DNA of 50,828 nucleotides, taken from the NCBI GenBank assembly GCA_039649225.1, contig JBBWZU010000651.1:1-50828 (forward strand). Direction: 5' to 3'. The notes under the pieces are model-generated. The model was not told the DNA's origin. It saw nothing but the letters and a program-made list of their open reading frames with translations, and did not search any database. How positions within the stretch are numbered: the first letter of the stretch is position 1; the number at the start of each line of letters is the position of its first letter. Positions 1-50,828 of the stretch are shown piece by piece. The translations under genes were made by a program, and so were the position numbers. Origin of the DNA: Hyphomicrobiales bacterium (lineage in GTDB: Bacteria > Pseudomonadota > Alphaproteobacteria > Rhizobiales > Xanthobacteraceae).

Positions 1-17
1 GTGCCGCCGTACAAGAA

Positions 18-1322
18 ATGTCGCGCGTGCGCCGAGCAAAGGGCGCGCCCGACAGTTCAGGGAGGCCTCCGGTGCAGGGTTCCGATCGTCTTCATCCGCG
101 GACGACGCGGCGGCGCCTGCTTGGCGCAGCCGGCGCCGGCAGTCTCGCCATGCTATCCGCTCGGCTGTCGCGGCCGGCCTGGGCGCAAGCGGAAGTCGAC
201 TTGCACGCGCCGGGCGGTCCCAGCACGCGGCCGATGACGACAGCGTATCCGCAGAAGGGGCCGATGATCCTGCAGCGGACGAGCCCGCCCTGGCTCGAAA
301 CTCCGTTCGAGGTGTTCGACAAAGGCGTCCTCACGCCGAACGACCAGCACTATGTGAGCTGGCACTGGGCGAACTTCCCGAGCGAGATCGATGTCGGCAC
401 GTTTCGCCTGGGGGTGCGTGGCCATGTGAACCAGACGCTGGCGCTATCGCTGGACGATCTGCTGCATGGAATGCCACGCGTTGAACTGGCCGCGATCAAC
501 CAGTGCGCGGGCAACTCGCGCATCTACATGCAGCCGCGCGTGCCGGGCGCCCAGTGGGCCAACGGGTCGATGAGCAACGCGCTCTGGGGCGGGGTCCGCT
601 TGAAGGATGTGCTGGACCGCGCCGGCGTGAAGACGGGCGCGGTCCAGGTGCGGTTCGGAGGCCTGGACGAGCCGATCATCCCGGAGGCGCCTAAATTTCT
701 CAAGTCGCTCGACGTCGACCACGCGCGCGACGGGGAGGTCATGATTGCGTTCGCCATGAACGGCGAGCAACTGCCCCTGCTGAACGGCTTCCCGCTCAAG
801 CTCGTCGTGCCCGGCTGGTGCGGGGTCTATTGGATGAAGATGCTGAACGACATCGAGGTGCTGGACCAGCCCGACACCAACTATTGGACCTCGACCGGCT
901 ACCGTGTCCCCGATACGCCGAACGCGACCATCACGCCCGGGCAGGGGGGCGTGAACCTGGTGCCGGTCACCCGTATGCCGCCTCGATCTTTCATCACGAG
1001 CATCCGCGCGGGCGACACGTTGCACGCCGGTGCGCCGACGCCGGCGCGCGGCATCGCCTTCGGCGGCGATTGCGGCGTCGCCCGCGTGGATCTGTCGATC
1101 GACGGCGGCAGGAGCTGGCAGCCAACCCAGCTCGGCAAAGACGAAGGCAAGTACGGCTTCCGCCGCTGGCAGGCGCAATTCACGCTGCCCGCGCGCGGCG
1201 ATCACAGCCTGATGGTTCGCTGCACTAACAGCAACGGTGTGGCGCAGCCCGCCGCTCGGGTGTGGAATCCCGCGGGGTATATGAACAACACCGTCGAGAC
1301 GACCCACGTGGTTGTCGCGTGA
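18..1322 (+). CDS. sorA: Sulfite-oxidase-family molybdoenzyme, SorA-like periplasmic sulfite dehydrogenase
   Basis: 434-aa ORF with a twin-arginine leader (TRRRLLGAAGAGSLAMLSARLSRPAWA) and the Mo-ligand cysteine motif INQCAGNSR. A monohaem cytochrome c gene follows 15 nt downstream, as in sorAB. Confidence 0.8.
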   Translation: MSRVRRAKGAPDSSGRPPVQGSDRLHPRTTRRRLLGAAGAGSLAMLSARLSRPAWAQAEVDLHAPGGPSTRPMTTAYPQKGPMILQRTSPPWLETPFEVFDKGVLTPNDQHYVSWHWANFPSEIDVGTFRLGVRGHVNQTLALSLDDLLHGMPRVELAAINQCAGNSRIYMQPRVPGAQWANGSMSNALWGGVRLKDVLDRAGVKTGAVQVRFGGLDEPIIPEAPKFLKSLDVDHARDGEVMIAFAMNGEQLPLLNGFPLKLVVPGWCGVYWMKMLNDIEVLDQPDTNYWTSTGYRVPDTPNATITPGQGGVNLVPVTRMPPRSFITSIRAGDTLHAGAPTPARGIAFGGDCGVARVDLSIDGGRSWQPTQLGKDEGKYGFRRWQAQFTLPARGDHSLMVRCTNSNGVAQPAARVWNPAGYMNNTVETTHVVVA

Positions 1323-1336
1323 GGAGGACCAGACAC

Positions 1337-1669
1337 ATGCAAGGCATTCGGCTCGCGGCTGCCGCGGTCTGCGGCGTCGTTCTGCTGCCGCCTGCCGGCC
1401 ACGCCGCGCCTCTGACAACGCTCAAGTCGCTCAAGCTGGACGTGCCGACCAGCGATGCGATGGTCCCGCCCGGCCCGGGAGCGGATGCCGTCAACAACAA
1501 CTGCCTCGCATGCCATTCAGCCGACCATCTGATGACCCAGCCTTCGCTGCCGAAGGAAACGTGGGAAGAGGTCGTTCAAAAGATGATCACCGCCTACAAG
1601 GCACCGATCTCTCCGGAAGATGCCACCGCGATCGTCGACTACTTGGCCCGCACGAAGGGAACGAAGTAG
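1337..1669 (+). CDS. sorB: Monohaem cytochrome c, SorB-like electron acceptor
   Basis: ATG at 1337 is preceded by GAGGAGGA (1321-1328). Signal peptide MQGIRLAAAAVCGVVLLPPAGHA and a single CLACH haem-binding motif. Confidence 0.75.
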   Translation: MQGIRLAAAAVCGVVLLPPAGHAAPLTTLKSLKLDVPTSDAMVPPGPGADAVNNNCLACHSADHLMTQPSLPKETWEEVVQKMITAYKAPISPEDATAIVDYLARTKGTK

Positions 1670-2393
1670 GTACGCTGATAAATTGAACGCGTGACGCGAT
1701 GGCCGGCGCCGTGCGTCGTTCAGAATAATCGGATCCATAGCGCGATCGAAGGTATCCGGCCGCCGGTGACGATAACTAACAGGTAGTACCCCATGCGTTT
1801 CGGCACATGTTTTCGTGGCCGGACGCGCGTGTCCGCGCGGCGCAGTCTACGGGTAGCGGTCGGGCGCGGAAACGCGTTCGGCGGCCACGAATACATGGGT
1901 GACACGGCCTCGCGCGATGTATTCGGGCGAGGGCGGCACGCCAAAGATGCGCGATGACAGCATCTTCGCGCCGGGACGTGTCCGGCAGCCTGCTTACGTA
2001 GATCAGACGGAGGCGCGGGATGAATATTATTCGGCGTTTCTGGCCGCTGCGGTGGCGCTCTGCCTGCTGACCGCGTTCGGCTTTGCGGTTCCGGCCATCG
2101 CGAAGCCGTCACGAGGGTGAACAACCATGACGCCCTGGTCTGCTCCCGGCTGATTCTGTTGAACAAGTTCTGTGGAAAAAGTCTGCCTGCGCGTTCAAAT
2201 TGGCTGCTGCTAGGCGATCCACGTCGTGCCGCTAATCGCCAGATATAATACGCGCAAAAGCAGACTTCGATAACTCCAATAAGCTCTGGCAAGACGCGCT
2301 ATCCGGCGTCGTCTACGAAGACGATGAGTCAACTAGGAAAGCTGCATCTTTACCGCGATTACGACAAGCATATACCGCGAATTGAAATCGCAA

Positions 2394-2723
2394 TCAGCAG
2401 TTCGGAAGGTTTGCAGGTGAAGTCGCCGTACTGCCTGACGTAGAGCTGGGGCCGATGCCAGGCGTTGAGCCGTTCGTACTCTGGGCCGCGGTGCCGGTCT
2501 GAGACACACCAGACCCGGGGGCACTGGGGACCGTAGTTCCAGCGCCCGACGCCGTGTCCTTCAGTTTCGCTTGCCCGCTCGCATCTTTGCAATATGTCTC
2601 GGGCGAGACATTTTGACTTGTGCTTGTAGCGGAGCCGCTTGTTGGGTCAGTGGTCGACTGTGCGGCGGCGAGCGTCCCGCCCGCTAGCAACGCGTAGAAG
2701 GCCAATACTGCTACGGAATTCAT
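2394..2723 (-). CDS. Small secreted Ser/Thr/Gly-rich protein, unknown function
   Basis: ATG 2723 has GGAG about 7 nt upstream. Signal peptide MNSVAVLAFYALLAGGTLAAA, then a low-complexity STG-rich body with 2 Cys. Lies in the AT-richer, gene-poor patch. Confidence 0.45.
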   Translation of the reverse strand: MNSVAVLAFYALLAGGTLAAAQSTTDPTSGSATSTSQNVSPETYCKDASGQAKLKDTASGAGTTVPSAPGSGVSQTGTAAQSTNGSTPGIGPSSTSGSTATSPANLPNC

Positions 2724-3029
2724 GAAGGTACTCCGTTGTCTATTTGTCTGCTTCACCGGTTGAATGACGAGGTCAACGTCTGTGAACGCTCCGCCAACCA
2801 GCTCCTCGTTACTTGCCAGCGTATTCCACGTGGTCACCATCCGCGGATATCTCAAGGGCGACGGCTCGTTGTTAGCAGCTTCAGCAAGGGCTTAAGTAAT
2901 CGGGAGCTTTCTCTCGCGTCGCTTCTGCATTCATGTCCGCACCCCTCCGAGACGACGTACAATGGAATACGCAACTAAGCCGTGTCCCGCTTCATCAACA
3001 TTGCGGACAATCGCGAAATCTTGGCGTGA

Positions 3030-3191
3030 TACTCTGAAGGCCTATGGCCACCGGCAGCCCGCGCAAAATACGGAACTGAGGAAAAGCTAACGGAAACGAT
3101 TGAGGCCTATTTCACAGGCCTGGAAGCAACACTGAAGTTTCCAATCAAAGCGGGCCTTTGCGTCGCCCTTGGTATCTCCCGGAACACGTAG
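3030..3191 (+). pseudogene. Remnant of a phage small terminase (gp3-type DNA-packaging protein)
   Basis: An open frame with no start codon reads ...AKYGTEEKLTETIEAYFTGLEATLKFPIKAGLCVALGISRNT, then TAG. This fits the K-[FY]-x-T-x-E-x-L..I..YF....P....GL..ALG.SR pattern of gp3-like small terminases. The expected continuation appears only in another frame. Confidence 0.4.
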
Positions 3192-3369
3192 AGCATACCG
3201 AAAGCGCCTGCCCGGCGCGTCCATTCTCCAGGCGTTGTAAAGTAGCAAGACGCCGCTCGCGGCGCCCGCATCTCCCGCAAATCAGCCCGCGTCGACTTCG
3301 ATACGGCACAGCTCGATCAGATCATCGGCGTCAACTCGAGCGTCCGACCTGTATTCGATTTTGATAACA

Positions 3370-3403
3370 GTGACCGCAGGACTCGAGTGACCGCAGGACT
3401 CGC
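3370..3403. repeat. 17-bp tandem duplication (gtgaccgcaggactcga / gtgaccgcaggactcgc)
   Basis: Two adjacent copies differ only at the last base. They lie in the non-coding decayed patch. Confidence 0.8.
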
Positions 3404-3991
3404 GCGCGAACCTGAAGATCGTGGTCTAGCTCCTCGGTCAACGCATCGCCAGCTTGATCGCCGCTATCGCGAGCAGGAGCGCCACGTAGAGGGCTATCCA
3501 AAGCGATAGTCGCCACTTGGTCAAACTGCGCGCTCCGCTGCGAACATGGCGGCGTTACTAGCTCTCGCGCTCGAAACTCAACCGCCTGATTACGCTAATC
3601 GCGTCCTTTGCAACACTTTCTGACTCAAAAGAAACCCGTTACGCGATGACGGTACCGGTCGCATGCGAGCGTATCTCCCGGCGCAATGATCTTGCTCTAA
3701 GGAGTGCGCTGGTATCCCACTCCCGGGATCCCAATTTGCTGGGTTCGTCAGCCCGGTCCTTGCTCCCGACGTTCTGAGCATCTGTAAGCAGCGCGATCTC
3801 CACAGTCTAATGCAGCCGTCATCGTTAGTGTGGCAATTCGATCCGATCAGCGTAGTGCCGATAGAGTTGGGAGAATTCGGCAGCCAAATCGTAGCAGATG
3901 ATGAGTGTGGCTGTGGAAAACTCCCAATGCGCACCAGGTGTGCCGCAGCTCTGCATTTCCAGAGTGAACGAAGACCCCGTGCAGGGCGGTG

Positions 3992-4558
3992 TTATGCAGC
4001 ATGACGCCGCCCGCGCGCTTCGCCGAACAGCTTGATCATCTCTCTGTTGAATGCCGGGATGTCATCGGGGCTACGGCTCGTGACCAGGCCGTGGTCCACG
4101 ACCGCTTCCTGATCCACCCAATCCGCCCCGGCATTCTTGAGGTCGGTCTTCAATGAGGGCCAAGAGGTCATCCGGCGCCCGCGTGCCGCTCCGGTCTCGA
4201 TAACGGTCCACGGACCATGGCAAATCGCTGCGACCGGCTTATTGGCATCGAAGAACGCCTTCGCGAATGCTACCGCTTTCGGCTGCATGCGCAGCGCGTC
4301 GGGATTGATGACCCCACCAGGCAAAAGCAGCGCGTCGAATTGCTCCGGCTTTGCTTGATCGAGTGGCACATCGACCTGGAGCTCGTCGCCCCAGTTGATG
4401 AAGTTCCAGGCCCGCACGCGTTCGTCCTTCGGCGATACAATTTTCGTCGTAGCCCCGGCTTCGTCCAGCGCCTTGCGCGGCCTGCTGAGCTCGACCTGTT
4501 CAAACCCGTCGGTGACCAGGATGGCCACATTCAGTCCGTTAAGGTTGTCGTGTGCCAT
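3992..4558 (-). CDS. DJ-1/PfpI family protein (PfpI/YhbO-type)
   Basis: ATG 4558 has AGGAG upstream. Nucleophile-elbow motif AAICHGPW and the typical LLLPGG and VDHGLVTSRSPDD segments. Confidence 0.85.
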   Translation of the reverse strand: MAHDNLNGLNVAILVTDGFEQVELSRPRKALDEAGATTKIVSPKDERVRAWNFINWGDELQVDVPLDQAKPEQFDALLLPGGVINPDALRMQPKAVAFAKAFFDANKPVAAICHGPWTVIETGAARGRRMTSWPSLKTDLKNAGADWVDQEAVVDHGLVTSRSPDDIPAFNREMIKLFGEARGRRHAA

Positions 4559-5013
4559 GTGCGAACTCCTTTCGAACCAAAGTGGGCGCGGATGTTCTCC
4601 CATCGCTCTCGGGCGCTGAGACGGTTCGCGACACCCCGTACGCGCGCTGCAATCGTCGATAGCTGGACTGACGACATCCCATAGTTACAGTCGCAAAAAA
4701 GCGTGTGAACCTCGTTATCCGAGAGATCGAAGAATGCCATCGCATCGCCAATCGTATCGCCGGCTAGCCCCGCCCAGCGGAATTCCACATCCGCGTAGGC
4801 GAGCGCGAGAGGAGAAAACTCGCCACGTAATGCGCGCCGTTGAACTCTCGGCACGTCTTCTATCCGTGTAAGCAACCGGATTGGTCCCATGTGAGTACTG
4901 AGCAGGTCCGCCAGCCGATTCAATCGTTGCCTCCGCACAGCCCTTCTGCTCAGATTCGGGGCTGGCACAATCGTCGCAATTCGGCTCATCTCGTCTAGCG
5001 TGCGGTGCTCCAT
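4531..5013 (-). CDS. Hypothetical protein (no family recognised)
   Basis: 160-aa ORF that overlaps the DJ-1 gene start by 28 nt, which looks like an operon. A perfect FixK-type box is centred about 64 bp upstream. Confidence 0.5.
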   Translation of the reverse strand: MEHRTLDEMSRIATIVPAPNLSRRAVRRQRLNRLADLLSTHMGPIRLLTRIEDVPRVQRRALRGEFSPLALAYADVEFRWAGLAGDTIGDAMAFFDLSDNEVHTLFCDCNYGMSSVQLSTIAARVRGVANRLSARERWENIRAHFGSKGVRTWHTTTLTD

Positions 5014-5069
5014 GGAACTCTCCAGTGCGTTGCCAGCGCATATCTTGTCGCTGCGTTTCTGATCTGTAA

Positions 5070-5083
5070 TTGACGGCTGTCAA
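5070..5083. promoter_or_regulatory. FixK/FNR-type box TTGA-N6-TCAA (ttgacggctgtcaa)
   Basis: Perfect palindromic half-sites, intergenic, centred about 64 bp upstream of ATG 5013. Confidence 0.65.
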
Positions 5084-5367
5084 CGCGATCTGGTTTGGCC
5101 GGTTGGTAGGAGCCGCGTGTCGGGTCGCGGTTTCGCTCCGTAGAAAAATTTGTCGATTGCGACGTTTGTGTCGCGCCTTGCTCGCGGCCCGATGCCGGCG
5201 CGCAACCCCGTAGGACGCAGGACGACCGACGTTCAACACAGAGTGGAGATTTCCATGCTTCAGCTCGTGGCGATCGGATGGCGGTTGCAGGCGGATCCAT
5301 CCGCGAAAGAGGCTTTCGCCATGAGGACTGACATTGGTCCCAGCCTTCGCGCTTCCGCCTGCTGAAT

Positions 5368-6141
5368 TCATCGTGCGGCGCGGCCGCCGATTTCGTTGGG
5401 GTCGAGTTCCTGGCTCTCATGTTCCAGATGCAGATAACTGATGTTGAACATCGCGACTTCCTTCAGCCGCTCGAGGTCCGGAATAGTCAGTTCCTTTCCG
5501 CGTAGGACGATGAGATTTTGACTCCGCAATTCCCGCAGCGTCCGGTTCACATGCACCGTCGACAGGCCGGTCGCCTCTCCAAGATCGCTTTGCAGCAAAG
5601 GGAATTCGCAACGGTTCCGACGCGTTCGACCGATGACGTCCAATTTGATGAAAAGTTCGCAGAACAGGTGCGATATGCGCTCCAGCGCGGTTCGCTGACC
5701 AACGTTCAGCGTCCATTCGCGCTGGACGGCCATCGCGACAAGCGTATCCCACCAGAAGGCTTGCGCGATGCGAGGATGCTGAGAGGTCACATGTTCAAAC
5801 TTGTCCCGCGTGATCTCGGCATACGTAAGCGGTGTCAGCGCTGCGATTGTGTGATCCATTTCCCGCAGAATATAGATATTCAGCTCGCACAGATCGCCCG
5901 GAAGAAAGAATGAGAGGATTTGTCGCCGCCCATCTTCGAGCATTTTGGTGCGGCACGCCCATCCGGACAGGATCACCTTGAGCGTCTCAGGATTGTCGCC
6001 CTCACGCGCGACGTCCTCTCTGCCGCCGATCTTCTGAATTCTCTCTTGAACCAACTTGTCGAGCGCGCGCTCGTCCTCCGCAGACAGCCGAACGAATTTT
6101 TGCAGCTTCCGGATCAGAGGGGTCTCGGCTCCCATGTCCAC
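5368..6141 (-). CDS. Crp/Fnr family transcriptional regulator
   Basis: cNMP-binding-like beta-roll plus a C-terminal HTH (GLSTVHVNRTLRELR). There is no N-terminal Cys cluster, and the recognition helix is not the E..SR type. Confidence 0.85.
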   Translation of the reverse strand: MDMGAETPLIRKLQKFVRLSAEDERALDKLVQERIQKIGGREDVAREGDNPETLKVILSGWACRTKMLEDGRRQILSFFLPGDLCELNIYILREMDHTIAALTPLTYAEITRDKFEHVTSQHPRIAQAFWWDTLVAMAVQREWTLNVGQRTALERISHLFCELFIKLDVIGRTRRNRCEFPLLQSDLGEATGLSTVHVNRTLRELRSQNLIVLRGKELTIPDLERLKEVAMFNISYLHLEHESQELDPNEIGGRAAR

Positions 6142-6297
6142 ACCTCACACTGCCGCCTGCTCCACGCACCAAGCCAGCCAACATCTCACATGAAAGTCCC
6201 TATACTCTCGCGGAGAGACCCGCAGGCGGAGCCAGCCCCTTACGGCCCTTCTTGTGACGTATTCTGACCTTGGAGCGAAATCCGAGGCGAGTGTGTC

Positions 6298-6486
6298 TCA
6301 GATTGTTTGAGCAAAATGGCGCTCATCAGAATCACGCAGGCAGCGGCGGCGCCGCGATGACAAGGTTTTTATGTTGCTCTGGTGGAATCTGATCTTCTCC
6401 CGCTCAGAGATTGCTGGCAAAAGCTGGATCGGACATGAACCAGCGACAAAACGCAGATAGCCCTTCCAATAGGCACGTGGAGGCAT
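6298..6486 (-). pseudogene. ku: Truncated Ku (NHEJ end-binding protein), N-terminal about 50 aa only
   Basis: MPPRAYWKGYLRFVAGSCPIQLLPAISEREKIRFHQSNIKT matches the conserved Ku N-terminus (RA.W.G.I.F.....P....A......IRFHQ). The frame stops after 62 aa, whereas full-length bacterial Ku is several-fold longer. Confidence 0.55.
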
Positions 6487-6519
6487 TGGGCACTCCATTC
6501 GCGGATTGCCTAATCGAGT

Positions 6520-6969
6520 TCAACTCGTCCGCATTGGTTCCTGGATTCGGGGCCAGAGCGTGCGAATCTCCTTAGGCAGGACTTGGATCACGTCATCAAT
6601 CTCTCCTGGAGATATATGGGTCTCCAAGGTCTGAAACACCGCACGGGTTGCTTTTTCGGTGTCGATTGGCTGTGTCTTGGCGATGCGCGCGGCTATTCCG
6701 GCAACGAATTCATCGCGCGAGCGTATCTTGTTCGGCTTGCCGGCGGGATGCCATGCCTCGTAATAGATGCCTCGGACCAGCATTGGGAGCTGGTCACCGA
6801 ACTGGGCCGCCTCGTTGACCACCAGACGATCGCGGAGGCAGTGAAGCACTGCCCGCAGGACCTGATAGGCGCCGTGCCGATCTAGATCCAGCGCCTGCGC
6901 GATCTCCTTGAGCCATGTGTTTGTCTTATGAAGCGTTTCGTCGAACACTTCGAGGCCGGTTGAGCTCAT
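6520..6969 (-). CDS. DUF2267 domain protein
   Basis: 149 aa from ATG 6969. The sequence (FDETLHKTNTWLKEIA...AYQVLRAVLHCLRDRL...LPMLVRGIYYEAW) matches my recollection of DUF2267. Confidence 0.65.
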   Translation of the reverse strand: MSSTGLEVFDETLHKTNTWLKEIAQALDLDRHGAYQVLRAVLHCLRDRLVVNEAAQFGDQLPMLVRGIYYEAWHPAGKPNKIRSRDEFVAGIAARIAKTQPIDTEKATRAVFQTLETHISPGEIDDVIQVLPKEIRTLWPRIQEPMRTS

Positions 6970-7087
6970 TCCGCACTTTCCGAATTCGAATTCAGACACG
7001 CAGGCGAATCTCGCGCCGACCGCCACATACGCGCATCAATCGGTGCATCTTTGCAGTCAACTATAGGCCGAGGGGTCATATGTCGCC

Positions 7088-7101
7088 TTGATCACCGTCA
7101 A
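7088..7101. promoter_or_regulatory. FixK/FNR-type box TTGA-N6-TCAA (ttgatcaccgtcaa)
   Basis: Perfect half-sites, intergenic, centred about 126 bp upstream of ATG 6969. Confidence 0.55.
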
Positions 7102-7436
7102 TCTTCATGTGCCGTCCTGACAATAGAAAAGAAGCTCGCCGGCGATCGAGAGTTGCCTGAGCATAATTCAGCTCGATTCCTTGCATCGGTTCGATGTCAA
7201 TGAGCGTCGATTGCCGAGCGGGGCAGAATGGCCTCTTCAGTCGACGCCGTGGCGTATGCGCCGGTTCTTGTCCATGAGCTTCGACGGGATAGCGGTTGGG
7301 CGGATTCGAGGCTTCAATCAGCGGTGAAGCGCAGGTGATCGCTGCCGGAAGCGCGCGCGCACCTGATCAATCGTGGCGCTCACGTGACCCAGGTCTGTCC
7401 GCGCCGTTGAGCAATTGCATTCCGGGTTTGGGCACG

Positions 7437-7982
7437 TCATTGCGGATCGAAGGGAGAATTCGGGCTGGCGCTCGGAGACGTGGGTGGGGATTGTTGGAGA
7501 AGCTGAGACTTGCGCTCGCGGCTGTCCTGATCCCGAACCAGCCAGTATACGCAACCGAGTGCCAGGATGGCCGCAGCCAATGCGAACAGGTGCAGCGCGT
7601 CAGTCACGGACATATCAAGGATCAACAATTTTCTGACGATAGCGAGCAGCGCGATCAGAACAACTGTGCGAACCTGCACAACGCTATCGCGGCGCTTCGC
7701 GACGACCAGCAAGGATCGCTTGAACTCGAGTGCGATGATCACCGTAAAGATCATTCCGAACAACGCCTGGAATACCGCATTGTCAGTCGGGTCGAAGTCC
7801 CGCGATGCGATTATGCCGGCGAGAATTTTCAATACGAGATTCCAGACCGCGAGCGCGACGATGAGCGCTATCAGCCCCGTCAGGATCAAGATGACGGCAT
7901 GCTCAAATTTTTCGTAGGCCGTCAGCAGCCCCCACGCGCCGAGTGCGCTGGCAAGCTCACCCTCTCCTTGATCCGATGCCAT
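7437..7982 (-). CDS. psiE: PsiE-family (phosphate-starvation-inducible) membrane protein
   Basis: ATG 7982 has GAGGA about 7 nt upstream. Four hydrophobic helices and a PsiE-like core (IIALEFKRSL...VRTVVLIALLAIVRKLLILD). Confidence 0.65.
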   Translation of the reverse strand: MASDQGEGELASALGAWGLLTAYEKFEHAVILILTGLIALIVALAVWNLVLKILAGIIASRDFDPTDNAVFQALFGMIFTVIIALEFKRSLLVVAKRRDSVVQVRTVVLIALLAIVRKLLILDMSVTDALHLFALAAAILALGCVYWLVRDQDSRERKSQLLQQSPPTSPSASPNSPFDPQ

Positions 7983-8005
7983 CGCAGGTCCTCGTTGCAA
8001 CTACC

Positions 8006-8842
8006 TCAAATGGCCGGCCTGACCACTCCTTTTTGCCGCGGTACCGGCAAATATTCCACACCGCCGGCCTGCTGGCGGATGGGCTGCGGATAGAGCTTCA
8101 TCAATTCGAGAACAGAAGCCGGAATGTTGGTGCTCACGGGCAACCCAAGTTCTTTGGCAGTCGATGGGAAGATCGGATAGTCGTGCGTCCACGTTCCGGT
8201 GGAGAGCTTCTCCGCCAGCGCGCTTGCCTTATCTTCCGGCATCCGCCCCTGCAGTAGTTCTGATGCAGCTTGCTTTATCTGCGCGATGGCTTTGCGGCCG
8301 ACATCGGCCTGGATCAGGGTTTGATCATCAACCCTGGCGATCGGCTTTGCCTCCGCCACCTTGATGAGCGAGGCCGCCGGCGATTGGCCGACCTGCGGAT
8401 CAATCGGCCCGAGCACCGCATGCTTGGACATGACGATCTCATTGGCGGCGAGTGAAATGAGAGTCCCGCCCGACATCGCATAATGGGGCACGAAGGCCGT
8501 GACCTTCCCCTTGTGCTCGCGGACTGCCCGCGCGATCTGCAGCGCAGCGAGCACAAGCCCGCCCGGTGTGTGCAAGATGATGTCGATCGGAATGTCGTCG
8601 TCGGTCATCTGGACCGCGCGCAAGACATCTTCCGAGTCGTTGATATCGATATAGCGCACGAGCGGGAAACCGAGGAACCGCATCGTCTCCTGCCGATGCA
8701 CCAGCAGAATGACACGCGAGTTCCGCTCGCTTTCGATCTGGGCGATCTTGCGGGCGCGCATGGCGTCGTTGAGGCGCTGCCGCAGCACGGGCTGAAGCGC
8801 TGAAAAGATGAAGAATAGCCAGAAGAGATCGCCGATTGACAT
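8006..8842 (-). CDS. SDH-family Clp-fold membrane serine protease (DUF114-like)
   Basis: N-terminal TM segment LFWLFFIFSALQPVL, a ClpP/SppA-like fold with the serine motif HYAMSGGTLISLAA, and GAGGAGG upstream of ATG 8842. Confidence 0.7.
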   Translation of the reverse strand: MSIGDLFWLFFIFSALQPVLRQRLNDAMRARKIAQIESERNSRVILLVHRQETMRFLGFPLVRYIDINDSEDVLRAVQMTDDDIPIDIILHTPGGLVLAALQIARAVREHKGKVTAFVPHYAMSGGTLISLAANEIVMSKHAVLGPIDPQVGQSPAASLIKVAEAKPIARVDDQTLIQADVGRKAIAQIKQAASELLQGRMPEDKASALAEKLSTGTWTHDYPIFPSTAKELGLPVSTNIPASVLELMKLYPQPIRQQAGGVEYLPVPRQKGVVRPAI

Positions 8843-8869
8843 GACAAGCCTCCTCGCGTGAGCAGGGGT

Positions 8870-9610
8870 TCATGGCCGGCCCGATGTGTCGAAGCCGAGA
8901 ATGCCTTCGTCGGGATAGTAGGCGCGGTAGGTCCGTTCGGAACGAAGCAGCACGGGTCCAAGGACTAGTCCGGCAAGGAAGCCCCCGATATGAGCCCACC
9001 ACGCGACGCCGCCGCCTGTCGATGTCATCAGCGTCTCGGTGGCGCCCTGCAGCACTTGCAGAACGAACCAGAGACCGGCGAACACGAGCGCCGGTATCTC
9101 GAAGAACAGCGGAATGAAAATGATCGGCACCAGCACGATCACGCGAGCGAATGGGAACAGACGCGCAAAGCAGCCGAGTACGCCTGCGATGGCTCCCGAC
9201 GCGCCCAGGGCCGGCACCGTGGATGTTGGATTGAAGACAGCGTGCGCAAGGGCAGCCGCGACTCCACAGCCGAGGTAGAAGGCCAAATAGGGGCCGTGAC
9301 CGAGCCGATCCTCGATCGTCGGGCCAAACAGCCACAGCATCCACATATTGAGAATGAGGTGCAGCCAGCCGCTGTGCAGGAACATCATGGTGAAGAACGG
9401 CAGGTAGTCGAGCAGCGCCGTAGGAACATCGCCATAGGCATCAGGCGCGAAGTATCGCGCCGGGATGAGCGCGAGAGAATAAAGGAATTCTTCAAGCTCG
9501 GTGCGGCTGAGGCTGATTTGAAACAGGAAGATCAGTGCATTCGTTAGAATGAGCCACCATGTCACGATCGGCGCGTGGCGGGTCGGCACGGTGTTGCGGA
9601 TCGGGAACAT
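8870..9610 (-). CDS. Rhomboid family intramembrane serine protease
   Basis: Polytopic protein with the catalytic GASGAIAG motif, the HIGGFLAGLVLG motif, and MFLHSGWLHLILNMW. Confidence 0.85.
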   Translation of the reverse strand: MFPIRNTVPTRHAPIVTWWLILTNALIFLFQISLSRTELEEFLYSLALIPARYFAPDAYGDVPTALLDYLPFFTMMFLHSGWLHLILNMWMLWLFGPTIEDRLGHGPYLAFYLGCGVAAALAHAVFNPTSTVPALGASGAIAGVLGCFARLFPFARVIVLVPIIFIPLFFEIPALVFAGLWFVLQVLQGATETLMTSTGGGVAWWAHIGGFLAGLVLGPVLLRSERTYRAYYPDEGILGFDTSGRP

Positions 9611-9611
9611 G

Positions 9612-9893
9612 TCAGTGCGCCCTTTCCGCCGGCGCCGCGAACTCCGACAGCAGCGCGCGTATCGTCCGGCGCAGTCCATGCATTTGATCGATCAGATCGA
9701 GGATGATAGGCACGGCTTCCTTGTTCACACCCATACCCTGCAGGTCGCGGATCAACTGAGCACGGGCCACGTCGATCTCGGAAAATGAATCGTCCGTTGC
9801 GCCATGCTCCGGCATGAGCCAGCCGGCCTCGATCCATGCATGGAGGACCTCCGTCCTGAGATGCGCGGCGATCAGGAATTCACCCGTCTTCAT
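9612..9893 (-). CDS. cbpM: Chaperone-modulatory protein CbpM-like
   Basis: 93 aa immediately downstream of the cbpA-type gene (stop 9896, ATG 9893). MerR-like fold typical of CbpM. Confidence 0.65.
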   Translation of the reverse strand: MKTGEFLIAAHLRTEVLHAWIEAGWLMPEHGATDDSFSEIDVARAQLIRDLQGMGVNKEAVPIILDLIDQMHGLRRTIRALLSEFAAPAERAH

Positions 9894-9895
9894 GG

Positions 9896-10810
9896 TCAAG
9901 CCCCCATGGCGCGGCGCTGATTGCCGCTGTAATTGCTGGACTTGGCTGAAGCCCACTGCCCGATCAGCGTCTCGAGCTCCGGGTCGCGCTTCTCGGGAAG
10001 CATGATCTTGAGCGTGACATACTCATCTCCCGAGGTGCCGTTCGGGCGCGGAACGCCGCGACCTTTCAGCCGCAGTACAGTCCCGGTGTTGGACCATTTC
10101 GGCACCGTCATGGTGACTGTGCCGGTCGGCGTCGGCACGATCACTTTGCCGCCGAGCACTGCGTCGCGCAGCGGAATCGGCAGTTCGACGTGGATATCGT
10201 CGTCCTTGCGGCGGAAGAGGGGGTGCGGACGAACCTTGATCTCGATCAGCGCATCGCCCGGCGGGCCGCCACCCAGGCCGGGCCGGCCTTTGCCGCGCAG
10301 CCGCAACACGGTGCCGTCGCGCGAGCCCGGCGGAATGGTGACGTCGAGCGCAGAGCCGTCAGGCAGCGTGATCTGCTTCTTGCCGCCGTTGATTGCCTCG
10401 AGGAAATCAAGTTCGAGCTGGTAATGCGCGTCCGGTCCACGCATGCGAAAGCTGCCGCCACGGCCCTGCCGGCCGAATATGTCCGACAGGATATCTTCGC
10501 CGGCGAAATCTGCGAAGCCGGCATCGCTGGAATACTGAGAATCACCGTCTGCAAAATCCCGGTAGTAACGCTGCCGCGGTCGCTCCTGACCGGAGGCGTC
10601 GATCTCGCCGCGATCGAAGCGGGCGCGCTTGTCGGAGTCGCTCAGCAGATCATAGGCAGCGGAGACGTCCTTGAACTTCTCCTCGGCCTGCTTGTTGCCG
10701 GGATTGAGATCCGGGTGCAGCTTCTTCGCAAGCTTGCGGTACGCTTTCTGAATGTCTCCTGGCGAGGCGTCTTTCTTGACGCTCAACGTGGTGTAGGGGT
10801 CGGCGGCCAT
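9896..10810 (-). CDS. cbpA: DnaJ-family co-chaperone of the CbpA type (J domain and C-terminal domains, no zinc finger)
   Basis: J domain with HPD (KKLHPDLNPGN). There are no CxxCxGxG repeats, and DnaJ C-terminal beta-domains are present. Confidence 0.85.
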   Translation of the reverse strand: MAADPYTTLSVKKDASPGDIQKAYRKLAKKLHPDLNPGNKQAEEKFKDVSAAYDLLSDSDKRARFDRGEIDASGQERPRQRYYRDFADGDSQYSSDAGFADFAGEDILSDIFGRQGRGGSFRMRGPDAHYQLELDFLEAINGGKKQITLPDGSALDVTIPPGSRDGTVLRLRGKGRPGLGGGPPGDALIEIKVRPHPLFRRKDDDIHVELPIPLRDAVLGGKVIVPTPTGTVTMTVPKWSNTGTVLRLKGRGVPRPNGTSGDEYVTLKIMLPEKRDPELETLIGQWASAKSSNYSGNQRRAMGA

Positions 10811-10822
10811 GATTTCACCTGA

Positions 10823-11389
10823 TCACGGCTGTGCGCTGAGTTGCTGCGTGTTATCGTCAGATGCTGGCGCTTCCGACCGTCGTTTCACAACGGCGACACG
10901 TGCGGGGCGAAGCAGCCGGTCATGGATCATGTAGCCGTCCTCCATCACCTCGGCGACAGTTCCCGGCTCGCGCTTCGGATCGTCGATCTCCATCACCGCC
11001 TCGTGCAGCGCGGGGTCGAATGGCGCGCCAAGGGCCTCGATCTTGCGGACATCGAACCGCTCGAGGGCCTGCGTCAGCATCCGCTCGGTCGACCGCACGC
11101 CTTCCAGCAGTGCCGCATCCTCGACTGATTTGACTGGATTGCGCTCGGCCGTATCGATTGCGCGACGCAGATTGTCGACGACGCTCAGCATCTCGCGCGC
11201 AAAATTGGCGATCGCGTATTGCCGCATTTCATCGAGCGAGCGCTCAGTACGCCGGCGCGTATTCTCGGCGTCCGCCAGCGCCCGCATCAGCCGGTCGCGC
11301 AGCGACTGGTTCTCGGCCAGCAAGGTCGCGGGATCGACCGCTTCCGTCGCAATGCGCTCGTCTTCAGCGTGGTGCACGCCTTGCGCCAT
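10823..11389 (-). CDS. grpE: Nucleotide exchange factor GrpE
   Basis: 188 aa from ATG 11389. GrpE signatures RALADAENTRRR and GYMIHDRLLRPARVAV. Confidence 0.85.
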   Translation of the reverse strand: MAQGVHHAEDERIATEAVDPATLLAENQSLRDRLMRALADAENTRRRTERSLDEMRQYAIANFAREMLSVVDNLRRAIDTAERNPVKSVEDAALLEGVRSTERMLTQALERFDVRKIEALGAPFDPALHEAVMEIDDPKREPGTVAEVMEDGYMIHDRLLRPARVAVVKRRSEAPASDDNTQQLSAQP

Positions 11390-11405
11390 GTTCGACCTCG
11401 TCCAT

Positions 11406-13991
11406 TCAGGCGGCTTGTGCGAAGGTATTGCCGTTGATGACGAGCCGGCCATCCCGCACTGTAACCTTGACGGTATCTCCATCCTTGATCGCGCCGGACA
11501 GCAGCATCGTGGCGAGCGGGTTTTGCAACTCGCGCTGAATGACACGCCGCAATGGCCGCGCACCGTACACCGGGTCGTAGCCAGTATTGCCGAGCCAGAT
11601 CTTGGCCTGCTCGTCGATGTCGAGCGTGATCTTGCGATCGGCCAGCAGGCGTTGGAGATGCCGGAGTTGGATATCGACAATCCGCTTCATCTCGTTGCGG
11701 CCGAGCCGGTTGAACAGGATGATCTCGTCAAGGCGATTAAGGAATTCCGGCCGGAACGAGCGGCGTACCACGTCCATCACTTGATCGCGTGCGGCCTCCA
11801 CCGGCTGGCCTTCGAGCAATGCCGCAAGATATTCCGAGCCGAGATTGGAGGTGAGCACGATGATGGTATTGCGGAAATCGACTGTGTGTCCCTGGCCGTC
11901 GGTCAGTCGCCCGTCGTCAAGGACCTGCAACAGGATGTTGAAGACGTCATTGTGTGCTTTCTCGACCTCGTCGAACAGGATCACCTGATAGGGACGTCGC
12001 CGCACCGCTTCGGTCAGCGAGCCGCCTTCCTCGTAGCCGACATAGCCGGGAGGAGCACCGATCAGACGGGCCACGGCGTGCCGTTCCATGTATTCGGACA
12101 TGTCGATGCGCACCATCGCCTGCTCGTCATCGAACAGGAACGTGGCAAGCGCCTTGCACAATTCGGTCTTACCGACGCCGGTCGGTCCAAGGAACAGGAA
12201 CGAGCCGATCGGCCGATTGGGATCCTGTAACCCGGCGCGGGCACGCCGCACTGCGTCGGCGATGACCGCGATGGCGTGGTCCTGGCCGACCACGCGCTCG
12301 CGCAGCTTGTCTTCCATATGAAGCAGCTTTTCGCGTTCGCCTTCCATCATCCGGGCGACCGGAATGCCTGTCCAGCGCGAAACGACCTCGGCGACTTCCT
12401 CGGCGGTGACCTCCTGCTTGAGCATCTGGCCGCTGACCTTCGAGGCATCCGCCAGCCGGCGCTCGAGTTGCGGGATCACCGAATAGAGAAGTTCACCGGC
12501 CCGCTGCAGGTCGCCGCGGCGCTGCGCGATCTCAAGCTCGTTGCGCGACTGATCGAGCTGCGCCTGCAGGCGCTTGACTTCCTCGAGCTTGTCCCTCTCG
12601 GCCTTCCATTTTGCAGTCAGCTCGGCGGAGCGCTGTTCCAGATTTGCCAGTTCCTGCTCGAGGGTCTTAAGACGGTCCTTTGAGGCTTGGTCCGTCTCCT
12701 TTTTCAGCGCCTCGCGCTCGATCTTGAGCTGGATGATGCGGCGGTCGAGCTCGTCGATCTCTTCCGGCTTGGACTCGATCTCCATGCGCAGCCGGCTGGC
12801 GGCCTCATCGATCAGATCGATGGCCTTGTCGGGAAGAAAGCGGTTGGTGATGTAGCGGTTGGACAGCGTCGCGGCGGCGACGATGGCCCCGTCGGTGATG
12901 CGTACGCCATGATGCAGTTCGTATTTTTCCTTCAGGCCGCGCAGGATCGAGATTGTCTCCTCGACCGTCGGTTCGCCGACGAACACGGGTTGGAAGCGGC
13001 GGGCGAGCGCCGCATCTTTCTCGATGTTCTTGCGGAACTCATCCAGCGTGGTCGCGCCGATGCAATGCAGTTCGCCGCGCGCCAGCGCGGGCTTGAGCAT
13101 GTTCGAGGCGTCCATCGCGCCTTCGGCTTTGCCCGCACCGACCAGCGTGTGCAGCTCGTCGATGAACAGGATCACATCACCGGCCGCGGCGACCTCCGAA
13201 AGCACCGCTTACAGCCGCTCCTCGAACTCGCCGCGGTACTTTGCGCCGGCAAGCAGCGCGCCGAGATCGAGCGAGAGCAGCCGGCGATCCTTCAGGGTGT
13301 CGGGCACATCGCCGTTGACGATGCGCTGCGCGAGGCCTTCGACGATCGCGGTCTTGCCGACGCCGGGTTCTCCGATCAGCACCGGGTTGTTCTTGGTGCG
13401 GCGCGAGAGCACCTGCACGGTGCGGCGGATCTCCTCGTCGCGGCCAATGACCGGATCGAGCTTGCCCTGGCGTGCTTCCTCGGTGAAGTCTCGCGTGTAT
13501 TTCTTCAGCGCCTCGTAGTTGCCTTCGGCTGTGGCACTCTCCGCTTTGCGGCCCTGGCGGATGTCGGCGATCGCCTTGTTGAGGTTTTGCGCCGTGACGC
13601 CGGCACGCTTGAGAATGTCCGCAGCCGTTCCCTTGGACAGCGCCAGCGCCAGCAGCATGTATTCGACGGTCACGAAAGCATCGCCGGCCTTCTCGGCCAG
13701 TTGCTCGGCCTGATCGAACAGGCGCGCGGTCTCCGGCGCCATATAGACCTGGCCGGCGCCGCTGCCTTCCACCTTGGGCAGCTTCGCCAGTTCCACATCG
13801 ACCGCTTGGACAACTTGCGCCGCCGTCGCACCGGATGCATCGATCAGATTGGCGGCGAGCCTGTCCTCGTCATCCAGCAGCGCCTTCAACACATGCAGCG
13901 GCGTGAACTGCTGGTGGCCGCTGCGCATTGCAAGCGTCTGCGCCGACTGGATCAGCGTCTTCAAGCGGTCAGTATATTTCTCGATCTGCAT
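11406..13991 (-). pseudogene. clpB: ClpB disaggregase interrupted by one in-frame TAA (ORF pieces 13209-13991 and 11406-13205)
   Basis: The two ORFs are in the same frame and read ...[36 protein letters not shown]. Both AAA+ modules, the coiled-coil M-domain and the N-domain are intact. The stop (13209-13211) lies between Walker A (GEPGVGKT) and Walker B of NBD1, where ClpB proteins have Lys. Confidence 0.85.
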
Positions 13992-14045
13992 CGCTCATCT
14001 CCTCCAGGCGTTCCATGACCCGTGGACTGCGGCCGCAGATCCCCG

Positions 14046-15959
<1,914 letters not shown>

Positions 15960-16027
15960 GGTGCAGCTCCTGATGTGCGGGTGTCGTGGCGTTTATTGGC
16001 GCTTGCCTCTATCGGCGAACGAAGTTT

Positions 16028-16069
16028 GGGACGTGCTACTTGGGGGGAGGAGGGCCAGAAGCACGTCCC
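16028..16069 (-). terminator. 10-bp inverted repeat (gggacgtgct...agcacgtccc) between hsp20 and dnaK
   Basis: Perfect 10-bp arms with a 22-nt loop, 24 nt after the hsp20 stop. No U-tract follows, so it may be an attenuator or processing hairpin rather than a full terminator. Confidence 0.3.
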
Positions 16070-16092
16070 AGAAGGTCACCGCGCCGGGGGGA

Positions 16093-16587
16093 CTACGCGG
16101 CGTCCTTGACCTCGATCTTCTTTGGCTCGGCCTTCGCGGGTTTTGGAATGGTCAGTTTCAGGACCCCCTTCGACATGACGGCCTGGATGCTCGCCGGATC
16201 CACGCCGGGCGGAAGCTGGATCACGCGGTAGAACACGCCGTAGCTGCGCTCGCTGACGTGGTAGTTCTTGTCCTTGTCTTCTTCCTTGGTCTCGACCTTC
16301 TTCTCGCCGCGGATGGTGAGCAGATCGTCTTCGATGGATATATCGACATCCTTGCGCTCGAGCCCGGGTAGCTCGGCCGTGATCTCGATTTCCTTGTCGG
16401 TCTCCGTTACATCGATCGACGGCATGAGGTTGTTCTGGGCGGGTGAGGGCAGCGTACCATAGCCGCCACGGGTGAGATCATCGAACAGGCGATCGATCTC
16501 ACGATGCAGAGATCCAAACAGGCTGACGGGTTGCAGGCGGGTTCCGCCGTTTGTTGAAGAGGAAGGCTTGAGAGCGCTTAAGGGCAT
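16093..16587 (-). CDS. Hsp20/alpha-crystallin small heat-shock protein
   Basis: Alpha-crystallin domain (PSIDVTETDKEIEITAELPGLERKDVDISIEDDLLTIRGEKK...GVLKLTIPK). Confidence 0.9.
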   Translation of the reverse strand: MPLSALKPSSSTNGGTRLQPVSLFGSLHREIDRLFDDLTRGGYGTLPSPAQNNLMPSIDVTETDKEIEITAELPGLERKDVDISIEDDLLTIRGEKKVETKEEDKDKNYHVSERSYGVFYRVIQLPPGVDPASIQAVMSKGVLKLTIPKPAKAEPKKIEVKDAA

Positions 16588-16593
16588 GACAGT

Positions 16594-16625
16594 CTCCGTT
16601 GCTTTCTTGCTCCGTTGCTTTCTTG
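16594..16625. repeat. Perfect 16-bp tandem duplication in the hsp20 leader that duplicates the Shine-Dalgarno sequence
   Basis: ctccgttgctttcttg occurs twice in tandem (mRNA sense CAAGAAAGCAACGGAG x2). The proximal GGAG is 6 nt from ATG 16587. A third partial copy (tttcttgcg) lies at 16633-16641. Confidence 0.85.
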
Positions 16626-16695
16626 CGAATTATTTCTTGCGCGCTATTCGTGCAGGCGCGGCTATCCGCGTCCCATTGAAACACTCGGCGCCCCA

Positions 16696-17349
16696 TCACG
16701 GCGCCACGACGATCCGGTCTTCCACCTTGGTGACGCCCGGCGCCGACCACGCGACGCGCTCGGCTTCCTCGCGCTCGATCCACGAGCGTACCGTGCCCTT
16801 CAGGATCACCGCGCTGCCTTCTGTCTCGACAACGATGCGATTGGCGTCGACTTCGGCGTTGCGCTTGAATGCCTCCTGGATCTTCTTCTTGATCTCGGCA
16901 GGCTCGGCGCGCGGCTTGAGCACGATCGAATTGGTCACGCCCTTTATGCCCTTGATGCGTCGCACTGCGGCCTCGGCGGTGTTCTTCTGATATTGCCACT
17001 CCACCTGGCCTTCCAGCGTCACCCAGCCGTTCTTGACCACGATCTTGATGTTTTCCGATGAAATCGGGAGCAGGCTCTTCATCGCTGCGACGGCATCACG
17101 CGCAATTTCCGGATCCGGCCGCTCGTCGATCGCGGGCAATCGCACCTCGAGATCATTGGCAACGCCGCGGACACCCGCGACGCGTTTGGCCGCGGATTCC
17201 GCCTCGTATTTATCGGTGTAGCTTTTTACAAATCCCGCCAATGTGACCACACCGTCCTTGACCGACACGGCGATATCGCTCGGATCGAGATCGGGATTCC
17301 ATTGCAGTTCTTCCTTCACGTTTCGCTCAATGTCGCGGTCTGATGTCAT
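16696..17349 (-). CDS. BON-domain protein (three BON repeats, OsmY-like, no signal peptide)
   Basis: Three repeats of the pattern V.V.V..G.VTL.G.V......AE.A...V.GV..V.N.I. Confidence 0.8.
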   Translation of the reverse strand: MTSDRDIERNVKEELQWNPDLDPSDIAVSVKDGVVTLAGFVKSYTDKYEAESAAKRVAGVRGVANDLEVRLPAIDERPDPEIARDAVAAMKSLLPISSENIKIVVKNGWVTLEGQVEWQYQKNTAEAAVRRIKGIKGVTNSIVLKPRAEPAEIKKKIQEAFKRNAEVDANRIVVETEGSAVILKGTVRSWIEREEAERVAWSAPGVTKVEDRIVVAP

Positions 17350-17408
17350 GGCGGGCTCCGGTTTGGCTGAACGCCATCCAAACCTAATCAGGCCGCAGTT
17401 CGCAGCCC

Positions 17409-17422
17409 ATGACAGCCATCAA
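17409..17422. promoter_or_regulatory. Degenerate FixK-type box (atgacagccatcaa, 1 mismatch)
   Basis: Centred about 66 bp upstream of BON ATG 17349. Seven of the 8 fixed bases match. Confidence 0.3.
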
Positions 17423-17568
17423 TATTTCGGAAGTTTTCGCTGCAACCGCGCGCTACTAACAGACCTTGCGCGCCACGCCTCAGCCGATCGGCCAGCGCTC
17501 GATCGAGGCCAATGCGCTATCTGGTTTCGCGCGCGGCGCTCGCCTTCACATCACCGTGCGTGCACCCG

Positions 17569-18417
17569 CTACAACACCTCGAGCGGCTGCGCCCGCGTCG
17601 GTGGCGGGAAAGCGCGATCGAGCGCAGCCAGGTCCTGTTGCGTGAGTTCAAGATCGAGAGCGCGGCGATTGTCATGCACGTGATCGACAGTGCCGGCCTT
17701 CGGAATGGCGATGACGCCGTCCTGCCGCAGCACCCAGGCGAGCGCAACTTGTGCCGGCGTCGCATCATGACGTTCGGCAATGCGCTGCAAGGCCGGATGG
17801 CCAAGCAAGCGCCCTTGCTCGACCGGCGAGTATGCCATGATCGGAATGGCGCGCCTGCGGCACCAGGGCATCAGTTTAAATTCAATGCCGCGCCGGGTCA
17901 GATTGTAGAGGACCTGATCGGTGCCGACCGTCCGCCCGCCCGGTGTGTCCCACAGGTCGTTCATGTCGTCGACGTCGAAATTGCTAACTCCCCAGTGGCG
18001 GATCTTGCCGGCGGCGATCAGCACGGCGAAGGCTTCGAGCGTGGCTTTCAGCGGCACGCTGCCGCGCCAATGCAACAGATAGAGATCAAGGTAATTGGTC
18101 CGCAGCCGGCCGAGGCTGCGCTCGCAGGCCGCGACGGTGCCGCGCGCGGTGGCGTTCTGCGGCAGCACCTTGCTGACGAGGAAAACCTCGCTGCGGCGCC
18201 CATCGATCGCTTCGCCCACAAGTACCTCGGTCTCTCCGTCGGCGTACATTTCGGCGGTGTCGATCAGCGTCGATCCGAGATCGATCCCGGCGCGCAATGC
18301 CGCGATCTCGTCCTTTCGCCGGCGCGGGTCCTCGGCCATGTGCCAGGTGCCCTGGCCGAGGATCGGAACTGTTTCGCCGGAGGGAAGCTCGGCGGTGCGT
18401 AAAGCATATGCGAGCAT
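17569..18417 (-). CDS. Aldo/keto reductase
   Basis: AKR motifs LIDTAEMY, LDLYLLHW and GVSNF. Confidence 0.85.
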   Translation of the reverse strand: MLAYALRTAELPSGETVPILGQGTWHMAEDPRRRKDEIAALRAGIDLGSTLIDTAEMYADGETEVLVGEAIDGRRSEVFLVSKVLPQNATARGTVAACERSLGRLRTNYLDLYLLHWRGSVPLKATLEAFAVLIAAGKIRHWGVSNFDVDDMNDLWDTPGGRTVGTDQVLYNLTRRGIEFKLMPWCRRRAIPIMAYSPVEQGRLLGHPALQRIAERHDATPAQVALAWVLRQDGVIAIPKAGTVDHVHDNRRALDLELTQQDLAALDRAFPPPTRAQPLEVL

Positions 18418-18465
18418 GACAAGACCTACCGAAACCCCGATGTCCCGTTCGCGCGCTGCACCGAG

Positions 18466-19116
18466 CTAACCCGCGAGGGCTGCGTGCCGGACAAGAAGCG
18501 CTTCATCCGTCCGCCGCGGATCGGCCAGTGTGGCGGCGATCGACGCTACGTGTTGACCTTGGAAATGGGCCGCCTCCAGTTCCATCGCCGAAGGCATCCG
18601 GCTGCCGTCCCCGCCCGCGATCGTTGCAGCACCGTAGGGCGAGCCGCCCGCCACTTGATCGATCCTCATCTGCCCCGAAAATGAGCAGGGCAGGCCGACA
18701 ACGACCATGCCGAGATGCATCAGCGTTGGAATGAAGGTGAGGATCATGGACTCCTGGCCGCCGTGCTGCGTCGCTGTCGATGTGAATGCGGATCCGGCTT
18801 TGCCGATCAGCGCTCCCCGCGCCCACAGACTGCCGGCCTGATCGAGGAAATTGCGCATCTGCCCCGTCATGCTGCCGAACCGCGTCGGCGCCCCGAAGAT
18901 GATGGCATCGTATTCGGCAAGTTCCTGAACGCTTGCGACCGGGGCGGACTGGTCGAGCTTGAACCCGGACTTCCTCGCGGCCTCGAAAGGCACCAGTTCG
19001 GGGACACGCTTGACCACGGCCACGGCATCAGCCGATCGCGCGCCTTCGGCTTCCGCATAGGCCATCGTCTCGACGTGTCCGTAGGACGAATAGTAAAGCA
19101 CCAGCACCTTGATCAT
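18466..19116 (-). CDS. wrbA: NAD(P)H:quinone oxidoreductase, WrbA type (flavodoxin-like)
   Basis: [19 protein letters not shown]..., [17 protein letters not shown]. Confidence 0.85.
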
Positions 19117-19143
19117 TGTCGGTCTCCAGCTTCCATTCGTGCC

Positions 19144-19629
19144 TTACAGGAGCAGACTGAAGATGTTGAACCCGCGCTCCCAGTGCTTGGTCTGCGGGTT
19201 CTTCAGCTCAGGGTCGATCAGCTTGAAACAGCGTGCAACGGCAACGCTGATGCCGCCTGCGATATTGGAGAGTTCCGCTTCCGTCTCATCGCTATAGCCG
19301 AGGCCGAGTGGCGGCCGTTTTGCGATGTAATCGAGGATCGGCCGCAGCTCGATCGCCTCGTCGATCTCCTTGAAATCTTCAATGCAGCGCCGCAGCCCCG
19401 GCGTGAGCGGGAGATCCCGCAGTTCGATGACGTCGCGGCCGTTCAGGCGCGCCGTCTCCTCGGCACAGATCAGCAGGTCGTAGATCTTGTGATTGACGAA
19501 GTCTTCGTGGCGTTTGATGTCCGACTTGTCAATGTCGAGTCCCGCGGCCACCCGGAACAGGCGTTCGAAGCGCGAAATTCCGGTCGGCCGCGGTGGCGGC
19601 ATCCTGTCGGCGGGAAGCTGGGCGATCAT
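19144..19629 (-). CDS. DUF1931 family protein (histone-fold-like family)
   Basis: 161 aa. FERLFRVAAGLDIDKSDIKRHEDFVNHKIYDLL...NGRDVIELRDLPLT...LIDPELKNPQTKHWERGFNIFSLLL matches my recollection of DUF1931. Overlaps the upstream gene stop by 4 nt (ATGA). Confidence 0.6.
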   Translation of the reverse strand: MIAQLPADRMPPPRPTGISRFERLFRVAAGLDIDKSDIKRHEDFVNHKIYDLLICAEETARLNGRDVIELRDLPLTPGLRRCIEDFKEIDEAIELRPILDYIAKRPPLGLGYSDETEAELSNIAGGISVAVARCFKLIDPELKNPQTKHWERGFNIFSLLL

Positions 19630-20633
19630 AGGTGATGGACCCGCAGCACGATCTTGCCGAGCACGTGGCCCTCGGCGAAGCGCTCATGGGCCTTCGCGGC
19701 GCGCTCAAGCGGAAACGCCTCGGCGATCGGCACCTTGAGCCTGGCTGCCTCAACGGCGCGATTGAGCTTCTCGAACTCGCCGACGCCGGAGACGGCATCA
19801 TAGTGCGTGAAGGGCACGCCGCGCCGTTTCTTCGGCTCCGGCTCGATGCCGTTCGGATAGGCGACGCGGCCGTCGCGGCGCAGCGTGTTCAGCGCGCTCT
19901 CCAGCTCATCGCCTCCGGCGAAGGCCAGCACGGCATCGACGCCATCCGGTGCGAACTGTCTCGCGGCGTCTTCGATGTCGCCACGGCGTCCATCGATCGC
20001 GATGTCCGCACCCATCTCGCGCACGAGCTCGATCCCGTCGAGACCCGAGGCGGTCGCGAGCACATGCGCGCCGCGCAGTTTCGCGAACTGGATGGCGAGC
20101 GTTCCAACGCCGCCCGAAGCGCCGTGGATGATAACGTACTCACCTTTCTTGAGATGAAGGGCGTCATCCACACCTTGAAGCGCAGTCAGGCCGGTGGTGG
20201 CGATCGCGCCGGCGTGCTCAAGATCAAGCTTTTTGGGTATCGGAGCGACCCTGTCGGCGGCGACGGCGACATACTGGGCATAGAAGCCGCCCTTCGGATT
20301 GGCCCAGCTATAGGAGTAGACCTTCTCGCCGACCGTCAGCCGCCGCACGCGCGCGCCAACGGCCGCAACGATTCCGGCGCCGTCCGTGCCGAGGATGAGC
20401 GGAAAGTGCGGCTTGCGCCCTACAATTCGGCCGGCCCGGATCCAGGTGTCCCAGGGCCCGACCCCCGCGGTGTCGATGGCGATCAGAACCTCGTTGGCAT
20501 CGATCGACGGGACCGGCAGTGCGCGAACCACAATGACGTCGGGTCCGCCGAAGCGATCGATCGCCGCAGCCTCCATGACATGGGGAATATGCTTCATGTG
20601 CTTGCCGGATTTGCCAAGGGGTCGGTCGAGCAT
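19626..20633 (-). CDS. Zinc-type/quinone oxidoreductase (MDR superfamily, NADPH:quinone reductase-like)
   Basis: MDR fold with the GASGGVGTLAIQFAK nucleotide-binding motif. The start is uncertain: ATG 20633 with GAGAGGG upstream, or alternatives at 20597 and 20579. Confidence 0.75.
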   Translation of the reverse strand: MLDRPLGKSGKHMKHIPHVMEAAAIDRFGGPDVIVVRALPVPSIDANEVLIAIDTAGVGPWDTWIRAGRIVGRKPHFPLILGTDGAGIVAAVGARVRRLTVGEKVYSYSWANPKGGFYAQYVAVAADRVAPIPKKLDLEHAGAIATTGLTALQGVDDALHLKKGEYVIIHGASGGVGTLAIQFAKLRGAHVLATASGLDGIELVREMGADIAIDGRRGDIEDAARQFAPDGVDAVLAFAGGDELESALNTLRRDGRVAYPNGIEPEPKKRRGVPFTHYDAVSGVGEFEKLNRAVEAARLKVPIAEAFPLERAAKAHERFAEGHVLGKIVLRVHHL

Positions 20634-20655
20634 GGGTCCCTCTCGCGCTTTATGG

Positions 20656-21315
20656 TCAGGGGTGGCCGAGCGGTTCGCTGCCAAGCCACGGATCGGGGCG
20701 AACGGAACCCAATGGCAGGTCTTCGGGAGTTTTCAGGATCTCGACTTCGTGCACGTGCACGGCGTTCGCCCGGTGGGCGATGAGAATTTCGCGCGCCTGA
20801 TCTTCCTTCTCGTCGGAGCGAACGCGAGTCCACATGATCAAACCGCGTGCCGGCAACGAATATTCGAGACCTTTCATTCTCGGTTCACCCAAGAAATGCC
20901 GTGCCAAAATAAAGCCGAGGCCGGCCCCCAACAAACCAACGATAATGCCGGCCGTTCCGATTTGCGTGGGACTGCTACCCGACAGGAACAAAGCGAGCGC
21001 GGTGAAGACTGCGGACATCGAACCCAAAGTGCTCGCAGCCACAACCTTGATGTTGTCCGCATCATCGTCGGTAAAAAGTGGCTGCCGTGGGACGCCCGGC
21101 ATGTCCGCCAATTCCTCGGCCACGATGTAGGTGGCGGCAGGCCCGAGCTTCCGGCGCACCTCGTCAGGTGGCGCAATCACGTCGATGTCGGAACGATCGA
21201 AGCCGGCGAGCAGCAAGGCATCGCCCGCGGCTTTGAGTGAGGACCAGGAGTGGAATACTCCGACCACCTCGCGGACACGGGCGCGATCCAGCACGATATC
21301 GGCGGGCTTGCCCAT
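20656..21315 (-). CDS. Hypothetical membrane protein (two central TM helices)
   Basis: 219 aa. Soluble N- and C-terminal parts flank VVAASTLGSMSAVFTALALFL and TAGIIVGLLGAGLGFILA. The start abuts the DUF5335 stop. Confidence 0.6.
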   Translation of the reverse strand: MGKPADIVLDRARVREVVGVFHSWSSLKAAGDALLLAGFDRSDIDVIAPPDEVRRKLGPAATYIVAEELADMPGVPRQPLFTDDDADNIKVVAASTLGSMSAVFTALALFLSGSSPTQIGTAGIIVGLLGAGLGFILARHFLGEPRMKGLEYSLPARGLIMWTRVRSDEKEDQAREILIAHRANAVHVHEVEILKTPEDLPLGSVRPDPWLGSEPLGHP

Positions 21316-21669
21316 TTACCCGACCTGCCTCGCGTGCTCGGGAGCCGGCAGCATCATGGGGTCGCGGAGCATGACGATCTGGCGAACGCCATTGGCGTCG
21401 ATGACTTCGATGCTGGACAAATTAAGCCCTTCCGCCTCAACCCAAATTTCGCGCGGCCGGGGAATCAAATGATCGACCCCTTCCAGCGCGATTTCGATGA
21501 GGTCATCCTCCGGATCGTAAGTGATGCCGAGGAGGGGCAGCCACTCCGCCTCGATCTGATCGCCGAGATTGAGGGCGGCGACTTCGATTTCGGCGCGTTT
21601 TCCAGGAAGAATCTTGGAGACGGCGTCGAAATACGGTTTCCAGACCGACTTTTCGAGTTTCTTGGCCAT
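21316..21669 (-). CDS. DUF5335 family protein
   Basis: 117 aa. KSVWKPYFDAVSK...KRAEIEVAALNLGDQIEAEWLPLLGITYDPEDDLIEIALEG matches my recollection of DUF5335. Confidence 0.55.
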   Translation of the reverse strand: MAKKLEKSVWKPYFDAVSKILPGKRAEIEVAALNLGDQIEAEWLPLLGITYDPEDDLIEIALEGVDHLIPRPREIWVEAEGLNLSSIEVIDANGVRQIVMLRDPMMLPAPEHARQVG

Positions 21670-21716
21670 TGTTGCATCTCCAGAATGGATCGCCCGCTCC
21701 GACCACGGTAGGTCGC

Positions 21717-22220
21717 TCAGGCCTGGTATTTGAATTCCGACAGCTTCTTGAGCTCGTCCTTCGAGGCACCAGGCAACGCGACTTTCTTGCCGTCTTCGGA
21801 GATCTGCAGGCTATCGTAGGGAACTGCCACGAGGTGCTTGCCCAATCCGAGGAATCCACCAACCTGCAGCACTGCGAACAGCACCTGCTTGTTGTCGATG
21901 ACGAGGTCATCGAGCGATCCGATGCTTTCGTTCTTGTCGTTGGTAACGCCGGTGCCGATCAGCTTGGAGGCGCGATAGCCTTTTGCCACGGTGGCGACAT
22001 CCACTTTGACAAGCTGAACGCCCTGCGACGCAGCCATCCTCGGATTCGCCACGATCGACATCAACCCGAGCATCGACGCGATCATCGCCAAAGCGAGCAT
22101 CCACTTGCGATTTGCTTGCGCCTTTGCGGCGCGCGCGCGATTGCGGTCAGGCGCGTACCAGACATCAGGCATGCTGGGTGCTTGGACCCGAGTGGCCGGC
22201 TTGCTCTCGATGCATGACAT
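21717..22220 (-). CDS. PRC-barrel domain protein with an N-terminal membrane anchor or signal
   Basis: PRC-barrel core (GYRASKLIGTGVTNDKNESIGSLDDLVIDNKQVLFAVLQVGGFLGLGKHLVAVPYDSL). The start is uncertain: ATG 22220 with AGAGG upstream is preferred over GTG 22259. Confidence 0.7.
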   Translation of the reverse strand: MSCIESKPATRVQAPSMPDVWYAPDRNRARAAKAQANRKWMLALAMIASMLGLMSIVANPRMAASQGVQLVKVDVATVAKGYRASKLIGTGVTNDKNESIGSLDDLVIDNKQVLFAVLQVGGFLGLGKHLVAVPYDSLQISEDGKKVALPGASKDELKKLSEFKYQA

Positions 22221-22340
22221 GTTGGCCTCTTCGAATGATGGGTTCATATATGCCGCCACCCTGCGCCGCCATCTCGGCTGCGCTTGCGGCGAGACGATCT
22301 CCGCGTTGGATTTGAGTAGCGGGCGCTGGCAATTGCCGCC

Positions 22341-22354
22341 CTGACGACAATCAA
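22341..22354. promoter_or_regulatory. Degenerate FixK-type box (ctgacgacaatcaa, 1 mismatch)
   Basis: Lies between the USP stop (22390) and the PRC-barrel gene start. Seven of the 8 fixed bases match. Confidence 0.3.
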
Positions 22355-22389
22355 TTTTTGCGGAATTTGCCCGAAGGCGGCGCTGCGGC

Positions 22390-23205
22390 TCAGTGCGCCA
22401 TCAGAACCGGCACTGTCATTTGCCCCAGAATGTCGCGCGTCATGCCGCCGAGCACGAACTCGCGCAGGCGCGAGTGCCCATACGCACCCATGACGATCAG
22501 GTCGGCGCCAAGATCCGCCGCGCGGGCGAGTACCTCGTCGGCCGGCGTCAGCTCGGTATTGGTGGCGAACTCGGTTTCGGCCTTCAGGCCGCGGCGGTTC
22601 AGGTATTCGGACAGATCCGCACCGGCCGCCTTGCCCTGTTCCGGCTCCGGTTTCACCCAGATGATGGTGGCGGGTCGCCGGCCCGTCATCAGCGGCAATG
22701 CATCATGCAAGGCGCGGCGAGACTCTCGGCTGTCGTTCCAGGCGACGAGCGGTCGATCGCCGGCCTTTGGGTACGATCCGATGTAGGGCACCATCAACAC
22801 GGGGCGGCCGCAAGCCATGATGACGTTCTCGGGCGCCTCAAGGGCCTGCGGCCTCTCCGGATCTCGCTGGCCAAGAACGACGAGATCGGCGGCACGCGAA
22901 CGGCGGATCACGCAAATCTCCGCCGAGTCGCGTTCCAGCAGCCATCGACCGCGCAAGCCGTGCTTGCGCAACACAGCCATGAATTGATCCTCAGCTTTAA
23001 CCGCGGCCGCCTCCAGTGCGACCAATTCGCGCTCCAACTCTATGAGCGTCGGGCCATCCGCCCATGTCGCGACTTCTGGCGGGGGCAACGCAAAGACGGC
23101 GCTCAGATCGGCATCAAGTCGCTTCGCCACGACGGCAGCAAGAGCGACGCGCGCATCGCATTGCGGCGCGGTATCGACATGAACCAGAATGGACTTTATC
23201 GACAT
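22390..23205 (-). CDS. Universal stress protein with tandem Usp domains
   Basis: Two UspA domains. The C-terminal ATP-binding motif is MGAYGHSRLREFVLGGMT. ATG 23205 (MSIKSILVHVD) is preferred. Confidence 0.85.
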   Translation of the reverse strand: MSIKSILVHVDTAPQCDARVALAAVVAKRLDADLSAVFALPPPEVATWADGPTLIELERELVALEAAAVKAEDQFMAVLRKHGLRGRWLLERDSAEICVIRRSRAADLVVLGQRDPERPQALEAPENVIMACGRPVLMVPYIGSYPKAGDRPLVAWNDSRESRRALHDALPLMTGRRPATIIWVKPEPEQGKAAGADLSEYLNRRGLKAETEFATNTELTPADEVLARAADLGADLIVMGAYGHSRLREFVLGGMTRDILGQMTVPVLMAH

Positions 23206-23229
23206 GATAATTCGCTTTCGCGCCACGCC

Positions 23230-23622
23230 TCATGCGTCGAACTTGAATTCGGGAAAGTTGCGCAATGCCTTGCGCGTCGCGCCGGGCAAGACGACCTTGC
23301 GGCCATCGCCCTCAAACAGGAGGGCGCGAATCGGAACCGCGACGAGGTGCCCGCCCAGGCCGAGAAACCCGCCGACCTCAAGCACCGCAAACAGCGCGTA
23401 GTCCTGACCGAGCACCAGATCGGCGATCGTGCCGATCCTTTCGCTCTGGTCGTTGATCACGCTGCGGCCGAGCAGCCAGCCCGAGCGGTATCCTTTCTTC
23501 ACTTCGGCGACGTCGGCGGAGACCAGCTCCGGTTGGCGCGAGGGAAGACGAGATACGTCGGCCCCAAATAGCAGCGTTGCGAGTGTCGCGGCTGTGAGGC
23601 CTATGCGAATATTGCGTGTCAT
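23230..23622 (-). CDS. PRC-barrel domain protein (secreted or membrane-anchored)
   Basis: Paralogue of 21717-22220 (GYRSGWLLGRSVINDQSERIGTIADLVLGQDYALFAVLEVGGFLGLGGHLVAVP). ATG 23622 has GAGG upstream. Confidence 0.75.
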   Translation of the reverse strand: MTRNIRIGLTAATLATLLFGADVSRLPSRQPELVSADVAEVKKGYRSGWLLGRSVINDQSERIGTIADLVLGQDYALFAVLEVGGFLGLGGHLVAVPIRALLFEGDGRKVVLPGATRKALRNFPEFKFDA

Positions 23623-23649
23623 GGCCTCATTCACTAACGTCAGTTACTG

Positions 23650-26094
23650 TCAGGCGGATTGCGCCGCCTGACGGTCCGCGAACGCCGCCGGCGGTCTCGT
23701 GGTTGCGCCGCTCTCATCGCGCTTATCGTCCGGAACCAGAGCCGCCGCTATCGCATCATCGACCCGTTCGAGCCACACGAAGCGGACCTGTTTGCGTGCC
23801 GCTTCAGGGACGTCCTCCAGGTCTTTCCTGTTTCGCGCGGGTAGAAGAACCGTCGTGATGCCGGCGCTCGCCGCCGCCAACACCTTCTCCTTCACGCCGC
23901 CGATCGGGAGCACGAGACCGCGCAGGGAAATCTCACCGGTCATCGCCGTATCGCTGCGCGCCACGCGATTGGTCAGCAACGAGACGAGGGCGGTGAACAT
24001 GGCAACGCCTGCGCTCGGCCCATCTTTCGGGACCGCGCCGGCCGGCACATGGATGTGGATGTCCGATTTCTCGAACAGGATGGGATCGATACCGAGCTCG
24101 ATCGCGCGCGCTTTCACCAGTGACAGCGCCGCCTGGGCGCTTTCCTTCATCACCTCACCGAGCTGCCCGGTCAGAATGAGCTTGTTGCGGCCGGGAATGC
24201 GCGTGGCCTCGACGAACAGGATGTCGCCACCGACGGGAGTCCAGGCAAGGCCGGTCGCCACGCCTGGAACGCTGGTGCGCATGGCGATCTCGTTCTCGAA
24301 CCGGCGCGGGCCGAGGATTGCCGGCAAGGCGGTGCTATCGATGTGCATGCGGTTGCAGGTTCCTTCTGCAATCCGCATCGCGACGTGACGGCAGATCGCG
24401 CCGATCTGCCGCTCGAGATTGCGCACGCCGGCTTCACGCGTGTAATCGCGGATCATCGTGCGGATGGCGTCTTCGGTGATCTCGCATTGCTCTGGCTTCA
24501 GGCCGGTCGCGGCAAGCTGGCGCTTGAGCAGATAGCGCTTCGCGATTTCGATCTTCTCATCTTCCGTGTAGCCGGGGATCTCTATCACTTCCATGCGGTC
24601 GCGGACCGGCCCCGGAACGGTGTCGAGCACATTGGCGGTCGCGATGAACATCACTTTCGAGAGGTCGAAGGTAACCGCCAGGTAGTTGTCGCGGAATGTC
24701 GCGTTCTGCTCCGGGTCGAGGACCTCAAGCAGCGCGGACGAAGGGTCGCCGTGAAAGCCGGCGCCGAGCTTGTCCACTTCGTCGAGCATCATCACGGGGT
24801 TGCGTGTGCCTGCCTTGCGGATCGACTGGACGATGTTGCCGGGCAAAGCTCCGATGTATGTGCGCCGATGACCGCGAATCTCGGCTTCGTCATGCACGCC
24901 GCCGAGGCTGAGACGCGCGAATTTGCGGCCCGTTGCGCGCGCGATGCTCTGGCCGAGCGAGGTCTTGCCGACGCCCGGCGGTCCGACGAAACACAGGATC
25001 GGGCTTTTGCCCTCCGGATTGAGCTTGCGTACCGCGAGATATTCGAGAATACGACGTTTCACTTTGGGAAGACCGTAATGGTCCTCATCGAGGATGTGGC
25101 GCGCCTCGGCGATGTCGATGCTGTCGGGATCGAGCTTTGACCACGGAAGCTCGATCAGCCAGTCGAGATAGTTGCGGATCATTCCGTATTCCGGAGAAGC
25201 CTCCGGCATACGCTCAAGTCTCTTAAGCTCCTTCAGCGCCTGATCCCGAGCCTCCTTCGGCATTCCGGCTGTTTCGATCTTCTCGCGCAGTTCCTTGATT
25301 TCGGCGCTCTTGTCGTCGCCTTCGCCCAACTGCTTCTGAATTTGCCGAAGCTGCTCGCGTAGAACGTGCTCGCGCTGCTGCGACGACAGCGATTGTTGCG
25401 TCTGCTCGCCGATCGCCTTCGAAAGCTTGAGGACCTCGACCCGCTGCACAAGCAGCGACAGCACCTTGTCGAGCCGCTCCTTGATGTCGAGCGTTTCAAG
25501 AATGTCCTGCTTCTCGGCCGGCCGGACATCGAGAAGACCGGCGACAAAGTCGGCCAGGGCCGATGGTGAATCCAAGCTATCGATCGCGCCCGCAAGTTCG
25601 GCCGGTACATTCTGCAGCAACCCGATCGCCTCGCGTGCGCGCTCACGCAGCAGGTTCGTACGCGCCTCGATGTCGGGCGTCACGACTTCCGCCGCGCTAA
25701 TCTCCTCGATGCGCGCAACAAGGTGGGGATATCCCGAGATGAATTCGATCACGCGAAAGCGCCGCACGCCGCGGCAGATCACGTGATGCGTTCCGTCCGC
25801 CGCCGTGATGTAGCGGAGAATCTGCGCGCTCGTTCCGATCTTGTGCAATTGCTCCGGCGTCGGATCCTCGATCGCGGAGTCGGTCTGCAGCAATACGCCG
25901 ATCAGCTTTTCCGCGTGAACCGCTTGTTGTGCGGCCGCGATGGATGCGGGGTGCCCGATGGTCAGCGGCAGCATCATCCCGGGAAACAGCACCGCCTGGC
26001 GCAGCGGCAGGATGATCAGCGCGTCCTGTGGCAGCGGTGGCGCCGCCTTGTTCTGGCCGGAACCGGTCTCCTGTCGTTCCGTTGCATCCGCCAT
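23650..26094 (-). CDS. lon: ATP-dependent Lon protease (LonA)
   Basis: Lon N-domain, Walker A GPPGVGKTS, catalytic PKDGPSAGVAM, and GGVKEKVLAA. ATG 26094 is 8 nt after the upstream hsp20 stop. Confidence 0.95.
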   Translation of the reverse strand: MADATERQETGSGQNKAAPPLPQDALIILPLRQAVLFPGMMLPLTIGHPASIAAAQQAVHAEKLIGVLLQTDSAIEDPTPEQLHKIGTSAQILRYITAADGTHHVICRGVRRFRVIEFISGYPHLVARIEEISAAEVVTPDIEARTNLLRERAREAIGLLQNVPAELAGAIDSLDSPSALADFVAGLLDVRPAEKQDILETLDIKERLDKVLSLLVQRVEVLKLSKAIGEQTQQSLSSQQREHVLREQLRQIQKQLGEGDDKSAEIKELREKIETAGMPKEARDQALKELKRLERMPEASPEYGMIRNYLDWLIELPWSKLDPDSIDIAEARHILDEDHYGLPKVKRRILEYLAVRKLNPEGKSPILCFVGPPGVGKTSLGQSIARATGRKFARLSLGGVHDEAEIRGHRRTYIGALPGNIVQSIRKAGTRNPVMMLDEVDKLGAGFHGDPSSALLEVLDPEQNATFRDNYLAVTFDLSKVMFIATANVLDTVPGPVRDRMEVIEIPGYTEDEKIEIAKRYLLKRQLAATGLKPEQCEITEDAIRTMIRDYTREAGVRNLERQIGAICRHVAMRIAEGTCNRMHIDSTALPAILGPRRFENEIAMRTSVPGVATGLAWTPVGGDILFVEATRIPGRNKLILTGQLGEVMKESAQAALSLVKARAIELGIDPILFEKSDIHIHVPAGAVPKDGPSAGVAMFTALVSLLTNRVARSDTAMTGEISLRGLVLPIGGVKEKVLAAASAGITTVLLPARNRKDLEDVPEAARKQVRFVWLERVDDAIAAALVPDDKRDESGATTRPPAAFADRQAAQSA

Positions 26095-26102
26095 AATCGA
26101 TC

Positions 26103-26510
26103 TCAGTCTTTCCGGGTGAGGCTCAAGACAAGGCACCCACCGACAAGCTCCGACTGCTCAAGCGTGAACGGACCGGCCGGCAACCGGATCTGGCGCTCGA
26201 ACCGGCCATACGGAATCTCCAGACGATGGATTGCCGCGCCGCGCGCAATCGTGGGCAAGGGCCGCGACCCGGCAATCGTCAGTCCACCCGCGCCGATGGA
26301 AACCTCGATCCGCTCCGGGACAACACTGGGCAGCGCCGCGATGATCCAAAGCTGCTCGCCCGTCTCGAACATATCGACCGGCGGTTCCCAACTTGCGGCT
26401 TGCGGCCGTGCGAAGCCCGGCCGGAAGAACTGACGATGCAGGCGATCCGCCCGCTCCAGCATGTCGCAGGCTTCGCTCCACATCCGGCCTCTGGGGTCTT
26501 CGGCAAACAT
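26103..26510 (-). CDS. Hsp20/alpha-crystallin family protein (divergent)
   Basis: 135 aa with an alpha-crystallin-like core (PPVDMFETGEQLWIIAALPSVVPERIEVSIGAGGLTIAGSR...GCLVLSL). Confidence 0.7.
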   Translation of the reverse strand: MFAEDPRGRMWSEACDMLERADRLHRQFFRPGFARPQAASWEPPVDMFETGEQLWIIAALPSVVPERIEVSIGAGGLTIAGSRPLPTIARGAAIHRLEIPYGRFERQIRLPAGPFTLEQSELVGGCLVLSLTRKD

Positions 26511-26573
26511 CGATTGTCTCCGTACTGGCGACGCCGCGCGGCATGGATGCTGAGGCCAGGCTCAAATCGACAC

Positions 26574-27113
26574 TCAGATCGACACATGGGCACGCAGTTG
26601 CTGTTCAATCGCAGCACCGAGATCCTCGAATGCGTAAGTGCCGTCGTGCCGCGCGCCGTTGATGAAAAAGCACGGCGTGCCGTTGACGCCGGAACGCACG
26701 CCACTGAGGAAATCCGCCCGCACCTTGGGTGCGAAGGTCCCGTTGATCAGCGCGTCGCGCAGCTCCAGTTCGGAGAGGCCGAGCAGGGAGGCGAGCGCGA
26801 GATAGAGCGGCAGGCCGAGGCGATCCTGGTTGTCGTAAAGGCCATCATGCATGTCCCAGAATTTGCCGTTCGCACCGGCGAATTCGGCGGTCTGCGCGGC
26901 GGATTCGGCATTCGGGTGCGCCTGGCTCAGAGGAAAGTGCCGGAAGACAAATCGCAGCCGCTGCCCGAAGTGCTTCTGGATCAGCTTGACGATTGGATGC
27001 GCCAGTCCGCAATACGGGCACTCATAGTCGCCGTATTCCAGCAGCGTGACCGGCGCGTTCGCCGGCCCCTTGGCGTGATCATGCGGCGTGACTGGAACTT
27101 TGAGCGTTGCCAT
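26574..27113 (-). CDS. DsbA-family thiol:disulfide oxidoreductase (no signal peptide seen)
   Basis: CPYC active site in a thioredoxin fold. ATG 27113 has AAGGGA upstream. Overlaps the 3' end of the peroxiredoxin ORF by 35 nt. Confidence 0.75.
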   Translation of the reverse strand: MATLKVPVTPHDHAKGPANAPVTLLEYGDYECPYCGLAHPIVKLIQKHFGQRLRFVFRHFPLSQAHPNAESAAQTAEFAGANGKFWDMHDGLYDNQDRLGLPLYLALASLLGLSELELRDALINGTFAPKVRADFLSGVRSGVNGTPCFFINGARHDGTYAFEDLGAAIEQQLRAHVSI

Positions 27114-27591
27114 GCGCATTCCCTTGTTTTGCCATTCTCTCGAGGGCATCGAGGATGCCGTCGGCGCCGGGATTGACCGCGATCGGTGAGCAATAGCTCC
27201 AGAAGATCACGCCCTTTTGGTCCAGAACGAACAATGCGCGTTCGCAGACGCCTTCGCCCTCGCGATAGGCGCGATACGACTTTGCGACCGCGCCCTTCGG
27301 TTCGAAGTCGGACAGCAACGGAAAATGCAGGCGGCGATCACGCGCGAAGGCCGCATGACACCACACGCCGTCGACCGAGAGGCCAAGCAGCTCAGCGCCG
27401 TACCTGCGGAACTCGGGAAGGATCTCGTTGTAAAGAGTCACCTGATCGCCACAGACGGGACTCCAGTCCGCCGGATAAAGCGCAAGGATCACCGGCTTGC
27501 CCCTCAGATCATCGAGGGTGAGCAGTTGATCGGGTGTGACGTGCAGCCTGAAATTGGGGGCGGCCGTTCCTGCGGTTAAAAGTTGAGCCAT
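27079..27591 (-). CDS. Peroxiredoxin (AhpC/TSA family)
   Basis: LYPADWSPVCGDQ peroxidatic-Cys motif in a thioredoxin fold. Confidence 0.85.
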   Translation of the reverse strand: MAQLLTAGTAAPNFRLHVTPDQLLTLDDLRGKPVILALYPADWSPVCGDQVTLYNEILPEFRRYGAELLGLSVDGVWCHAAFARDRRLHFPLLSDFEPKGAVAKSYRAYREGEGVCERALFVLDQKGVIFWSYCSPIAVNPGADGILDALERMAKQGNAHGNAQSSSHAA

Positions 27592-27670
27592 TCTCTGGTC
27601 TCCCCGGTGCCGTGTTGAAAATCGGCGATCTCATGCAAGCGCACGATAGAGCCGGACCGAAATTGCCGCC

Positions 27671-27684
27671 TTGATGACTGTCAA
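27671..27684. promoter_or_regulatory. FixK/FNR-type box TTGA-N6-TCAA (ttgatgactgtcaa)
   Basis: Perfect half-sites in the divergent intergenic region. Centred about 87 bp upstream of prx ATG 27591 and about 236 bp upstream of ATG 27914. Confidence 0.65.
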
Positions 27685-27913
27685 AGTCACAAGCTTGTTT
27701 GGAGGTGCGCTGGGGCCCAACATCTTGGGCATTTCATGCGCCGTCACGGAAGTCGATTCAGCAAACGGACAAATCAGCCGAAGGTTTCTTACGCAAATTT
27801 ACGCTACGTGTATTTGCGAAATTCCTTCGAGGTGCGTGCGGCGCGATCCTGCATCCGACGGCGATCCCCCGCCGTGTCCATCTGGCGATCTGTTTCCGCA
27901 GAGAGGTGCTGTC

Positions 27914-28666
27914 ATGAACATAAGGAATGCTTTGACGACCACAGAAAACCCGGCTGGCCAAGCGAATGCCAAAACACCCTCACCCCAATCTCATTTGAAA
28001 AACCTCGATTCCCTCGCCACGGTCGTCCCGTGTCGCCGCGGGCAGGAAATCTGCGGCCAAGGCCGCCCCGCCGAGACATGGTATTGCGTCCTGTCGGGCG
28101 CGGCGCGGCGTTACGTCATCAGGCTCGATGGCCGGCGCCAGATCGTCGATCTGTTGCTGCCCGGGGACTGTTTCGGCTTTTCCGCCGGCGGCGACTATGA
28201 TTTCGCGGTCGAAGCGGTGACGGACGGAACAGTCGTCGCAGGTTACCCGCGGCGGCGCGCCGAGATGCTGGCGGATTCCGATCCGCGCGTCTCACGGGAG
28301 ATCCGCCAGGCTGCCTTTGAAGCGCTCTCGCGGCTGCAATCCCAGCTTCTTATTGTCGGCCGGATCACCGCGCTGGAGAAGGTTGGCTCGTTTATTCTCG
28401 AAATGGCAGCGCGCCTGTCGCGCGCGAGCAGCAGAAGGGTCGCGTTGCCGGTCTCGCGCTACGACATCGCGGATTATCTTGCAGTCTCCGTCGAGACCGT
28501 CAGCCGCTCACTCACCGATCTCAAGCATCGCGGCGTCATCCGCATGTCGGGGACGCGCACACTCGAGATCATGGATCGCGATGCGCTCGAGGATGGAGAG
28601 TCGCTCGCTCATTTGGCGCCGGCCCAAAACGCGGGGCGTTATCATGACACAGCCCAGCTACGCTAA
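27914..28666 (+). CDS. FixK-like Crp/Fnr family transcriptional regulator
   Basis: ATG 27914 has GAGAGG upstream. The HTH YDIADYLAVSVETVSRSLTDLKHRGVI carries the E..SR recognition motif of the FNR/FixK class. There is no N-terminal Fe-S cysteine cluster. Confidence 0.8.
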   Translation: MNIRNALTTTENPAGQANAKTPSPQSHLKNLDSLATVVPCRRGQEICGQGRPAETWYCVLSGAARRYVIRLDGRRQIVDLLLPGDCFGFSAGGDYDFAVEAVTDGTVVAGYPRRRAEMLADSDPRVSREIRQAAFEALSRLQSQLLIVGRITALEKVGSFILEMAARLSRASSRRVALPVSRYDIADYLAVSVETVSRSLTDLKHRGVIRMSGTRTLEIMDRDALEDGESLAHLAPAQNAGRYHDTAQLR

Positions 28667-29369
28667 GGACGCGTTCGATCTCATCGACAGGCTCGATCGG
28701 CTCTCCGACACCAATGCGGTGATGGATGCTATGCACCGAGCCGTCGCCGGTTACGGCTTTGAGACGTTGCTGCTCACTGGTCGGCCAAACCCGGAGCAGC
28801 GTTTCGACAATCTTGCGCTGGTCGGGCGCTGGCCGGCCGAGTGGTTCAAGATTTACAATGAAAGACGATATATTCATGTCGATCCTGTCGTCCGCCATTT
28901 GCGGCGCTCGGTAAAGCCATTCGCGTGGACCGACGCGCGCTATGACCCGGAGGCTGAACCGCGTGCCGCCGAATTGATGCAGTTGCGGGCCGACTTCGGG
29001 TTCGGGCGTGCGCTCGTCGTCCCGATTCCGGGCCCGGCCGGCAGCACCGCCGGCATATCCATGATCGGGCGCGGCCCAGACCTCACCGTGCAGAGCCGCC
29101 CGACAATTCACCTGATGGCCCTGTACGCTTTCGACCGTGCAGCCAGCTTGCGTGTGACGCCTCACCCCAAGCCATTCCTGACGGCGCGCGAGCGTGAGGT
29201 GCTCAGCTGGGTTGCGGCGGGAAAATCCGCCTGGGATATCGGCGAGGAGCTCAATATCGCAAAGCGAACAGTTGACGCGTATGCGCAAACGGCAACGCGC
29301 AAGCTCGGTGCCGCCACCCGGACCCAAGCCGTCGCGCTCGCGATCCGCGGCCGCTTCATTTCGGTCTGA
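28644..29369 (+). CDS. LuxR-family regulator with an N-terminal autoinducer-binding-like domain (LuxR solo in this window)
   Basis: C-terminal HTH TAREREVLSWVAAGKSAWDIGEELNIAKRTVDAY. Overlaps the FixK-like gene by 23 nt. No luxI-type gene is present in the window. Confidence 0.75.
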   Translation: MTQPSYAKDAFDLIDRLDRLSDTNAVMDAMHRAVAGYGFETLLLTGRPNPEQRFDNLALVGRWPAEWFKIYNERRYIHVDPVVRHLRRSVKPFAWTDARYDPEAEPRAAELMQLRADFGFGRALVVPIPGPAGSTAGISMIGRGPDLTVQSRPTIHLMALYAFDRAASLRVTPHPKPFLTAREREVLSWVAAGKSAWDIGEELNIAKRTVDAYAQTATRKLGAATRTQAVALAIRGRFISV

Positions 29370-29479
29370 TTTCAACTCCGCCGCCGAGCGCCACGGCTTC
29401 GCTTGCAGTGCAGATCGGGCAACTCGTCTCGATTGCGGAAAACAAGAGCGGGATCTCTCTCGCAGGGTCTACTGCGGTT

Positions 29480-30106
29480 TCAGCTTTGCGAACTCTCGGG
29501 GGCAAACCGTGCCATGACGGCGAGGCGCACCGCTTCGCCCAATTGTCTGACTCCGAGGCGGTCCATCATGCGTGCCCGATGGACCTCGATGGTCCGCACG
29601 CTCAAGCCGAGGTCAAAGGCAATGATCTTGTTAGACCGACCGGCCACCAGGGCATCGAGAACTTCGCGCTCGCGCGGGCTGAGCGCGGCGATCCGCTGCG
29701 CCGCCTCCTCGGCCTCCGGAAGGCGGTCGGACAGCAGTGTCCGCGTGAACGCATCTTCGATGGCGGCGAAGAGAGTCGTATCGTCGAAAGGTTTCTCGAT
29801 GAAATCGACGGCTCCAGCCTTCATTGCCTGCACGGCGCTCTGAACGTCGCCCTGGCCAGTTATGATGATCACCGGGAGGGCGATGCCCAGATCATTCATG
29901 CGACGTTGTAACTCAAGCCCGTCCATATCGGGAATTCTGATATCCAGCAGTACGCAACCGGGCGCCAGGTCCGGCGCGACATTCAGGAACGCCGCCGGTG
30001 TTTCGAACGAGACGGCGCGAAAGCCGGCCGCATCAAGCAGTTGTTCGAGAGAGCGGCGAACGGCCGCGTCGTCATCCAGAACGTAGACCGTGCGCTCAAT
30101 CGGCAC
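29480..30106 (-). CDS. FixJ/NarL-type response regulator
   Basis: Receiver domain (VLDDD...LLDIRIPDMDG...K) plus LuxR-type HTH (SPREREVLDALVAGRSNKIIAFDLGLSVRTIEVHR). GTG start at 30106 overlaps the kinase stop. Confidence 0.85.
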   Translation of the reverse strand: MPIERTVYVLDDDAAVRRSLEQLLDAAGFRAVSFETPAAFLNVAPDLAPGCVLLDIRIPDMDGLELQRRMNDLGIALPVIIITGQGDVQSAVQAMKAGAVDFIEKPFDDTTLFAAIEDAFTRTLLSDRLPEAEEAAQRIAALSPREREVLDALVAGRSNKIIAFDLGLSVRTIEVHRARMMDRLGVRQLGEAVRLAVMARFAPESSQS

Positions 30107-31823
30107 GGTTCACCTCATCGCTCCAAGCGGTCAGGGTGAAACGGAAAATCGCGCCGCCATCCGGATTGCCTTCCACGTGGATTTTTCCGCCATGCGCTTC
30201 GATGATCGAGCGGGATATGGAAAGTCCAAGCCCCATTCCCTTGCGCTTGCCGGTTACGAATGGCTCGAACAGGTGCTCAGCGATATGCTTTTCGAGCCCC
30301 GCTCCGCTATCCGCGATGGAGATTTCAACAATCTCCGCGTCGAGCAACGCCGTGGTCACTATGATCTCGCGGCGCGGCGTGCCCACCATCGCCTCCAGGG
30401 CGTTGTGAATCACGTTGACGATCACCTGCTGAACCTGGATTCGATTGGCGAACGCACTGACGGCTCCCGGTTCGAATTGGAATTGCAGGTCGACGCCAAG
30501 TGAATTCGAGCCCGTCAGCGCAAGCGCACACGCTTCCTCGATCAGCGGTTTTAGTTTCTCAATGCGCTTCTCGGTTTTGCCGCGGGTGATGAATTCACGC
30601 AGCCGTCGGATCACCTGTCCGCCGCGAAGCGCCTGGCCTGCAGCCTCGTTCAGTATCTCCGGTACTTTGGCCATCTTGTCATTTGCGCCGCTCGCCAGAA
30701 GGCGGCGTGCCGCGTGCACCGAATTGGCGATCGCGGCCAGAGGCTGATTCAGCTCGTGGGCGAGCGCACCTGCCAAATGTCCGGCGGCGGTGAGACGCGT
30801 TGCGTGCCACAATTCCAGCTGTGCCTCCTGCAGCCGGGCATCGGTACGCGCGCTCTCTGCCATTTCGGTAACCAGTCTGCCATTGGCGCGTGCGAGCTCG
30901 ATTGTTCGTTCGGATACCCGTTGCTCAAGCGACTGGTTGAGGCGACGCAACTCGGCCTCTGCGGCCTTTTGACTTGTCAAATCGCGGGCGACGGTCGCCA
31001 TGTTCATCGGCTTCCCCGTACGTGGTTGGTCGATGCGAAACCAATCGACGAGAAATGGTATCGCCGCGCCGGTGTTGAAATGACGAAAGCCGACTTCGCC
31101 GACCCAGCGTCCGGATTGCAGTACGACGGGCAGAATCTCCTCGCGCGCCCGAAGACGGTCATCGGGGGCGATAAAATCGAAAATATTCAACCGGGCAGCC
31201 GCCTCGATGGAATCAAGGCCGAGGAGCGTCAGTCCCGTCGGATTGAGGTATTGGAGATGCCCTTCGATGCCAGCGACCCCGACGAAATCGGAGGAACGTT
31301 CGATCAGCGTGGTGAAGCGCCGCGCTTCCACCTCGACGCGCCAGCGCCGCAGCGCGATAGTCGCGTCGTTTGCGCCGATTCCGAGCAGCAGACGTTGTGC
31401 CTCGGATGGAAAATCATGCTGGCTCGCCCCACCAACGACTATCGCATCGCCGCCGAGCCCGATTGGGGCGACCGCAATGCGCATCGTTCCAGCACCGACC
31501 GGATTGGGAATCGACAAAGTTTGCTCGGTTGCGGGCCGCGGGAGTGCTTCGTGCAGAGCTGCCCGAATGGTCTCAGGCGCGTTCTTCTTCAATCCGTTTC
31601 CCACATGGGTGATTTCAATGTTCGGTTCGGCATGCGAACCAGGAAGTGCGACATAGATAAAATCTACCCCGAGCATGGTAATCAGCGCCGCTGCCACGCT
31701 TTCGGCGATCTGCGGTGGATCGAAATCTTTCCACATGGCCGGTAGCGCCGAAAGCGTCATCAGATCGCGGATATAACGCCGAAGCTCCTGTGGGTCGGAA
31801 AAAAACTGTTCTACCGATGGCAT
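30096..31823 (-). CDS. Cytoplasmic sensor histidine kinase (N-terminal sensory region, PAS, HisKA, HATPase; FixL-family architecture)
   Basis: H-box AHELNQPL, ATPase N/G boxes (VIHNALEAM, DSGAG, GMGLGLSISRSI), a PAS-like segment, and no TM helices. Confidence 0.85.
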   Translation of the reverse strand: MPSVEQFFSDPQELRRYIRDLMTLSALPAMWKDFDPPQIAESVAAALITMLGVDFIYVALPGSHAEPNIEITHVGNGLKKNAPETIRAALHEALPRPATEQTLSIPNPVGAGTMRIAVAPIGLGGDAIVVGGASQHDFPSEAQRLLLGIGANDATIALRRWRVEVEARRFTTLIERSSDFVGVAGIEGHLQYLNPTGLTLLGLDSIEAAARLNIFDFIAPDDRLRAREEILPVVLQSGRWVGEVGFRHFNTGAAIPFLVDWFRIDQPRTGKPMNMATVARDLTSQKAAEAELRRLNQSLEQRVSERTIELARANGRLVTEMAESARTDARLQEAQLELWHATRLTAAGHLAGALAHELNQPLAAIANSVHAARRLLASGANDKMAKVPEILNEAAGQALRGGQVIRRLREFITRGKTEKRIEKLKPLIEEACALALTGSNSLGVDLQFQFEPGAVSAFANRIQVQQVIVNVIHNALEAMVGTPRREIIVTTALLDAEIVEISIADSGAGLEKHIAEHLFEPFVTGKRKGMGLGLSISRSIIEAHGGKIHVEGNPDGGAIFRFTLTAWSDEVNRAD

Positions 31824-31858
31824 AGCGGCTGGCCCGATCGGCGCCGGTTTGTCGCTGA

Positions 31859-32185
31859 TCAGTGCGTCCGCGCACCTCGACCACTTAGCTCACGCAGAAA
31901 TTCGTCGGGCGCATTTTCCCAGGGCCGCACTTCGAGCCGGCCACCTTGTTCGATACTTCCGCTGCCCAGGCCGGTATCTTCCAACCGCCGAAGCTGTTCG
32001 GCCCGCTGATGCTTATCGAGAATGTAGACGGCCCGGTCGGCCGAATCGATGCCTTGCTTCATGAAGGGCAGCATCAGGCTGTCCTCGTCATCGCGGCTAT
32101 CGAAGAACGCCCAGACATGGCAATGGCAATTCACCATCGCTCGCGCCCGATTTGCAATTCTGCTTTGCTCGACATGTTCTGCCAT
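31859..32185 (-). CDS. Short MEDS-like sensory-domain protein (tentative)
   Basis: 108 aa. HVWAFFDSRDDEDSLMLPFMKQGIDSADRAVYILDKHQRAEQLRRLEDTG resembles the N-terminal half of MEDS domains (H..FY...E....F...G...G.....). Sits directly upstream of the kinase. Confidence 0.4.
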   Translation of the reverse strand: MAEHVEQSRIANRARAMVNCHCHVWAFFDSRDDEDSLMLPFMKQGIDSADRAVYILDKHQRAEQLRRLEDTGLGSGSIEQGGRLEVRPWENAPDEFLRELSGRGARTH

Positions 32186-32261
32186 TGGTTACCCCATGCG
32201 GTTAAACGTGGAGCGGTGGCGCTGTTCGTTTTAATTTGTCGGGCCGCGGTGCCTTTCAGGC

Positions 32262-32275
32262 TTGAAACAGCTCAA
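32262..32275. promoter_or_regulatory. FixK/FNR-type box TTGA-N6-TCAA (ttgaaacagctcaa)
   Basis: Perfect half-sites, centred about 84 bp upstream of ATG 32185, the head of the MEDS-kinase-regulator string. Confidence 0.6.
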
Positions 32276-32460
32276 ACCGCTGTAGCGCTGGTGGGAATTC
32301 AGAGCAGGCGTAATTGAACACCTCTCTCCTCCGGTTGACAACGACAAAGCAGAAACGCTGATTTGGCGGAGCAGGCGAGAGCGTAAAAAATTACTCAAAA
32401 TATACGATATTGCCGGTAGTTCTGACATTTAATTCAATTATTGCTTGTAAATCCACGAAT

Positions 32461-32655
32461 TCATTTCGGAGCGCCGACGCGCGTCACGACCGTCCAGCTG
32501 GGCGGATCGCTCGCCGGAAAGCTTTCCAACAGACTTTCGTCGACCTTGTCATCGGCGGATACGGTAGCATCTTGCTCAGCAGGCCGACGCCGCGCCCGGG
32601 CAGGGCGCGCGGTGCACGCTTTGGTTGTACAATTGGCCGCGTGTGCTTTCGTCAC
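32461..32655 (-). CDS. Small conserved protein with an FPASDPP motif
   Basis: 64 aa ending ...DDKVDESLLESFPASDPPSWTVVTRVGAPK. I recognise the FPASDPP motif from small alphaproteobacterial stress-cluster proteins. The GTG start is 7 nt after the hdeD stop and has no clear SD. Confidence 0.45.
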   Translation of the reverse strand: MTKAHAANCTTKACTARPARARRRPAEQDATVSADDKVDESLLESFPASDPPSWTVVTRVGAPK

Positions 32656-32662
32656 GTTGCTG

Positions 32663-33286
32663 TCACATTGCTGTCTGCGTAGCGCCGACCGAGGGATGCC
32701 GATTGCGCTGCGAGCGCAGCCGGAACGCGGCGACCAGCAGGAAGGCGCCGAATACGAGGGCCCAGGCTCCGATCCACCACGTCAGAACCACAGCACCGAT
32801 CAACGGCGCCGCGATCAGAAGAACGCCGAAAATGAGCGAAGCGGCGCCGCCGAGAGCGAACCACCAGCGCCCCTGGTCGATGCGGAAGGCGGCCGCGAGC
32901 TGCAGGCAGCCGGAGACGATGGTCCAGGCCGCGAGCAAAAGGACAAATGCAAGGACGGTCAGCCCGGGCCAGAGGAATGCGAGCGCACCCGCCGCGATAT
33001 TCGCCAGGCCTTGAAACACCAGCAAGCCCCATCTTTTTCTCTGACGCCCGGCCTGATACGCGGCATAGAGAGCAAACACGCCATCCACCAGCATGTAGGC
33101 GGAGAATAATATGACGAGCGCGAGGATCGTGGCGACCGGCACGACGAGCGCAATGATTCCGAACGCGATGCCGAGCACGCCGCGCAGCGCGATCAACCAC
33201 CAGTATTGACCCAGAATGGTCTTCATGTCGTTCGAGCCTGCAGCGCCGGAAGTGGACGAATTACTGTTCATCGCGGCTGTGCTCAT
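32663..33286 (-). CDS. hdeD: HdeD-family (DUF308) acid-resistance membrane protein
   Basis: ATG 33286 has AAGGAG upstream. Six TM helices with the repeated W..L.G...I..G pattern. Confidence 0.8.
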   Translation of the reverse strand: MSTAAMNSNSSTSGAAGSNDMKTILGQYWWLIALRGVLGIAFGIIALVVPVATILALVILFSAYMLVDGVFALYAAYQAGRQRKRWGLLVFQGLANIAAGALAFLWPGLTVLAFVLLLAAWTIVSGCLQLAAAFRIDQGRWWFALGGAASLIFGVLLIAAPLIGAVVLTWWIGAWALVFGAFLLVAAFRLRSQRNRHPSVGATQTAM

Positions 33287-33356
33287 GGGACACTCCTTTG
33301 GGACGCTCCTTCGCCTGTGGCATGCGCTATGCTGGCCCGAGGCGCTTCTGGCCGCG

Positions 33357-33370
33357 TTGACAGACGTCAA
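33357..33370. promoter_or_regulatory. FixK/FNR-type box TTGA-N6-TCAA (ttgacagacgtcaa)
   Basis: Perfect half-sites, centred about 78 bp upstream of hdeD ATG 33286. Confidence 0.65.
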
Positions 33371-33430
33371 TATCCCGAATGAATTGGGCGCCGGATTTGT
33401 CCCGGCGTACGAACAGTAGATGACAGATAG

Positions 33431-34444
33431 CTATCGTATCGGCCTTGCAGACAGATGAGGTCCCTCGGGCGCGTCATTGCGTTTGGCGGGTTTTTCCTCC
33501 AGCCACTGGCGATGATGCTCCCTCGCCCAGTTGAGATCGACCTCGCCGGTCCACATCGCTTCGAACGCGTCTTCCATGCCGATCGTGCCGATGTAGATGT
33601 GCCCGAGGATCAGCGCGATGAACAGCATGGCGATAACGCCGTGCATCACTTGAGCGATCTGCATCCCGGCGATGTTCGTCAGATAGAACGGGAACAGCAG
33701 CAGCAGGCCCGAGGCCGCGATAGCGGCGCCGGCCGCGAGCGCAAGCCAGAACACGAGTTTCTCGCCCGCGTTGAAGCGGCGCGCCGGCGGATGCCTGCGC
33801 TTGATGAAGCCGCCGCCTTGCCGCAGCCATTCCCAATCGATCGGCTCGAACACATTGTCCTTGAGCCAGAGCGCCGCCATCAGGGCGATGCCGAACATGA
33901 ATGGAAAAGCCATGAAGTCGTGCAGGTATTTTGCGGCTTCCGAGAAGCGGCTGAACCCGTCCGGGCCCATCAGTGGCAGCAGCAGTTTCTTGCCGAATGT
34001 TACATTCAGGCCGGTGAGACCAAGGATGACAAAGGAGATCGCAGTGGTCCAGTGCACGAAGCGTTCGAACGGGCTGAAACGCGGCACCTTGCGGCCGGAG
34101 CGGCCGGACTCAAGGCGGATCGGGCCGAGGATCAGATAGGCCGCCGCGAGGGCCACGACCGTCATCAGAATAATGATCGCTCCGAACCAGCGCAGAACGA
34201 CTTCGTGAAAATAGCGCCACGTGCGTCCTTCCGGCTGGATCAGGACACGCTCCCTCCTGTCCGGAATCGTGATCTGCCCCTCGATGCGCGGCACCTCGCG
34301 CAAGAGCTGATCCTCCTTGACCGAACTCGCGGTCGGATTGACCAGCACATCCTGTTGCGCGTTGACCGGTGTGGCCAGCGTGACAAGCCCGGCGATCGCG
34401 AAGGCCGCTATGATGAAGCGCATCGCTAAAAACATTCCGCTCAT
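33431..34444 (-). CDS. Formate dehydrogenase gamma subunit (cytochrome b, FdnI-like) with an N-terminal periplasmic extension
   Basis: Signal peptide, then four TM helices with conserved His (ERFVHWT, KYLHDF, QVMHGV, LGHIYIG). Last gene of the FDH string. Confidence 0.8.
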   Translation of the reverse strand: MSGMFLAMRFIIAAFAIAGLVTLATPVNAQQDVLVNPTASSVKEDQLLREVPRIEGQITIPDRRERVLIQPEGRTWRYFHEVVLRWFGAIIILMTVVALAAAYLILGPIRLESGRSGRKVPRFSPFERFVHWTTAISFVILGLTGLNVTFGKKLLLPLMGPDGFSRFSEAAKYLHDFMAFPFMFGIALMAALWLKDNVFEPIDWEWLRQGGGFIKRRHPPARRFNAGEKLVFWLALAAGAAIAASGLLLLFPFYLTNIAGMQIAQVMHGVIAMLFIALILGHIYIGTIGMEDAFEAMWTGEVDLNWAREHHRQWLEEKPAKRNDAPEGPHLSARPIR

Positions 34445-34479
34445 GATTTATTCTCCGACGATGCGAATGTCCGGATCAA

Positions 34480-35076
34480 TCATGTCACCAGGCGTTCGCG
34501 ATACGCGGTTTGCCAGCCCCACGCGCCGGCGCCGTAGCCGCGCTTGGTCACGCGCTCGCGGTAGATCTGCGCGATGATCTCGCCGTCGCCCGCGAGCAGC
34601 GACTTGGTCGAGCACATTTCGGCGCACAGCGGCAGCTTGCCTTGCGCCAAGCGGTTGGCGCCGTATTTGTCGAACTCCGCGATGCTGCCATCGGGCTCCG
34701 GTCCGCCCGCGCAGAACGTGCACTTGTCCATCTTGCCGCGCGAACCGAAATTGCCGACCTTGGGATATTGCGGCGCGCCGAACGGGCAGGCGTAGAAACA
34801 ATAGCCGCAGCCGATGCACAGCTCCTTGGAATGCAAAACCACGGCATCGGCCGTGGTGTAGAAGCAGTCCACCGGGCACACCGCCTGACACGGCGCGTCG
34901 GTGCAATGCATGCAAGCCATCGAGACCGAGCGCTCGCCCGGCCTGCCGTCATTGACGGTGACGACGCGCCGGCGGTTGATGCCCCACGGCACCTCGTTCT
35001 CGTTCTTGCAGGCGGTGACGCAGGCGTTGCATTCGATGCAGCGATCGGCGTCGCAGAGAAATTTCATGCGGGCCAT
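34480..35076 (-). CDS. Formate dehydrogenase iron-sulfur (beta) subunit
   Basis: Multiple 4Fe-4S ferredoxin motifs (CIECNACVTAC, CMHCTDAPC, CIGCGYCFYAC, CTFC). Confidence 0.85.
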   Translation of the reverse strand: MARMKFLCDADRCIECNACVTACKNENEVPWGINRRRVVTVNDGRPGERSVSMACMHCTDAPCQAVCPVDCFYTTADAVVLHSKELCIGCGYCFYACPFGAPQYPKVGNFGSRGKMDKCTFCAGGPEPDGSIAEFDKYGANRLAQGKLPLCAEMCSTKSLLAGDGEIIAQIYRERVTKRGYGAGAWGWQTAYRERLVT

Positions 35077-35088
35077 GGTCGTTGTTCT

Positions 35089-38007
35089 CTAAGCCGCGAT
35101 GATCTGGCAAAGCGTCGCTTTTGGTTCCTGCATGCCGGTTGCCGGGTCATAGCCGTAGGTGGTGATCGTGTTGTTGCTCTCGCCGAGCACGATCGGGTCC
35201 GCGCCCTTGGGATATTTCCAGCGCTGATCGACGGCCTGGAACCAGCCGGCGAAATGATAGGGCATCCAGACGACACCCTTGCCCATGCGCTCGGTCACCT
35301 GCGCTTTCATGCGGGTGTATCGGCCGGGCTCCATTTCGGCGCCCCACACGTGAACCCAGCCGCCGTCCTTGATGCCGCGTTCGCCGGCGTCGGCGGGATT
35401 GATCTCGACGAACATGTCCTGCTGCAGTTCGGCAAGCCATCTGTTCGCGCGCGTCTCCTCGCCGCCGCCTTCGTACTCGACGAGACGACCGGAGGTAAGA
35501 ATAAGCGGAAACTGTTTCGCGATACCCTTTTCGACGCCTGTTTTCTGCACGTCGAAACCGACATTCGGCACCCGGAACTGGATGGCGTTCGGCAAAGTCG
35601 GATATTTGGCGACGAGGTCTGGGCGCGGTGTGTAGATCGGTTCGCGATGCACCGGGATCGGGTCCGGCAGATTCCACGCGTTCGCGCGTGCCTTGCCGTT
35701 GCCGTAGTGAATGACGCCATGGTGGAGGCACACGCGCTGGATACCGCCCGACAGGTCGGTCGCCCATGACACGCTGTCGGGCTGGTTGCCGCCGACGCGC
35801 TGGATGACCTCGCGCTCGGCGTCGGAGAGATCCTTATCCCAGCCAAGTTTCTTGAGCACACCGAGCGTGAACTCGGGATATCCGTCCTTGATTTCCGAGC
35901 CGAGTGAATACGAACCTTCGGCGAGCAGGGTCTCGCCGTTGCGCTCCACGCCGAAGCGGGCGCGGAACGTGCCGCCGCCATCCTTGACGTGCAGGTTGGT
36001 GTTGTAGAGCGTGTGCGTGCCGGGATGGCGAAGCTCGGGCGTTCCCCAGCACGGCCATGGCAGGCCGTAATAGTCGCCTTTGCACGGCCCGTCTGTTGCC
36101 CGCAAGCTGATGATATCGAAATCTTTCTGATTGTCGCGGTGAAGCTTGAGCCGCTCGGGCGACTGGCCAGTGTATCCGGTCGACCATCCGCCGCGATTGA
36201 TCTCGCGTAAAATGTCCTCGGCCAGCGGGACGTTGTCCTCGACCTTGATGTTCTTGAACATCCGGTCGGCAAAGCCGAGCTTCATCGCCAGCCGGTACAT
36301 GATTTCAAAATCGTCCTTGGCTTCGAAAATCGGAGGGACGACCCGCTCGTACCATTGCAGCGAGCGGTTCGAAGCGGTGCGGCAGCCTTTGGCCTCGAAC
36401 TGCGTGCCGCACGGCAGCAGGTACGTGCCGTTCTTGCGCTCGGAGACAACCGCCCAGGCGGTCGGAACTGTGTCGACCACGACCAGCAGGTCGATGGTCT
36501 CGAGCGCCTTGGCGGCCTGCGGCATGCGCGTGATGGTGTTGACGCCATGGCCGAACACCATCATGGCGCGCAGGTTGTCTTTCTGCGCAACGTGCTCCTT
36601 CGGCAGCGTCGCGGCATCGAACCAGCGGGTTGACGGGATGCCCGGCGTCTCCATCATCGTCTTGGTTTCGAAGCGCGACGTTATCCAGTCGTAGTCGACC
36701 TCCCAGACACGGCACCAATGTTTCCAGGCGCTGTCGGTCAGGCCGTAATAGAGCGGCAGCGTCACCACATCGAGGCCGAGATCGGTCGCGCCCTGCACGT
36801 TGCAGTGTCCGCGGAAAATATTGGCGCCGTTGCCGAAGTTTCCAACATTGCCGGTGGCGAGCAGCAGGATGCAGCTTGCGCGCACGTTCGCGGTACCGAC
36901 CGTGTACTGGGTCTGGCCCATCGCCCAGATCAGCGTTGCCGGCTTGTCATGCGCGAACATCTCGGCGACGCGCCGCACCTGCAGCTCGGAGAGGCCGGTG
37001 ACGCGCTGCACTTCGTCCGGCGTCCATTTCTCGACCTCCTTGCGCACATCGTCCATGCCGTAAACGCGCTGCTGGATGAACTCCTTGTCTTCCCAGCCGT
37101 TCTTGAAGATGTGCCAGAGCATTCCGTAGATCGTCGGAATGTGCGTCCCAGGGCGCACGCGCATGTAGGCGGTCGCATGCGCGGCGGTGCGCGTCATGCG
37201 CGGATCGATGACAATGAAATTGGCCCGATTGAGCTCCTTGCCCTCCAGCAGATGCTGCATCGCCACCGGATGCGCCTCGGCCGGATTGCCGCCCATGATC
37301 ACCTGGGTCTTCGCGTTGCGGATGTCGTTGTAGCTGTTGGTCATCGCGCCGTAGCCCCAGGTATTGGCGACGCCGGTGACGGTGGTCGAATGGCAGATAC
37401 GCGCCTGATGATCGGAATTGTTCGTGCCCCAGAAGGCGGCGAGCTTGCGGTTCAGATAGGCGCCTTCGTTGGAGAACTTCGCCGAGCCGAGCCAGTAGAC
37501 CGAATCCGGTCCGGACTTTTCCCGAATCTCCATAAGTTTGTTGCCGATCTCGTCGATCGCCATGTCCCAGGTGACGCGCTTCCACAACCCGTCGACCAGT
37601 TTCATCGGATAGCGCAGGCGGCGGTCGCCATGCACAAGCTCGCGCACCGATGCGCCCTTGGCGCAATGCGAGCCGCGATTGATCGGCGAGTCGAAGGCCG
37701 GTTCCTGGCCGATCCAGACGCCATTCGACACTTCAGCGATGACCGTGCAACCGACCGAGCAATGCGTGCAGATCGCCTTGACACTGGTGACCGTGGCGCC
37801 CGGAGATGGCGGCGGGCCGGCCTTCGCCTTGCGCACCATAGCGATCGGAAGAGAGCCTAACGCCGCAAGGCCACCTGCGGTCAAGCCGGAGCGGCGCAGG
37901 AACGCTCGCCGATCAAGGCCGCTATTCGCGATGTCGTTTGCGTTGCCCGCTGTCGTGCTGGCCGGCGGCGCGCGGACCACGCTCTGGTCCCGGCGTTTGA
38001 TCAACAC
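35089..38007 (-). CDS. Formate dehydrogenase-N-type catalytic (alpha) subunit, Tat-exported, cysteine variant
   Basis: Tat motif LDRRAFLRRSG and N-terminal cluster CTHCSVGC. ARICHSTTV has Cys where E. coli FdnG has selenocysteine, and there is no in-frame TGA. The start is uncertain: GTG 38007 (MLIKRR...) is preferred over GTG 38112. Confidence 0.85.
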   Translation of the reverse strand: MLIKRRDQSVVRAPPASTTAGNANDIANSGLDRRAFLRRSGLTAGGLAALGSLPIAMVRKAKAGPPPSPGATVTSVKAICTHCSVGCTVIAEVSNGVWIGQEPAFDSPINRGSHCAKGASVRELVHGDRRLRYPMKLVDGLWKRVTWDMAIDEIGNKLMEIREKSGPDSVYWLGSAKFSNEGAYLNRKLAAFWGTNNSDHQARICHSTTVTGVANTWGYGAMTNSYNDIRNAKTQVIMGGNPAEAHPVAMQHLLEGKELNRANFIVIDPRMTRTAAHATAYMRVRPGTHIPTIYGMLWHIFKNGWEDKEFIQQRVYGMDDVRKEVEKWTPDEVQRVTGLSELQVRRVAEMFAHDKPATLIWAMGQTQYTVGTANVRASCILLLATGNVGNFGNGANIFRGHCNVQGATDLGLDVVTLPLYYGLTDSAWKHWCRVWEVDYDWITSRFETKTMMETPGIPSTRWFDAATLPKEHVAQKDNLRAMMVFGHGVNTITRMPQAAKALETIDLLVVVDTVPTAWAVVSERKNGTYLLPCGTQFEAKGCRTASNRSLQWYERVVPPIFEAKDDFEIMYRLAMKLGFADRMFKNIKVEDNVPLAEDILREINRGGWSTGYTGQSPERLKLHRDNQKDFDIISLRATDGPCKGDYYGLPWPCWGTPELRHPGTHTLYNTNLHVKDGGGTFRARFGVERNGETLLAEGSYSLGSEIKDGYPEFTLGVLKKLGWDKDLSDAEREVIQRVGGNQPDSVSWATDLSGGIQRVCLHHGVIHYGNGKARANAWNLPDPIPVHREPIYTPRPDLVAKYPTLPNAIQFRVPNVGFDVQKTGVEKGIAKQFPLILTSGRLVEYEGGGEETRANRWLAELQQDMFVEINPADAGERGIKDGGWVHVWGAEMEPGRYTRMKAQVTERMGKGVVWMPYHFAGWFQAVDQRWKYPKGADPIVLGESNNTITTYGYDPATGMQEPKATLCQIIAA

Positions 38008-38281
38008 GGCGGCTCTCGCAGGCGGCAGACCGCGTAATAGCTGTTGACGTGCTCGCTGTCCCGGTAGCCGGCCGTAGAGCACCCGTTCTCGGGTTCGGCG
38101 CCGACGCCGCACGTTGCCGGCGCGCCGCCGCCCGCGGCGCTGGTCATCCCACCCGCCAGAACCGTGAGGGCCGCGCGGCGCGTAACAACGGTTCTGTATT
38201 GCCTCAAGGCATCCACGACGCGGCCCTCGATCGGCGGACGCACTCCGCAGGTTTTCCTACGACCGCTGCGCATTTGCCGCG

Positions 38282-38295
38282 TTGATGGGCGTCAA
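38282..38295. promoter_or_regulatory. FixK/FNR-type box TTGA-N6-TCAA (ttgatgggcgtcaa)
   Basis: Perfect half-sites in the divergent region between the FDH operon and the SRPBCC gene. This is the first of two boxes 34 bp apart. Confidence 0.6.
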
Positions 38296-38315
38296 CATTG
38301 GAGGGCGCGCGCGCC

Positions 38316-38329
38316 TTGACATCCGTCAA
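38316..38329. promoter_or_regulatory. FixK/FNR-type box TTGA-N6-TCAA (ttgacatccgtcaa)
   Basis: Perfect half-sites, centred about 98 bp upstream of GTG 38420. Confidence 0.6.
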
Positions 38330-38419
38330 GGCGGTGGCGGTTGGGCGGACCTATCTGGCAAGACGGCGATGCACCCTCCGTCGGGGCAATGCGCCTTCGA
38401 ATGGCTCGAGGAGAGGTCC

Positions 38420-38899
38420 GTGCAGATCAGTGTATCGAGGAACAGCGCCGCGCGTGCGTCGGACGCTTTCGCGGTCGTGGCCGACATCGCGAGCTGGCCC
38501 GGGATAATCACCTCGATCGAGGACGTCGCGCTACTCGATCCTGGTCCTCTTCGCGCCGGCACGCGATTGCGCATTCGACGCATCGTGTTTGGTCACGCGA
38601 CCGCTGAGGAGCTGGAGATCGTCGAGATCGAACGGCCGCGTCGTCTGCGGCTTGCCGGCCAAAGCCGTGACCTTCACTACGAGCGGGATCACATCATCGA
38701 CGCGATGCAGGGTGGTTCGCGGTTAACGCTGATCTTCCGCCCCAGGCCGAGCGATCAAGTCAGCCGCGCGGCGCTGCCGTTCATGACGCCCTTCATGGAG
38801 GTAAACCTGCGCGATGAGCTGGAGCAGGACCTGGTCGATCTGGCGGCGGCCATCGCGGCAAAATCTTCCGAGACATTCAGCAACGTCAGACGCGTTTGA
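38420..38899 (+). CDS. SRPBCC (START/polyketide-cyclase-like) family protein
   Basis: GTG 38420 is preceded by GAGGAGAGG. VQISVSRNSAARASDAFAVVADIASWP... is a typical SRPBCC N-terminus. Confidence 0.65.
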   Translation: MQISVSRNSAARASDAFAVVADIASWPGIITSIEDVALLDPGPLRAGTRLRIRRIVFGHATAEELEIVEIERPRRLRLAGQSRDLHYERDHIIDAMQGGSRLTLIFRPRPSDQVSRAALPFMTPFMEVNLRDELEQDLVDLAAAIAAKSSETFSNVRRV

Positions 38900-39112
38900 T
38901 CATTGGCAGGATATAGGATTGAAAATCCTACTAGAAGAGATATCATAATATGCAATCAATGGTTCGGTTTGGCAGAACGAACCCATTCGTACCGAAGCAA
39001 GTCCCGGTGGGATTGATGTTGATTCAATCTTGCTGGGACACGCTTTCCTCCTCGGGCTCCCATTGCGTTGCGGCGCTCGTTGCATGTTTCGCGCGCAGGG
39101 TCGCCGTACACC

Positions 39113-39850
39113 TCATTGACGCGACAAGGGCTGGGCCGGCTCCGCGCCCGCGCGTGGGGGGGCGAACGGCTGCATCGCGAGCGCAAGCAGCACAGCCTTG
39201 GCGGCGGGCTCGGCTGACGCAGGATTCTGCCCGGTGATCAGGTTGCCATCCGTCTCCGAATGCGGAAACCAGTTGGGCGCCCGGGTGAAGCGGCCGTCGT
39301 TCTCGCGCAGCATGTCCTCGACCAGGAACGGGACAACATCGGCCAGGCCGGCCGCAGCTTCCTCGGTGTTGGTGAAGCTGGTCACGATCTTGTCCTTGAC
39401 GAGCGGCAGGTCGCCTCCGCCACGTGCATGCCGAAAGGCCGCTGGGCCGTGACATACGGCGGCGACCGGTCGCCCGAGGCGATACATCCTCTCAATCAGC
39501 TCGACCGACACAGGATCCTCGGCGAGGTCCCACAGCGGCCCATGTCCGCCCGGATAGAATACGGCGTCGAACTCTTCATTGGCGATATCGCGCAGCTTCA
39601 CCGAGGCGGCAAGCCAGGCCTGCGTCTTCTTGTCGGCATAGAGCCGATGCGTCGCGGCCGTCTGAGCCTCCGGCCGTTCGCTCCGAGGATCGATCGGCGG
39701 GTGCCCGCCGCGCGGCGATGCGAGCGTGATATCGAGCCCCGCATCGCCGAAGGCATAGTAGGGAGCGGCGAACTCCTCCAGCCACACGCCGGTCTTGTGT
39801 CCGGTGTTGCCGAGCTTGTTGTGCGATGTCATCACCATCAAGATCTTCAT
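39113..39850 (-). CDS. Type 1 glutamine amidotransferase-like protein (DJ-1/PfpI superfamily, Hsp31-like)
   Basis: MKILMVMTSH..., FYPGGHGPLWDL, AAVCHGPAA nucleophile elbow. Confidence 0.8.
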   Translation of the reverse strand: MKILMVMTSHNKLGNTGHKTGVWLEEFAAPYYAFGDAGLDITLASPRGGHPPIDPRSERPEAQTAATHRLYADKKTQAWLAASVKLRDIANEEFDAVFYPGGHGPLWDLAEDPVSVELIERMYRLGRPVAAVCHGPAAFRHARGGGDLPLVKDKIVTSFTNTEEAAAGLADVVPFLVEDMLRENDGRFTRAPNWFPHSETDGNLITGQNPASAEPAAKAVLLALAMQPFAPPRAGAEPAQPLSRQ

Positions 39851-39883
39851 GGAGGCTTCACCTCGTGTTTCGCGTATTCCGCG

Positions 39884-40705
39884 CTAGTGCGCCACGATCA
39901 GCGGTATCGGCGCCTGATGCATCAGTTGATAGGTGACGCCGCCCAGCAGCCATTCGCGCAGGCGTGAATGGCCATAGCCGCCTATCACGATGAGATCGGC
40001 GCTACGCTCCTGCGCCTCCGCGATCAGCGTCGCCCCGATGCCGCTGCCACGCGGCCTGACATCGTGCAACTTGGCTCCGACGCCATGGTGCAGGAGGTGG
40101 TCCATGAGATCGTTGCCGTTGATCGGAGAGTACAGGCTGTCCTGCACGACAATGACATCCACCATCTCGGCCTTGCGCAGATAGGGCATCGCTTCCGCCA
40201 CGGCGCGCGTCGCCTCGCGCGTACCGTTCCAGGCAAGCGCGATGCGATCGAATGCCGCGGGCGCGGGCCTGTCGATCGGCGCGAGGAACAGGTGCCGGCC
40301 CGACCCGAACAGTACGCTCTCGATCACTTGGTCCGCCTCGTCCGAAGCGCCGTTCGGACGCAGTCCGACGAACACATCGGCGCCACGCGCCTCGCGCGCC
40401 GCAACATCGCCGCCCGATCCGGTGGCGACATCGATGCGTCGCAGCTCCACGGGTGACTGCAAGGTCGCCAGGCGGTGTCTGAGCGCTGCGTCGATCCGGT
40501 TGCCGTTCTCGACCGCTGCCTGCATCACCTGCGCGGCATGCGCCGCGCCTATTCCGTCCCATTCCGCGGGAACGAGCGGGGGCAGCATGTTGAGAAAGAG
40601 CGCCGTGATGTGGCTCTCGAAATATTCCGCGATGTCCGCGACGGCGGCCAGACGCACCTCGTCGACGGGCGTTCCGTCGAGCGACACCATTACGTCCTTG
40701 ATCAT
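39884..40705 (-). CDS. Universal stress protein with tandem Usp domains
   Basis: ATG 40705 has GGAGG upstream. Two UspA domains. The C-terminal motif is IGGYGHSRLREWLLGGVT. Confidence 0.85.
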   Translation of the reverse strand: MIKDVMVSLDGTPVDEVRLAAVADIAEYFESHITALFLNMLPPLVPAEWDGIGAAHAAQVMQAAVENGNRIDAALRHRLATLQSPVELRRIDVATGSGGDVAAREARGADVFVGLRPNGASDEADQVIESVLFGSGRHLFLAPIDRPAPAAFDRIALAWNGTREATRAVAEAMPYLRKAEMVDVIVVQDSLYSPINGNDLMDHLLHHGVGAKLHDVRPRGSGIGATLIAEAQERSADLIVIGGYGHSRLREWLLGGVTYQLMHQAPIPLIVAH

Positions 40706-40755
40706 GGATACCTCCAAGATGCAGCCGGAGCATGCCCCACGGCACAGATTTGTCG

Positions 40756-40769
40756 TTGACGACGATCAA
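40756..40769. promoter_or_regulatory. FixK/FNR-type box TTGA-N6-TCAA (ttgacgacgatcaa)
   Basis: Perfect half-sites, centred about 58 bp upstream of USP ATG 40705. The 14-mer is identical to the box at 47667. Confidence 0.65.
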
Positions 40770-40798
40770 ATTTGCAGCGGCGCAACTCAGATAACAAC

Positions 40799-40812
40799 TT
40801 GATGCCCGTCAA
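40799..40812. promoter_or_regulatory. FixK/FNR-type box TTGA-N6-TCAA (ttgatgcccgtcaa)
   Basis: Perfect half-sites, centred about 72 bp upstream of ATG 40877. Confidence 0.65.
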
Positions 40813-40876
40813 AGCGGCCTCGTCGTACAACGGCGTAGTTCGTCAACGTTGTCCCACGCCGACGCTTGAGGAGCAG

Positions 40877-42073
40877 ATGCTTCACATCGACATCCCGACA
40901 TTGACCGAGTTTAAGGCGCTGGCCGCGATGAGAGGCGATGCCTGCGTGTCACTCTATCTGCCGGCGTCGCCGTTCCCTCATCAGGCGCGCGCCAATCGCG
41001 TTGCGTTCAAGGACATCGCCAAAACAGCCCTTGCCCAATTGCACGAGGCCGGCTTCGACAAGCGCCGGCTCGCGGCCTTGGAGCAGCGGTTCGATCATTT
41101 GGCCGGCGCTGACGAAGACAATGTCCAGGACCAGGATCATATCCGCAAGCTGCAGAACAGGAAGCCAAGCGAGGTGGACGCGTTCTGGATCAACCAGACA
41201 AATGGTCTGGGAGTGCTGGCAACGCCCGAGACACTGCGCACGTTCCGCCTGCCGTTCGCTCCAAAACCGCTCGCCGAGGTCGCAAACCGCTTTCATCTGA
41301 CGCCGCTCATTCGCGTCATGACCTCGCCGCACGACGTGTTCGTGCTGGCTTTATCGGAGGAAAGTGTACGGCTGGCGCATGTGTTCGCGAACCTGGCCGC
41401 GATCGAAATCAAGGTTCCGAATTTGCCGCATACGGCCGCGGAGGCGACGCGGCGCCCGTCGATCCATGTGCGCGCGCCGCGCGGCCACCTGCAAAATCTC
41501 GAAGGCGAGAAAGTGCTGCTGCAGAAATACGCGCGCCAGGTGAATCAGGCCGTCTGCGCCGCGCTTGCCGGGCAGGCGACGCCATTGGTGCTGGCGGCCG
41601 CCCAGCCGATCGCCTCGATCTTCCGTTCCGTGAGCTGCTATCCGCGTCTGCTCGACGAGGGGATACAGGACGCCGGCCACATGAGCATTGCGCAGCTCGC
41701 CGATGCGGCGCTTCCGATCCTTAATCGGCTTCATGGCCGTGAGTTGAAGGCGATCATCGCGCGCTACGATGAACTCAAGCCCCGCCGCGCCACCACGGAT
41801 ATCTCCTATGCGTCGCACGCCGTAACTGCAGGGGCTCTCGAAGAGCTGTTGGTCGATCTCGATGCGGTGGTCCCCGGCTTGGTGAGCGACTACGATGGCA
41901 GCGTCACCTATGCGACGTCCGACGACGCGGAAACCTATAGCGTCGTGGATGAGATCGCGCGCCGCGCAGTTTGCTCCGGCGCGCACGTGCTCGGCGCCCG
42001 GCGTGATGAACTGCCCGACCGAGCCTCGCTGATTGCAATCCTTCGCTATCAGTTCGGGACAATCGCGGGCTAG
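40877..42073 (+). CDS. eRF1/Pelota-like protein (bacterial baeRF-type family, tentative)
   Basis: ATG 40877 has GAGGAG upstream; 398 aa. The C-terminal part ...AVTAGALEELLVDLDAVVPG...VDEIARRAVCSGAHVLGARRDELPDRASLIAILRY mirrors the eRF1/Pelota domain-3 ending (..GAV..LLV.....GA.V..V......GI.AILRY). No GGQ motif was seen. Confidence 0.55.
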   Translation: MLHIDIPTLTEFKALAAMRGDACVSLYLPASPFPHQARANRVAFKDIAKTALAQLHEAGFDKRRLAALEQRFDHLAGADEDNVQDQDHIRKLQNRKPSEVDAFWINQTNGLGVLATPETLRTFRLPFAPKPLAEVANRFHLTPLIRVMTSPHDVFVLALSEESVRLAHVFANLAAIEIKVPNLPHTAAEATRRPSIHVRAPRGHLQNLEGEKVLLQKYARQVNQAVCAALAGQATPLVLAAAQPIASIFRSVSCYPRLLDEGIQDAGHMSIAQLADAALPILNRLHGRELKAIIARYDELKPRRATTDISYASHAVTAGALEELLVDLDAVVPGLVSDYDGSVTYATSDDAETYSVVDEIARRAVCSGAHVLGARRDELPDRASLIAILRYQFGTIAG

Positions 42074-42122
42074 CCGGCGACCACGCTGCACATATCAAGC
42101 CGAGCCGGATTCCTGAGTGCTC

Positions 42123-42136
42123 TTGACGCCCATCAA
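42123..42136. promoter_or_regulatory. FixK/FNR-type box TTGA-N6-TCAA (ttgacgcccatcaa)
   Basis: Perfect half-sites, centred about 111 bp upstream of ATG 42240. It overlaps an 11-nt direct repeat, tgacgcccatc, at 42124-42134 and 42137-42147. Confidence 0.55.
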
Positions 42137-42239
42137 TGACGCCCATCGGCGCGATATGGTTGATTTTGCGCGACGGCCGAGTACGCGCGAGCCGATGCCA
42201 CGTGGACCTTCGCGCCGCTTTCAAAACCAGGAGATCGCC

Positions 42240-42635
42240 ATGCGACAACAACTTCGCGCCGGCGCGACCGCGTTTGCGCTTCTCGCCAGCATCAGCCTCG
42301 CCTCCGCGCAGCGTGGGCAGGCCGCCGATCAGCCCCTGACCCAGCAGCAGCAGCAATCCGTCAACCAAGGGCTGGCGAACCAGCCGACCGACTCAGCGCC
42401 GGCAGGATATCAAGGCCAGGTCGGCAGCAAGATGCCGGACTCGATGTCGGCGCATCCGATGCCGAACAGCGTTGCGTCGGATGTGCCGGAAACCAAGAAC
42501 CTCCTGTTCGTCAAGCTGCCTGACCGCGTGTTGCTGATCGATCCGGACAGCAAGGCGATCGCCGAGATCCTGCTTGCCGGCGACACGACCGGCAGCACGT
42601 CCGACCAGCAGAACCAGCAAAATCAGCAGAAGTAG
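42240..42635 (+). CDS. Secreted Gln-rich protein with one DUF1236-like C-terminal module
   Basis: AGGAGA lies upstream of ATG 42240. Signal peptide MRQQLRAGATAFALLASISLASA. LLFVKLPDRVLLIDPDSKAIAEIL resembles the repeated modules of 46229-47596. Confidence 0.65.
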   Translation: MRQQLRAGATAFALLASISLASAQRGQAADQPLTQQQQQSVNQGLANQPTDSAPAGYQGQVGSKMPDSMSAHPMPNSVASDVPETKNLLFVKLPDRVLLIDPDSKAIAEILLAGDTTGSTSDQQNQQNQQK

Positions 42636-42654
42636 GCGCCCGTTGGCGCTGCTA

Positions 42655-42679
42655 CGGCGCGCCGATCCACGGCGCGCCG
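42655..42679 (+). terminator. GC-only 9-bp hairpin (cggcgcgcc-gatccac-ggcgcgccg) after 42240-42635
   Basis: Perfect stem with a 7-nt loop, preceded by a smaller hairpin at 42636-42649. No U-tract follows, so terminator function is uncertain. Confidence 0.3.
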
Positions 42680-42700
42680 CTAGACCGACGAGTAAAGATC

Positions 42701-43090
42701 ATGACCGTCAAGCTCAAGCGCAGCGGCTTCGAGCAGGCCCAGAAACTGATCCGCGAGCGGTGCTGCGTGCTCGATGTACGCGACGACTGGAGCGATCATC
42801 GGCCCGCGCGCACGGCCAAAAACCGCTTCATCGAGGAATACGGCTGGGCCGCGTTCGGCAAATGGCACCTCGGCGAGGATGACGAGATCGCCGAGCACAA
42901 CAAGAGCCGCTACAAGCTTCCGTACGGCGACTTCAAGAATGTACACCGTTGCGCGGTGCTCTCCGCCGAGTCGCGTGCCGGCCGGTACAAATATGCCGAA
43001 ATCGAGCTCGCAGCCGCGCATCTGCACGGCATGCTGGATGAACTGATGCCGGAGTCCGACAAGGAGCGACGGCATGTTTCGACACCTTGA
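42701..43090 (+). CDS. Hypothetical protein
   Basis: 129-aa ORF with protein-like composition (…YKLPYGDFKNVHRCAVLSAESRAGRYKYAEIELAAAHLHGML…). No family recognised. Confidence 0.5.
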   Translation: MTVKLKRSGFEQAQKLIRERCCVLDVRDDWSDHRPARTAKNRFIEEYGWAAFGKWHLGEDDEIAEHNKSRYKLPYGDFKNVHRCAVLSAESRAGRYKYAEIELAAAHLHGMLDELMPESDKERRHVSTP

Positions 43091-43403
43091 GGCGGCGCTT
43101 CTCTCTCTCATCACGCTGGCGGCGGTAGATCGCGTGCCCGAATTCAATATCGAACCGATTTGCCGCGAGGTTGCCGGCCGCGCCGACGCGCCGCGCTACA
43201 AGGAGACCTGTCTGCGCAAGGAGCGCGAAGCACAGGAGCAACTTAGGCAGAAGTGGGCGACGTTTCGGGCTTCCGATCGATCGTATTGCACGCAGCTTGC
43301 GTCGCTCGGCGGCGTGCCGAGCTATGTCGAGCTGCTCACCTGTCTCGACGTTGCGCAAAGCGTGGGGCGTGCGAGAGGCGAAAACGCGCGCCAGAACTTC
43401 TGA
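43074..43403 (+). CDS. Small secreted 4-Cys protein, unknown function
   Basis: 109 aa with a hydrophobic N-terminus and four Cys. Overlaps the upstream ORF by 17 nt. Confidence 0.5.
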   Translation: MFRHLEAALLSLITLAAVDRVPEFNIEPICREVAGRADAPRYKETCLRKEREAQEQLRQKWATFRASDRSYCTQLASLGGVPSYVELLTCLDVAQSVGRARGENARQNF

Positions 43404-43553
43404 ACCGCCACACCGGCGCGGATGAAAATTGATCGCGGCCAGAGCGACTATCCTGCCTCCGTTCAACATTCCCGCGGTGAGTGACGGGCGCATGCCGCTC
43501 AATTGTTGCAAGTAGCTCGCCCCTTCCATCGTTCTCAACCAAAGCCAATCGTG

Positions 43554-43567
43554 TTGACAGCGGTCAA
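43554..43567. promoter_or_regulatory. FixK/FNR-type box TTGA-N6-TCAA (ttgacagcggtcaa)
   Basis: Perfect half-sites, centred about 64 bp upstream of ATG 43624. Confidence 0.65.
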
Positions 43568-43623
43568 TGCCGCGCACGGGGGTTGCGGCGATAAGTGTAA
43601 AATCCCTAGAAGGAGATATTCCA

Positions 43624-43896
43624 ATGTGGAAGACCCTCACCCTGGCTGGAATCGTACTGACAATCTCCCTGAGCAATGGCTCAGCCGCCGTCGTCAGCCC
43701 GCAAGCTGCGGCGGTGATGGCGGACATTCCCAAAATGGCTGAATCGGTTGCATGGGTTTGCGGTCCTCACCGTTGCGCCTGGAGGCCGGGATGGCACGGC
43801 TTTGTGCCGCGCTGGGCGATTTGGGGTCCGCCCCGACTGCCTGGCTGCTTCTATGAGCGGCGTCGGTTCCGTTGGGTTGAAATTTGCCCCATTTGA
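43624..43896 (+). CDS. Small secreted Cys/Trp/Arg-rich protein, unknown function
   Basis: AAGGAG lies upstream of ATG 43624. Signal peptide MWKTLTLAGIVLTISLSNGSAA. The mature part is WVCGPHRCAWRPGWHGFVPRWAIWGPPRLPGCFYERRRFRWVEICPI. Confidence 0.6.
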   Translation: MWKTLTLAGIVLTISLSNGSAAVVSPQAAAVMADIPKMAESVAWVCGPHRCAWRPGWHGFVPRWAIWGPPRLPGCFYERRRFRWVEICPI

Positions 43897-43989
43897 TCGT
43901 CGCATCGGCTTGTTCGGCCAGCTTTGCTGTTCATGCAATTCTGATCGACTATGCTTGCAACTCCGATCGACTGAGTCGGGGCTAGCGTG

Positions 43990-44427
43990 ATGCGGCCTGG
44001 TCTTTGCGCTTTCGCTGCCGCGGCAGGCTTTCTCGGGGCAGCGCTCTATATCAGCCTTGTCGAGCAGCCGGCGCGGCTTGCCTTGAGCAGCCGTGCGATG
44101 ATTCAGGAATGGATCCCGAGCAATCGGCGCGGCACGCTGATGTTGTCAGTCCTTGCGGTGGTGTCTGCATTGTTCGCTCAGCTTCAGTTTGCGACGAGCG
44201 GTGACGTGCGCTGGACCATTGGCGGACTCATAATTCTGGCGAGCTGGCCATACGCCTACTTCGTGATGGTCCCGGTCAACATCCGGCTCTATGCAATTGC
44301 GCCGGGGCGCGCCGTTTCGGCGGCCCGAAGGCTGATGCGCGACTGGAGTCTGCTGGAATGGGGCCAGGTGTTGATCGGCCTTGCGGCCTGCGGTGTGTTC
44401 GCGTGGGCGCTGGCGTTGCCAGCGTGA
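43990..44427 (+). CDS. DUF1772 (anthrone-oxygenase-like) membrane protein
   Basis: Four TM helices with ...LVEQPARL...WPYAYFVMVPVNIRL..., typical of DUF1772. The start is ATG 43990 or GTG 43987. Confidence 0.6.
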   Translation: MRPGLCAFAAAAGFLGAALYISLVEQPARLALSSRAMIQEWIPSNRRGTLMLSVLAVVSALFAQLQFATSGDVRWTIGGLIILASWPYAYFVMVPVNIRLYAIAPGRAVSAARRLMRDWSLLEWGQVLIGLAACGVFAWALALPA

Positions 44428-44487
44428 GTGCCATGCCGATCGCGGAAGCGATAGCTCGATCATGCTCTGCTGCGGAGATCATACGCA

Positions 44488-44910
44488 ATGGGCAACCCGA
44501 CGCAGATCGAGACGACCATTCGGGTGGCGTCGATGCGCCAGATCCACGCCGCTATAGACCATTTGCGCAGAGGTGATTTTGAGTGCGCCATAACTCTTGC
44601 CGCCTCCGGCGAAGGTATGCTGCCCGCAGCCGAGAGGTCCGATTCTATTCTGAAAACGATTGCGCTGATCCCGATGCCGGCTTTGAGCCACGCGGAGGCC
44701 CGGGTGAACGAGCTCATAGATTGGCTGACGCACGGCACAGGAGCCGACGGCACGCGGCTTGAACTGGCGAGGATTTCGGAGATCGAAATGATAGCCACGG
44801 TTCTTCGCGCGATCTCGAGATTCGAGCCGGTTTATGGGATCACTCCGCAGATGAGGCAATTCGCCAAATGTGCCATCTCGACCCTGCAGCGCCGGGAGGA
44901 GCGAGCCTAG
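44488..44910 (+). CDS. Hypothetical protein
   Basis: 140-aa soluble ORF. No family recognised. Confidence 0.45.
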   Translation: MGNPTQIETTIRVASMRQIHAAIDHLRRGDFECAITLAASGEGMLPAAERSDSILKTIALIPMPALSHAEARVNELIDWLTHGTGADGTRLELARISEIEMIATVLRAISRFEPVYGITPQMRQFAKCAISTLQRREERA

Positions 44911-44953
44911 TGCACGACGTCGGCGGTTTCGAGCGGCAAAGGGTGCCGCGGCG

Positions 44954-45409
44954 CTAAGCGTCCGCCGGGAATTGTATGTGCTGTCTGAGCCAATCGCGCA
45001 GCGTGCGGCCGTCGATCGCGCCGGCGCGCTGTGCGATGACCGCTCCGTTCAGGAACATTATCAGCATGGGGATGCTGCGGATGTTGTACTTCGCGGCGAT
45101 GTCCGGCGCCGCTTCGGTATCAAGCTTGAGAAAGCGGACCTCAGGCTCGAGCTCGCTCGCGGCGCGGGCAAAAACTGGAGCCATCATGTGGCAGGGGCCG
45201 CACCATTCGGCCCAAAAGTCCACGAGCACCGGAATACTGTTCTGCTGGATGTGGCGCTCGAAGCTCTGCGCCGAGACGGCGACCGGCGCGCCCGTGAACA
45301 GGGCCTTGTGGCAGCGTCCGCATTTGGCTTCGCGCGCGGGCTTGTTCGCCGGGACGCGATTCACGCTGTCGCAATGCGGGCAGACGATATGACGAGCGGC
45401 TTCCGCCAT
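44954..45409 (-). CDS. trxC: Thioredoxin 2 type (N-terminal zinc-finger thioredoxin)
   Basis: GAGGAG lies upstream of ATG 45409. Zn-finger CPHC...CGRC, then the WCGPC active site. Confidence 0.85.
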   Translation of the reverse strand: MAEAARHIVCPHCDSVNRVPANKPAREAKCGRCHKALFTGAPVAVSAQSFERHIQQNSIPVLVDFWAEWCGPCHMMAPVFARAASELEPEVRFLKLDTEAAPDIAAKYNIRSIPMLIMFLNGAVIAQRAGAIDGRTLRDWLRQHIQFPADA

Positions 45410-45465
45410 GGCTGATCTCCTCGATAGCGCCAACATAGTATCTATGGCAGGAAATCGGGAGTGCC

Positions 45466-45479
45466 TTGACGATCGTCAA
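45466..45479. promoter_or_regulatory. FixK/FNR-type box TTGA-N6-TCAA (ttgacgatcgtcaa)
   Basis: Fully palindromic 14-mer, centred about 64 bp upstream of trxC ATG 45409. Confidence 0.65.
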
Positions 45480-45508
45480 TCGCCTGCAACACGGACCGGG
45501 ACGGTGGT

Positions 45509-45793
45509 TTAGTAGCAGTCCTCGACGCGCCGGATGCGCCATCGCCATCCATCCCAGATTCGTTCGCGGCGGACATAGCAGCCCGGCGCGTAATAAATCG
45601 GCTCGTAGGGCTCGTAGTAGCGCGGTGCTGCCACAGCCGCGCCAATCAACGCGCCGGCCGCAAGGCCGCCAACGATCGGTGCGATCGGGAATCCGTGATG
45701 ATGACCCCAACGGGCATCAGCTGCGGTTGGAGCAGCAATCGCAGGGGCCGAGATCGTCGCGGCCGCCAGCAAAGTTGTGAGTGTCCTCGTCAT
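45509..45793 (-). CDS. Small secreted Gly/Ala-rich protein with a C-terminal Cys pair
   Basis: AAGGAG lies upstream of ATG 45793. Signal peptide MTRTLTTLLAAATISAPAIAAP, then a G/A-rich segment and YYAPGCYVRRERIWDGWRWRIRRVEDCY. Confidence 0.6.
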   Translation of the reverse strand: MTRTLTTLLAAATISAPAIAAPTAADARWGHHHGFPIAPIVGGLAAGALIGAAVAAPRYYEPYEPIYYAPGCYVRRERIWDGWRWRIRRVEDCY

Positions 45794-45883
45794 CGTACTT
45801 ACTCCTTCATGAGACAAGCCTGCCTTCGAAACGAACGCCACGCTGCGCGGCATGTTCCTGATTCACGCGAGGTGAAGCGAGAA

Positions 45884-45897
45884 TTGACGAACGCCAA
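45884..45897. promoter_or_regulatory. Degenerate FixK-type box (ttgacgaacgccaa, 1 mismatch)
   Basis: Centred about 98 bp upstream of ATG 45793. Seven of the 8 fixed bases match. Confidence 0.3.
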
Positions 45898-45936
45898 AAA
45901 TGCAGCGTGCCAAGCGAATCTCTCCCATGGTCCTGC

Positions 45937-46125
45937 CTATGGACCGCTCGCGGCCCTGAATATCGTAAGGCCGAGGAAGAGCAGCACGACGAAGATGACC
46001 ATGAAGATGTAGAACAGGACGCGCGCGATATCCGCGCTCGCGGCCGCGATGTCGGTGAAACCGAACAAGGCCGCCACCAGGGATATGAGGAGGAAGATCA
46101 GAGCCCATTTCAGGATCGTCGACAT
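45937..46125 (-). CDS. DUF1328 (UPF0391, YtjA-like) small membrane protein
   Basis: 62 aa. [52 protein letters not shown] is the characteristic two-helix DUF1328 sequence. Confidence 0.75.
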
Positions 46126-46228
46126 GGCGGGTTCCTTGTTCGGTTTTCAAGACTCAACGCGTTCAGTGGCCGTCACGCATCGGCAGGATGGCTACCGTGC
46201 TTGATCAGCTTCGGCGCGCAGCCTTGGA

Positions 46229-47596
46229 TCAGTTGATGACCTCGACGATCTTCTGCTCGCTTGGATCGACCAGCACGACCTCATCGCCGATCGCCAGATA
46301 TCGGTACGAACCGAGTTCGGGATTCGCGCGCACCAAGTCTTCGGGCACAGGCTGCAGCGTGAGGCAGCTTGAGTCCGGCGCGGAACCCGATGGCGAGCCT
46401 GAAACCGGTGCCGTCGTCATGCGCCGCGCCACCTGCTTCAGCGTCTCGCGCTGCTCGCGCGTCATGACGACGCGTTCGCGTCCGACACGGGAGGTCGTCT
46501 TGACGGTCGAGCCCGGCTCGCGGATGACATCAACCACTTCGTGGGTCCGAGGATGGACGATGACAACCTCATCCTCGATGACGGTGTAATGGTAACCGCG
46601 ATATTGCGGCGCGATCCGGACTATATCGGGCGGCAGCGGGCGCGCCCGCGCGCGCGGCGGCAGGCGCTGGCCGATGTTCACCTGGATGTTGATGTTCTGG
46701 TTCGATACGGTGCGGTCGTGCCGCAGCCGCTCCACGATCTGCGTGCGCTGTCGATCATCGATAGCGAGCGACGATGATGTGCCGCGCCGCGCCGTTTGAT
46801 CCGCGGGTTGACTGGAACCTTGGCCCTGCTGCCGGTTCTGACTGGCGTCGCCCGGCCGCGCGCCTTGTTGCGCCGGTGCAGTTGCGGAGGGCTGAGCTGC
46901 CTGATCGCCGCGCTCGCGTGCCTGGTCGTTGCGCTCGCGTGCCTGATCGTCGCGTTTGCGGCCCTGGTCGCTGCGCTCGCGCGCTTGATCGTTCCGCTCT
47001 CGCGCGGGCTGCCGCTGACCCTGTTGCTGTTTGGGCTCAGCCGGCTGTTTGGTGTCGCGCGCCTGATTTTCCTGTTTCGGTTGCCGGTCACGGCCGAGCT
47101 GCTGTTTCGGTTCTGCGGGCCGCTCAGCCTCGCGGCCACCCGGCTGGTTTTCACGTTGCTGCGCCGCGCCCGCCGGCGGGCGTTCGCCACGGCCCGGCTG
47201 CTCTTCTCTTAGCATTTCCTGGGTTTGCTTCTGCTGGTCCTGCCCTTCTTGACCTTGCCTCTCCTGGCTTTGCTTCAGGAGTTGTTTGGTGTCGCGTGGA
47301 GGTGTCGGCTCTTGCGCCTGCTTGCGCTCGAGCGGGGCGGGACCCTCGCCGCGCTGCGGTCCCTTCGCGCCCGCCTTTGGCTCGGGCTGGGCCGCACGGT
47401 TCTTAAGGCGATCGGCTGGCTGCTGTTGGTATTCGCCAGCCGCAGGCCGATCGGCTTCCTTGGACGGGAGAGACGGGGCTTGAGCGCGGGGACTTTCCTC
47501 GCGCTTCTTCGGAAGGTCGGGTTGCGCTTGCACAATGACGGCACCGGAGCCGATGACAAGAGCGATAGCCGTGGTACCGAGCCACTTGATGGTCAT
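46229..47596 (-). CDS. Secreted low-complexity (Q/E/R/P-rich) protein with two C-terminal DUF1236-like modules
   Basis: Signal peptide MTIKWLGTTAIALVIGSGAVIVQA, then a charged region of about 250 aa with heptad repeats. The two modules are YHYTVIEDEVVIVHPRTHEVVDVI and YRYLAIGDEVVLVDPSEQKIVEVI. Confidence 0.75.
   Translation of the reverse strand: MTIKWLGTTAIALVIGSGAVIVQAQPDLPKKREESPRAQAPSLPSKEADRPAAGEYQQQPADRLKNRAAQPEPKAGAKGPQRGEGPAPLERKQAQEPTPPRDTKQLLKQSQERQGQEGQDQQKQTQEMLREEQPGRGERPPAGAAQQRENQPGGREAERPAEPKQQLGRDRQPKQENQARDTKQPAEPKQQQGQRQPARERNDQARERSDQGRKRDDQARERNDQARERGDQAAQPSATAPAQQGARPGDASQNRQQGQGSSQPADQTARRGTSSSLAIDDRQRTQIVERLRHDRTVSNQNINIQVNIGQRLPPRARARPLPPDIVRIAPQYRGYHYTVIEDEVVIVHPRTHEVVDVIREPGSTVKTTSRVGRERVVMTREQRETLKQVARRMTTAPVSGSPSGSAPDSSCLTLQPVPEDLVRANPELGSYRYLAIGDEVVLVDPSEQKIVEVIN
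46900..47004. repeat. Five tandem 21-bp coding repeats (heptad DQARERx)
   Basis: The units start at 46900, 46921, 46942, 46963 and 46984 (cctgRtcgYYgcgctcgcgtg-like). They encode DQARERNDQARERSDQGRKRDDQARERNDQARERGDQ inside CDS 46229-47596. Confidence 0.85.
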
Positions 47597-47666
47597 GGCA
47601 GGAACTCCTCTCTTTTCCCACCCGTCCCTTCGAGTCCAAACGTTAACGGCAGCATTTCATTCTGCC

Positions 47667-47680
47667 TTGACGACGATCAA
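47667..47680. promoter_or_regulatory. FixK/FNR-type box TTGA-N6-TCAA (ttgacgacgatcaa)
   Basis: Perfect half-sites, centred about 78 bp upstream of ATG 47596. Confidence 0.65.
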
Positions 47681-47717
47681 CGTATGTTCGCGTTGTCGCG
47701 GGAGCCTGGCGCGGAGT

Positions 47718-50300
47718 TCACTCTATCTTCCGCGGCGGACCCATAAGCACGGGCTGGAACAGCACCGCGGCGAACATTGTGCACAGCAATGCCAAGGCCA
47801 TCAGCTTGCCCATGCTCGACATGCCTGGATAGTCGGATGTCCACATGCTTCCGAACGCGGCCGCGTTGGTCAGCGCGCTGAATATCACGGCGCGCGTCAG
47901 CGTCGATTGGAGTAATCCGGTTTTACCCGCCCGCCAGGCCATGATGTAGTAGATCTTGAACGCTACGCCGACGCCAAGTAGCAGCGGCAGTGCAATGACA
48001 TTGGCGAAATTGAGCGCAAGTCCGCTCAAGACGCAAATTTCCAGCGTGACCGCGGCGGCCAAAAGCAACGGCACGAGTGTCAGCAGCACATCGGTAATGC
48101 GCCGCAGCGCGAGCCACAGCACCAATGCGATGACGCCAAGCGCGATCCCGCCGGCCGAGAAGAATGCATTGAGAACGGTCCGGCCGGCTTCATAGTAGCT
48201 GATCGCGGCACCGGTCGCAGCGGGCTCGGCCGCCAGCACTGCGGCGGCAAAGCGCCGCAGCACGTTGGCATCGCTCGGATCGCCACGCGGCACGATTTCC
48301 ACGCGCGCTTGCCCGTCCGGCGCTTTCCAATCCCGCACCAATTCCGGCGGAAGCGTCGCGACCGTGATCGGCTGCGGCTCCAGGCTGCTTCGAAGTCGAG
48401 CAAGATTATAGACAAGCGAGGGGACGACAGCGGCCTCCGCCTTGCCGCGCATTGCGGGATCCGATCGAGCCAATTCTCGAAGCAGGCCAGCCACACGGCG
48501 CGCCGCATCGGCGCCCGGACCCTTCGAGCCGCCGGTCGCCGTGGAAAGCCGCTCGGCCGCCGACTGGATCGCAGCGATGGAATCCTGATCGGATGGCGGA
48601 GGTTGCTTGTTTTTCTGATCGAGGACAGGCTTGAGAACGTCCGCCGCGTGCCGAATAACGGCGCGCTTTTGCTCCTGCTCGTCCGGTATGAAGTTGCTCA
48701 GTGTCAGCGTGCGCAAGACCTCGGGGAGGGCGGCCAGTCGCTTTGCGATGGCATCGGCTTCGTCGAGCGCGGAAGCCGCTACCTCGGCGTTGTTCAATCC
48801 TGCTTCAGGGTCCTGTCGAAGCTCGCGATAGGTCGCGACCGATGGTGTGTTGGGGTTGTTCAGGTTGACCGGATTGAAATCGAACGGCACGCGCAACAAA
48901 AGTGGCGCGCCGATCAGAACCACGATGATCGTTCCGGCGACGACTGCGATCCGATGCCGCTGCAGAAAGTCGTCGAGCGGCGCCAGTTTGGCAAACCCGA
49001 CAGGGCGCGATTCGCCCGGCGGGCTCAATATCGTCAGCATGGCCGGGACCAGCGTGATGCTGCAGAAAAAAGCAATCAGCATGCCGAAGCCGGCGATCTG
49101 TCCCAGCTCCGACAGGCCGCTATAGCTGGTCGGCACAAACGAAAAAAACGCCGCCGCGGTGGCTGCCGCGGCCAGCGCGAGGGGAACACCCGCTTTGCGG
49201 GCCGTGCTTCTGAGCGCTTCATGCAGGTCGTGATGTTCGTGGCGCTCGGCCCGATAACGGACGCTGAACTGGATTGCGAAATCGACGCCGAGCCCGACGA
49301 ACAACATGAAGAAGGCGACCGAGATCAGATTGAATGCTCCGACCATCGCAAGGCCGAGCGCCGCGGTCGCCGCGAGCCCAACCATCAGGCTGAAGAACAC
49401 CGCCGCAACCAGACGCCAGGAATGCAGTGCCAGCCACAACAGGATCAGCACGCCGCCAACCGCGATCAAAGTATCGCGTAGCGCGCTTTTGCGGATGACC
49501 GCGAACTGATCGTCGTCCATCGGCACCCGTCCGGTGATATCGACGCGCGCGTTGAACCTTTCGCCTAAGCTCAGATCGATCGCGGCGCCGCGAATGGCGT
49601 TTGTTGATTTTCGCCCCGGCTCCAGGGCGGAAAAATCCAAGACAGGCTGAATCTCGATGAAGTGCCGCAATTGTTCATTGCTCGCAGGCCGCCCCTGGAC
49701 AAGTTCCTGCCAGGAGAATGTCGCCGGTCTGTCCGCAAGGACATCGGTCAAGGTCGTGCCTGCGAGCGTGAGAGGCCATACCAGTTGATCCGGGCCGACT
49801 TGCTCCGACTGCACGCCGGAGGCAACCAGCGAGAGCGTTCTCATCACGCCGCGCAGGCTCGGGTCGGCGGCAAGAACCCTGATGAGGGGTTGGGCCTGTA
49901 CCAGTCCGGCGGTCGTTTTTTCGACGTCGGGAAGGGGCTGAAACAAAATGCCATTACGTTCGAAGAACGCGCCGCTGTCGGGTTGCGTCACGGCACGAAA
50001 CAGGTCACGGTTTTTCGCAAGCTGCCGCGCGAGCTCATCGGTTGCCTGTTCGGCAAATTCCGGCGTCGGCGCTCTGACGACCGCCAGCGTGCCGTATTGA
50101 GGAAACGCATCGAAGAAGGCGAGCTGACGCCGGTGCCACGGAACGTCCCGCGAAATAAGAGACTCAACGTCTGTCGTGATCGAGAAACGTGCAGCGTCAT
50201 ACACGGTGGCGGCGAGGGCGAGCACCATGCCGACGATGATGACGGGCCAGGCATGACGCGCACAGAAATCTACAATTCGCACTGTCGCCGGTTGCAACAT
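47718..50300 (-). CDS. MMPL/RND-superfamily transporter, HpnN-like (hopanoid-transporter family, tentative)
   Basis: 860 aa with two 6-TM bundles and two large periplasmic loops. The N-terminus (…IVDFCARHAWPVIIVGMVLALAATVYDAARFSITTDVESLIS…) resembles HpnN-type proteins as I recall them. No hopanoid synthesis genes are in the window. Confidence 0.7.
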   Translation of the reverse strand: MLQPATVRIVDFCARHAWPVIIVGMVLALAATVYDAARFSITTDVESLISRDVPWHRRQLAFFDAFPQYGTLAVVRAPTPEFAEQATDELARQLAKNRDLFRAVTQPDSGAFFERNGILFQPLPDVEKTTAGLVQAQPLIRVLAADPSLRGVMRTLSLVASGVQSEQVGPDQLVWPLTLAGTTLTDVLADRPATFSWQELVQGRPASNEQLRHFIEIQPVLDFSALEPGRKSTNAIRGAAIDLSLGERFNARVDITGRVPMDDDQFAVIRKSALRDTLIAVGGVLILLWLALHSWRLVAAVFFSLMVGLAATAALGLAMVGAFNLISVAFFMLFVGLGVDFAIQFSVRYRAERHEHHDLHEALRSTARKAGVPLALAAAATAAAFFSFVPTSYSGLSELGQIAGFGMLIAFFCSITLVPAMLTILSPPGESRPVGFAKLAPLDDFLQRHRIAVVAGTIIVVLIGAPLLLRVPFDFNPVNLNNPNTPSVATYRELRQDPEAGLNNAEVAASALDEADAIAKRLAALPEVLRTLTLSNFIPDEQEQKRAVIRHAADVLKPVLDQKNKQPPPSDQDSIAAIQSAAERLSTATGGSKGPGADAARRVAGLLRELARSDPAMRGKAEAAVVPSLVYNLARLRSSLEPQPITVATLPPELVRDWKAPDGQARVEIVPRGDPSDANVLRRFAAAVLAAEPAATGAAISYYEAGRTVLNAFFSAGGIALGVIALVLWLALRRITDVLLTLVPLLLAAAVTLEICVLSGLALNFANVIALPLLLGVGVAFKIYYIMAWRAGKTGLLQSTLTRAVIFSALTNAAAFGSMWTSDYPGMSSMGKLMALALLCTMFAAVLFQPVLMGPPRKIE

Positions 50301-50381
50301 AGCGGCCTATCCACATCGCTCGCGTGAGGCGGAAAAAGTGGGTCGGGTACGGCCAGTTATCTTGCGAATGTCCAACGCGCA

Positions 50382-50395
50382 TTGACGTCCGTCAA
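50382..50395. promoter_or_regulatory. FixK/FNR-type box TTGA-N6-TCAA (ttgacgtccgtcaa)
   Basis: Perfect half-sites in a divergent intergenic region. Centred about 89 bp upstream of ATG 50300 and about 166 bp upstream of ATG 50554. Confidence 0.6.
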
Positions 50396-50553
50396 AGTCG
50401 CCAAGGTCCAGCGCGCGTGGCAGATAATCGAGAAGTACAGGAACCGAAGTTCCGAGGCCGAATTAAACGGCTGATGTTGGTGCGCTGCGCATGTGCCGCG
50501 GAGCCGGGCGGCGCGCGCCGCAAGGCGGGCAGCTCCATCACTGGAGAAATTGC

Positions 50554-50828
50554 ATGAAGCCGTATCTGGTCGCACCATGTCTCGTCGCACTGTTTGCTCT
50601 TTGGCCGCCACGCCTCTCTGCACAAGAGCATCACGAGCGTCACCACGCTTATTATCAGAGCTGGGTCAACAGGCAGGACAAGGGCAGCTGCAATGATCAG
50701 GACTGCGGCGAGTTGCGCGAGGAAGACGAACGCAACACGCGCGACGGCGTGGAAGTGAGAATCGAGGGCCAGTGGTGTCCGGTACAATCGTTCCATTACC
50801 TCAAGCGCGGAAACGCGCCAGATTGGAC
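50554..50828 (+). CDS. Secreted His/Cys-containing protein, 5' partial (runs off the window end)
   Basis: Absent from the ORF track because no stop codon is reached. GGAG lies upstream of ATG 50554. Signal peptide MKPYLVAPCLVALFALWPPRLSA, then QEHHERHHAYYQSWVNRQDKGSCNDQDCGEL...QWCPVQSFHYLKRGNAPDW with no stops. Confidence 0.6.
   Translation, partial: MKPYLVAPCLVALFALWPPRLSAQEHHERHHAYYQSWVNRQDKGSCNDQDCGELREEDERNTRDGVEVRIEGQWCPVQSFHYLKRGNAPDW

What the first reader, a model, noticed from the sequence alone, without database searches (positions are those of the whole stretch)
5070..50395. Fourteen perfect TTGA-N6-TCAA (FixK/FNR-type) palindromes, all intergenic, link about 45 kb of stress genes into one putative low-oxygen regulon
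Perfect copies begin at 5070, 7088, 27671, 32262, 33357, 38282, 38316, 40756, 40799, 42123, 43554, 45466, 47667 and 50382.

Each lies between genes. Each is centred about 58-130 bp upstream of a start codon; several sit at about 64, 78 or 84-89 bp. Twelve of the fourteen fit TTGAY-N4-RTCAA; 32262 and 40756/47667 have one half each off this extension. Three one-mismatch copies (17409, 22341, 45884) sit at similar distances from other operon heads.

Eight bases are fixed and the motif is its own reverse complement. A 50.8-kb sequence with uniform base composition would therefore give under one hit (50828/65536). A GC-rich sequence would give fewer, because six of the eight fixed bases are A or T.

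In a by-eye pass I found no perfect copy inside a called CDS.

The window also encodes a regulator whose recognition helix carries the E..SR motif of the FNR/FixK class (27914-28666), and a FixL/FixJ-like pair (29480-31823). Signal input, regulator and targets therefore appear to be co-located.

Many of the predicted targets have no known function: the baeRF-like gene, the small secreted Cys-rich proteins, the DUF1236 proteins, the PRC-barrel proteins and DUF2267.
Basis: partly seen in the sequence, partly recalled or inferred. Interest (0 to 1): 0.78.

Follow-up and report, generated by a model that had tools for sequence, protein, structure and literature searches.

The report
FixK-box regulon on a stress island
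About fifty stress, chaperone, redox and dormancy genes of a soil alphaproteobacterium sit behind some 16 promoters that carry the same FNR/FixK-type DNA palindrome, next to a FixK-like regulator; the pattern is real and conserved, but it is a new example of a known kind of low-oxygen or persistence gene island, not a new mechanism.

Summary
TTGA-N6-TCAA occurs 14 times against 0.5 expected, and all 14 copies lie in the 15% of the window that is non-coding.

The sites look like class II activator sites. In the direction of the gene, each box is followed by nGC, and a TAnnnT -10-like hexamer starts 23 bp after the box, which puts the box centre at about -41.5. The same geometry appears in 97 box-gene pairs from related genomes.

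The island is conserved in Xanthobacteraceae MAGs, Afipia, Bradyrhizobium and others. Genes that head operons keep their box; genes inside operons have none.

The local regulator (27914-28666) belongs to the FixK group: its best solved-structure match is FixK2, it has an ETVSR recognition helix, and it has no Fe-S cysteines. It is a paralogue, not the FixK2 orthologue.

Its gene is preceded by a conserved TTACGTA-type repeat that resembles FixJ sites, and a FixJ-like response regulator lies next door. The partner kinase has a FixL-type kinase core, but its PAS domain lacks the haem-binding histidine. "Low oxygen" is therefore inferred, not shown.

The closest analogue is the 50-kb lxa locus of Burkholderia cenocepacia.

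Verdict: a real, well-built regulon; a new member of a known kind.

The parts
5070..5083 (.). FixK/FNR box TTGACGGCTGTCAA. It lies 63.5 bp upstream of ORF160 (5013, minus strand), which is followed by a DJ-1/PfpI gene. Orientation is ambiguous because the nGC flank is on the plus side.
7088..7101 (-). Box upstream of DUF2267 (start 6969 in the JGI call, or 7026). TATAGT begins 23 bp after the box. The unit may continue into a 62-aa gene and the second Crp-family gene.
   Evidence: DUF2267 homologues keep the box in 2 of 2 cases
17409..17422 (-). One-mismatch box 66.5 bp upstream of the BON gene. It heads the run BON, Hsp20, DnaK, ClpB, GrpE, DnaJ/CbpA, MerR, rhomboid, SDH protease, PsiE (17349 down to 7437).
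   Evidence: 19 of 50 BON homologues elsewhere carry a perfect box
22341..22354 (-). One-mismatch box, plausible only. It lies 88.5 bp upstream of a PRC-barrel gene that heads PRC, DUF5335, unknown, Zn-ADH, DUF1931, flavodoxin/WrbA, aldo-keto reductase.
   Evidence: its PWM score of 8.6 is no better than chance hits in coding sequence
27671..27684 (-). Box 86.5 bp upstream of the redoxin gene (27591). It heads redoxin, DsbA, Hsp20-like, Lon, PRC, Usp. The nGC flank and TATCGT at +23 are on the minus side only.
   Evidence: 10 of 19 redoxin homologues keep the box
27790..27808 (+). Conserved direct repeats TACGCAAATTTACGCTACG (family consensus TTACGTAnTTTTACGnTAmG), 105-125 bp upstream of the FixK-like start codon. 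Candidate FixJ-type response-regulator site.
   Evidence: it resembles GTAMGTAG and GTACGTAG (PMC4999443, PMC13327599)
27914..28666 (+). FixK-group CRP/FNR regulator. Recognition helix VETVSR, no Fe-S cysteines, Ser at the position of FixK2 Cys183.
28644..29369 (+). LuxR-type regulator (autoinducer-binding domain plus GerE) that overlaps the 3' end of the FixK-like gene. Its role is unknown.
29480..30106 (-). FixJ-like response regulator (REC plus GerE HTH).
   Evidence: NF006900: 237 bits, cut-off 255
30096..31823 (-). Cytoplasmic histidine kinase with two PAS-like sensor domains and a FixL-type DHp/CA core. It has no haem-ligand histidine.
31859..32185 (-). Small MEDS-domain protein, the first gene of the kinase/regulator operon.
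32262..32275 (-). Outlier box TTGAAACAGCTCAA, 83.5 bp upstream of the MEDS-kinase-regulator operon. The core is perfect but the extension is wrong on both halves, and the box is not conserved elsewhere. If functional it would give feedback on the cascade.
33357..33370 (-). Box 77.5 bp upstream of the DUF308/HdeD-like gene (33286).
   Evidence: 9 of 22 homologues keep the box
38282..38295 (-). Box oriented leftward (nGC flank, TAGGAA at +23) towards the formate-dehydrogenase-like Mo-oxidoreductase, 4Fe-4S and cytochrome b operon (38112 or 38007 down to 33431). The leader is long.
38316..38329 (+). Box 97.5 bp upstream of the SRPBCC/polyketide-cyclase-like gene (38420). It stands back to back with box 38282.
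40756..40769 (-). Box 57.5 bp upstream of Usp (40705), which is followed by a DJ-1/PfpI gene.
   Evidence: 5 of 10 Usp homologues keep the box
40799..40812 (+). Box 71.5 bp upstream of the baeRF gene, a distant Balon-family (ribosome hibernation factor) relative (40877-42073).
   Evidence: 4 of 4 homologues keep the box at 81-85 bp
42123..42136 (+). Box 110.5 bp upstream of a secreted DUF1236-like gene (42240), followed by two unknown genes.
43554..43567 (+). Box 63.5 bp upstream of a small secreted Cys-rich protein (43624), followed by DUF1772 and an unknown gene.
   Evidence: the only homologue found keeps the box
45466..45479 (-). Box 63.5 bp upstream of thioredoxin 2 (45409).
45884..45897 (-). 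Doubtful one-mismatch box. The 94-aa gene downstream (45793) is more likely served by the EcfG-type promoter GGAAC-N16-CGTT at 45834-45858.
47667..47680 (-). Box 77.5 bp upstream of the DUF1236 protein (47596), which is followed by DUF1328.
50382..50395 (-). Box 88.5 bp upstream of the MMPL transporter (50300).

Best explanation
The palindromes are operator sites for a dimeric activator of the FNR/FixK branch of the CRP family.

Shown from sequence and comparison: each box sits at the class II position, with its centre near -41.5. In the direction of the gene, the box is followed by nGC at about -33/-32, where the G coincides with the conserved G of a sigma-70 -35 hexamer. A TAnnnT -10 hexamer starts 23 bp after the box. 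About 16 such promoters drive some 50 genes. These comprise:
- a second DnaK/GrpE/DnaJ/ClpB/Hsp20/Lon set;
- thiol and redox repair genes (redoxin, DsbA, thioredoxin 2, DJ-1);
- universal stress proteins;
- BON, PRC and DUF308 envelope or stress proteins;
- a formate-dehydrogenase-like respiratory enzyme;
- a distant relative of the Balon ribosome-hibernation factor.

Inferred: the activator is most likely the FixK-like protein encoded in the island. It has no oxygen-labile Fe-S cluster and no FixK2-type Cys183 switch, so its activity is probably set by how much of it is made. Its gene carries a conserved FixJ-type TACGTA repeat. The adjacent FixJ-like response regulator probably binds there after phosphorylation by the partner kinase, which has a FixL-type core.

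Guessed by analogy: the signal is oxygen or energy limitation leading to growth arrest. The kinase lacks the FixL haem ligand, so the true signal is unknown.
For: - Enrichment and placement: 14 sites against 0.5 expected, all in the 15% of the window that is non-coding.
- Promoter geometry in the window: the mean -10 score in the gene direction is 1.75, against -3.14 +/- 1.02 for random non-coding positions and -2.09 on the opposite side of the boxes. G at +2 occurs in 14 of 17 sites.
- The same geometry in 97 independent box-gene pairs from related loci: G at +2 in 80, C at +3 in 71, A at +24 in 56, T at +28 in 53. TAnnnT starts at +22 to +24 in 29 of them and at only 3 other places between +10 and +39.
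- Conservation: 160 boxes in 967 kb around orthologous regulators, or 8.4 per 50.8 kb. Operon-head families keep the box (BON 19/50, redoxin 10/19, DUF308 9/22, baeRF 4/4, Usp 5/10). Nine families that are operon-internal in the window have none, and four others have one to four.
- The island is syntenic in Afipia broomeae, Bradyrhizobium species and Xanthobacteraceae MAGs.
- Regulator: best solved-structure hit is FixK2, E 1.4e-36. The helix ETVSR matches FixK2's ETVSR, and E-T-V-[S/C]-R is kept in all 60 homologues. No cysteine is conserved.
- Cascade: the TTACGTA-type repeat occurs once per locus in 17 loci. Fourteen of the 15 from other genomes have it in the same place and on the same strand upstream of the regulator gene, and it matches published FixJ consensus sequences. 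The response regulator is FixJ-like and the kinase core is FixL-like.
- Precedent: the lxa locus. In B. diazoefficiens, USP, baeRF-like, DnaJ and Hsp20 genes are induced by microoxia, some as FixK2 targets. The predicted FixK core regulon contains Hsp20, Zn-ADH and FixLJ.
Against: - There are no expression, transcription-start or binding data for this organism.
- FNR, FixK and DNR proteins recognise almost the same site. A regulator encoded outside the window could be the true or a shared activator.
- Box 27671 is oriented away from the regulator gene, so autoregulation is not evident.
- The kinase lacks the haem histidine, and the island has no cbb3 oxidase, hemN or denitrification genes. Low oxygen is therefore not established.
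- Afipia and B. rifense have the FixJ-type site but no adjacent kinase/regulator pair within 10 kb, so the local pair is not the only possible input.
- Site 32262 is atypical and is not conserved elsewhere. Sites 45884 and 22341 are weak.
- The related loci were fetched through the regulator, partly through the pattern YDIADYLA. Conservation of that stretch of the protein is therefore partly an artefact of how the loci were found.
Confidence: 0.75

Rival explanations
1. The boxes are real FNR/FixK-class sites, but the main activator is a different family member encoded outside the window, such as an Fe-S FNR/FnrN/AadR protein or the true FixK2 orthologue under a haem FixLJ. The local FixK-like protein would then be a secondary, redundant or modulating regulator.
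For: FNR, FixK and DNR recognise nearly identical sites, and their regulons overlap in Bradyrhizobium and R. palustris. Bradyrhizobium carries both FixK2 and an orthologue of this paralogue. In B. diazoefficiens some comparable stress genes are FixK2 targets. Afipia and B. rifense have no adjacent kinase/regulator pair.
Against: Box density is about 17 times the expected level specifically around orthologues of this regulator, in many lineages. The regulator's recognition helix is invariant. In B. diazoefficiens the USP/baeRF-like/DnaJ cluster is strongly induced by microoxia, yet most of its genes are not listed as FixK2 targets.
Confidence: 0.2
2. The island is mainly a general-stress-response (PhyR/EcfG sigma factor) or heat-shock regulon. 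The palindromes would be a minor or coincidental overlay.
For: BON, PRC-barrel, DUF1236 and similar genes are typical EcfG targets in Alphaproteobacteria (my own knowledge). One intergenic GGAAC-N16-CGTT lies at 45834-45858, upstream of the 94-aa gene. A MerR (HspR-like) gene sits in the chaperone operon.
Against: There are only three GGAAC-N16/17-CGTT matches against 0.71 expected, and two of them are inside genes. In contrast, 14 perfect boxes stand at fixed promoter geometry. A sigma-70 -35 reading of TTGAC fails, because the -10 element would be 30 bp away rather than 17.
Confidence: 0.04
3. The boxes are repressor operators, or a chance or repeat-derived motif with no regulatory role.
For: Some FNR-family proteins repress when their site overlaps the promoter. 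Sites 40756 and 47667 share the same 14-mer.
Against: No shuffle reaches even 3 sites. Flanks of the two identical 14-mers are unrelated. The fixed spacing to a -10 element and a partial -35 G is that of class II activation. The boxes are conserved upstream of orthologous genes across families.
Confidence: 0.02

Closest known systems
Low-oxygen-activated (lxa) locus of Burkholderia cenocepacia J2315 (Sass et al. 2013, PMC3721108)
   Same: The lxa locus is a 50,722-bp cluster of 50 genes with a 4-bp inverted repeat spaced by 6 bp (TGA-N6-TCA, Anr/Fnr-like) at 17 intergenic points. It holds several USPs, an alpha-crystallin/Hsp20, a protease, alcohol dehydrogenase, electron-transfer and regulatory genes including CRP/FNR-type candidates. 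It is needed for anoxic persistence. The window has about 55 genes in 50.8 kb with 14 perfect and 2-3 near-perfect boxes.
   Different: The host is a betaproteobacterium, and gene order and many genes differ. The lxa locus has no reported DnaK/ClpB/GrpE/DnaJ set, FixJ-type cascade or Balon-like gene. Orthology was not tested here. Induction by low oxygen is shown for lxa and is unknown for this window.
FixLJ-FixK2 cascade and regulon of Bradyrhizobium diazoefficiens, with the homologous FixLJ-FixK systems of R. palustris, S. meliloti and Caulobacter
   Same: The box is the same TTGA-N6-TCAA. The regulator lacks an Fe-S cluster and has an ETVSR helix. A FixJ-type site stands upstream of the regulator gene, and the kinase core and response regulator are of FixL/FixJ type. 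Targets include Hsp20, USP, Zn-ADH, DnaJ and baeRF-like genes.
   Different: The regulator is a paralogue, 33-40% identical to FixK2, and Bradyrhizobium has both. It has Ser instead of the redox-sensitive Cys183. The kinase lacks the haem-binding histidine. No cbb3 oxidase, hemN or denitrification targets lie in the island. The targets are packed around the regulator rather than scattered.
DosR/DevR dormancy regulon of Mycobacterium tuberculosis
   Same: The functional theme matches: USPs, alpha-crystallin and a Balon-type factor (Rv2629, hypoxia-induced), under a two-component system with a LuxR/GerE-type response regulator.
   Different: The DNA motif is different and is bound directly by the response regulator. 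The sensors are haem-GAF proteins. There is no CRP-family intermediate. The comparison with DosR gene content rests partly on my own knowledge.
Anr regulon of Pseudomonas aeruginosa (Anr-dependent USPs)
   Same: An FNR-type box in front of universal stress protein genes that are needed for anaerobic energy-starvation survival (cited).
   Different: Anr is an Fe-S oxygen sensor. Its targets are scattered and are dominated by anaerobic respiration and fermentation genes.
Stress neighbourhoods of Balon-type ribosome hibernation factors (Helena-Bueno et al. 2024, PMC10901736)
   Same: Balon genes typically neighbour Hsp20, DnaK, DnaJ, HdeD and OsmY genes. Here the baeRF gene sits among Hsp20, DnaK, DnaJ, DUF308/HdeD and BON/OsmY-like genes.
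   Different: The window protein is only a distant relative (NCBIfam 77 bits against a cut-off of 330; match to solved Balon structure 8RD8_B at E 0.0085). The cited passages of that paper mention no common FNR/FixK box.

Membership tests
FNR/FixK-type operator at a class II promoter | Palindrome TTGA-N6-TCAA (extended form TTGAY-N4-RTCAA) | tested here: met
   14 perfect sites against 0.5 expected. Thirteen of the 14 fit the extended form.
FNR/FixK-type operator at a class II promoter | Lies in promoter regions, not in genes | tested here: met
   All 14 are in the 14.9% non-coding DNA, P = 2.8e-12. They sit 57-126 bp upstream of start codons.
FNR/FixK-type operator at a class II promoter | Site centred near -41.5 relative to the transcription start | tested here: inconclusive
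   A -10-like TAnnnT starts 23 bp after the box in the window and in 97 pairs from related loci. This implies a centre near -41.5, but no transcription start has been mapped.
FNR/FixK-type operator at a class II promoter | Bound by, and dependent on, an FNR/FixK-class protein | not testable with these tools
   Needs EMSA, ChIP or genetics.
FixK group of the CRP/FNR superfamily | cNMP-binding-like domain plus Crp-type HTH, with recognition helix E..SR | tested here: met
   Pfam domains. VETVSR aligns with FixK2 LETVSR. The helix is kept in all homologues.
FixK group of the CRP/FNR superfamily | Lacks one or more of the four FNR Fe-S cysteines (criterion of Dufour et al. 2010) | tested here: met
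   No N-terminal Cys cluster. No cysteine is invariant across 28 homologues. The criterion is quoted.
FixK group of the CRP/FNR superfamily | Reaches the curated FixK equivalog score, or is orthologous to FixK2 | tested here: not met
   NF050806 scores 139 bits against a cut-off of 300. Bradyrhizobium orthologues are 33-37% identical to FixK2. The protein has Ser at the FixK2 Cys183 position.
FixK group of the CRP/FNR superfamily | Gene transcribed under a FixJ-type response regulator | tested here: inconclusive
   A conserved TTACGTA-type repeat at 27790-27808 stands in the same place in 14 of the 15 matching loci from other genomes and resembles GTAMGTAG/GTACGTAG. Binding was not tested.
FixL oxygen sensor kinase | Haem-binding PAS domain with a proximal histidine on the F-alpha helix | tested here: not met
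   The F-alpha helix, residues 220-237 (PDDRLRAREEILPVVLQS), has no His. No His or Cys is invariant anywhere in the 320-residue sensor region, and none is nearly invariant in the first domain; the only nearly invariant one, His248, lies on a beta-strand of the PAS domain. The PAS domain aligns weakly with the non-haem PAS-A of FixL.
FixL oxygen sensor kinase | FixL-type DHp/CA kinase core and tandem PAS architecture | tested here: met
   Match to 4GCZ, a solved structure containing the FixL kinase module, E 7e-78 over residues 319-569. NF041777 E 1e-92, but only over profile positions 232-481, and 311 bits against a cut-off of 850. The top fold match is the FixL PAS-A/PAS-B pair, 8JS6, E 1e-10.
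FixJ response regulator | REC domain plus LuxR/GerE HTH, reaching the FixJ equivalog score | tested here: inconclusive
   The domains are present. NF006900 matches full length at 237 bits, just under the cut-off of 255.
lxa-type low-oxygen-activated locus | Cluster of about 50 kb and 50 genes with an FNR-like motif at many intergenic points, holding USPs and alpha-crystallin | tested here: met
   Window. Definition of lxa.
lxa-type low-oxygen-activated locus | Specific induction at low oxygen and a role in anoxic survival | not testable with these tools
   Needs expression and mutant data.
Balon ribosome hibernation factor (for the gene at 40877-42073) | aeRF1-like fold and family membership above the curated score | tested here: inconclusive
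   Pfam baeRF family 11, E 1e-38. NF052287 E 1e-21, but 77 bits against a cut-off of 330. Match to 8RD8_B (solved Balon structure) E 0.0085.
EcfG/PhyR general stress regulon | GGAAC-N16/17-CGTT promoters upstream of the genes | tested here: not met
   Three matches against 0.71 expected, and only one is intergenic (45834-45858).

The most novel reading that the evidence does not exclude
The window may represent an unrecognised, widely distributed dormancy module of soil Proteobacteria. A non-haem kinase with a FixL-type core (plus a MEDS protein) would sense something other than oxygen binding to haem, for example redox or energy state. It would act through a FixJ-like regulator on a FixK paralogue that is distinct from FixK2. 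That paralogue would switch on, from about 16 uniform class II promoters, a self-contained survival kit: a second DnaK/ClpB/Lon chaperone-protease set, thiol repair, USPs, envelope proteins and a Balon-type ribosome hibernation factor. This would be a Gram-negative counterpart of the DosR regulon with its own dedicated regulator lineage.
Probability: 0.3. Interest if true: 0.6.

Novelty: new member of a known kind. Interest (0 to 1): 0.4.

Why it matters
The window gives an unusually clean, self-contained regulon. It has one motif, one promoter geometry, about 16 promoters and about 50 genes, with the likely regulator and its upstream two-component input encoded in the same place.

The island is conserved in cultivable relatives: Afipia broomeae ATCC 49717, Bradyrhizobium rifense and Bradyrhizobium sp. 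WSM3983. The predictions can therefore be tested directly.

It attaches a regulatory context to families of unknown role (DUF2267, DUF1236, DUF5335, DUF1931, PRC-barrel, BON, small Cys-rich proteins). It also links a Balon-like hibernation factor and a second chaperone set to a FixK-type switch in soil Alphaproteobacteria.

It also shows that lxa-like persistence islands exist well outside Burkholderia.

Tried and rejected
- Source of the window. A megablast of 27-33 kb against plasmids found only a 377-bp, 76% match in a Bosea plasmid, so this is not a known plasmid. The closest genomes are Xanthobacteraceae MAGs, whose FixK-like protein is 70% identical.
- RNA genes. Rfam at gathering thresholds and tRNA scans found nothing in the window.
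- Gene calling. My first GC3-based gene caller chose the wrong strand in several places. I replaced it with a codon-usage model plus Pfam hits and JGI calls.
- Sigma-70 -35 reading of TTGAC. Rejected, because the -10 element lies 30 bp from the first half-site and both halves of each site are perfect.
- EcfG general-stress promoters. There is only one intergenic match.
- Haem sensing by the kinase. Sequence, a 28-sequence alignment, an AlphaFold model (pLDDT 88) and a fold search show tandem PAS-like domains but no haem-ligand histidine.
- An Fe-S or Cys183-type switch in the regulator. No cysteine is conserved.
- Second Crp-family protein (5368-6135). Its helix reads V..NR rather than E..SR, so it is unlikely to read this box.
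- An exact-sequence look-up of that protein with the GTG start failed. The JGI call is 255 aa.
- Inverted repeats near hsp20 and dnaK gave a hairpin. I did not search specifically for the HspR operator.
- The generic promoter/terminator scan of 1-8 kb found nothing above shuffle level.

Full report
**1. Observation**

One hundred dinucleotide-preserving shuffles give a mean of 0.50 and a maximum of 2.

I built a gene map from a codon-usage model, Pfam and NCBIfam scans and JGI gene calls on identical metagenome contigs. With that map, 85.1% of the window is coding, and all 14 sites lie in the remaining 7,594 bases. The composition of that DNA predicts 0.05 sites. The probability under uniform placement is 2.8e-12.

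Thirteen of the 14 sites fit TTGAY-N4-RTCAA. Only 32262 (TTGAAACAGCTCAA) deviates, and it deviates on both halves.

A PWM built from the 14 sites scores 13 of them at 20 or more. It then drops to 14 for 17409 and 45884, to 10.4 for 32262, and into the range of chance coding hits (11 or less) for 22341. One-mismatch matches total 19, against about 11.6 expected.

**2. Gene content**

From 3.9 to 27.6 kb every gene is on the minus strand. The transcription units, each with its box, are:

| Box | First gene and operon |
|---|---|
| 5070 | ORF160, DJ-1/PfpI |
| 7088 | DUF2267, a 62-aa gene, possibly the second Crp-family gene |
| 17409 (one mismatch) | BON, Hsp20, DnaK, ClpB, GrpE, DnaJ/CbpA, MerR, rhomboid, SDH-type protease, PsiE |
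| 22341 (one mismatch) | PRC-barrel, DUF5335, unknown, Zn-ADH, DUF1931, flavodoxin/WrbA, aldo-keto reductase |
| 27671 | redoxin, DsbA, Hsp20-like, Lon, PRC-barrel, tandem Usp |
| none oriented towards it | FixK-like gene and a LuxR-type gene (plus strand) |
| 32262 | MEDS, kinase, response regulator |
| 33357 | DUF308/HdeD-like |
| 38282 | formate-dehydrogenase-like molybdoenzyme, 4Fe-4S protein, cytochrome b |
| 38316 | SRPBCC |
| 40756 | Usp, DJ-1 |
| 40799 | baeRF |
| 42123 | DUF1236-like and two unknown genes |
| 43554 | small Cys-rich secreted protein, DUF1772, unknown |
| 45466 | thioredoxin 2 |
| 45884 (one mismatch) | a 94-aa protein |
| 47667 | DUF1236, DUF1328 |
| 50382 | MMPL transporter |

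About 50 of the roughly 53 genes between 3.9 and 50.4 kb therefore lie behind a box.

**3. Promoter geometry**

I oriented each site towards its gene. The flank shows G at +2 (14 of 17 sites) and C at +3 (13 of 17) after the box. A -10-like hexamer starts at +22 to +24; examples are TATAGT, TATCGT, TAGGTT, TAACGT and TATCTG.

The mean -10 score is 1.75 in the gene direction. It is -2.09 on the opposite side and -3.14 +/- 1.02 for random non-coding positions. None of 2,000 resamplings reached the observed value.

Related genomes give an independent test. In 97 box-gene pairs, G is at +2 in 80, C at +3 in 71, A at +24 in 56 and T at +28 in 53. TAnnnT starts at +22 to +24 in 29 pairs and at only 3 other places between +10 and +39.

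A -10 hexamer beginning 22 bp after a 14-bp box puts the box centre at -41.5, the class II position for FNR-type activators. The conserved G falls at about -33, where the G of a sigma-70 -35 hexamer would be. That last point is inference.

This asymmetry also resolves orientation:
- Box 38282 points left, to the molybdoenzyme operon. It stands back to back with 38316, 34 bp away.
- Boxes 40756 and 40799 form a second divergent pair, 43 bp apart.
- Box 27671 points to the redoxin operon, not to the regulator gene.
- Box 5070 remains ambiguous.

**4. Conservation**

A search of representative genomes with the FixK-like protein returned 57 loci. They come from Xanthobacteraceae MAGs (66-70% identity), Pseudolabrys, Afipia broomeae, Bradyrhizobium, Tardiphaga, Stellaceae, Rhizomicrobium, Acetobacteraceae and Steroidobacteraceae.

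These loci hold 160 perfect boxes in 967 kb, or 8.4 per 50.8 kb. Families that head operons in the window keep a perfect box 20-260 bp upstream elsewhere:

| Family | Homologues with a perfect box |
|---|---|
| BON | 19 of 50 |
| redoxin | 10 of 19 |
| DUF308 | 9 of 22 |
| baeRF | 4 of 4 |
| DUF2267 | 2 of 2 |
| Usp | 5 of 10 |
| Hsp20-like | 5 of 9 |

Nine families that are operon-internal in the window (PsiE, SDH protease, rhomboid, MerR, GrpE, ClpB, aldo-keto reductase, Lon and the kinase) have none; a few others, such as DnaK and Hsp20, have one to four.

Many BON homologues carry a perfect box upstream, several at 61-66 bp. This supports the one-mismatch site 17409, which sits at 66.5 bp.

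The core order is syntenic in Afipia and Bradyrhizobium: MerR, DnaJ, GrpE, DnaK, Hsp20, BON; unknown, PRC; DsbA, redoxin; box; regulator; sometimes the response regulator and kinase; DUF308; box; Lon, Hsp20-like; box; Usp.

**5. The regulator**

The protein at 27914-28666 has cNMP-binding and Crp-type HTH domains. Its best solved-structure relative is FixK2 (4I2O, E 1.4e-36), ahead of FNR (E 2e-16). Its recognition helix VETVSRSL aligns with FixK2's LETVSRAL.

It has no N-terminal cysteine cluster, and no cysteine is invariant among 28 homologues. Under the criterion quoted, this places it in the FixK group. The residue aligned with FixK2 Cys183 is an invariant Ser. The crystallised FixK2 is, to my knowledge, a C183S variant, which would explain the Ser in the 4I2O sequence.

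It is not the FixK2 orthologue. It scores 139 bits against a FixK equivalog cut-off of 300. Its Bradyrhizobium orthologues are only 33-37% identical to FixK2. JGI's automatic annotation names close homologues "CRP/FNR family nitrogen fixation transcriptional regulator".

A second Crp-family protein (5368-6135) has V..NR in place of E..SR and probably reads a different site.

**6. The upstream cascade**

The protein at 29480-30106 matches the FixJ equivalog over its full length, at 237 bits against a cut-off of 255.

The kinase core, residues 317-569, is strongly FixL-like (4GCZ, E 7e-78; NF041777, E 1e-92, partial). An AlphaFold model of residues 1-320 (pLDDT 88) shows two PAS-like domains. 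Its best fold matches are the PAS-A/PAS-B pair of B. japonicum FixL, at E 1e-10 and 13-14% identity.

The haem ligand is missing, however. The F-alpha helix of the second PAS domain (residues 220-237) has no histidine. The alignment shows no invariant His or Cys anywhere in the sensor region, and none nearly invariant in the first domain; the one nearly invariant histidine, His248, sits on a beta-strand of the PAS domain. By sequence, the domain aligns only weakly, and with the non-haem PAS-A. Some homologues fuse this sensor directly to a GerE HTH domain.

Aligning the region upstream of the regulator gene across eight genomes revealed one island of conservation in otherwise unalignable DNA. 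Its consensus is TTACGTAnTTTTACGnTA(C/A)G, at window 27790-27808. The pattern TACG-N7-ACG-N-TA-N-G occurs once per locus in 17 loci. Fourteen of the 15 that come from other genomes have it at the same distance and on the same strand upstream of the regulator gene.

It resembles the published FixJ consensus GTAMGTAG and the GTACGTAG in the R. palustris fixK promoter. About 27 bp downstream is a looser match to the CSNAATWT element reported at -33 of FixJ-dependent promoters.

The claim that the input is oxygen is not.

**7. Comparison with what is known**

The closest analogue is the lxa locus of B. cenocepacia. It spans 50,722 bp and 50 genes, carries a TGA-N6-TCA motif at 17 intergenic points, holds six USPs and an alpha-crystallin, is induced up to 240-fold at low oxygen, and is needed for anoxic survival.

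In Alphaproteobacteria, the predicted FixK core regulon already includes FixLJ, Hsp20 and Zn-ADH. In B. diazoefficiens a cluster of USP, host-attachment (baeRF-type), CBS, nitroreductase and DnaJ genes (bll4644-blr4659) is induced 14- to 52-fold by microoxia, and some of these genes are FixK2 targets.

The baeRF protein hits the Balon-type hibernation-factor family (NF052287, E 1e-21, below the cut-off) and the solved Balon chain 8RD8_B (E 0.0085). Balon genes are reported next to Hsp20, DnaK, DnaJ, HdeD and OsmY genes, and the mycobacterial homologue Rv2629 is induced by hypoxia.

The gene content also recalls the DosR dormancy regulon, and, from memory and untested, the heat-resistance/protein-quality-control islands of Gammaproteobacteria (sHsp, Clp ATPase, HdeD, PsiE, thioredoxin).

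**8. Verdict**

The regulon is real, and its architecture is now well defined. The motif, the regulator class, the cascade type and the island arrangement all have precedents.

The new elements are these:
- this lineage;
- a FixK paralogue dedicated to a stress island;
- a FixL-type kinase without the haem ligand;
- a full second chaperone set and a Balon-like factor among the targets.

I rate it a new member of a known kind, with interest 0.4.

Noticed in passing
window 13209-13211 (minus strand): The island's ClpB paralogue is interrupted by an in-frame TAA where ClpB proteins have a conserved Lys. The sequence reads [18 protein letters not shown], and reading resumes in the same frame. This is a nonsense mutation, a pseudogene or a sequencing error.
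   Followed up: partly
window 27790-27808 (plus strand); same position in L004-L006, L008, L009, L015-L017, L019, L020, L022-L024, L058: A conserved TTACGTA-type direct repeat lies upstream of the FixK-like gene and resembles FixJ binding sites. About 27 bp downstream is a loosely conserved CCAAATTT-like element.
   Followed up: yes
window 45834-45858 (minus strand): The only intergenic match to the EcfG general-stress promoter GGAAC-N16-CGTT lies about 40 bp upstream of a 94-aa gene (start 45793), just after the doubtful one-mismatch box 45884.
   Followed up: partly
window 5368-6135 (minus strand): A second Crp-family regulator has V..NR instead of E..SR in its recognition helix. Its target site and role are unknown. 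It may be co-transcribed with DUF2267 from box 7088.
   Followed up: partly
window 9612-15959 (minus strand): The chaperone operon ends with a MerR-family gene after dnaK, grpE and dnaJ. This is the arrangement known for HspR-controlled operons of Actinobacteria (my own knowledge). I did not search for an HspR-type operator.
   Followed up: no
window 16027-16070 and 16595-16626: A 14-bp-stem hairpin lies between hsp20 and dnaK. A perfect 16-bp tandem duplication (gcaagaaagcaacgga, two copies) lies just upstream of the hsp20 start and includes the ribosome-binding region.
   Followed up: no
window 28644-29369 (plus strand): A LuxR-type autoinducer-binding regulator overlaps the end of the FixK-like gene by 23 bp. 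Its best NCBIfam model is the PA1136 family, described as regulators found near HchA (DJ-1/PfpI family). The island holds two DJ-1/PfpI genes. No homologue was found next to the regulator in other genomes.
   Followed up: no
window 1670-3990: A lower-GC stretch (57%) has no confident genes and no boxes. The only plausible product is a Ser/Thr/Gly-rich secreted protein within 2394-2855 (minus strand). The island's left border appears to lie here, after a sulfite-oxidase-like gene and a cytochrome c gene (18-1669).
   Followed up: no
L015-L020, L022-L024, L030, L031, L036, L055 (Afipia, Bradyrhizobium, Tardiphaga and other relatives): In these orthologues the recognition helix reads ETVCR, with a cysteine where FNR and FixK have the DNA-contacting serine. 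This could make DNA binding sensitive to redox state.
   Followed up: no
proteins P0001, P0007, P0034, P0036, P0052: Some homologues of the kinase's sensor region are fused directly to a GerE HTH domain instead of a kinase. These are one-component versions of the same sensor.
   Followed up: no

Follow-up and report, generated by a model that had tools for sequence, protein, structure and literature searches.

A predicted accessory chaperone and membrane-protease operon behind a FixK/FNR-type box in an uncultured Xanthobacteraceae bacterium

The closest described analogue of the locus studied here is the tLST (tLST/LHR) heat-resistance island, and the analogy is one of parts. tLST was discovered via resistance to heat and chlorine, and is flanked by mobile elements. 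Its small heat-shock protein (sHsp) and its stand-alone disaggregase of the Hsp100 class, ClpG/ClpK, are accompanied by PsiE-like and small MerR-like proteins and by proteases of the membrane or periplasm (FtsH, HtpX-like and DegP); it has no DnaK, GrpE or J-protein. In E. coli the gene of a class-B J-protein, cbpA, is immediately followed by that of a small MerR_2-family protein, cbpM. In actinobacteria the dnaK-grpE-dnaJ-hspR operon holds Hsp70, GrpE, a J-protein and a MerR-family protein together; its HspR acts as a repressor at HAIR repeats.

Extra Hsp70 and Hsp100 copies, arranged as dnaK-grpE(-clpB) sets, are carried by the plasmid of P. zucineum HLK1 (PMC2529317), the megaplasmid of M. 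extorquens AM1, a plasmid of A. brasilense and pNGR234b of S. fredii, in the company of BON, Hsp20, PsiE, USP, CbpA-CbpM and Crp/Fnr genes. No functional analysis of these sets was found in the literature searched. The P. zucineum plasmid also bears FixLJ (PMC2529317). In Rhizobium leguminosarum the single sHsp gene RLV_1399 is driven by an FNR-type box (the anaerobox TTGA-N6-TCAA) and is induced micro-aerobically in an FnrN-dependent manner (PMC11784457).

We have analyzed a stretch of 50,828 nucleotides, the window, which appears to be a metagenome contig. We consider it rather probable that ten of its genes constitute a self-contained accessory protein-quality-control operon, lying in a larger FixK/FNR-governed stress island of an uncultured member of the Xanthobacteraceae. 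Both the co-transcription and the oxygen dependence of this operon are inferred from sequence alone.

Gene content and layout of the string

All ten genes are encoded on the minus strand between 7437 and 17349, and their identities are backed by Pfam and NCBIfam matches and by ORF coordinates. From BON to PsiE the ORF coordinates give intergenic gaps of 108, 133, 54, 16, 12, 2, 1, 27 and 23 nt, in agreement with the gene calls on near-identical contigs. The order and gaps given for ten same-strand genes in the first-pass annotation are borne out, its values of 16, 2 and 1 nt (grpE/clpB, cbpA/cbpM and cbpM/rhomboid) being exact.

The string begins with a BON-domain protein of 217 aa (16696-17349), which matches OsmY-like NCBIfam models below cutoff, has sister-contig homologs with PF04972 and, as judged by eye, carries no signal peptide. 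It is followed by an sHsp (Hsp20/alpha-crystallin) of 164 aa (16093-16587; PF00011, 91 bits), a DnaK (Hsp70) of 637 aa (14046-15959; NF001413, 1046 bits against a cutoff of 648), a ClpB (Hsp100 with M-domain) with an interrupted gene of 861 codons (11406-13991; TIGR03346) and a GrpE nucleotide-exchange factor of 188 aa (10823-11389; PF01025, 161 bits), whose start was set by sister-contig gene calls. The J-domain protein (9896-10810; 304 aa) is of class B (CbpA-type), with matches to PF00226 and PF01556 and no zinc-finger domain; its 164 bits fall short of the E. coli CbpA equivalog cutoff of 403, and both it and GrpE are below every NCBIfam equivalog cutoff. The MerR_2 family protein of 93 aa (9612-9893; PF13591, 33.7 bits against 29), encoded from 2 nt past the J-protein gene, is 43% identical to the P. 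zucineum protein that PGAP names chaperone modulator CbpM. Domain content and MerR_2 membership support the earlier description of a CbpA-type J-protein with a CbpM partner, in the sense that the partner is CbpM-like; inhibition of the J-protein by it is putative, by analogy. A rhomboid intramembrane serine protease of 246 aa (8870-9610; PF01694, 122 bits) begins 1 nt past cbpM, and an SDH-family Clp-fold serine protease of 278 aa (8006-8842; NF047768, 404 bits against 250; PF01972) and a PsiE-family membrane protein of 181 aa (7437-7982; PF06146, 97 bits) complete the string, matching the two membrane-associated serine proteases and PsiE-family protein named at first reading. The string encodes a holdase in the sHsp, a full DnaK-GrpE-J-protein cycle with its CbpM-like modulator, and a canonical DnaK-dependent ClpB.

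The clpB gene contains an in-frame TAA at 13209-13211, corresponding to codon 261, between the Walker A and Walker B motifs of NBD1. The two halves match positions 1-254 and 256-852 of TIGR03346. Contigs L001 and L002, which are 99.5% identical, have AAA (Lys) at the position of the stop and encode an intact ClpB of 861 aa. The stop had been overlooked when the locus was called a complete sHsp-Hsp70-Hsp100 system; because of it, the bi-chaperone set is complete only in the sister contigs. Either the disaggregase step has been lost in this strain, or the stop is a sequencing error.

Directly 3' of the sHsp stop codon lies a conserved GC-rich hairpin with a CCUCC-containing loop (16028-16069, minus strand), with a free energy of -22.6 kcal/mol (z = -4.5). 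All eight module loci have it, and 6 of its 13 pairs show compensatory changes. A sub-threshold Rfam 6C-like match in the window had no counterpart in the other four module loci that were searched. The hairpin may act as a leaky terminator, or it may stabilize the mRNA. The spacer ahead of dnaK is 133 nt in the window and about 380 nt in some relatives; hairpin and long spacer together may point to a separate, unrecognized promoter for dnaK-psiE.

Conservation of the module and of its protease pair

All seven DnaK homologs sampled, at 85-93% identity, stand in the same gene order, and none has dnaJ or hrcA beside it. The order recurs in L009, L010 and further module contigs, the carriers being uncultured soil Xanthobacteraceae. 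In a DnaK tree the window protein belongs to a distinct module clade with 100% bootstrap support. The gene order is not due to chance; this is a conserved, dedicated module and not a local accident.

The rhomboid-SDH pair has a wider distribution. A rhomboid gene is immediately upstream of the SDH gene in 58 of 76 loci from many phyla; the two form an independent two-gene cassette, widely distributed and not confined to this operon. In 19 of 80 loci the pair has a ClpB/ClpG-family gene within 10 kb (28 of 80 for ClpB or sHsp), and the cassette is enriched beside ClpB or ClpG/K disaggregases. Both proteases of the window have intact catalytic motifs. The HxxxN, GASGA and AHIGG motifs of the rhomboid are conserved among 40 homologs, and the AMSGGT motif of the SDH protease is conserved or nearly so among 58. 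Around the nucleophile serine, the AMSGGT region can be aligned to ASAASAGT, the segment with the serine in the 1510-N/NfeD protease (STOPP) of P. horikoshii. A further resemblance to the NfeD and SppA ClpP-fold membrane proteases is the N-terminal hydrophobic anchor of the SDH protease, and Pfam also gives NfeD1b_N, CLP_protease and Peptidase_S49 matches. The SDH protease nevertheless belongs to a separate family (PF01972/NF047768), and its partner is a rhomboid and not a stomatin. No biochemical study of an SDH-type protease was found in the literature searched.

The promoter box and its candidate regulators

A FixK/FNR-type box, TTGATGGCTGTCAT, is located at 17409-17422 on the minus strand, with its center 66 nt upstream of the BON ATG and one mismatch to TTGA-N6-TCAA. 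This is the box that had been noted at first reading, and it is kept in all seven module loci as aaaaaTTGAY-N4-GTCAT while the flanks diverge. The last base is conserved as T and not A, making TCAT non-consensus; in L090 the box at this place is a perfect consensus. We predict that the box is a class II activator site of the operon promoter. The window contains 14 perfect TTGA-N6-TCAA boxes where 0.5 would be expected, nearly all of them about 20-130 nt upstream of candidate ORF starts (for two preferred starts the distance is 125 or 236 nt). A search for sigma-32, ROSE, HAIR and EcfG signals found none, agreeing with the earlier report that a sigma-32-type promoter and a ROSE leader are absent.

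The candidate activator for these boxes is a FixK-like Crp/Fnr regulator with an ETVSR recognition helix (27914-28666, plus strand). Its best match is NF050806 FixK, below cutoff (139 bits against 300), and a perfect box lies upstream of its gene at 27671-27684. The window also encodes a two-component pair on the minus strand (29480-31823). The response regulator (29480-30106) is FixJ-like, with 237 bits against 255; the kinase (30096-31823) is FixL-like in its kinase core only, the FixL model covering residues 317-566. The same kinase-response regulator-Crp trio also flanks the module in L089, L090, L091 and L094.

These elements suggest how the locus might work. The FixK-like activator, encoded about 10 kb away, would respond to low oxygen or to a redox or energy signal of a related kind; it would bind the box centered near -41.5 and turn on the string together with some 13 other boxed promoters of the window. 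The hairpin would raise BON and sHsp transcripts above those of the downstream genes. The sHsp would hold unfolding proteins, and DnaK, CbpA and GrpE would recruit ClpB for the extraction and refolding of what it holds. Within the bilayer the rhomboid might cut damaged membrane proteins, whose fragments the membrane-tethered SDH protease (SppA/NfeD-like and probably facing the cytoplasm) might then degrade.

Alternative readings and comparison with known systems

The module might instead be the organism's sole dnaK, grpE and clpB genes, a housekeeping set rearranged into one operon. In favor of this, the view of the genome is confined to a single 50.8-kb contig, and the window DnaK passes the DnaK equivalog model. 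Yet class-A DnaJ and hrcA are absent from the window and from every module locus examined, GrpE and the J-protein miss the equivalog cutoffs, accessory stress genes surround the module, and a nonsense clpB allele is tolerated. Moreover, cultured species that retain dnaK-dnaJ on the chromosome carry related sets on their secondary replicons; these sets are extra copies, as shown for P. zucineum (Table 6, PMC2529317), and the DnaK of pNGR234b shares just 75% identity with a chromosomal dnaK-dnaJ copy from the same genus. We regard the housekeeping explanation as quite improbable. That the module is a paralogous accessory copy, as first proposed, is well supported though not proven; we infer it from the distinct DnaK clade, always in module context and never beside dnaJ or hrcA, and from the secondary-replicon sets. 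A more serious doubt, although still an unlikely outcome, is that the rhomboid-SDH-PsiE tail is hitch-hiking with a job of its own, such as a single membrane substrate, and is joined for transcriptional convenience only. Since the pair occurs among housekeeping genes in Desulfobacterales (valS-nadC-rhomboid-SDH) and is missing from module variant L096, its link to chaperones may be loose; in Bradyrhizobium it sits beside a TPP enzyme. Against this, gaps of 1 to 27 nt tie the tail into the string, the adjacency persists across 85-93% DnaK divergence, and the pair is independently associated with disaggregases elsewhere: in Acidobacteria and Methylomirabilota its neighbor is a canonical ClpB, in Bipolaricaulota and on alphaproteobacterial plasmid islands a ClpG/K-like protein. 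By chance a clpB would be expected within 20 kb in only about 0.5% of cases, a rate that this association far exceeds.

The accessory operon could also belong to a general heat or proteotoxic-stress island under non-oxygen control, by another Crp protein or an HspR-type MerR repressor, with hypoxia irrelevant. The conserved T at the end of the box means that another Crp-family regulator could read it, and the product of a neighboring Crp-family gene (5368-6141) has no E--SR recognition motif; the kinase has no recognizable FixL heme-PAS sensor half, so its signal may not be oxygen; and the MerR_2 protein gives a weak HspR match. However, no intergenic region contains a HAIR-like inverted repeat, the MerR_2 protein is short and occupies the CbpM position, and the window encodes the ETVSR-helix regulator along with its many perfect boxes, the L090 box being perfect at the very same site. 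We judge non-oxygen control to be improbable, by a little more than the hitch-hiking tail. Membership of the mobile tLST/LHR island itself we reject as extremely improbable, keeping tLST as an analogy only. The parts list is shared (sHsp, Hsp100, MerR-like, PsiE-like and membrane proteases), and true tLST-like alphaproteobacterial plasmid islands, such as the IS6-flanked one on B. anthropi plasmid p1, carry the same rhomboid-SDH pair; annotated plasmids have it beside a ClpK-like disaggregase. But YfdX, KefB and a trxC-type thioredoxin are absent (the window has only a DsbA-like thioredoxin-fold gene elsewhere), and the window ORFs examined, which are part of the total, include neither a transposase nor an integrase.

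Both tLST/LHR and the accessory operon proposed here can be seen as accessory 'xenologue' protein-quality-control islands. They differ in that the window has a canonical ClpB with its own complete Hsp70 system in place of a stand-alone ClpG/K, a rhomboid and an SDH protease in place of FtsH, HtpX-like and DegP, and a promoter with a FixK/FNR box. The plasmid sets of P. zucineum, AM1 and A. brasilense resemble the window in having FNR/FixK boxes upstream; in P. zucineum, an independent parallel, a perfect box lies 54 nt upstream of dnaK, and 21.6 kb contain seven boxes. The plasmid sets, that of S. fredii included, differ in order (dnaK-grpE-clpB or grpE-dnaK-cbpA-cbpM-clpB, for example) and in being dispersed over 20-30 kb, their DnaK proteins are only 73-76% identical to that of the window, and rhomboid-SDH is absent or distant, with DegQ instead in A. 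brasilense. The window J-protein and CbpM-like genes are embedded in a ten-gene operon, unlike E. coli cbpA-cbpM, and the CbpM-like character of the small MerR_2 protein sets the locus apart from the actinobacterial hspR operon. RLV_1399 is one sHsp gene, whereas the window has a predicted operon for an entire bi-chaperone and protease set. The view that this is not a described unit stands for the literature searched, although the design principle is familiar from tLST/LHR. In this locus an accessory sHsp-DnaK-ClpB set shares a predicted operon with two membrane proteases, downstream of a conserved FixK/FNR-type box.

Composition of the ten-gene module

Ten consecutive genes lie on the minus strand of the window at 7437-17349. 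The window itself appears to be an entire metagenome contig of 50.8 kb. The first-pass annotation had read them as a single string, and an ORF table combined with Pfam and NCBIfam scans reproduces the claimed order and, exactly, the claimed gap figures. The genes for the BON protein (16696-17349), the sHsp (16093-16587), GrpE (10823-11389) and the PsiE-family protein (7437-7982) were identified from the same table and scans. DnaK (14046-15959) scores 1045.7 bits against NF001413, above the equivalog cutoff of 648, and ClpB (11406-13991) matches TIGR03346. The J-protein (9896-10810) is of class B, having the J and C-terminal domains (PF00226 and PF01556) without a zinc finger, and its gene is followed after 2 nt by that of a MerR_2/CbpM-like protein (9612-9893; PF13591). 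The rhomboid (8870-9610; PF01694, 122 bits) has the catalytic Ser (GxSG), the His and the HxxxN motif. The Clp-fold serine protease of the SDH family (8006-8842; NF047768/PF01972) scores 404 bits against NF047768, for which the equivalog cutoff is 250. From BON to PsiE the intergenic gaps are 108, 133, 54, 16, 12, 2, 1, 27 and 23 nt, where the start codons of GrpE, CbpM, rhomboid and PsiE were taken from independent gene calls on near-identical metagenome contigs. The ten genes are predicted to be co-transcribed.

The protein folds are already settled by these family models. The J-protein had been called CbpA-type and paired with CbpM; the domain pair and its 2-nt gap bear this out, but the score falls short of E. 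coli CbpA orthology (164.5 bits against 403 for the equivalog NF007618). The scores of both GrpE and the J-protein are below the NCBIfam thresholds.

The canonical ClpB model outscores those for ClpG/ClpK, ClpA and ClpV over the entire length of the protein, N-domain, NBD1, M-domain and NBD2 included, in the NCBIfam scan of the window. It is matched by two halves, corresponding to positions 1-254 of the model (348 bits) and 256-852 (1040 bits), and an in-frame TAA at 13209-13211 (minus strand) occupies codon 261. This codon falls within NBD1, between Walker A and Walker B, and ClpB is truncated after 260 residues. Two sister metagenome contigs (L001 and L002, 99.5-99.7% identical to the window) have AAA (Lys) at codon 261 and encode an intact ClpB of 861 amino acids, so the stop in the clpB of the window reflects either a nonsense mutation of very recent origin or an erroneous base. 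A full bi-chaperone set had been claimed. The module type is indeed complete, but the copy in the window is incomplete as read, with its clpB frame interrupted.

Conservation of the module and its probable accessory character

We scanned one genome per GTDB species for the SDH protease, and found the module in two metagenome-assembled genomes. One, of Xanthobacteraceae (L009, JAQGJU01), retains the same order from BON through SDH, with proteins 74-91% identical to those of the window; part of the module is present in the other (L010). A DnaK query against 5.8 billion proteins returned at least 120 matches at 85% identity or higher, almost all from soil-type metagenomes. All seven of the matching contigs inspected (DnaK identity from 93% down to 85%) contain BON-sHsp-DnaK-ClpB; the whole string through SDH is found in five, and PsiE follows SDH in four. 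The parts of the module, their order and their conservation are thus established, and the gene-neighborhood survey upholds the earlier claim of a dedicated, conserved module.

One contig departs from this order in a single respect. In L096 (ENA ERZ25039510 contig_49033, 14109-15063) the CbpM-like gene is followed directly by PsiE, and only rhomboid-SDH is missing, consistent with the pair being an insertable cassette. Several genes of this long-read contig look frameshifted.

Directly 3′ of the sHsp stop codon lies a hairpin at 16028-16069 (minus strand), extending to about 16107, with a folding energy of −22.6 kcal/mol and z = −4.5. It is kept in 8/8 module loci, with compensatory changes and a C-rich (CCUCC) loop, and may attenuate read-through into dnaK. 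A permissive Rfam scan of the sHsp region placed sub-threshold matches to 6C-RNA (35.5 bits against a threshold of 47) and Scr3202 on this hairpin. Neither match recurred in the four other module loci searched, and we therefore take them as a chance resemblance arising from C-rich loops. At the other end of the gene, directly upstream of the sHsp ATG (around 16594-16626, minus strand), the 16-nt unit CAAGAAAGCAACGGAG occurs twice in tandem. The duplication doubles a Shine-Dalgarno-like GGAG; L009 has a single copy.

Is this simply the housekeeping chaperone set, rearranged? The alphaproteobacterial housekeeping layout, in which dnaK is followed by a class-A dnaJ and hrcA by grpE (as in the reference layouts of S. 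meliloti dnaK-dnaJ and Sphingomonas hrcA-grpE), is not that of the module: neither a class-A (zinc-finger) dnaJ nor hrcA was found, whether in the cluster of the window or at the nine module loci. In a small DnaK tree the module DnaKs form one clade with 100% bootstrap support, which, the tree containing no Xanthobacteraceae housekeeping DnaK, shows a distinct clade and not its placement relative to the host's own DnaK.

Looser versions of the module's parts list are held by secondary replicons of cultured bacteria. A P. zucineum plasmid carries dnaK-grpE-clpB, cbpA-cbpM, BON, Crp/Fnr and rpoH. The genome paper treats its chaperone genes as additional to a single chromosomal dnaK, grpE and dnaJ; FixLJ is also plasmid-borne, and dnaK-grpE clusters on plasmids have been mentioned, though not investigated (PMC2529317). 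On the M. extorquens AM1 megaplasmid (L100, 2340-18063) three sHsp genes and PsiE are followed by grpE-dnaK-cbpA-cbpM-clpB, the five genes of this set sharing one strand, and an A. brasilense plasmid has PsiE, USPs, BON, HdeD, GrpE, DnaK, ClpB, Hsp20, PRC, DegQ, DsbA and a redoxin. On S. fredii pNGR234b two BON, two sHsp, CbpA, GrpE, DnaK, PsiE, rhomboid-SDH and a ClpB-like gene lie within 30 kb; its DnaK and that of the chromosomal dnaK-dnaJ copy in S. meliloti share only 75% identity. A megablast search of the whole string against plasmids gave no close copy, and a Sphingomonas parapaucimobilis 'plasmid' dnaK match was rejected as an ordinary dnaK-dnaJ plus hrcA-grpE region.

Conservation of the module, its relatives on secondary replicons, the sub-threshold GrpE and J-protein scores and the tolerated nonsense allele of clpB together argue well, if indirectly, that the module is an accessory, second-copy chaperone set.

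Promoter box, candidate regulators and the surrounding island

A FixK box with one mismatch had been noted upstream of the BON gene. It is present at 17409-17422 (minus strand), reading TTGATGGCTGTCAT on the coding strand, with its center 66 nt upstream of the BON ATG, and it is conserved in all seven module loci that include upstream sequence. When these are aligned on the box they share aaaaaTTGAY-N4-GTCAT followed by GG, while the flanks diverge. The final base of the box is the non-consensus T in six, and one (L090) has the perfect palindrome. Judged by eye, a −10-like TAnnnT follows the box by about 22-28 nt in several loci.

The absence of a sigma-32 promoter or ROSE leader, also proposed at the outset, agrees with the searches of the cluster. 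The sigma-32 consensus CTTG-N16-18-CYTATNT has no match in the window, and Rfam at gathering thresholds, ROSE models included, found nothing. The EcfG general-stress promoter GGAAC-N16-17-CGTT has three matches in the window, none inside the cluster, and the HspR operator HAIR (CTTGAGT-N7-ACTCAAG, up to three mismatches) matches only within coding sequence. A consensus scan for sigma-70 promoters and terminators was discarded, as it performed no better than on shuffled sequence.

Perfect TTGA-N6-TCAA boxes are abundant in the window, 14 being observed where 0.5 are expected. They lie at 5070, 7088, 27671, 32262, 33357, 38282, 38316, 40756, 40799, 42123, 43554, 45466, 47667 and 50382, nearly all preceding a candidate ORF start by about 20-130 nt, and the window looks like a dense FixK/FNR regulon island. 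Candidate regulators are encoded in it: a FixK-like protein with an ETVSR recognition helix (27914-28666, plus strand), a FixJ-like response regulator (29480-30106, minus strand) and a kinase (30096-31823, minus strand). The same trio of kinase, response regulator and Crp protein flanks the module in four module contigs (L089, L090, L091 and L094). We infer oxygen as the signal for the predicted FixK/FNR-type promoter. However, while the catalytic half of the kinase matches FixL, its N-terminal sensor half does not, so the signal sensed may not be oxygen. B. japonicum FixK2 targets reportedly include chaperone genes. The Crp-family regulator nearest the module (5368-6141, minus strand) lacks both the FNR cysteine cluster and the E--SR motif and has the helix TVHVNR; it probably reads an operator other than TTGA-N6-TCAA.

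Boxes occur among the relatives too. The P. zucineum plasmid has seven perfect boxes, one of them 54 nt upstream of dnaK. On this plasmid dnaK, BON, a USP gene and the rpoH copy are each preceded by such a box, and on the AM1 megaplasmid a perfect box precedes grpE.

Around the module is a wider stress island, with genes for two DJ-1/PfpI proteins, DUF2267 (which has the perfect box at 7088), an aldo-keto reductase, WrbA, DUF1931, Zn-ADH, DUF5335, a PRC-barrel protein, DUF308/HdeD, a molybdopterin oxidoreductase set, USP, a baeRF-family protein and an MMPL transporter. A second quality-control string (23650-27591, minus strand) comprises peroxiredoxin, a DsbA-like thioredoxin, an sHsp-like ORF of 135 amino acids and full-length Lon; in L089 the Lon string is the immediate upstream neighbor of the BON gene, adjoining the BON-sHsp-DnaK module. 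The window ORFs examined include no transposase or integrase. Two tandem perfect boxes (40756 and 40799) precede the gene for the baeRF protein, of family 8/11 (about 40877-42073, plus strand), a protein that would be unexpected in a putative low-oxygen regulon.

The rhomboid-SDH pair and comparison with known systems

The distribution of SDH proteases 62-86% identical to that of the window takes in Alpha- and Deltaproteobacteria, Acidobacteriota, Bipolaricaulota, Methylomirabilota, Gemmatimonadota and further phyla. Of the 76 SDH loci with room upstream, 58 have a rhomboid gene as the immediate upstream neighbor, in the same orientation and at a distance of about 9-130 nt. The Desulfobacterales have the pair among housekeeping genes (valS-nadC-rhomboid-SDH-folE2). 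A ClpB-family gene lies within 10 kb in 19 of 80 SDH loci, and ClpB or sHsp in 28 of 80, where chance would give about 0.5%. Canonical ClpB and a CbpA-like gene stand beside the pair in Acidobacteria (L064) and Methylomirabilota (L044); the partner is ClpG/K-like in Acetothermia (L054), in an alphaproteobacterial metagenome-assembled genome (L021) and in plasmid islands. This cassette, spread across phyla and recurrently linked to disaggregases, is the most valuable lead of the analysis. Full-text literature searches found no paper describing the rhomboid-SDH pair. There is essentially no literature on the SDH family (PF01972), and the physiological roles of bacterial rhomboids are poorly defined (PMC8899591). 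The pairing near disaggregases and sHsps provides a concrete membrane-protein quality-control hypothesis for both families, and cultured bacteria carrying the pair on plasmids include Brucella anthropi, Agrobacterium, Paracoccus yeei and S. fredii NGR234.

The catalytic motifs of the rhomboid are conserved across 40 homologues, and the MSGGT motif of SDH is conserved or nearly so across 58 sequences. The nearest solved relative of the SDH protease is the NfeD/1510-N membrane protease, and in an alignment the MSGGT serine falls on the serine-containing ASAASAGT segment of the 1510-N protein. At its N-terminus the SDH protease has a conserved hydrophobic stretch followed by basic residues, which by the positive-inside rule suggests that it is membrane-tethered and faces the cytoplasm. 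The hydrophobic anchor (residues 1-20, window 8783-8842) ends in Gln-Pro, invariant across 58 homologues. Rhomboids recognize helix-breaking motifs at the ends of transmembrane segments. The Gln-Pro end is thus a rhomboid-type feature, and the neighboring rhomboid might cut the N-terminal anchor, activating or releasing SDH.

The likeliest working scheme is the following. A FixK-type activator would turn on the operon, along with the remainder of the island, under limitation of oxygen or energy. The sHsp, and perhaps the BON protein, would hold and shield substrates, and DnaK, together with GrpE and the CbpA-like protein, would recruit ClpB for disaggregation, with the CbpM-like protein tuning their action. 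Membrane proteins that are damaged would be clipped by the rhomboid, leaving fragments for the tethered SDH protease to degrade. More generally, we propose tentatively, as an idea that could well prove wrong, that rhomboid-SDH is a conserved two-step cassette for membrane-protein disposal, in which the rhomboid makes its cut within the membrane and the tethered, SppA/NfeD-like protease breaks down what is released, and that this cassette was repeatedly wired in evolution to Hsp100s (ClpB with DnaK here, ClpG/K in tLST-like islands), the Xanthobacteraceae kit being placed under a FixK-type low-oxygen or dormancy switch and not a heat-shock sigma factor.

An Hsp70/Hsp100 system with an FNR/FixK-type box and without a sigma-32 promoter suggests that soil alphaproteobacteria ready their proteostasis for hypoxic or dormant states. 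Such a state of readiness resembles the mycobacterial dormancy regulon, which includes an sHsp. The FNR-box-driven sHsp is a single-gene precedent (PMC11784457), and the module would extend this FnrN-driven case to an entire operon.

The accessory quality-control island is itself an established concept, with PsiE as a recurrent component. The island of Brucella anthropi p1 (NZ_CP103347.1, 1421-17394) is tLST-like: it is flanked by IS6 and contains rhomboid-SDH with PsiE, three Hsp20, MarR, FtsH, a ClpK-like ATPase, a sigma factor, HdeD, an NDUFS4-like protein, TrxC and a cation/proton antiporter. Plasmids of Agrobacterium, Shinella, Ciceribacter, Paracoccus yeei and Roseomonas gave similar matches. 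The first-pass annotation had considered the string not to be a described unit. Full-text literature searches indeed found no paper describing the ten-gene string, but its design logic is known from tLST/LHR/TLPQC, the closest described system, whose orf14 is PsiE-like (PMC8290217). The module does not belong to tLST, because in place of the core dna-sHsp20-clpG/clpK its Hsp100 is ClpB, mobile flanks are absent among the window ORFs examined, and a full DnaK system is present. The conclusion that emerges is that the operon is a compact and probably differently regulated relative of the known accessory quality-control islands.

Follow-up and report, generated by a model that had tools for sequence, protein, structure and literature searches.

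Two divergent genes and their surroundings

The window, that is, the whole 50,828-nt stretch of DNA that was analysed, carries a gene for a 398-aa protein and, divergent from it, a gene for a universal stress protein (USP), with two FixK/FNR-type boxes between them (Table 1). The open reading frame of the 398-aa protein is present as given in the earlier note, and the C-terminus of its product (...TAGALEELLVDLDAVVPGL...SGAHVLGARRDELPDRASLIAILRYQFGTIAG) matches the one quoted there. The ATG at 40877 is assigned as the true start because the sequence MLHIDIPTL opens 19/19 aligned orthologues; a longer open reading frame from TTG-40772 would contain the box at 40799. For the USP gene, the start is likely ATG 40705 and not TTG 40717. 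A GGAGG at 40713–40717 precedes this ATG, and with this start the proposed 172-bp start-to-start distance is borne out. The description of the USP as a tandem one holds in part: the C-terminal Usp domain is clear, and the 273-aa protein can be aligned from end to end with another USP of the window (22390–23226; 30% identity, E 3e-27), which has two Usp stretches, but the N-terminal half is degenerate and gave no Pfam match by itself.

Table 1. Positions of the features at the divergent locus and of the regulatory genes in the window
Feature	Position	Strand	Basis or remark
USP gene, two-domain size, 273 aa	39884–40705	-	Pfam Usp, E 9e-12
FixK/FNR-type box TTGACGACGATCAA	40756–40769		centre 57.5 nt upstream of USP ATG 40705
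FixK/FNR-type box TTGATGCCCGTCAA	40799–40812		centre 71.5 nt upstream of ATG 40877
Shine-Dalgarno-like GAGGAG before ATG 40877	40868–40873	+	read directly from sequence
Balon-family (baeRF_family11) aeRF1-like protein gene, 398 aa	40877–42073	+	Pfam, family profile, AF2, Foldseek
N domain (approximate)	40877–41290	+	AF2 model
M domain (approximate)	41291–41782	+	AF2 model
C domain (approximate)	41783–42070	+	AF2 model
N-domain loop PASPFPHQ, residues 29–36	40961–40984	+	MAFFT alignment with Balons
22-aa insertion DEDNVQDQDHIRKLQNRKPSEV, residues 79–100	41111–41176	+	alignment; pLDDT 75–83
M-domain loop ATRRPSIHVRAPRGHLQNLEGEK, residues 190–212	41444–41512	+	alignment; pLDDT 73–84
C-domain beta-hairpin insertion PGLVSDYDGSVTY, residues 333–345	41873–41911	+	model strands 333–336 and 343–345
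C-terminal AILRY strand	42035–42049	+	R390 invariant, 86/86
FixK-like CRP/FNR regulator, recognition helix ...VETVSRSL...	27914–28666	+	Pfam HTH_Crp_2, cNMP_binding, Crp
FixJ-like response regulator	29480–30106	-	FixJ 237 bits (cutoff 255)
Histidine kinase, 575 aa, overlapping the FixJ-like gene	30096–31823	-	Pfam HisKA and HATPase_c only

The window also contains a box-rich stress island (DnaK, DnaJ, Hsp20, BON, Lon, USPs, DJ-1) and encodes two CRP/FNR regulators, both scoring below equivalog cutoffs. For the FixK-like regulator, the best NCBIfam hit is FixK, whose cutoff of 300 bits it does not reach (139 bits), and a FixK-type box lies at 27671, upstream of its gene. The kinase matches FixL with 311 bits over residues 317–566 only (the kinase core), below the equivalog cutoff, and its N-terminal 316 residues matched no PAS or haem model.

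Family, fold and loops of the 398-aa protein

In the Pfam search, the protein matched baeRF_family11 (PF18855) with 133.3 bits (E 1e-38, residues 151–286; gathering threshold 27.2 bits), in agreement with the baeRF-type identity suggested earlier, and also scored 121 bits with baeRF family 8 and 66 bits with family 3. The NCBIfam model NF052287 (AOC03_06830 family ribosome hibernation factor) matched residues 107–391 with 77.5 bits (E 1.3e-21) and its equivalog cutoff of 330 bits was not reached; by sequence, the protein is classed as a homologue, not an equivalog, of Psychrobacter urativorans Balon. Since a single-sequence search of the PDB reached Balon only at E 0.0085, a family profile was needed, and was built from 86 sequences (length 373). 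This profile aligned end to end with Balon 8rd8_B (E 3.7e-39, positions 10–371/373 versus 3–369/369) and over its full length with Msmeg1130 8v9j_z, the Mycobacterium smegmatis Balon (E 7.5e-14), while Pelota was reached at E 0.14 only.

The AF2 model (pLDDT 93.5, pTM 0.88) gave the same order of similarity. In a Foldseek search of the PDB, five Balon/Msmeg1130 ribosome complexes came first (E 6e-22 to 9e-19, TM 0.64–0.71, ~400 aligned columns), with an identity to the solved Balons of only 13–18%, followed by aRF1 (3e-14), Rv2629 (1.5e-13), eRF1 (~1e-11) and Pelota (~1e-7). The Pelota/Dom34 hits mostly covered 300–320 aligned columns with TM mostly 0.21–0.30 (maximum 0.41, 3j15_A), and in most of them no whole-length match including the Pelota N-terminal domain was found. 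The protein resembles Pelota/Dom34 in the fold of its M and C domains and in lacking the catalytic glutamine, and differs in the N domain, which most hits leave unmatched. With aeRF1/eRF1 (Foldseek E 1e-10 to 3e-14) it shares superfamily and domain order, although the whole-protein TM is only ~0.4 and these factors carry the catalytic GGQ and the NIKS that reads stop codons. The absence of GGQ from the 398-aa product, already reported in the earlier note, was confirmed, and NIKS was likewise not found in it. The bacterial host terminates translation with its own RF1/RF2. The proposed eRF1/Pelota fold therefore stands by both sequence profiles and structure, with the amendment that the likeness to Balon and aeRF1 is greater than that to Pelota. 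Together, profiles and model identify the protein as a Balon-family member of the Pfam subfamily baeRF_family11 and a genuine bacterial relative of eRF1.

The view that baeRF-type proteins essentially lack experimental characterisation no longer holds, as Balon was characterised in 2024 (Helena-Bueno et al.), and a role with hibernating ribosomes has been shown for both Balon (family 3) and Msmeg1130 (family 10; M. tuberculosis counterpart Rv2629) (PMC10901736). Our Pfam scan of these verified Balons returned the same two families, and therefore the A-site hibernation mode would span the clade that contains family 11. Compared to P. urativorans Balon (AOC03_06830; 8RD8/8RDV/8RDW), the window protein has the same three-domain architecture and overall shape, and both lack GGQ and NIKS and have a Pro-containing N-domain loop, a C-domain hairpin and a C-terminal ..RY strand. 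The two differ in subfamily (family 3 versus family 11; 17% identity), in the N-domain loop (His-Pro versus Ser-Pro), in the M-domain loop, which is different and more basic in the window protein, and in the 22 extra residues of its N domain. Msmeg1130/Rv2629 (8V9J/8V9K/8V9L) shows full-length homology with the window protein (Foldseek 5e-20), but belongs to another subfamily, with 13–18% identity.

The individual loops were compared after both solved Balons had been added to the 86-sequence family alignment with MAFFT. In the N-domain loop, column 32 is Pro in 69/86 sequences and column 31 is Thr in 34 and Ser in 29; S31-P32 aligns with H27-P28, the sole His-Pro of the Balon N-domain loop, and with a D-P of Msmeg1130. 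We take H27-P28 to be the decoding-centre 'HP motif', for which the Balon paper gives no residue numbers. The His of this motif is not conserved in the family, which has Ser/Thr-Pro at this position, and the verified ribosome binder Msmeg1130 has D-P. In the C domain, the hairpin glycines are nearly invariant (G334 in 85/86, G341 in 84/86) and align with the hairpin region of Balon and Msmeg1130; by alignment and model, this element corresponds to the EF-Tu-binding hairpin region of Balon. The counterparts of the AILRY strand in the alignment are ...LVTRY in Balon and ...AVLRW in Msmeg1130.

These comparisons bear on whether the protein, as an A-site binder, might instead rescue or recycle ribosomes in the manner of Pelota/Dom34, splitting or clearing stalled ones or helping to wake hibernating ones without parking and protecting them. 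The superfamily fold is common to the window protein, Pelota and aeRF1, non-catalytic rescue is one option proposed for baeRF proteins by Burroughs and Aravind (PMC6514570), and the 22 extra N-domain residues specific to the clade could extend into the mRNA channel. However, the match to Pelota is far weaker than that to Balon in both the Foldseek and the profile searches, the EF-Tu hairpin, a typical Balon feature, is retained, and both of the tested baeRF families inhibit translation and show no rescue (PMC10901736). We consider such a rescue function rather unlikely.

The M-domain loop, flexible and 23 aa long, sits where aeRF1 has its GGQ loop and Balon its lasso loop. It has a basic composition (5 K/R versus 2 D/E), lacks GGQ, is near-invariant among close orthologues and follows in the clade the pattern RRPSxHVRAPRxxLQNLEGEK, with a clade-invariant Gln; no sequence similarity to the Balon lasso loop or bL27 trap was found. 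The Gln raises the question of a stop-codon-independent peptidyl-tRNA hydrolase that would use a GGQ-like glutamine in HLQ206N to free peptides from stress-stalled ribosomes. The entire loop, Q206 included, does not vary among 20 close orthologues, and in the AF2 model Q206 lies two residues before a helix that starts at residue 208. The GGQ glutamine of eRF1 structures is at a similar place. Q206 also lies opposite a Gln of Msmeg1130 in the MAFFT alignment. By contrast, Q206 is present in only 34/86 sequences of the wider family and is not preceded by Gly-Gly, and GGQ function requires both glycines. Family 10, noted by Burroughs and Aravind as retaining a conserved Gln (PMC6514570), still consists of translation inhibitors that are described as lacking GGQ (PMC10901736). 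Catalysis was rejected as the main reading on the distribution of Q206 and its lack of the glycines, despite its invariance among close orthologues, and we regard a hydrolase as highly improbable. A GGQ does occur near the loop in four distant family members, where it arises from a common E-G-Q helix cap; the corresponding residues of the window protein are E-G-E.

The 22-aa N-domain insertion is found in the window clade and is absent from Balon and from the sampled members of the wider family. Either this insertion or the near-invariant basic M-domain loop could alter the binding mode. It is improbable, in our estimate, that the two give the clade a different ribosome activity, such as peptide release, mRNA-channel sensing or an oxygen-gated parking of translating ribosomes. 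If they did, the FixLJ-FixK cascade would directly control translational capacity in Bradyrhizobium-type bacteria in microoxic soil or nodules, and some orthologues might work via leaderless mRNAs. In the orthologues of three loci (L001, L015 and L018), the predicted transcription start coincides with the ATG.

FixK/FNR-type boxes and related loci

The boxes at 40756 and 40799 are both present as described in the earlier note, each a perfect TTGA-N6-TCAA, 43 bp apart. The window holds 14 such perfect sites, compared to 0.50 expected, and a count of 14 was reached in 0/100 shuffles. Apart from weak pairs, these two boxes are the only repeats of the intergenic region; a scan for sigma-70 promoters and terminators yielded nothing useful, and an Rfam search of 38000–44000 gave no match. 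The allocation of one suitably placed box to each gene agrees with the spacing usual for FixK2 targets that have experimental support (PMC9104804, Table 2): the first bases of the boxes lie 64–78 nt before the start codons, as in the Bradyrhizobium diazoefficiens FixK2 regulon, where the USP gene bll4644 is FixK2-dependent with a box at -72 (PMC9104804, Table 2). For the box at 40799, a class-II promoter with a transcription start near 40847 is predicted, and for the box at 40756 a minus-strand start near 40721.

Among 19 related loci, a perfect box lies 41.5–87.5 nt upstream of the start codon in 15, and in an alignment of 11 loci (A3) the half-sites are invariant amid variable flanks, with the exception of one base in locus L012. 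No box was found upstream of the gene in more distant family members (a Nitrobacter plasmid, Pseudaminobacter, Hyphomicrobium). The conserved box at promoter distance supports membership of the 398-aa gene in a FixK/FNR-type regulon.

A USP gene lies directly upstream in ten loci, namely nine Bradyrhizobium-type genome loci and one soil-metagenome locus (L017), but these genes are co-directional and their products are only ~30% identical to the USP of the window. A strict conservation of the USP pairing was rejected, as the USP is co-directional in these ten loci and absent in the remaining ones. The co-directional USP genes of the Bradyrhizobium loci have their own box ~75 nt upstream, and the Bradyrhizobium orthologues, besides adjoining a USP, lie 1–6 kb from orthologues of the BON/Hsp20/DnaK genes of the window. 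Bradyrhizobium jicamae PAC68 is a cultured carrier of the gene. This stress-gene neighbourhood matches those reported for Balon genes (PMC10901736). Balon genes most often have RaiA/HPF as a neighbour; no such gene was seen in the window, and in having no adjacent RaiA the window gene is unlike Balon genes. Two supplementary files of the Balon paper make no mention of Bradyrhizobium.

Among 14 loci from the genome scan, none was from B. diazoefficiens or B. japonicum. As a separate observation, a 'translational machinery protein' of B. diazoefficiens, bll4412, depends on FixK2 and has a box at -38 (PMC9104804); it is a candidate lead to an orthologue with expression data in that species.

Homologues are also found on plasmids, one of them IS1-flanked in an Enterobacter IncF plasmid, and all are annotated as hypothetical. 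This mobility would fit a role that has nothing to do with the ribosome, such as phage defence, with the fold alone inherited. We hold this to be extremely improbable: PADLOC gave no hit, the neighbours are stress proteins and not defence genes, and the three domains are conserved together with the surfaces for ribosome and EF-Tu contact.

The FixK-like regulator is the candidate activator of the boxes. Another CRP/FNR paralogue might serve them, or the signal might be a different one (NO, redox, energy state, stationary phase), with the function of the protein unchanged and the gene no hypoxia gene in the FixL sense, since TTGA-N6-TCAA is recognised by many FNR/FixK/NnrR-type proteins, neither CRP/FNR regulator of the window reaches an equivalog cutoff, and the kinase has no detectable haem-PAS. 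We think this unlikely, as the FixK-like protein has an E--SR recognition helix and adjoins a FixJ/FixL-like pair, which is the classical arrangement, and as genes of B. diazoefficiens whose boxes share this geometry, those for USPs and chaperones among them, are induced in microoxia and depend on FixK2 (PMC6515984, PMC9104804). The island and the FixK2 regulon have gene types in common (USPs, Hsp20, DnaJ, chaperones), but no FixL sensor domain can be recognised in the local kinase. Low oxygen is the signal that we infer for the gene; it is not established as such, because the kinase beside the FixJ-like gene has no recognisable haem-PAS sensor.

Proposed role in ribosome hibernation

We propose, with a probability of about 0.65, that the 398-aa protein is a Balon-family A-site hibernation factor, activated by a FixK/FNR-class regulator together with the USP and the stress island, probably under low oxygen. 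According to this proposal, a FixK-class activator of the CRP/FNR type would bind the box at 40799, which is centred ~41.5 nt before the predicted transcription start, and the box at 40756 would likewise drive the divergent USP gene, so that both genes would be switched on with the rest of the island. Once made, the protein would by homology enter the A site of the ribosome and not read mRNA: the (S/T)-Pro loop of the N domain would touch the decoding centre, EF-Tu(GDP) would be held by the beta-hairpin of the C domain, and ribosomes would be parked and protected until conditions improve.

The predicted control by FixK boxes differs from what is known of Balon, which was detected on ribosomes from cells in cold shock and in stationary phase. 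There is a parallel with Msmeg1130 and Rv2629, whose expression is linked to hypoxia; a window gene beside a USP in a FixK-box island follows the same physiological logic. Rv2629 is a member of the DosR regulon, with USP genes nearby. Regulation by DosR contrasts with the CRP/FNR type predicted for the window gene. Both Rv2629 and Msmeg1130 are reported as hypoxia-induced (PMC10901736).

The window gene adds to the known Balon kind and opens no new class of system. It offers a tractable case for testing whether the A-site/EF-Tu mode extends to a third baeRF subfamily. If the proposed explanation is true, Balon-type hibernation would belong to the low-oxygen FixK/FNR programme in Bradyrhizobium-like soil bacteria, which would parallel the hypoxia-induced Rv2629 of M. 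tuberculosis through an unrelated regulator, and the microoxic and symbiotic physiology of rhizobia would gain a translational arm.

Family, fold and key residues of the baeRF protein

The 398-aa reading frame proposed in the earlier note, with its C-terminal segment ending in AILRY, is present in the sequence. The longest possible ORF starts at TTG 40772. Because all 19 orthologues (66-88% identity) share the ATG start MLHIDIPTL and one FixK-type box (40799) falls within the TTG extension, the 423-aa metagenome gene call for an identical protein is over-extended.

The protein scored 133 bits against Pfam baeRF_family11 (family 8, 121; family 3, 66). Its AF2 model (pLDDT 93.5, pTM 0.88) gave as top PDB matches ribosome-bound chains of the hibernation factor Balon and of its mycobacterial homologue Msmeg1130 (E 6e-22 to 9e-19, TM 0.64-0.71), followed in order by aRF1, Rv2629, eRF1 and then Pelota/Dom34, which together with the Pfam assignment confirms the predicted eRF1/Pelota-type fold. 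The sole real NCBIfam match was NF052287, the model built on Psychrobacter urativorans Balon (E 1e-21, residues 107-391), at a score far under the equivalog cutoff. This is a large family, with 6784 representative clusters at E<=1e-3. A profile built from 86 of its diverse sequences, run against PDB proteins, matched Balon (8rd8_B, E 3.7e-39) and Mycobacterium smegmatis Balon (8v9j_z, E 7.5e-14) end to end, and Pelota only at E 0.14. A Pelota-like rescue factor would share the fold but would have to be squared with these profile matches, and we regard it as unlikely.

The sequences of both solved Balons were reconstructed from HMMER alignments and scanned for family, placing P. urativorans Balon in baeRF_family3 and Msmeg1130 in family 10. 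The A-site/EF-Tu mode of hibernation, shown experimentally for both (PMC10901736), thus already extends across two separate baeRF families, and profile scores put family 3 closer to family 11 than to family 10.

Neither GGQ nor NIKS is present in the baeRF protein. The segment occupying the GGQ/lasso position (residues 190-212) is a basic loop, flexible in the AF2 model and nearly invariant in close orthologues but variable family-wide; Q206, without preceding glycines, occurs in just 34 of the 86 family members. A catalytic hydrolase is very improbable given these motifs. S31-P32 aligns to the only His-Pro of the Balon N-domain loop, presumably the HP motif. Of this pair, 69/86 family members retain the Pro; the His is not conserved and is missing from Msmeg1130 too (D-P). 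The C-domain beta-hairpin, described as the highly conserved EF-Tu contact of Balon (PMC10901736), is also there, and two of its glycines are nearly invariant; R390 of AILRY is invariant in the family. A 22-aa N-domain insertion in the window clade is absent from Balon and from sampled wider-family members. We infer that the protein would bind the ribosome and EF-Tu(GDP) and afford protection; a non-ribosomal role is highly improbable.

Divergent genes and their FixK-type boxes

Perfect TTGA-N6-TCAA sites number 14 in the window (0.50 expected), including the two recognized earlier between the divergent genes, TTGACGACGATCAA at 40756 and TTGATGCCCGTCAA at 40799. The distance from box centre to start codon is 71.5 nt for the baeRF gene and 57.5 nt for its neighbour. 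Pfam bears out the latter as a universal stress protein (USP) gene, and GGAGG-N6-ATG in front of position 40705 points to a start there, giving a 273-aa product. Its description as a tandem USP is borne out only in part: it aligns over its full length with a two-domain USP of the window, but its N half alone matches no Pfam model. Two 21-nt arms, 76% complementary, form a weak inverted repeat that spans the predicted baeRF promoter and 5' leader and is probably due to chance.

Of 19 related genomic and metagenomic loci, 15 carry a perfect box whose centre precedes the start codon by 41.5-87.5 nt, and one further locus has a single-mismatch box. Aligning 12 sequences showed variable flanks around half-sites that differ at one base only, in one locus (L012). 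The upstream box is absent from more distant members (Nitrobacter hamburgensis plasmid, Pseudaminobacter, Hyphomicrobium), and the FixK link is therefore a trait of the Bradyrhizobium/Xanthobacteraceae clade. In four orthologous loci the centre lies just 41.5-42.5 nt upstream of the ATG, so a class-II promoter would begin transcription at the start codon, predicting a leaderless mRNA for a hibernation-factor homologue. Separately, the intergenic DNA directly 5' of the box is well conserved among the Bradyrhizobium loci (..TTCGCATGGGCGCTGG..GCCGCCGTGA), a stretch not found in the window.

Coordinates of features in the window and in related loci (L numbers)
Feature	Location	Detail
baeRF gene	40877-42073 (+)	
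USP gene	39884-40705 (-)	
Inverted repeat	40812-40867	
SRPBCC gene	38282-38899	two boxes; ~2 kb from baeRF gene
FixK-like regulator	27914-28666	E--SR recognition helix; own box upstream
Second CRP/FNR protein	5368-6141	
Histidine kinase paired with FixJ-like regulator	30096-31823 (-)	FixL match in kinase core only, residues 317-566
12 further perfect boxes	5070, 7088, 27671, 32262, 33357, 38282, 38316, 42123, 43554, 45466, 47667, 50382	
Box past baeRF gene	42123-42136	50 nt past stop codon; inside mechanically called ORF 42117-42635 (+)
ClpB	11406-13991 (-)	in-frame TAA 13209-13211
Short-distance boxes	L001 2521-2571; L015 7952-8003; L016 767-818; L018 1056-1107	
Conserved pre-box stretch	L002-L012, L017	~90-40 nt upstream of box; columns about 20-60 of upstream-region alignment
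Orthologue with preceding SRPBCC gene	L019 3156-4823; L020 3300-4775	74% identity
Plasmid copy, Enterobacter hormaechei (L022)	NZ_CP058188.1 86951-88036	IncF plasmid; 36% identity

Stress island, regulators and orthologous neighbourhoods

The 12 further boxes are distributed across an island whose stress and redox genes encode DnaK, DnaJ, a split ClpB, Hsp20, BON, Lon, a second USP, PRC-barrel proteins, two DJ-1/PfpI proteins, HdeD/DUF308, thioredoxin 2, a formate-dehydrogenase-like operon (FdnGHI-like genes), DUF1931, DUF5335, PsiE, an SDH-type protease with rhomboid, an MMPL transporter and the SRPBCC protein. The ORF past the baeRF gene probably starts at ATG 42240, giving a Gln-rich 131-aa product whose N terminus resembles a signal peptide and which matches DUF1236 weakly. 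The two ClpB ORFs lie in one frame, and the intervening TAA falls exactly on a conserved Lys position of ClpB; either the gene carries a nonsense mutation or is a pseudogene, or the stop may reflect a sequencing error.

The FixJ-like regulator gene is overlapped by the kinase gene with the FixL-like core; the N-terminal 316 residues of the kinase gave no match to any Pfam model, PAS and haem models included. We infer a FixK/FNR-type activator and an oxygen signal for the baeRF boxes. A different signal or regulator is unlikely. In B. diazoefficiens, FixK2-dependent, microoxia-induced genes with similarly spaced boxes include USPs, Hsp20 and DnaJ (PMC6515984; PMC9104804, Table 2). In strain USDA110, the 'translational machinery protein' bll4412 is FixK2-dependent (box at -38, 20.7-fold down in the fixK2 mutant), as are the 'host attachment proteins' bll4645 and bll5315, one of which adjoins the USP bll4644 (PMC9104804); all three may be baeRF-related. 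Rv2629 and Msmeg1130 are induced by hypoxia (PMC10901736). In the literature searched, no paper linked Balon with FixK or rhizobia.

The Bradyrhizobium orthologue adjoins a co-directional USP gene with its own box and lies 1-6 kb from orthologues of the window BON and DnaK genes (71-83% identity) and, at lower identity, Hsp20. Balon genes are reported to have the same neighbourhood types (Hsp20, DnaK/DnaJ, HdeD, hypoxia factors; PMC10901736). In two loci (L019, L020) the orthologue starts at the base right after the end of an SRPBCC (Polyketide_cyc2) gene, which has a one-mismatch box 70.5 nt upstream; a segment related to the 42117-42635 gene is also found there. Plasmid-borne family members are all annotated hypothetical: the Enterobacter copy has IS1 elements on both flanks and a cold-shock gene and iraM nearby, and that of N. 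hamburgensis plasmid 1 (L021) stands in the order cydAB-USP-PRC-(gene)-Dps-AcnA-sulfite oxidase.

A candidate hibernation factor under probable FixK-type control

Homology, fold, motifs and box conservation are established for the baeRF protein and its gene. Most likely the protein is a Balon-type factor that acts in A-site hibernation and is activated by FixK/FNR: a FixK/FNR-type activator would jointly induce the baeRF gene, the USP gene and the stress island, and the product would occupy the ribosomal A site as Balon does. The earlier note held the family to be essentially uncharacterised, which is no longer true. The baeRF clade was delineated by Burroughs and Aravind, who predicted that its proteins block the A site without catalysis and are tied to hibernation (PMC6514570). 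A-site hibernation was demonstrated by Helena-Bueno et al. for Balon, Msmeg1130 and Rv2629; their Balon family takes in every bacterial aeRF1 homologue, present in about 20% of species (PMC10901736). The gene therefore is a new representative of an already known kind, in a subfamily other than those of the two solved Balons and with a plausibly new regulatory input.
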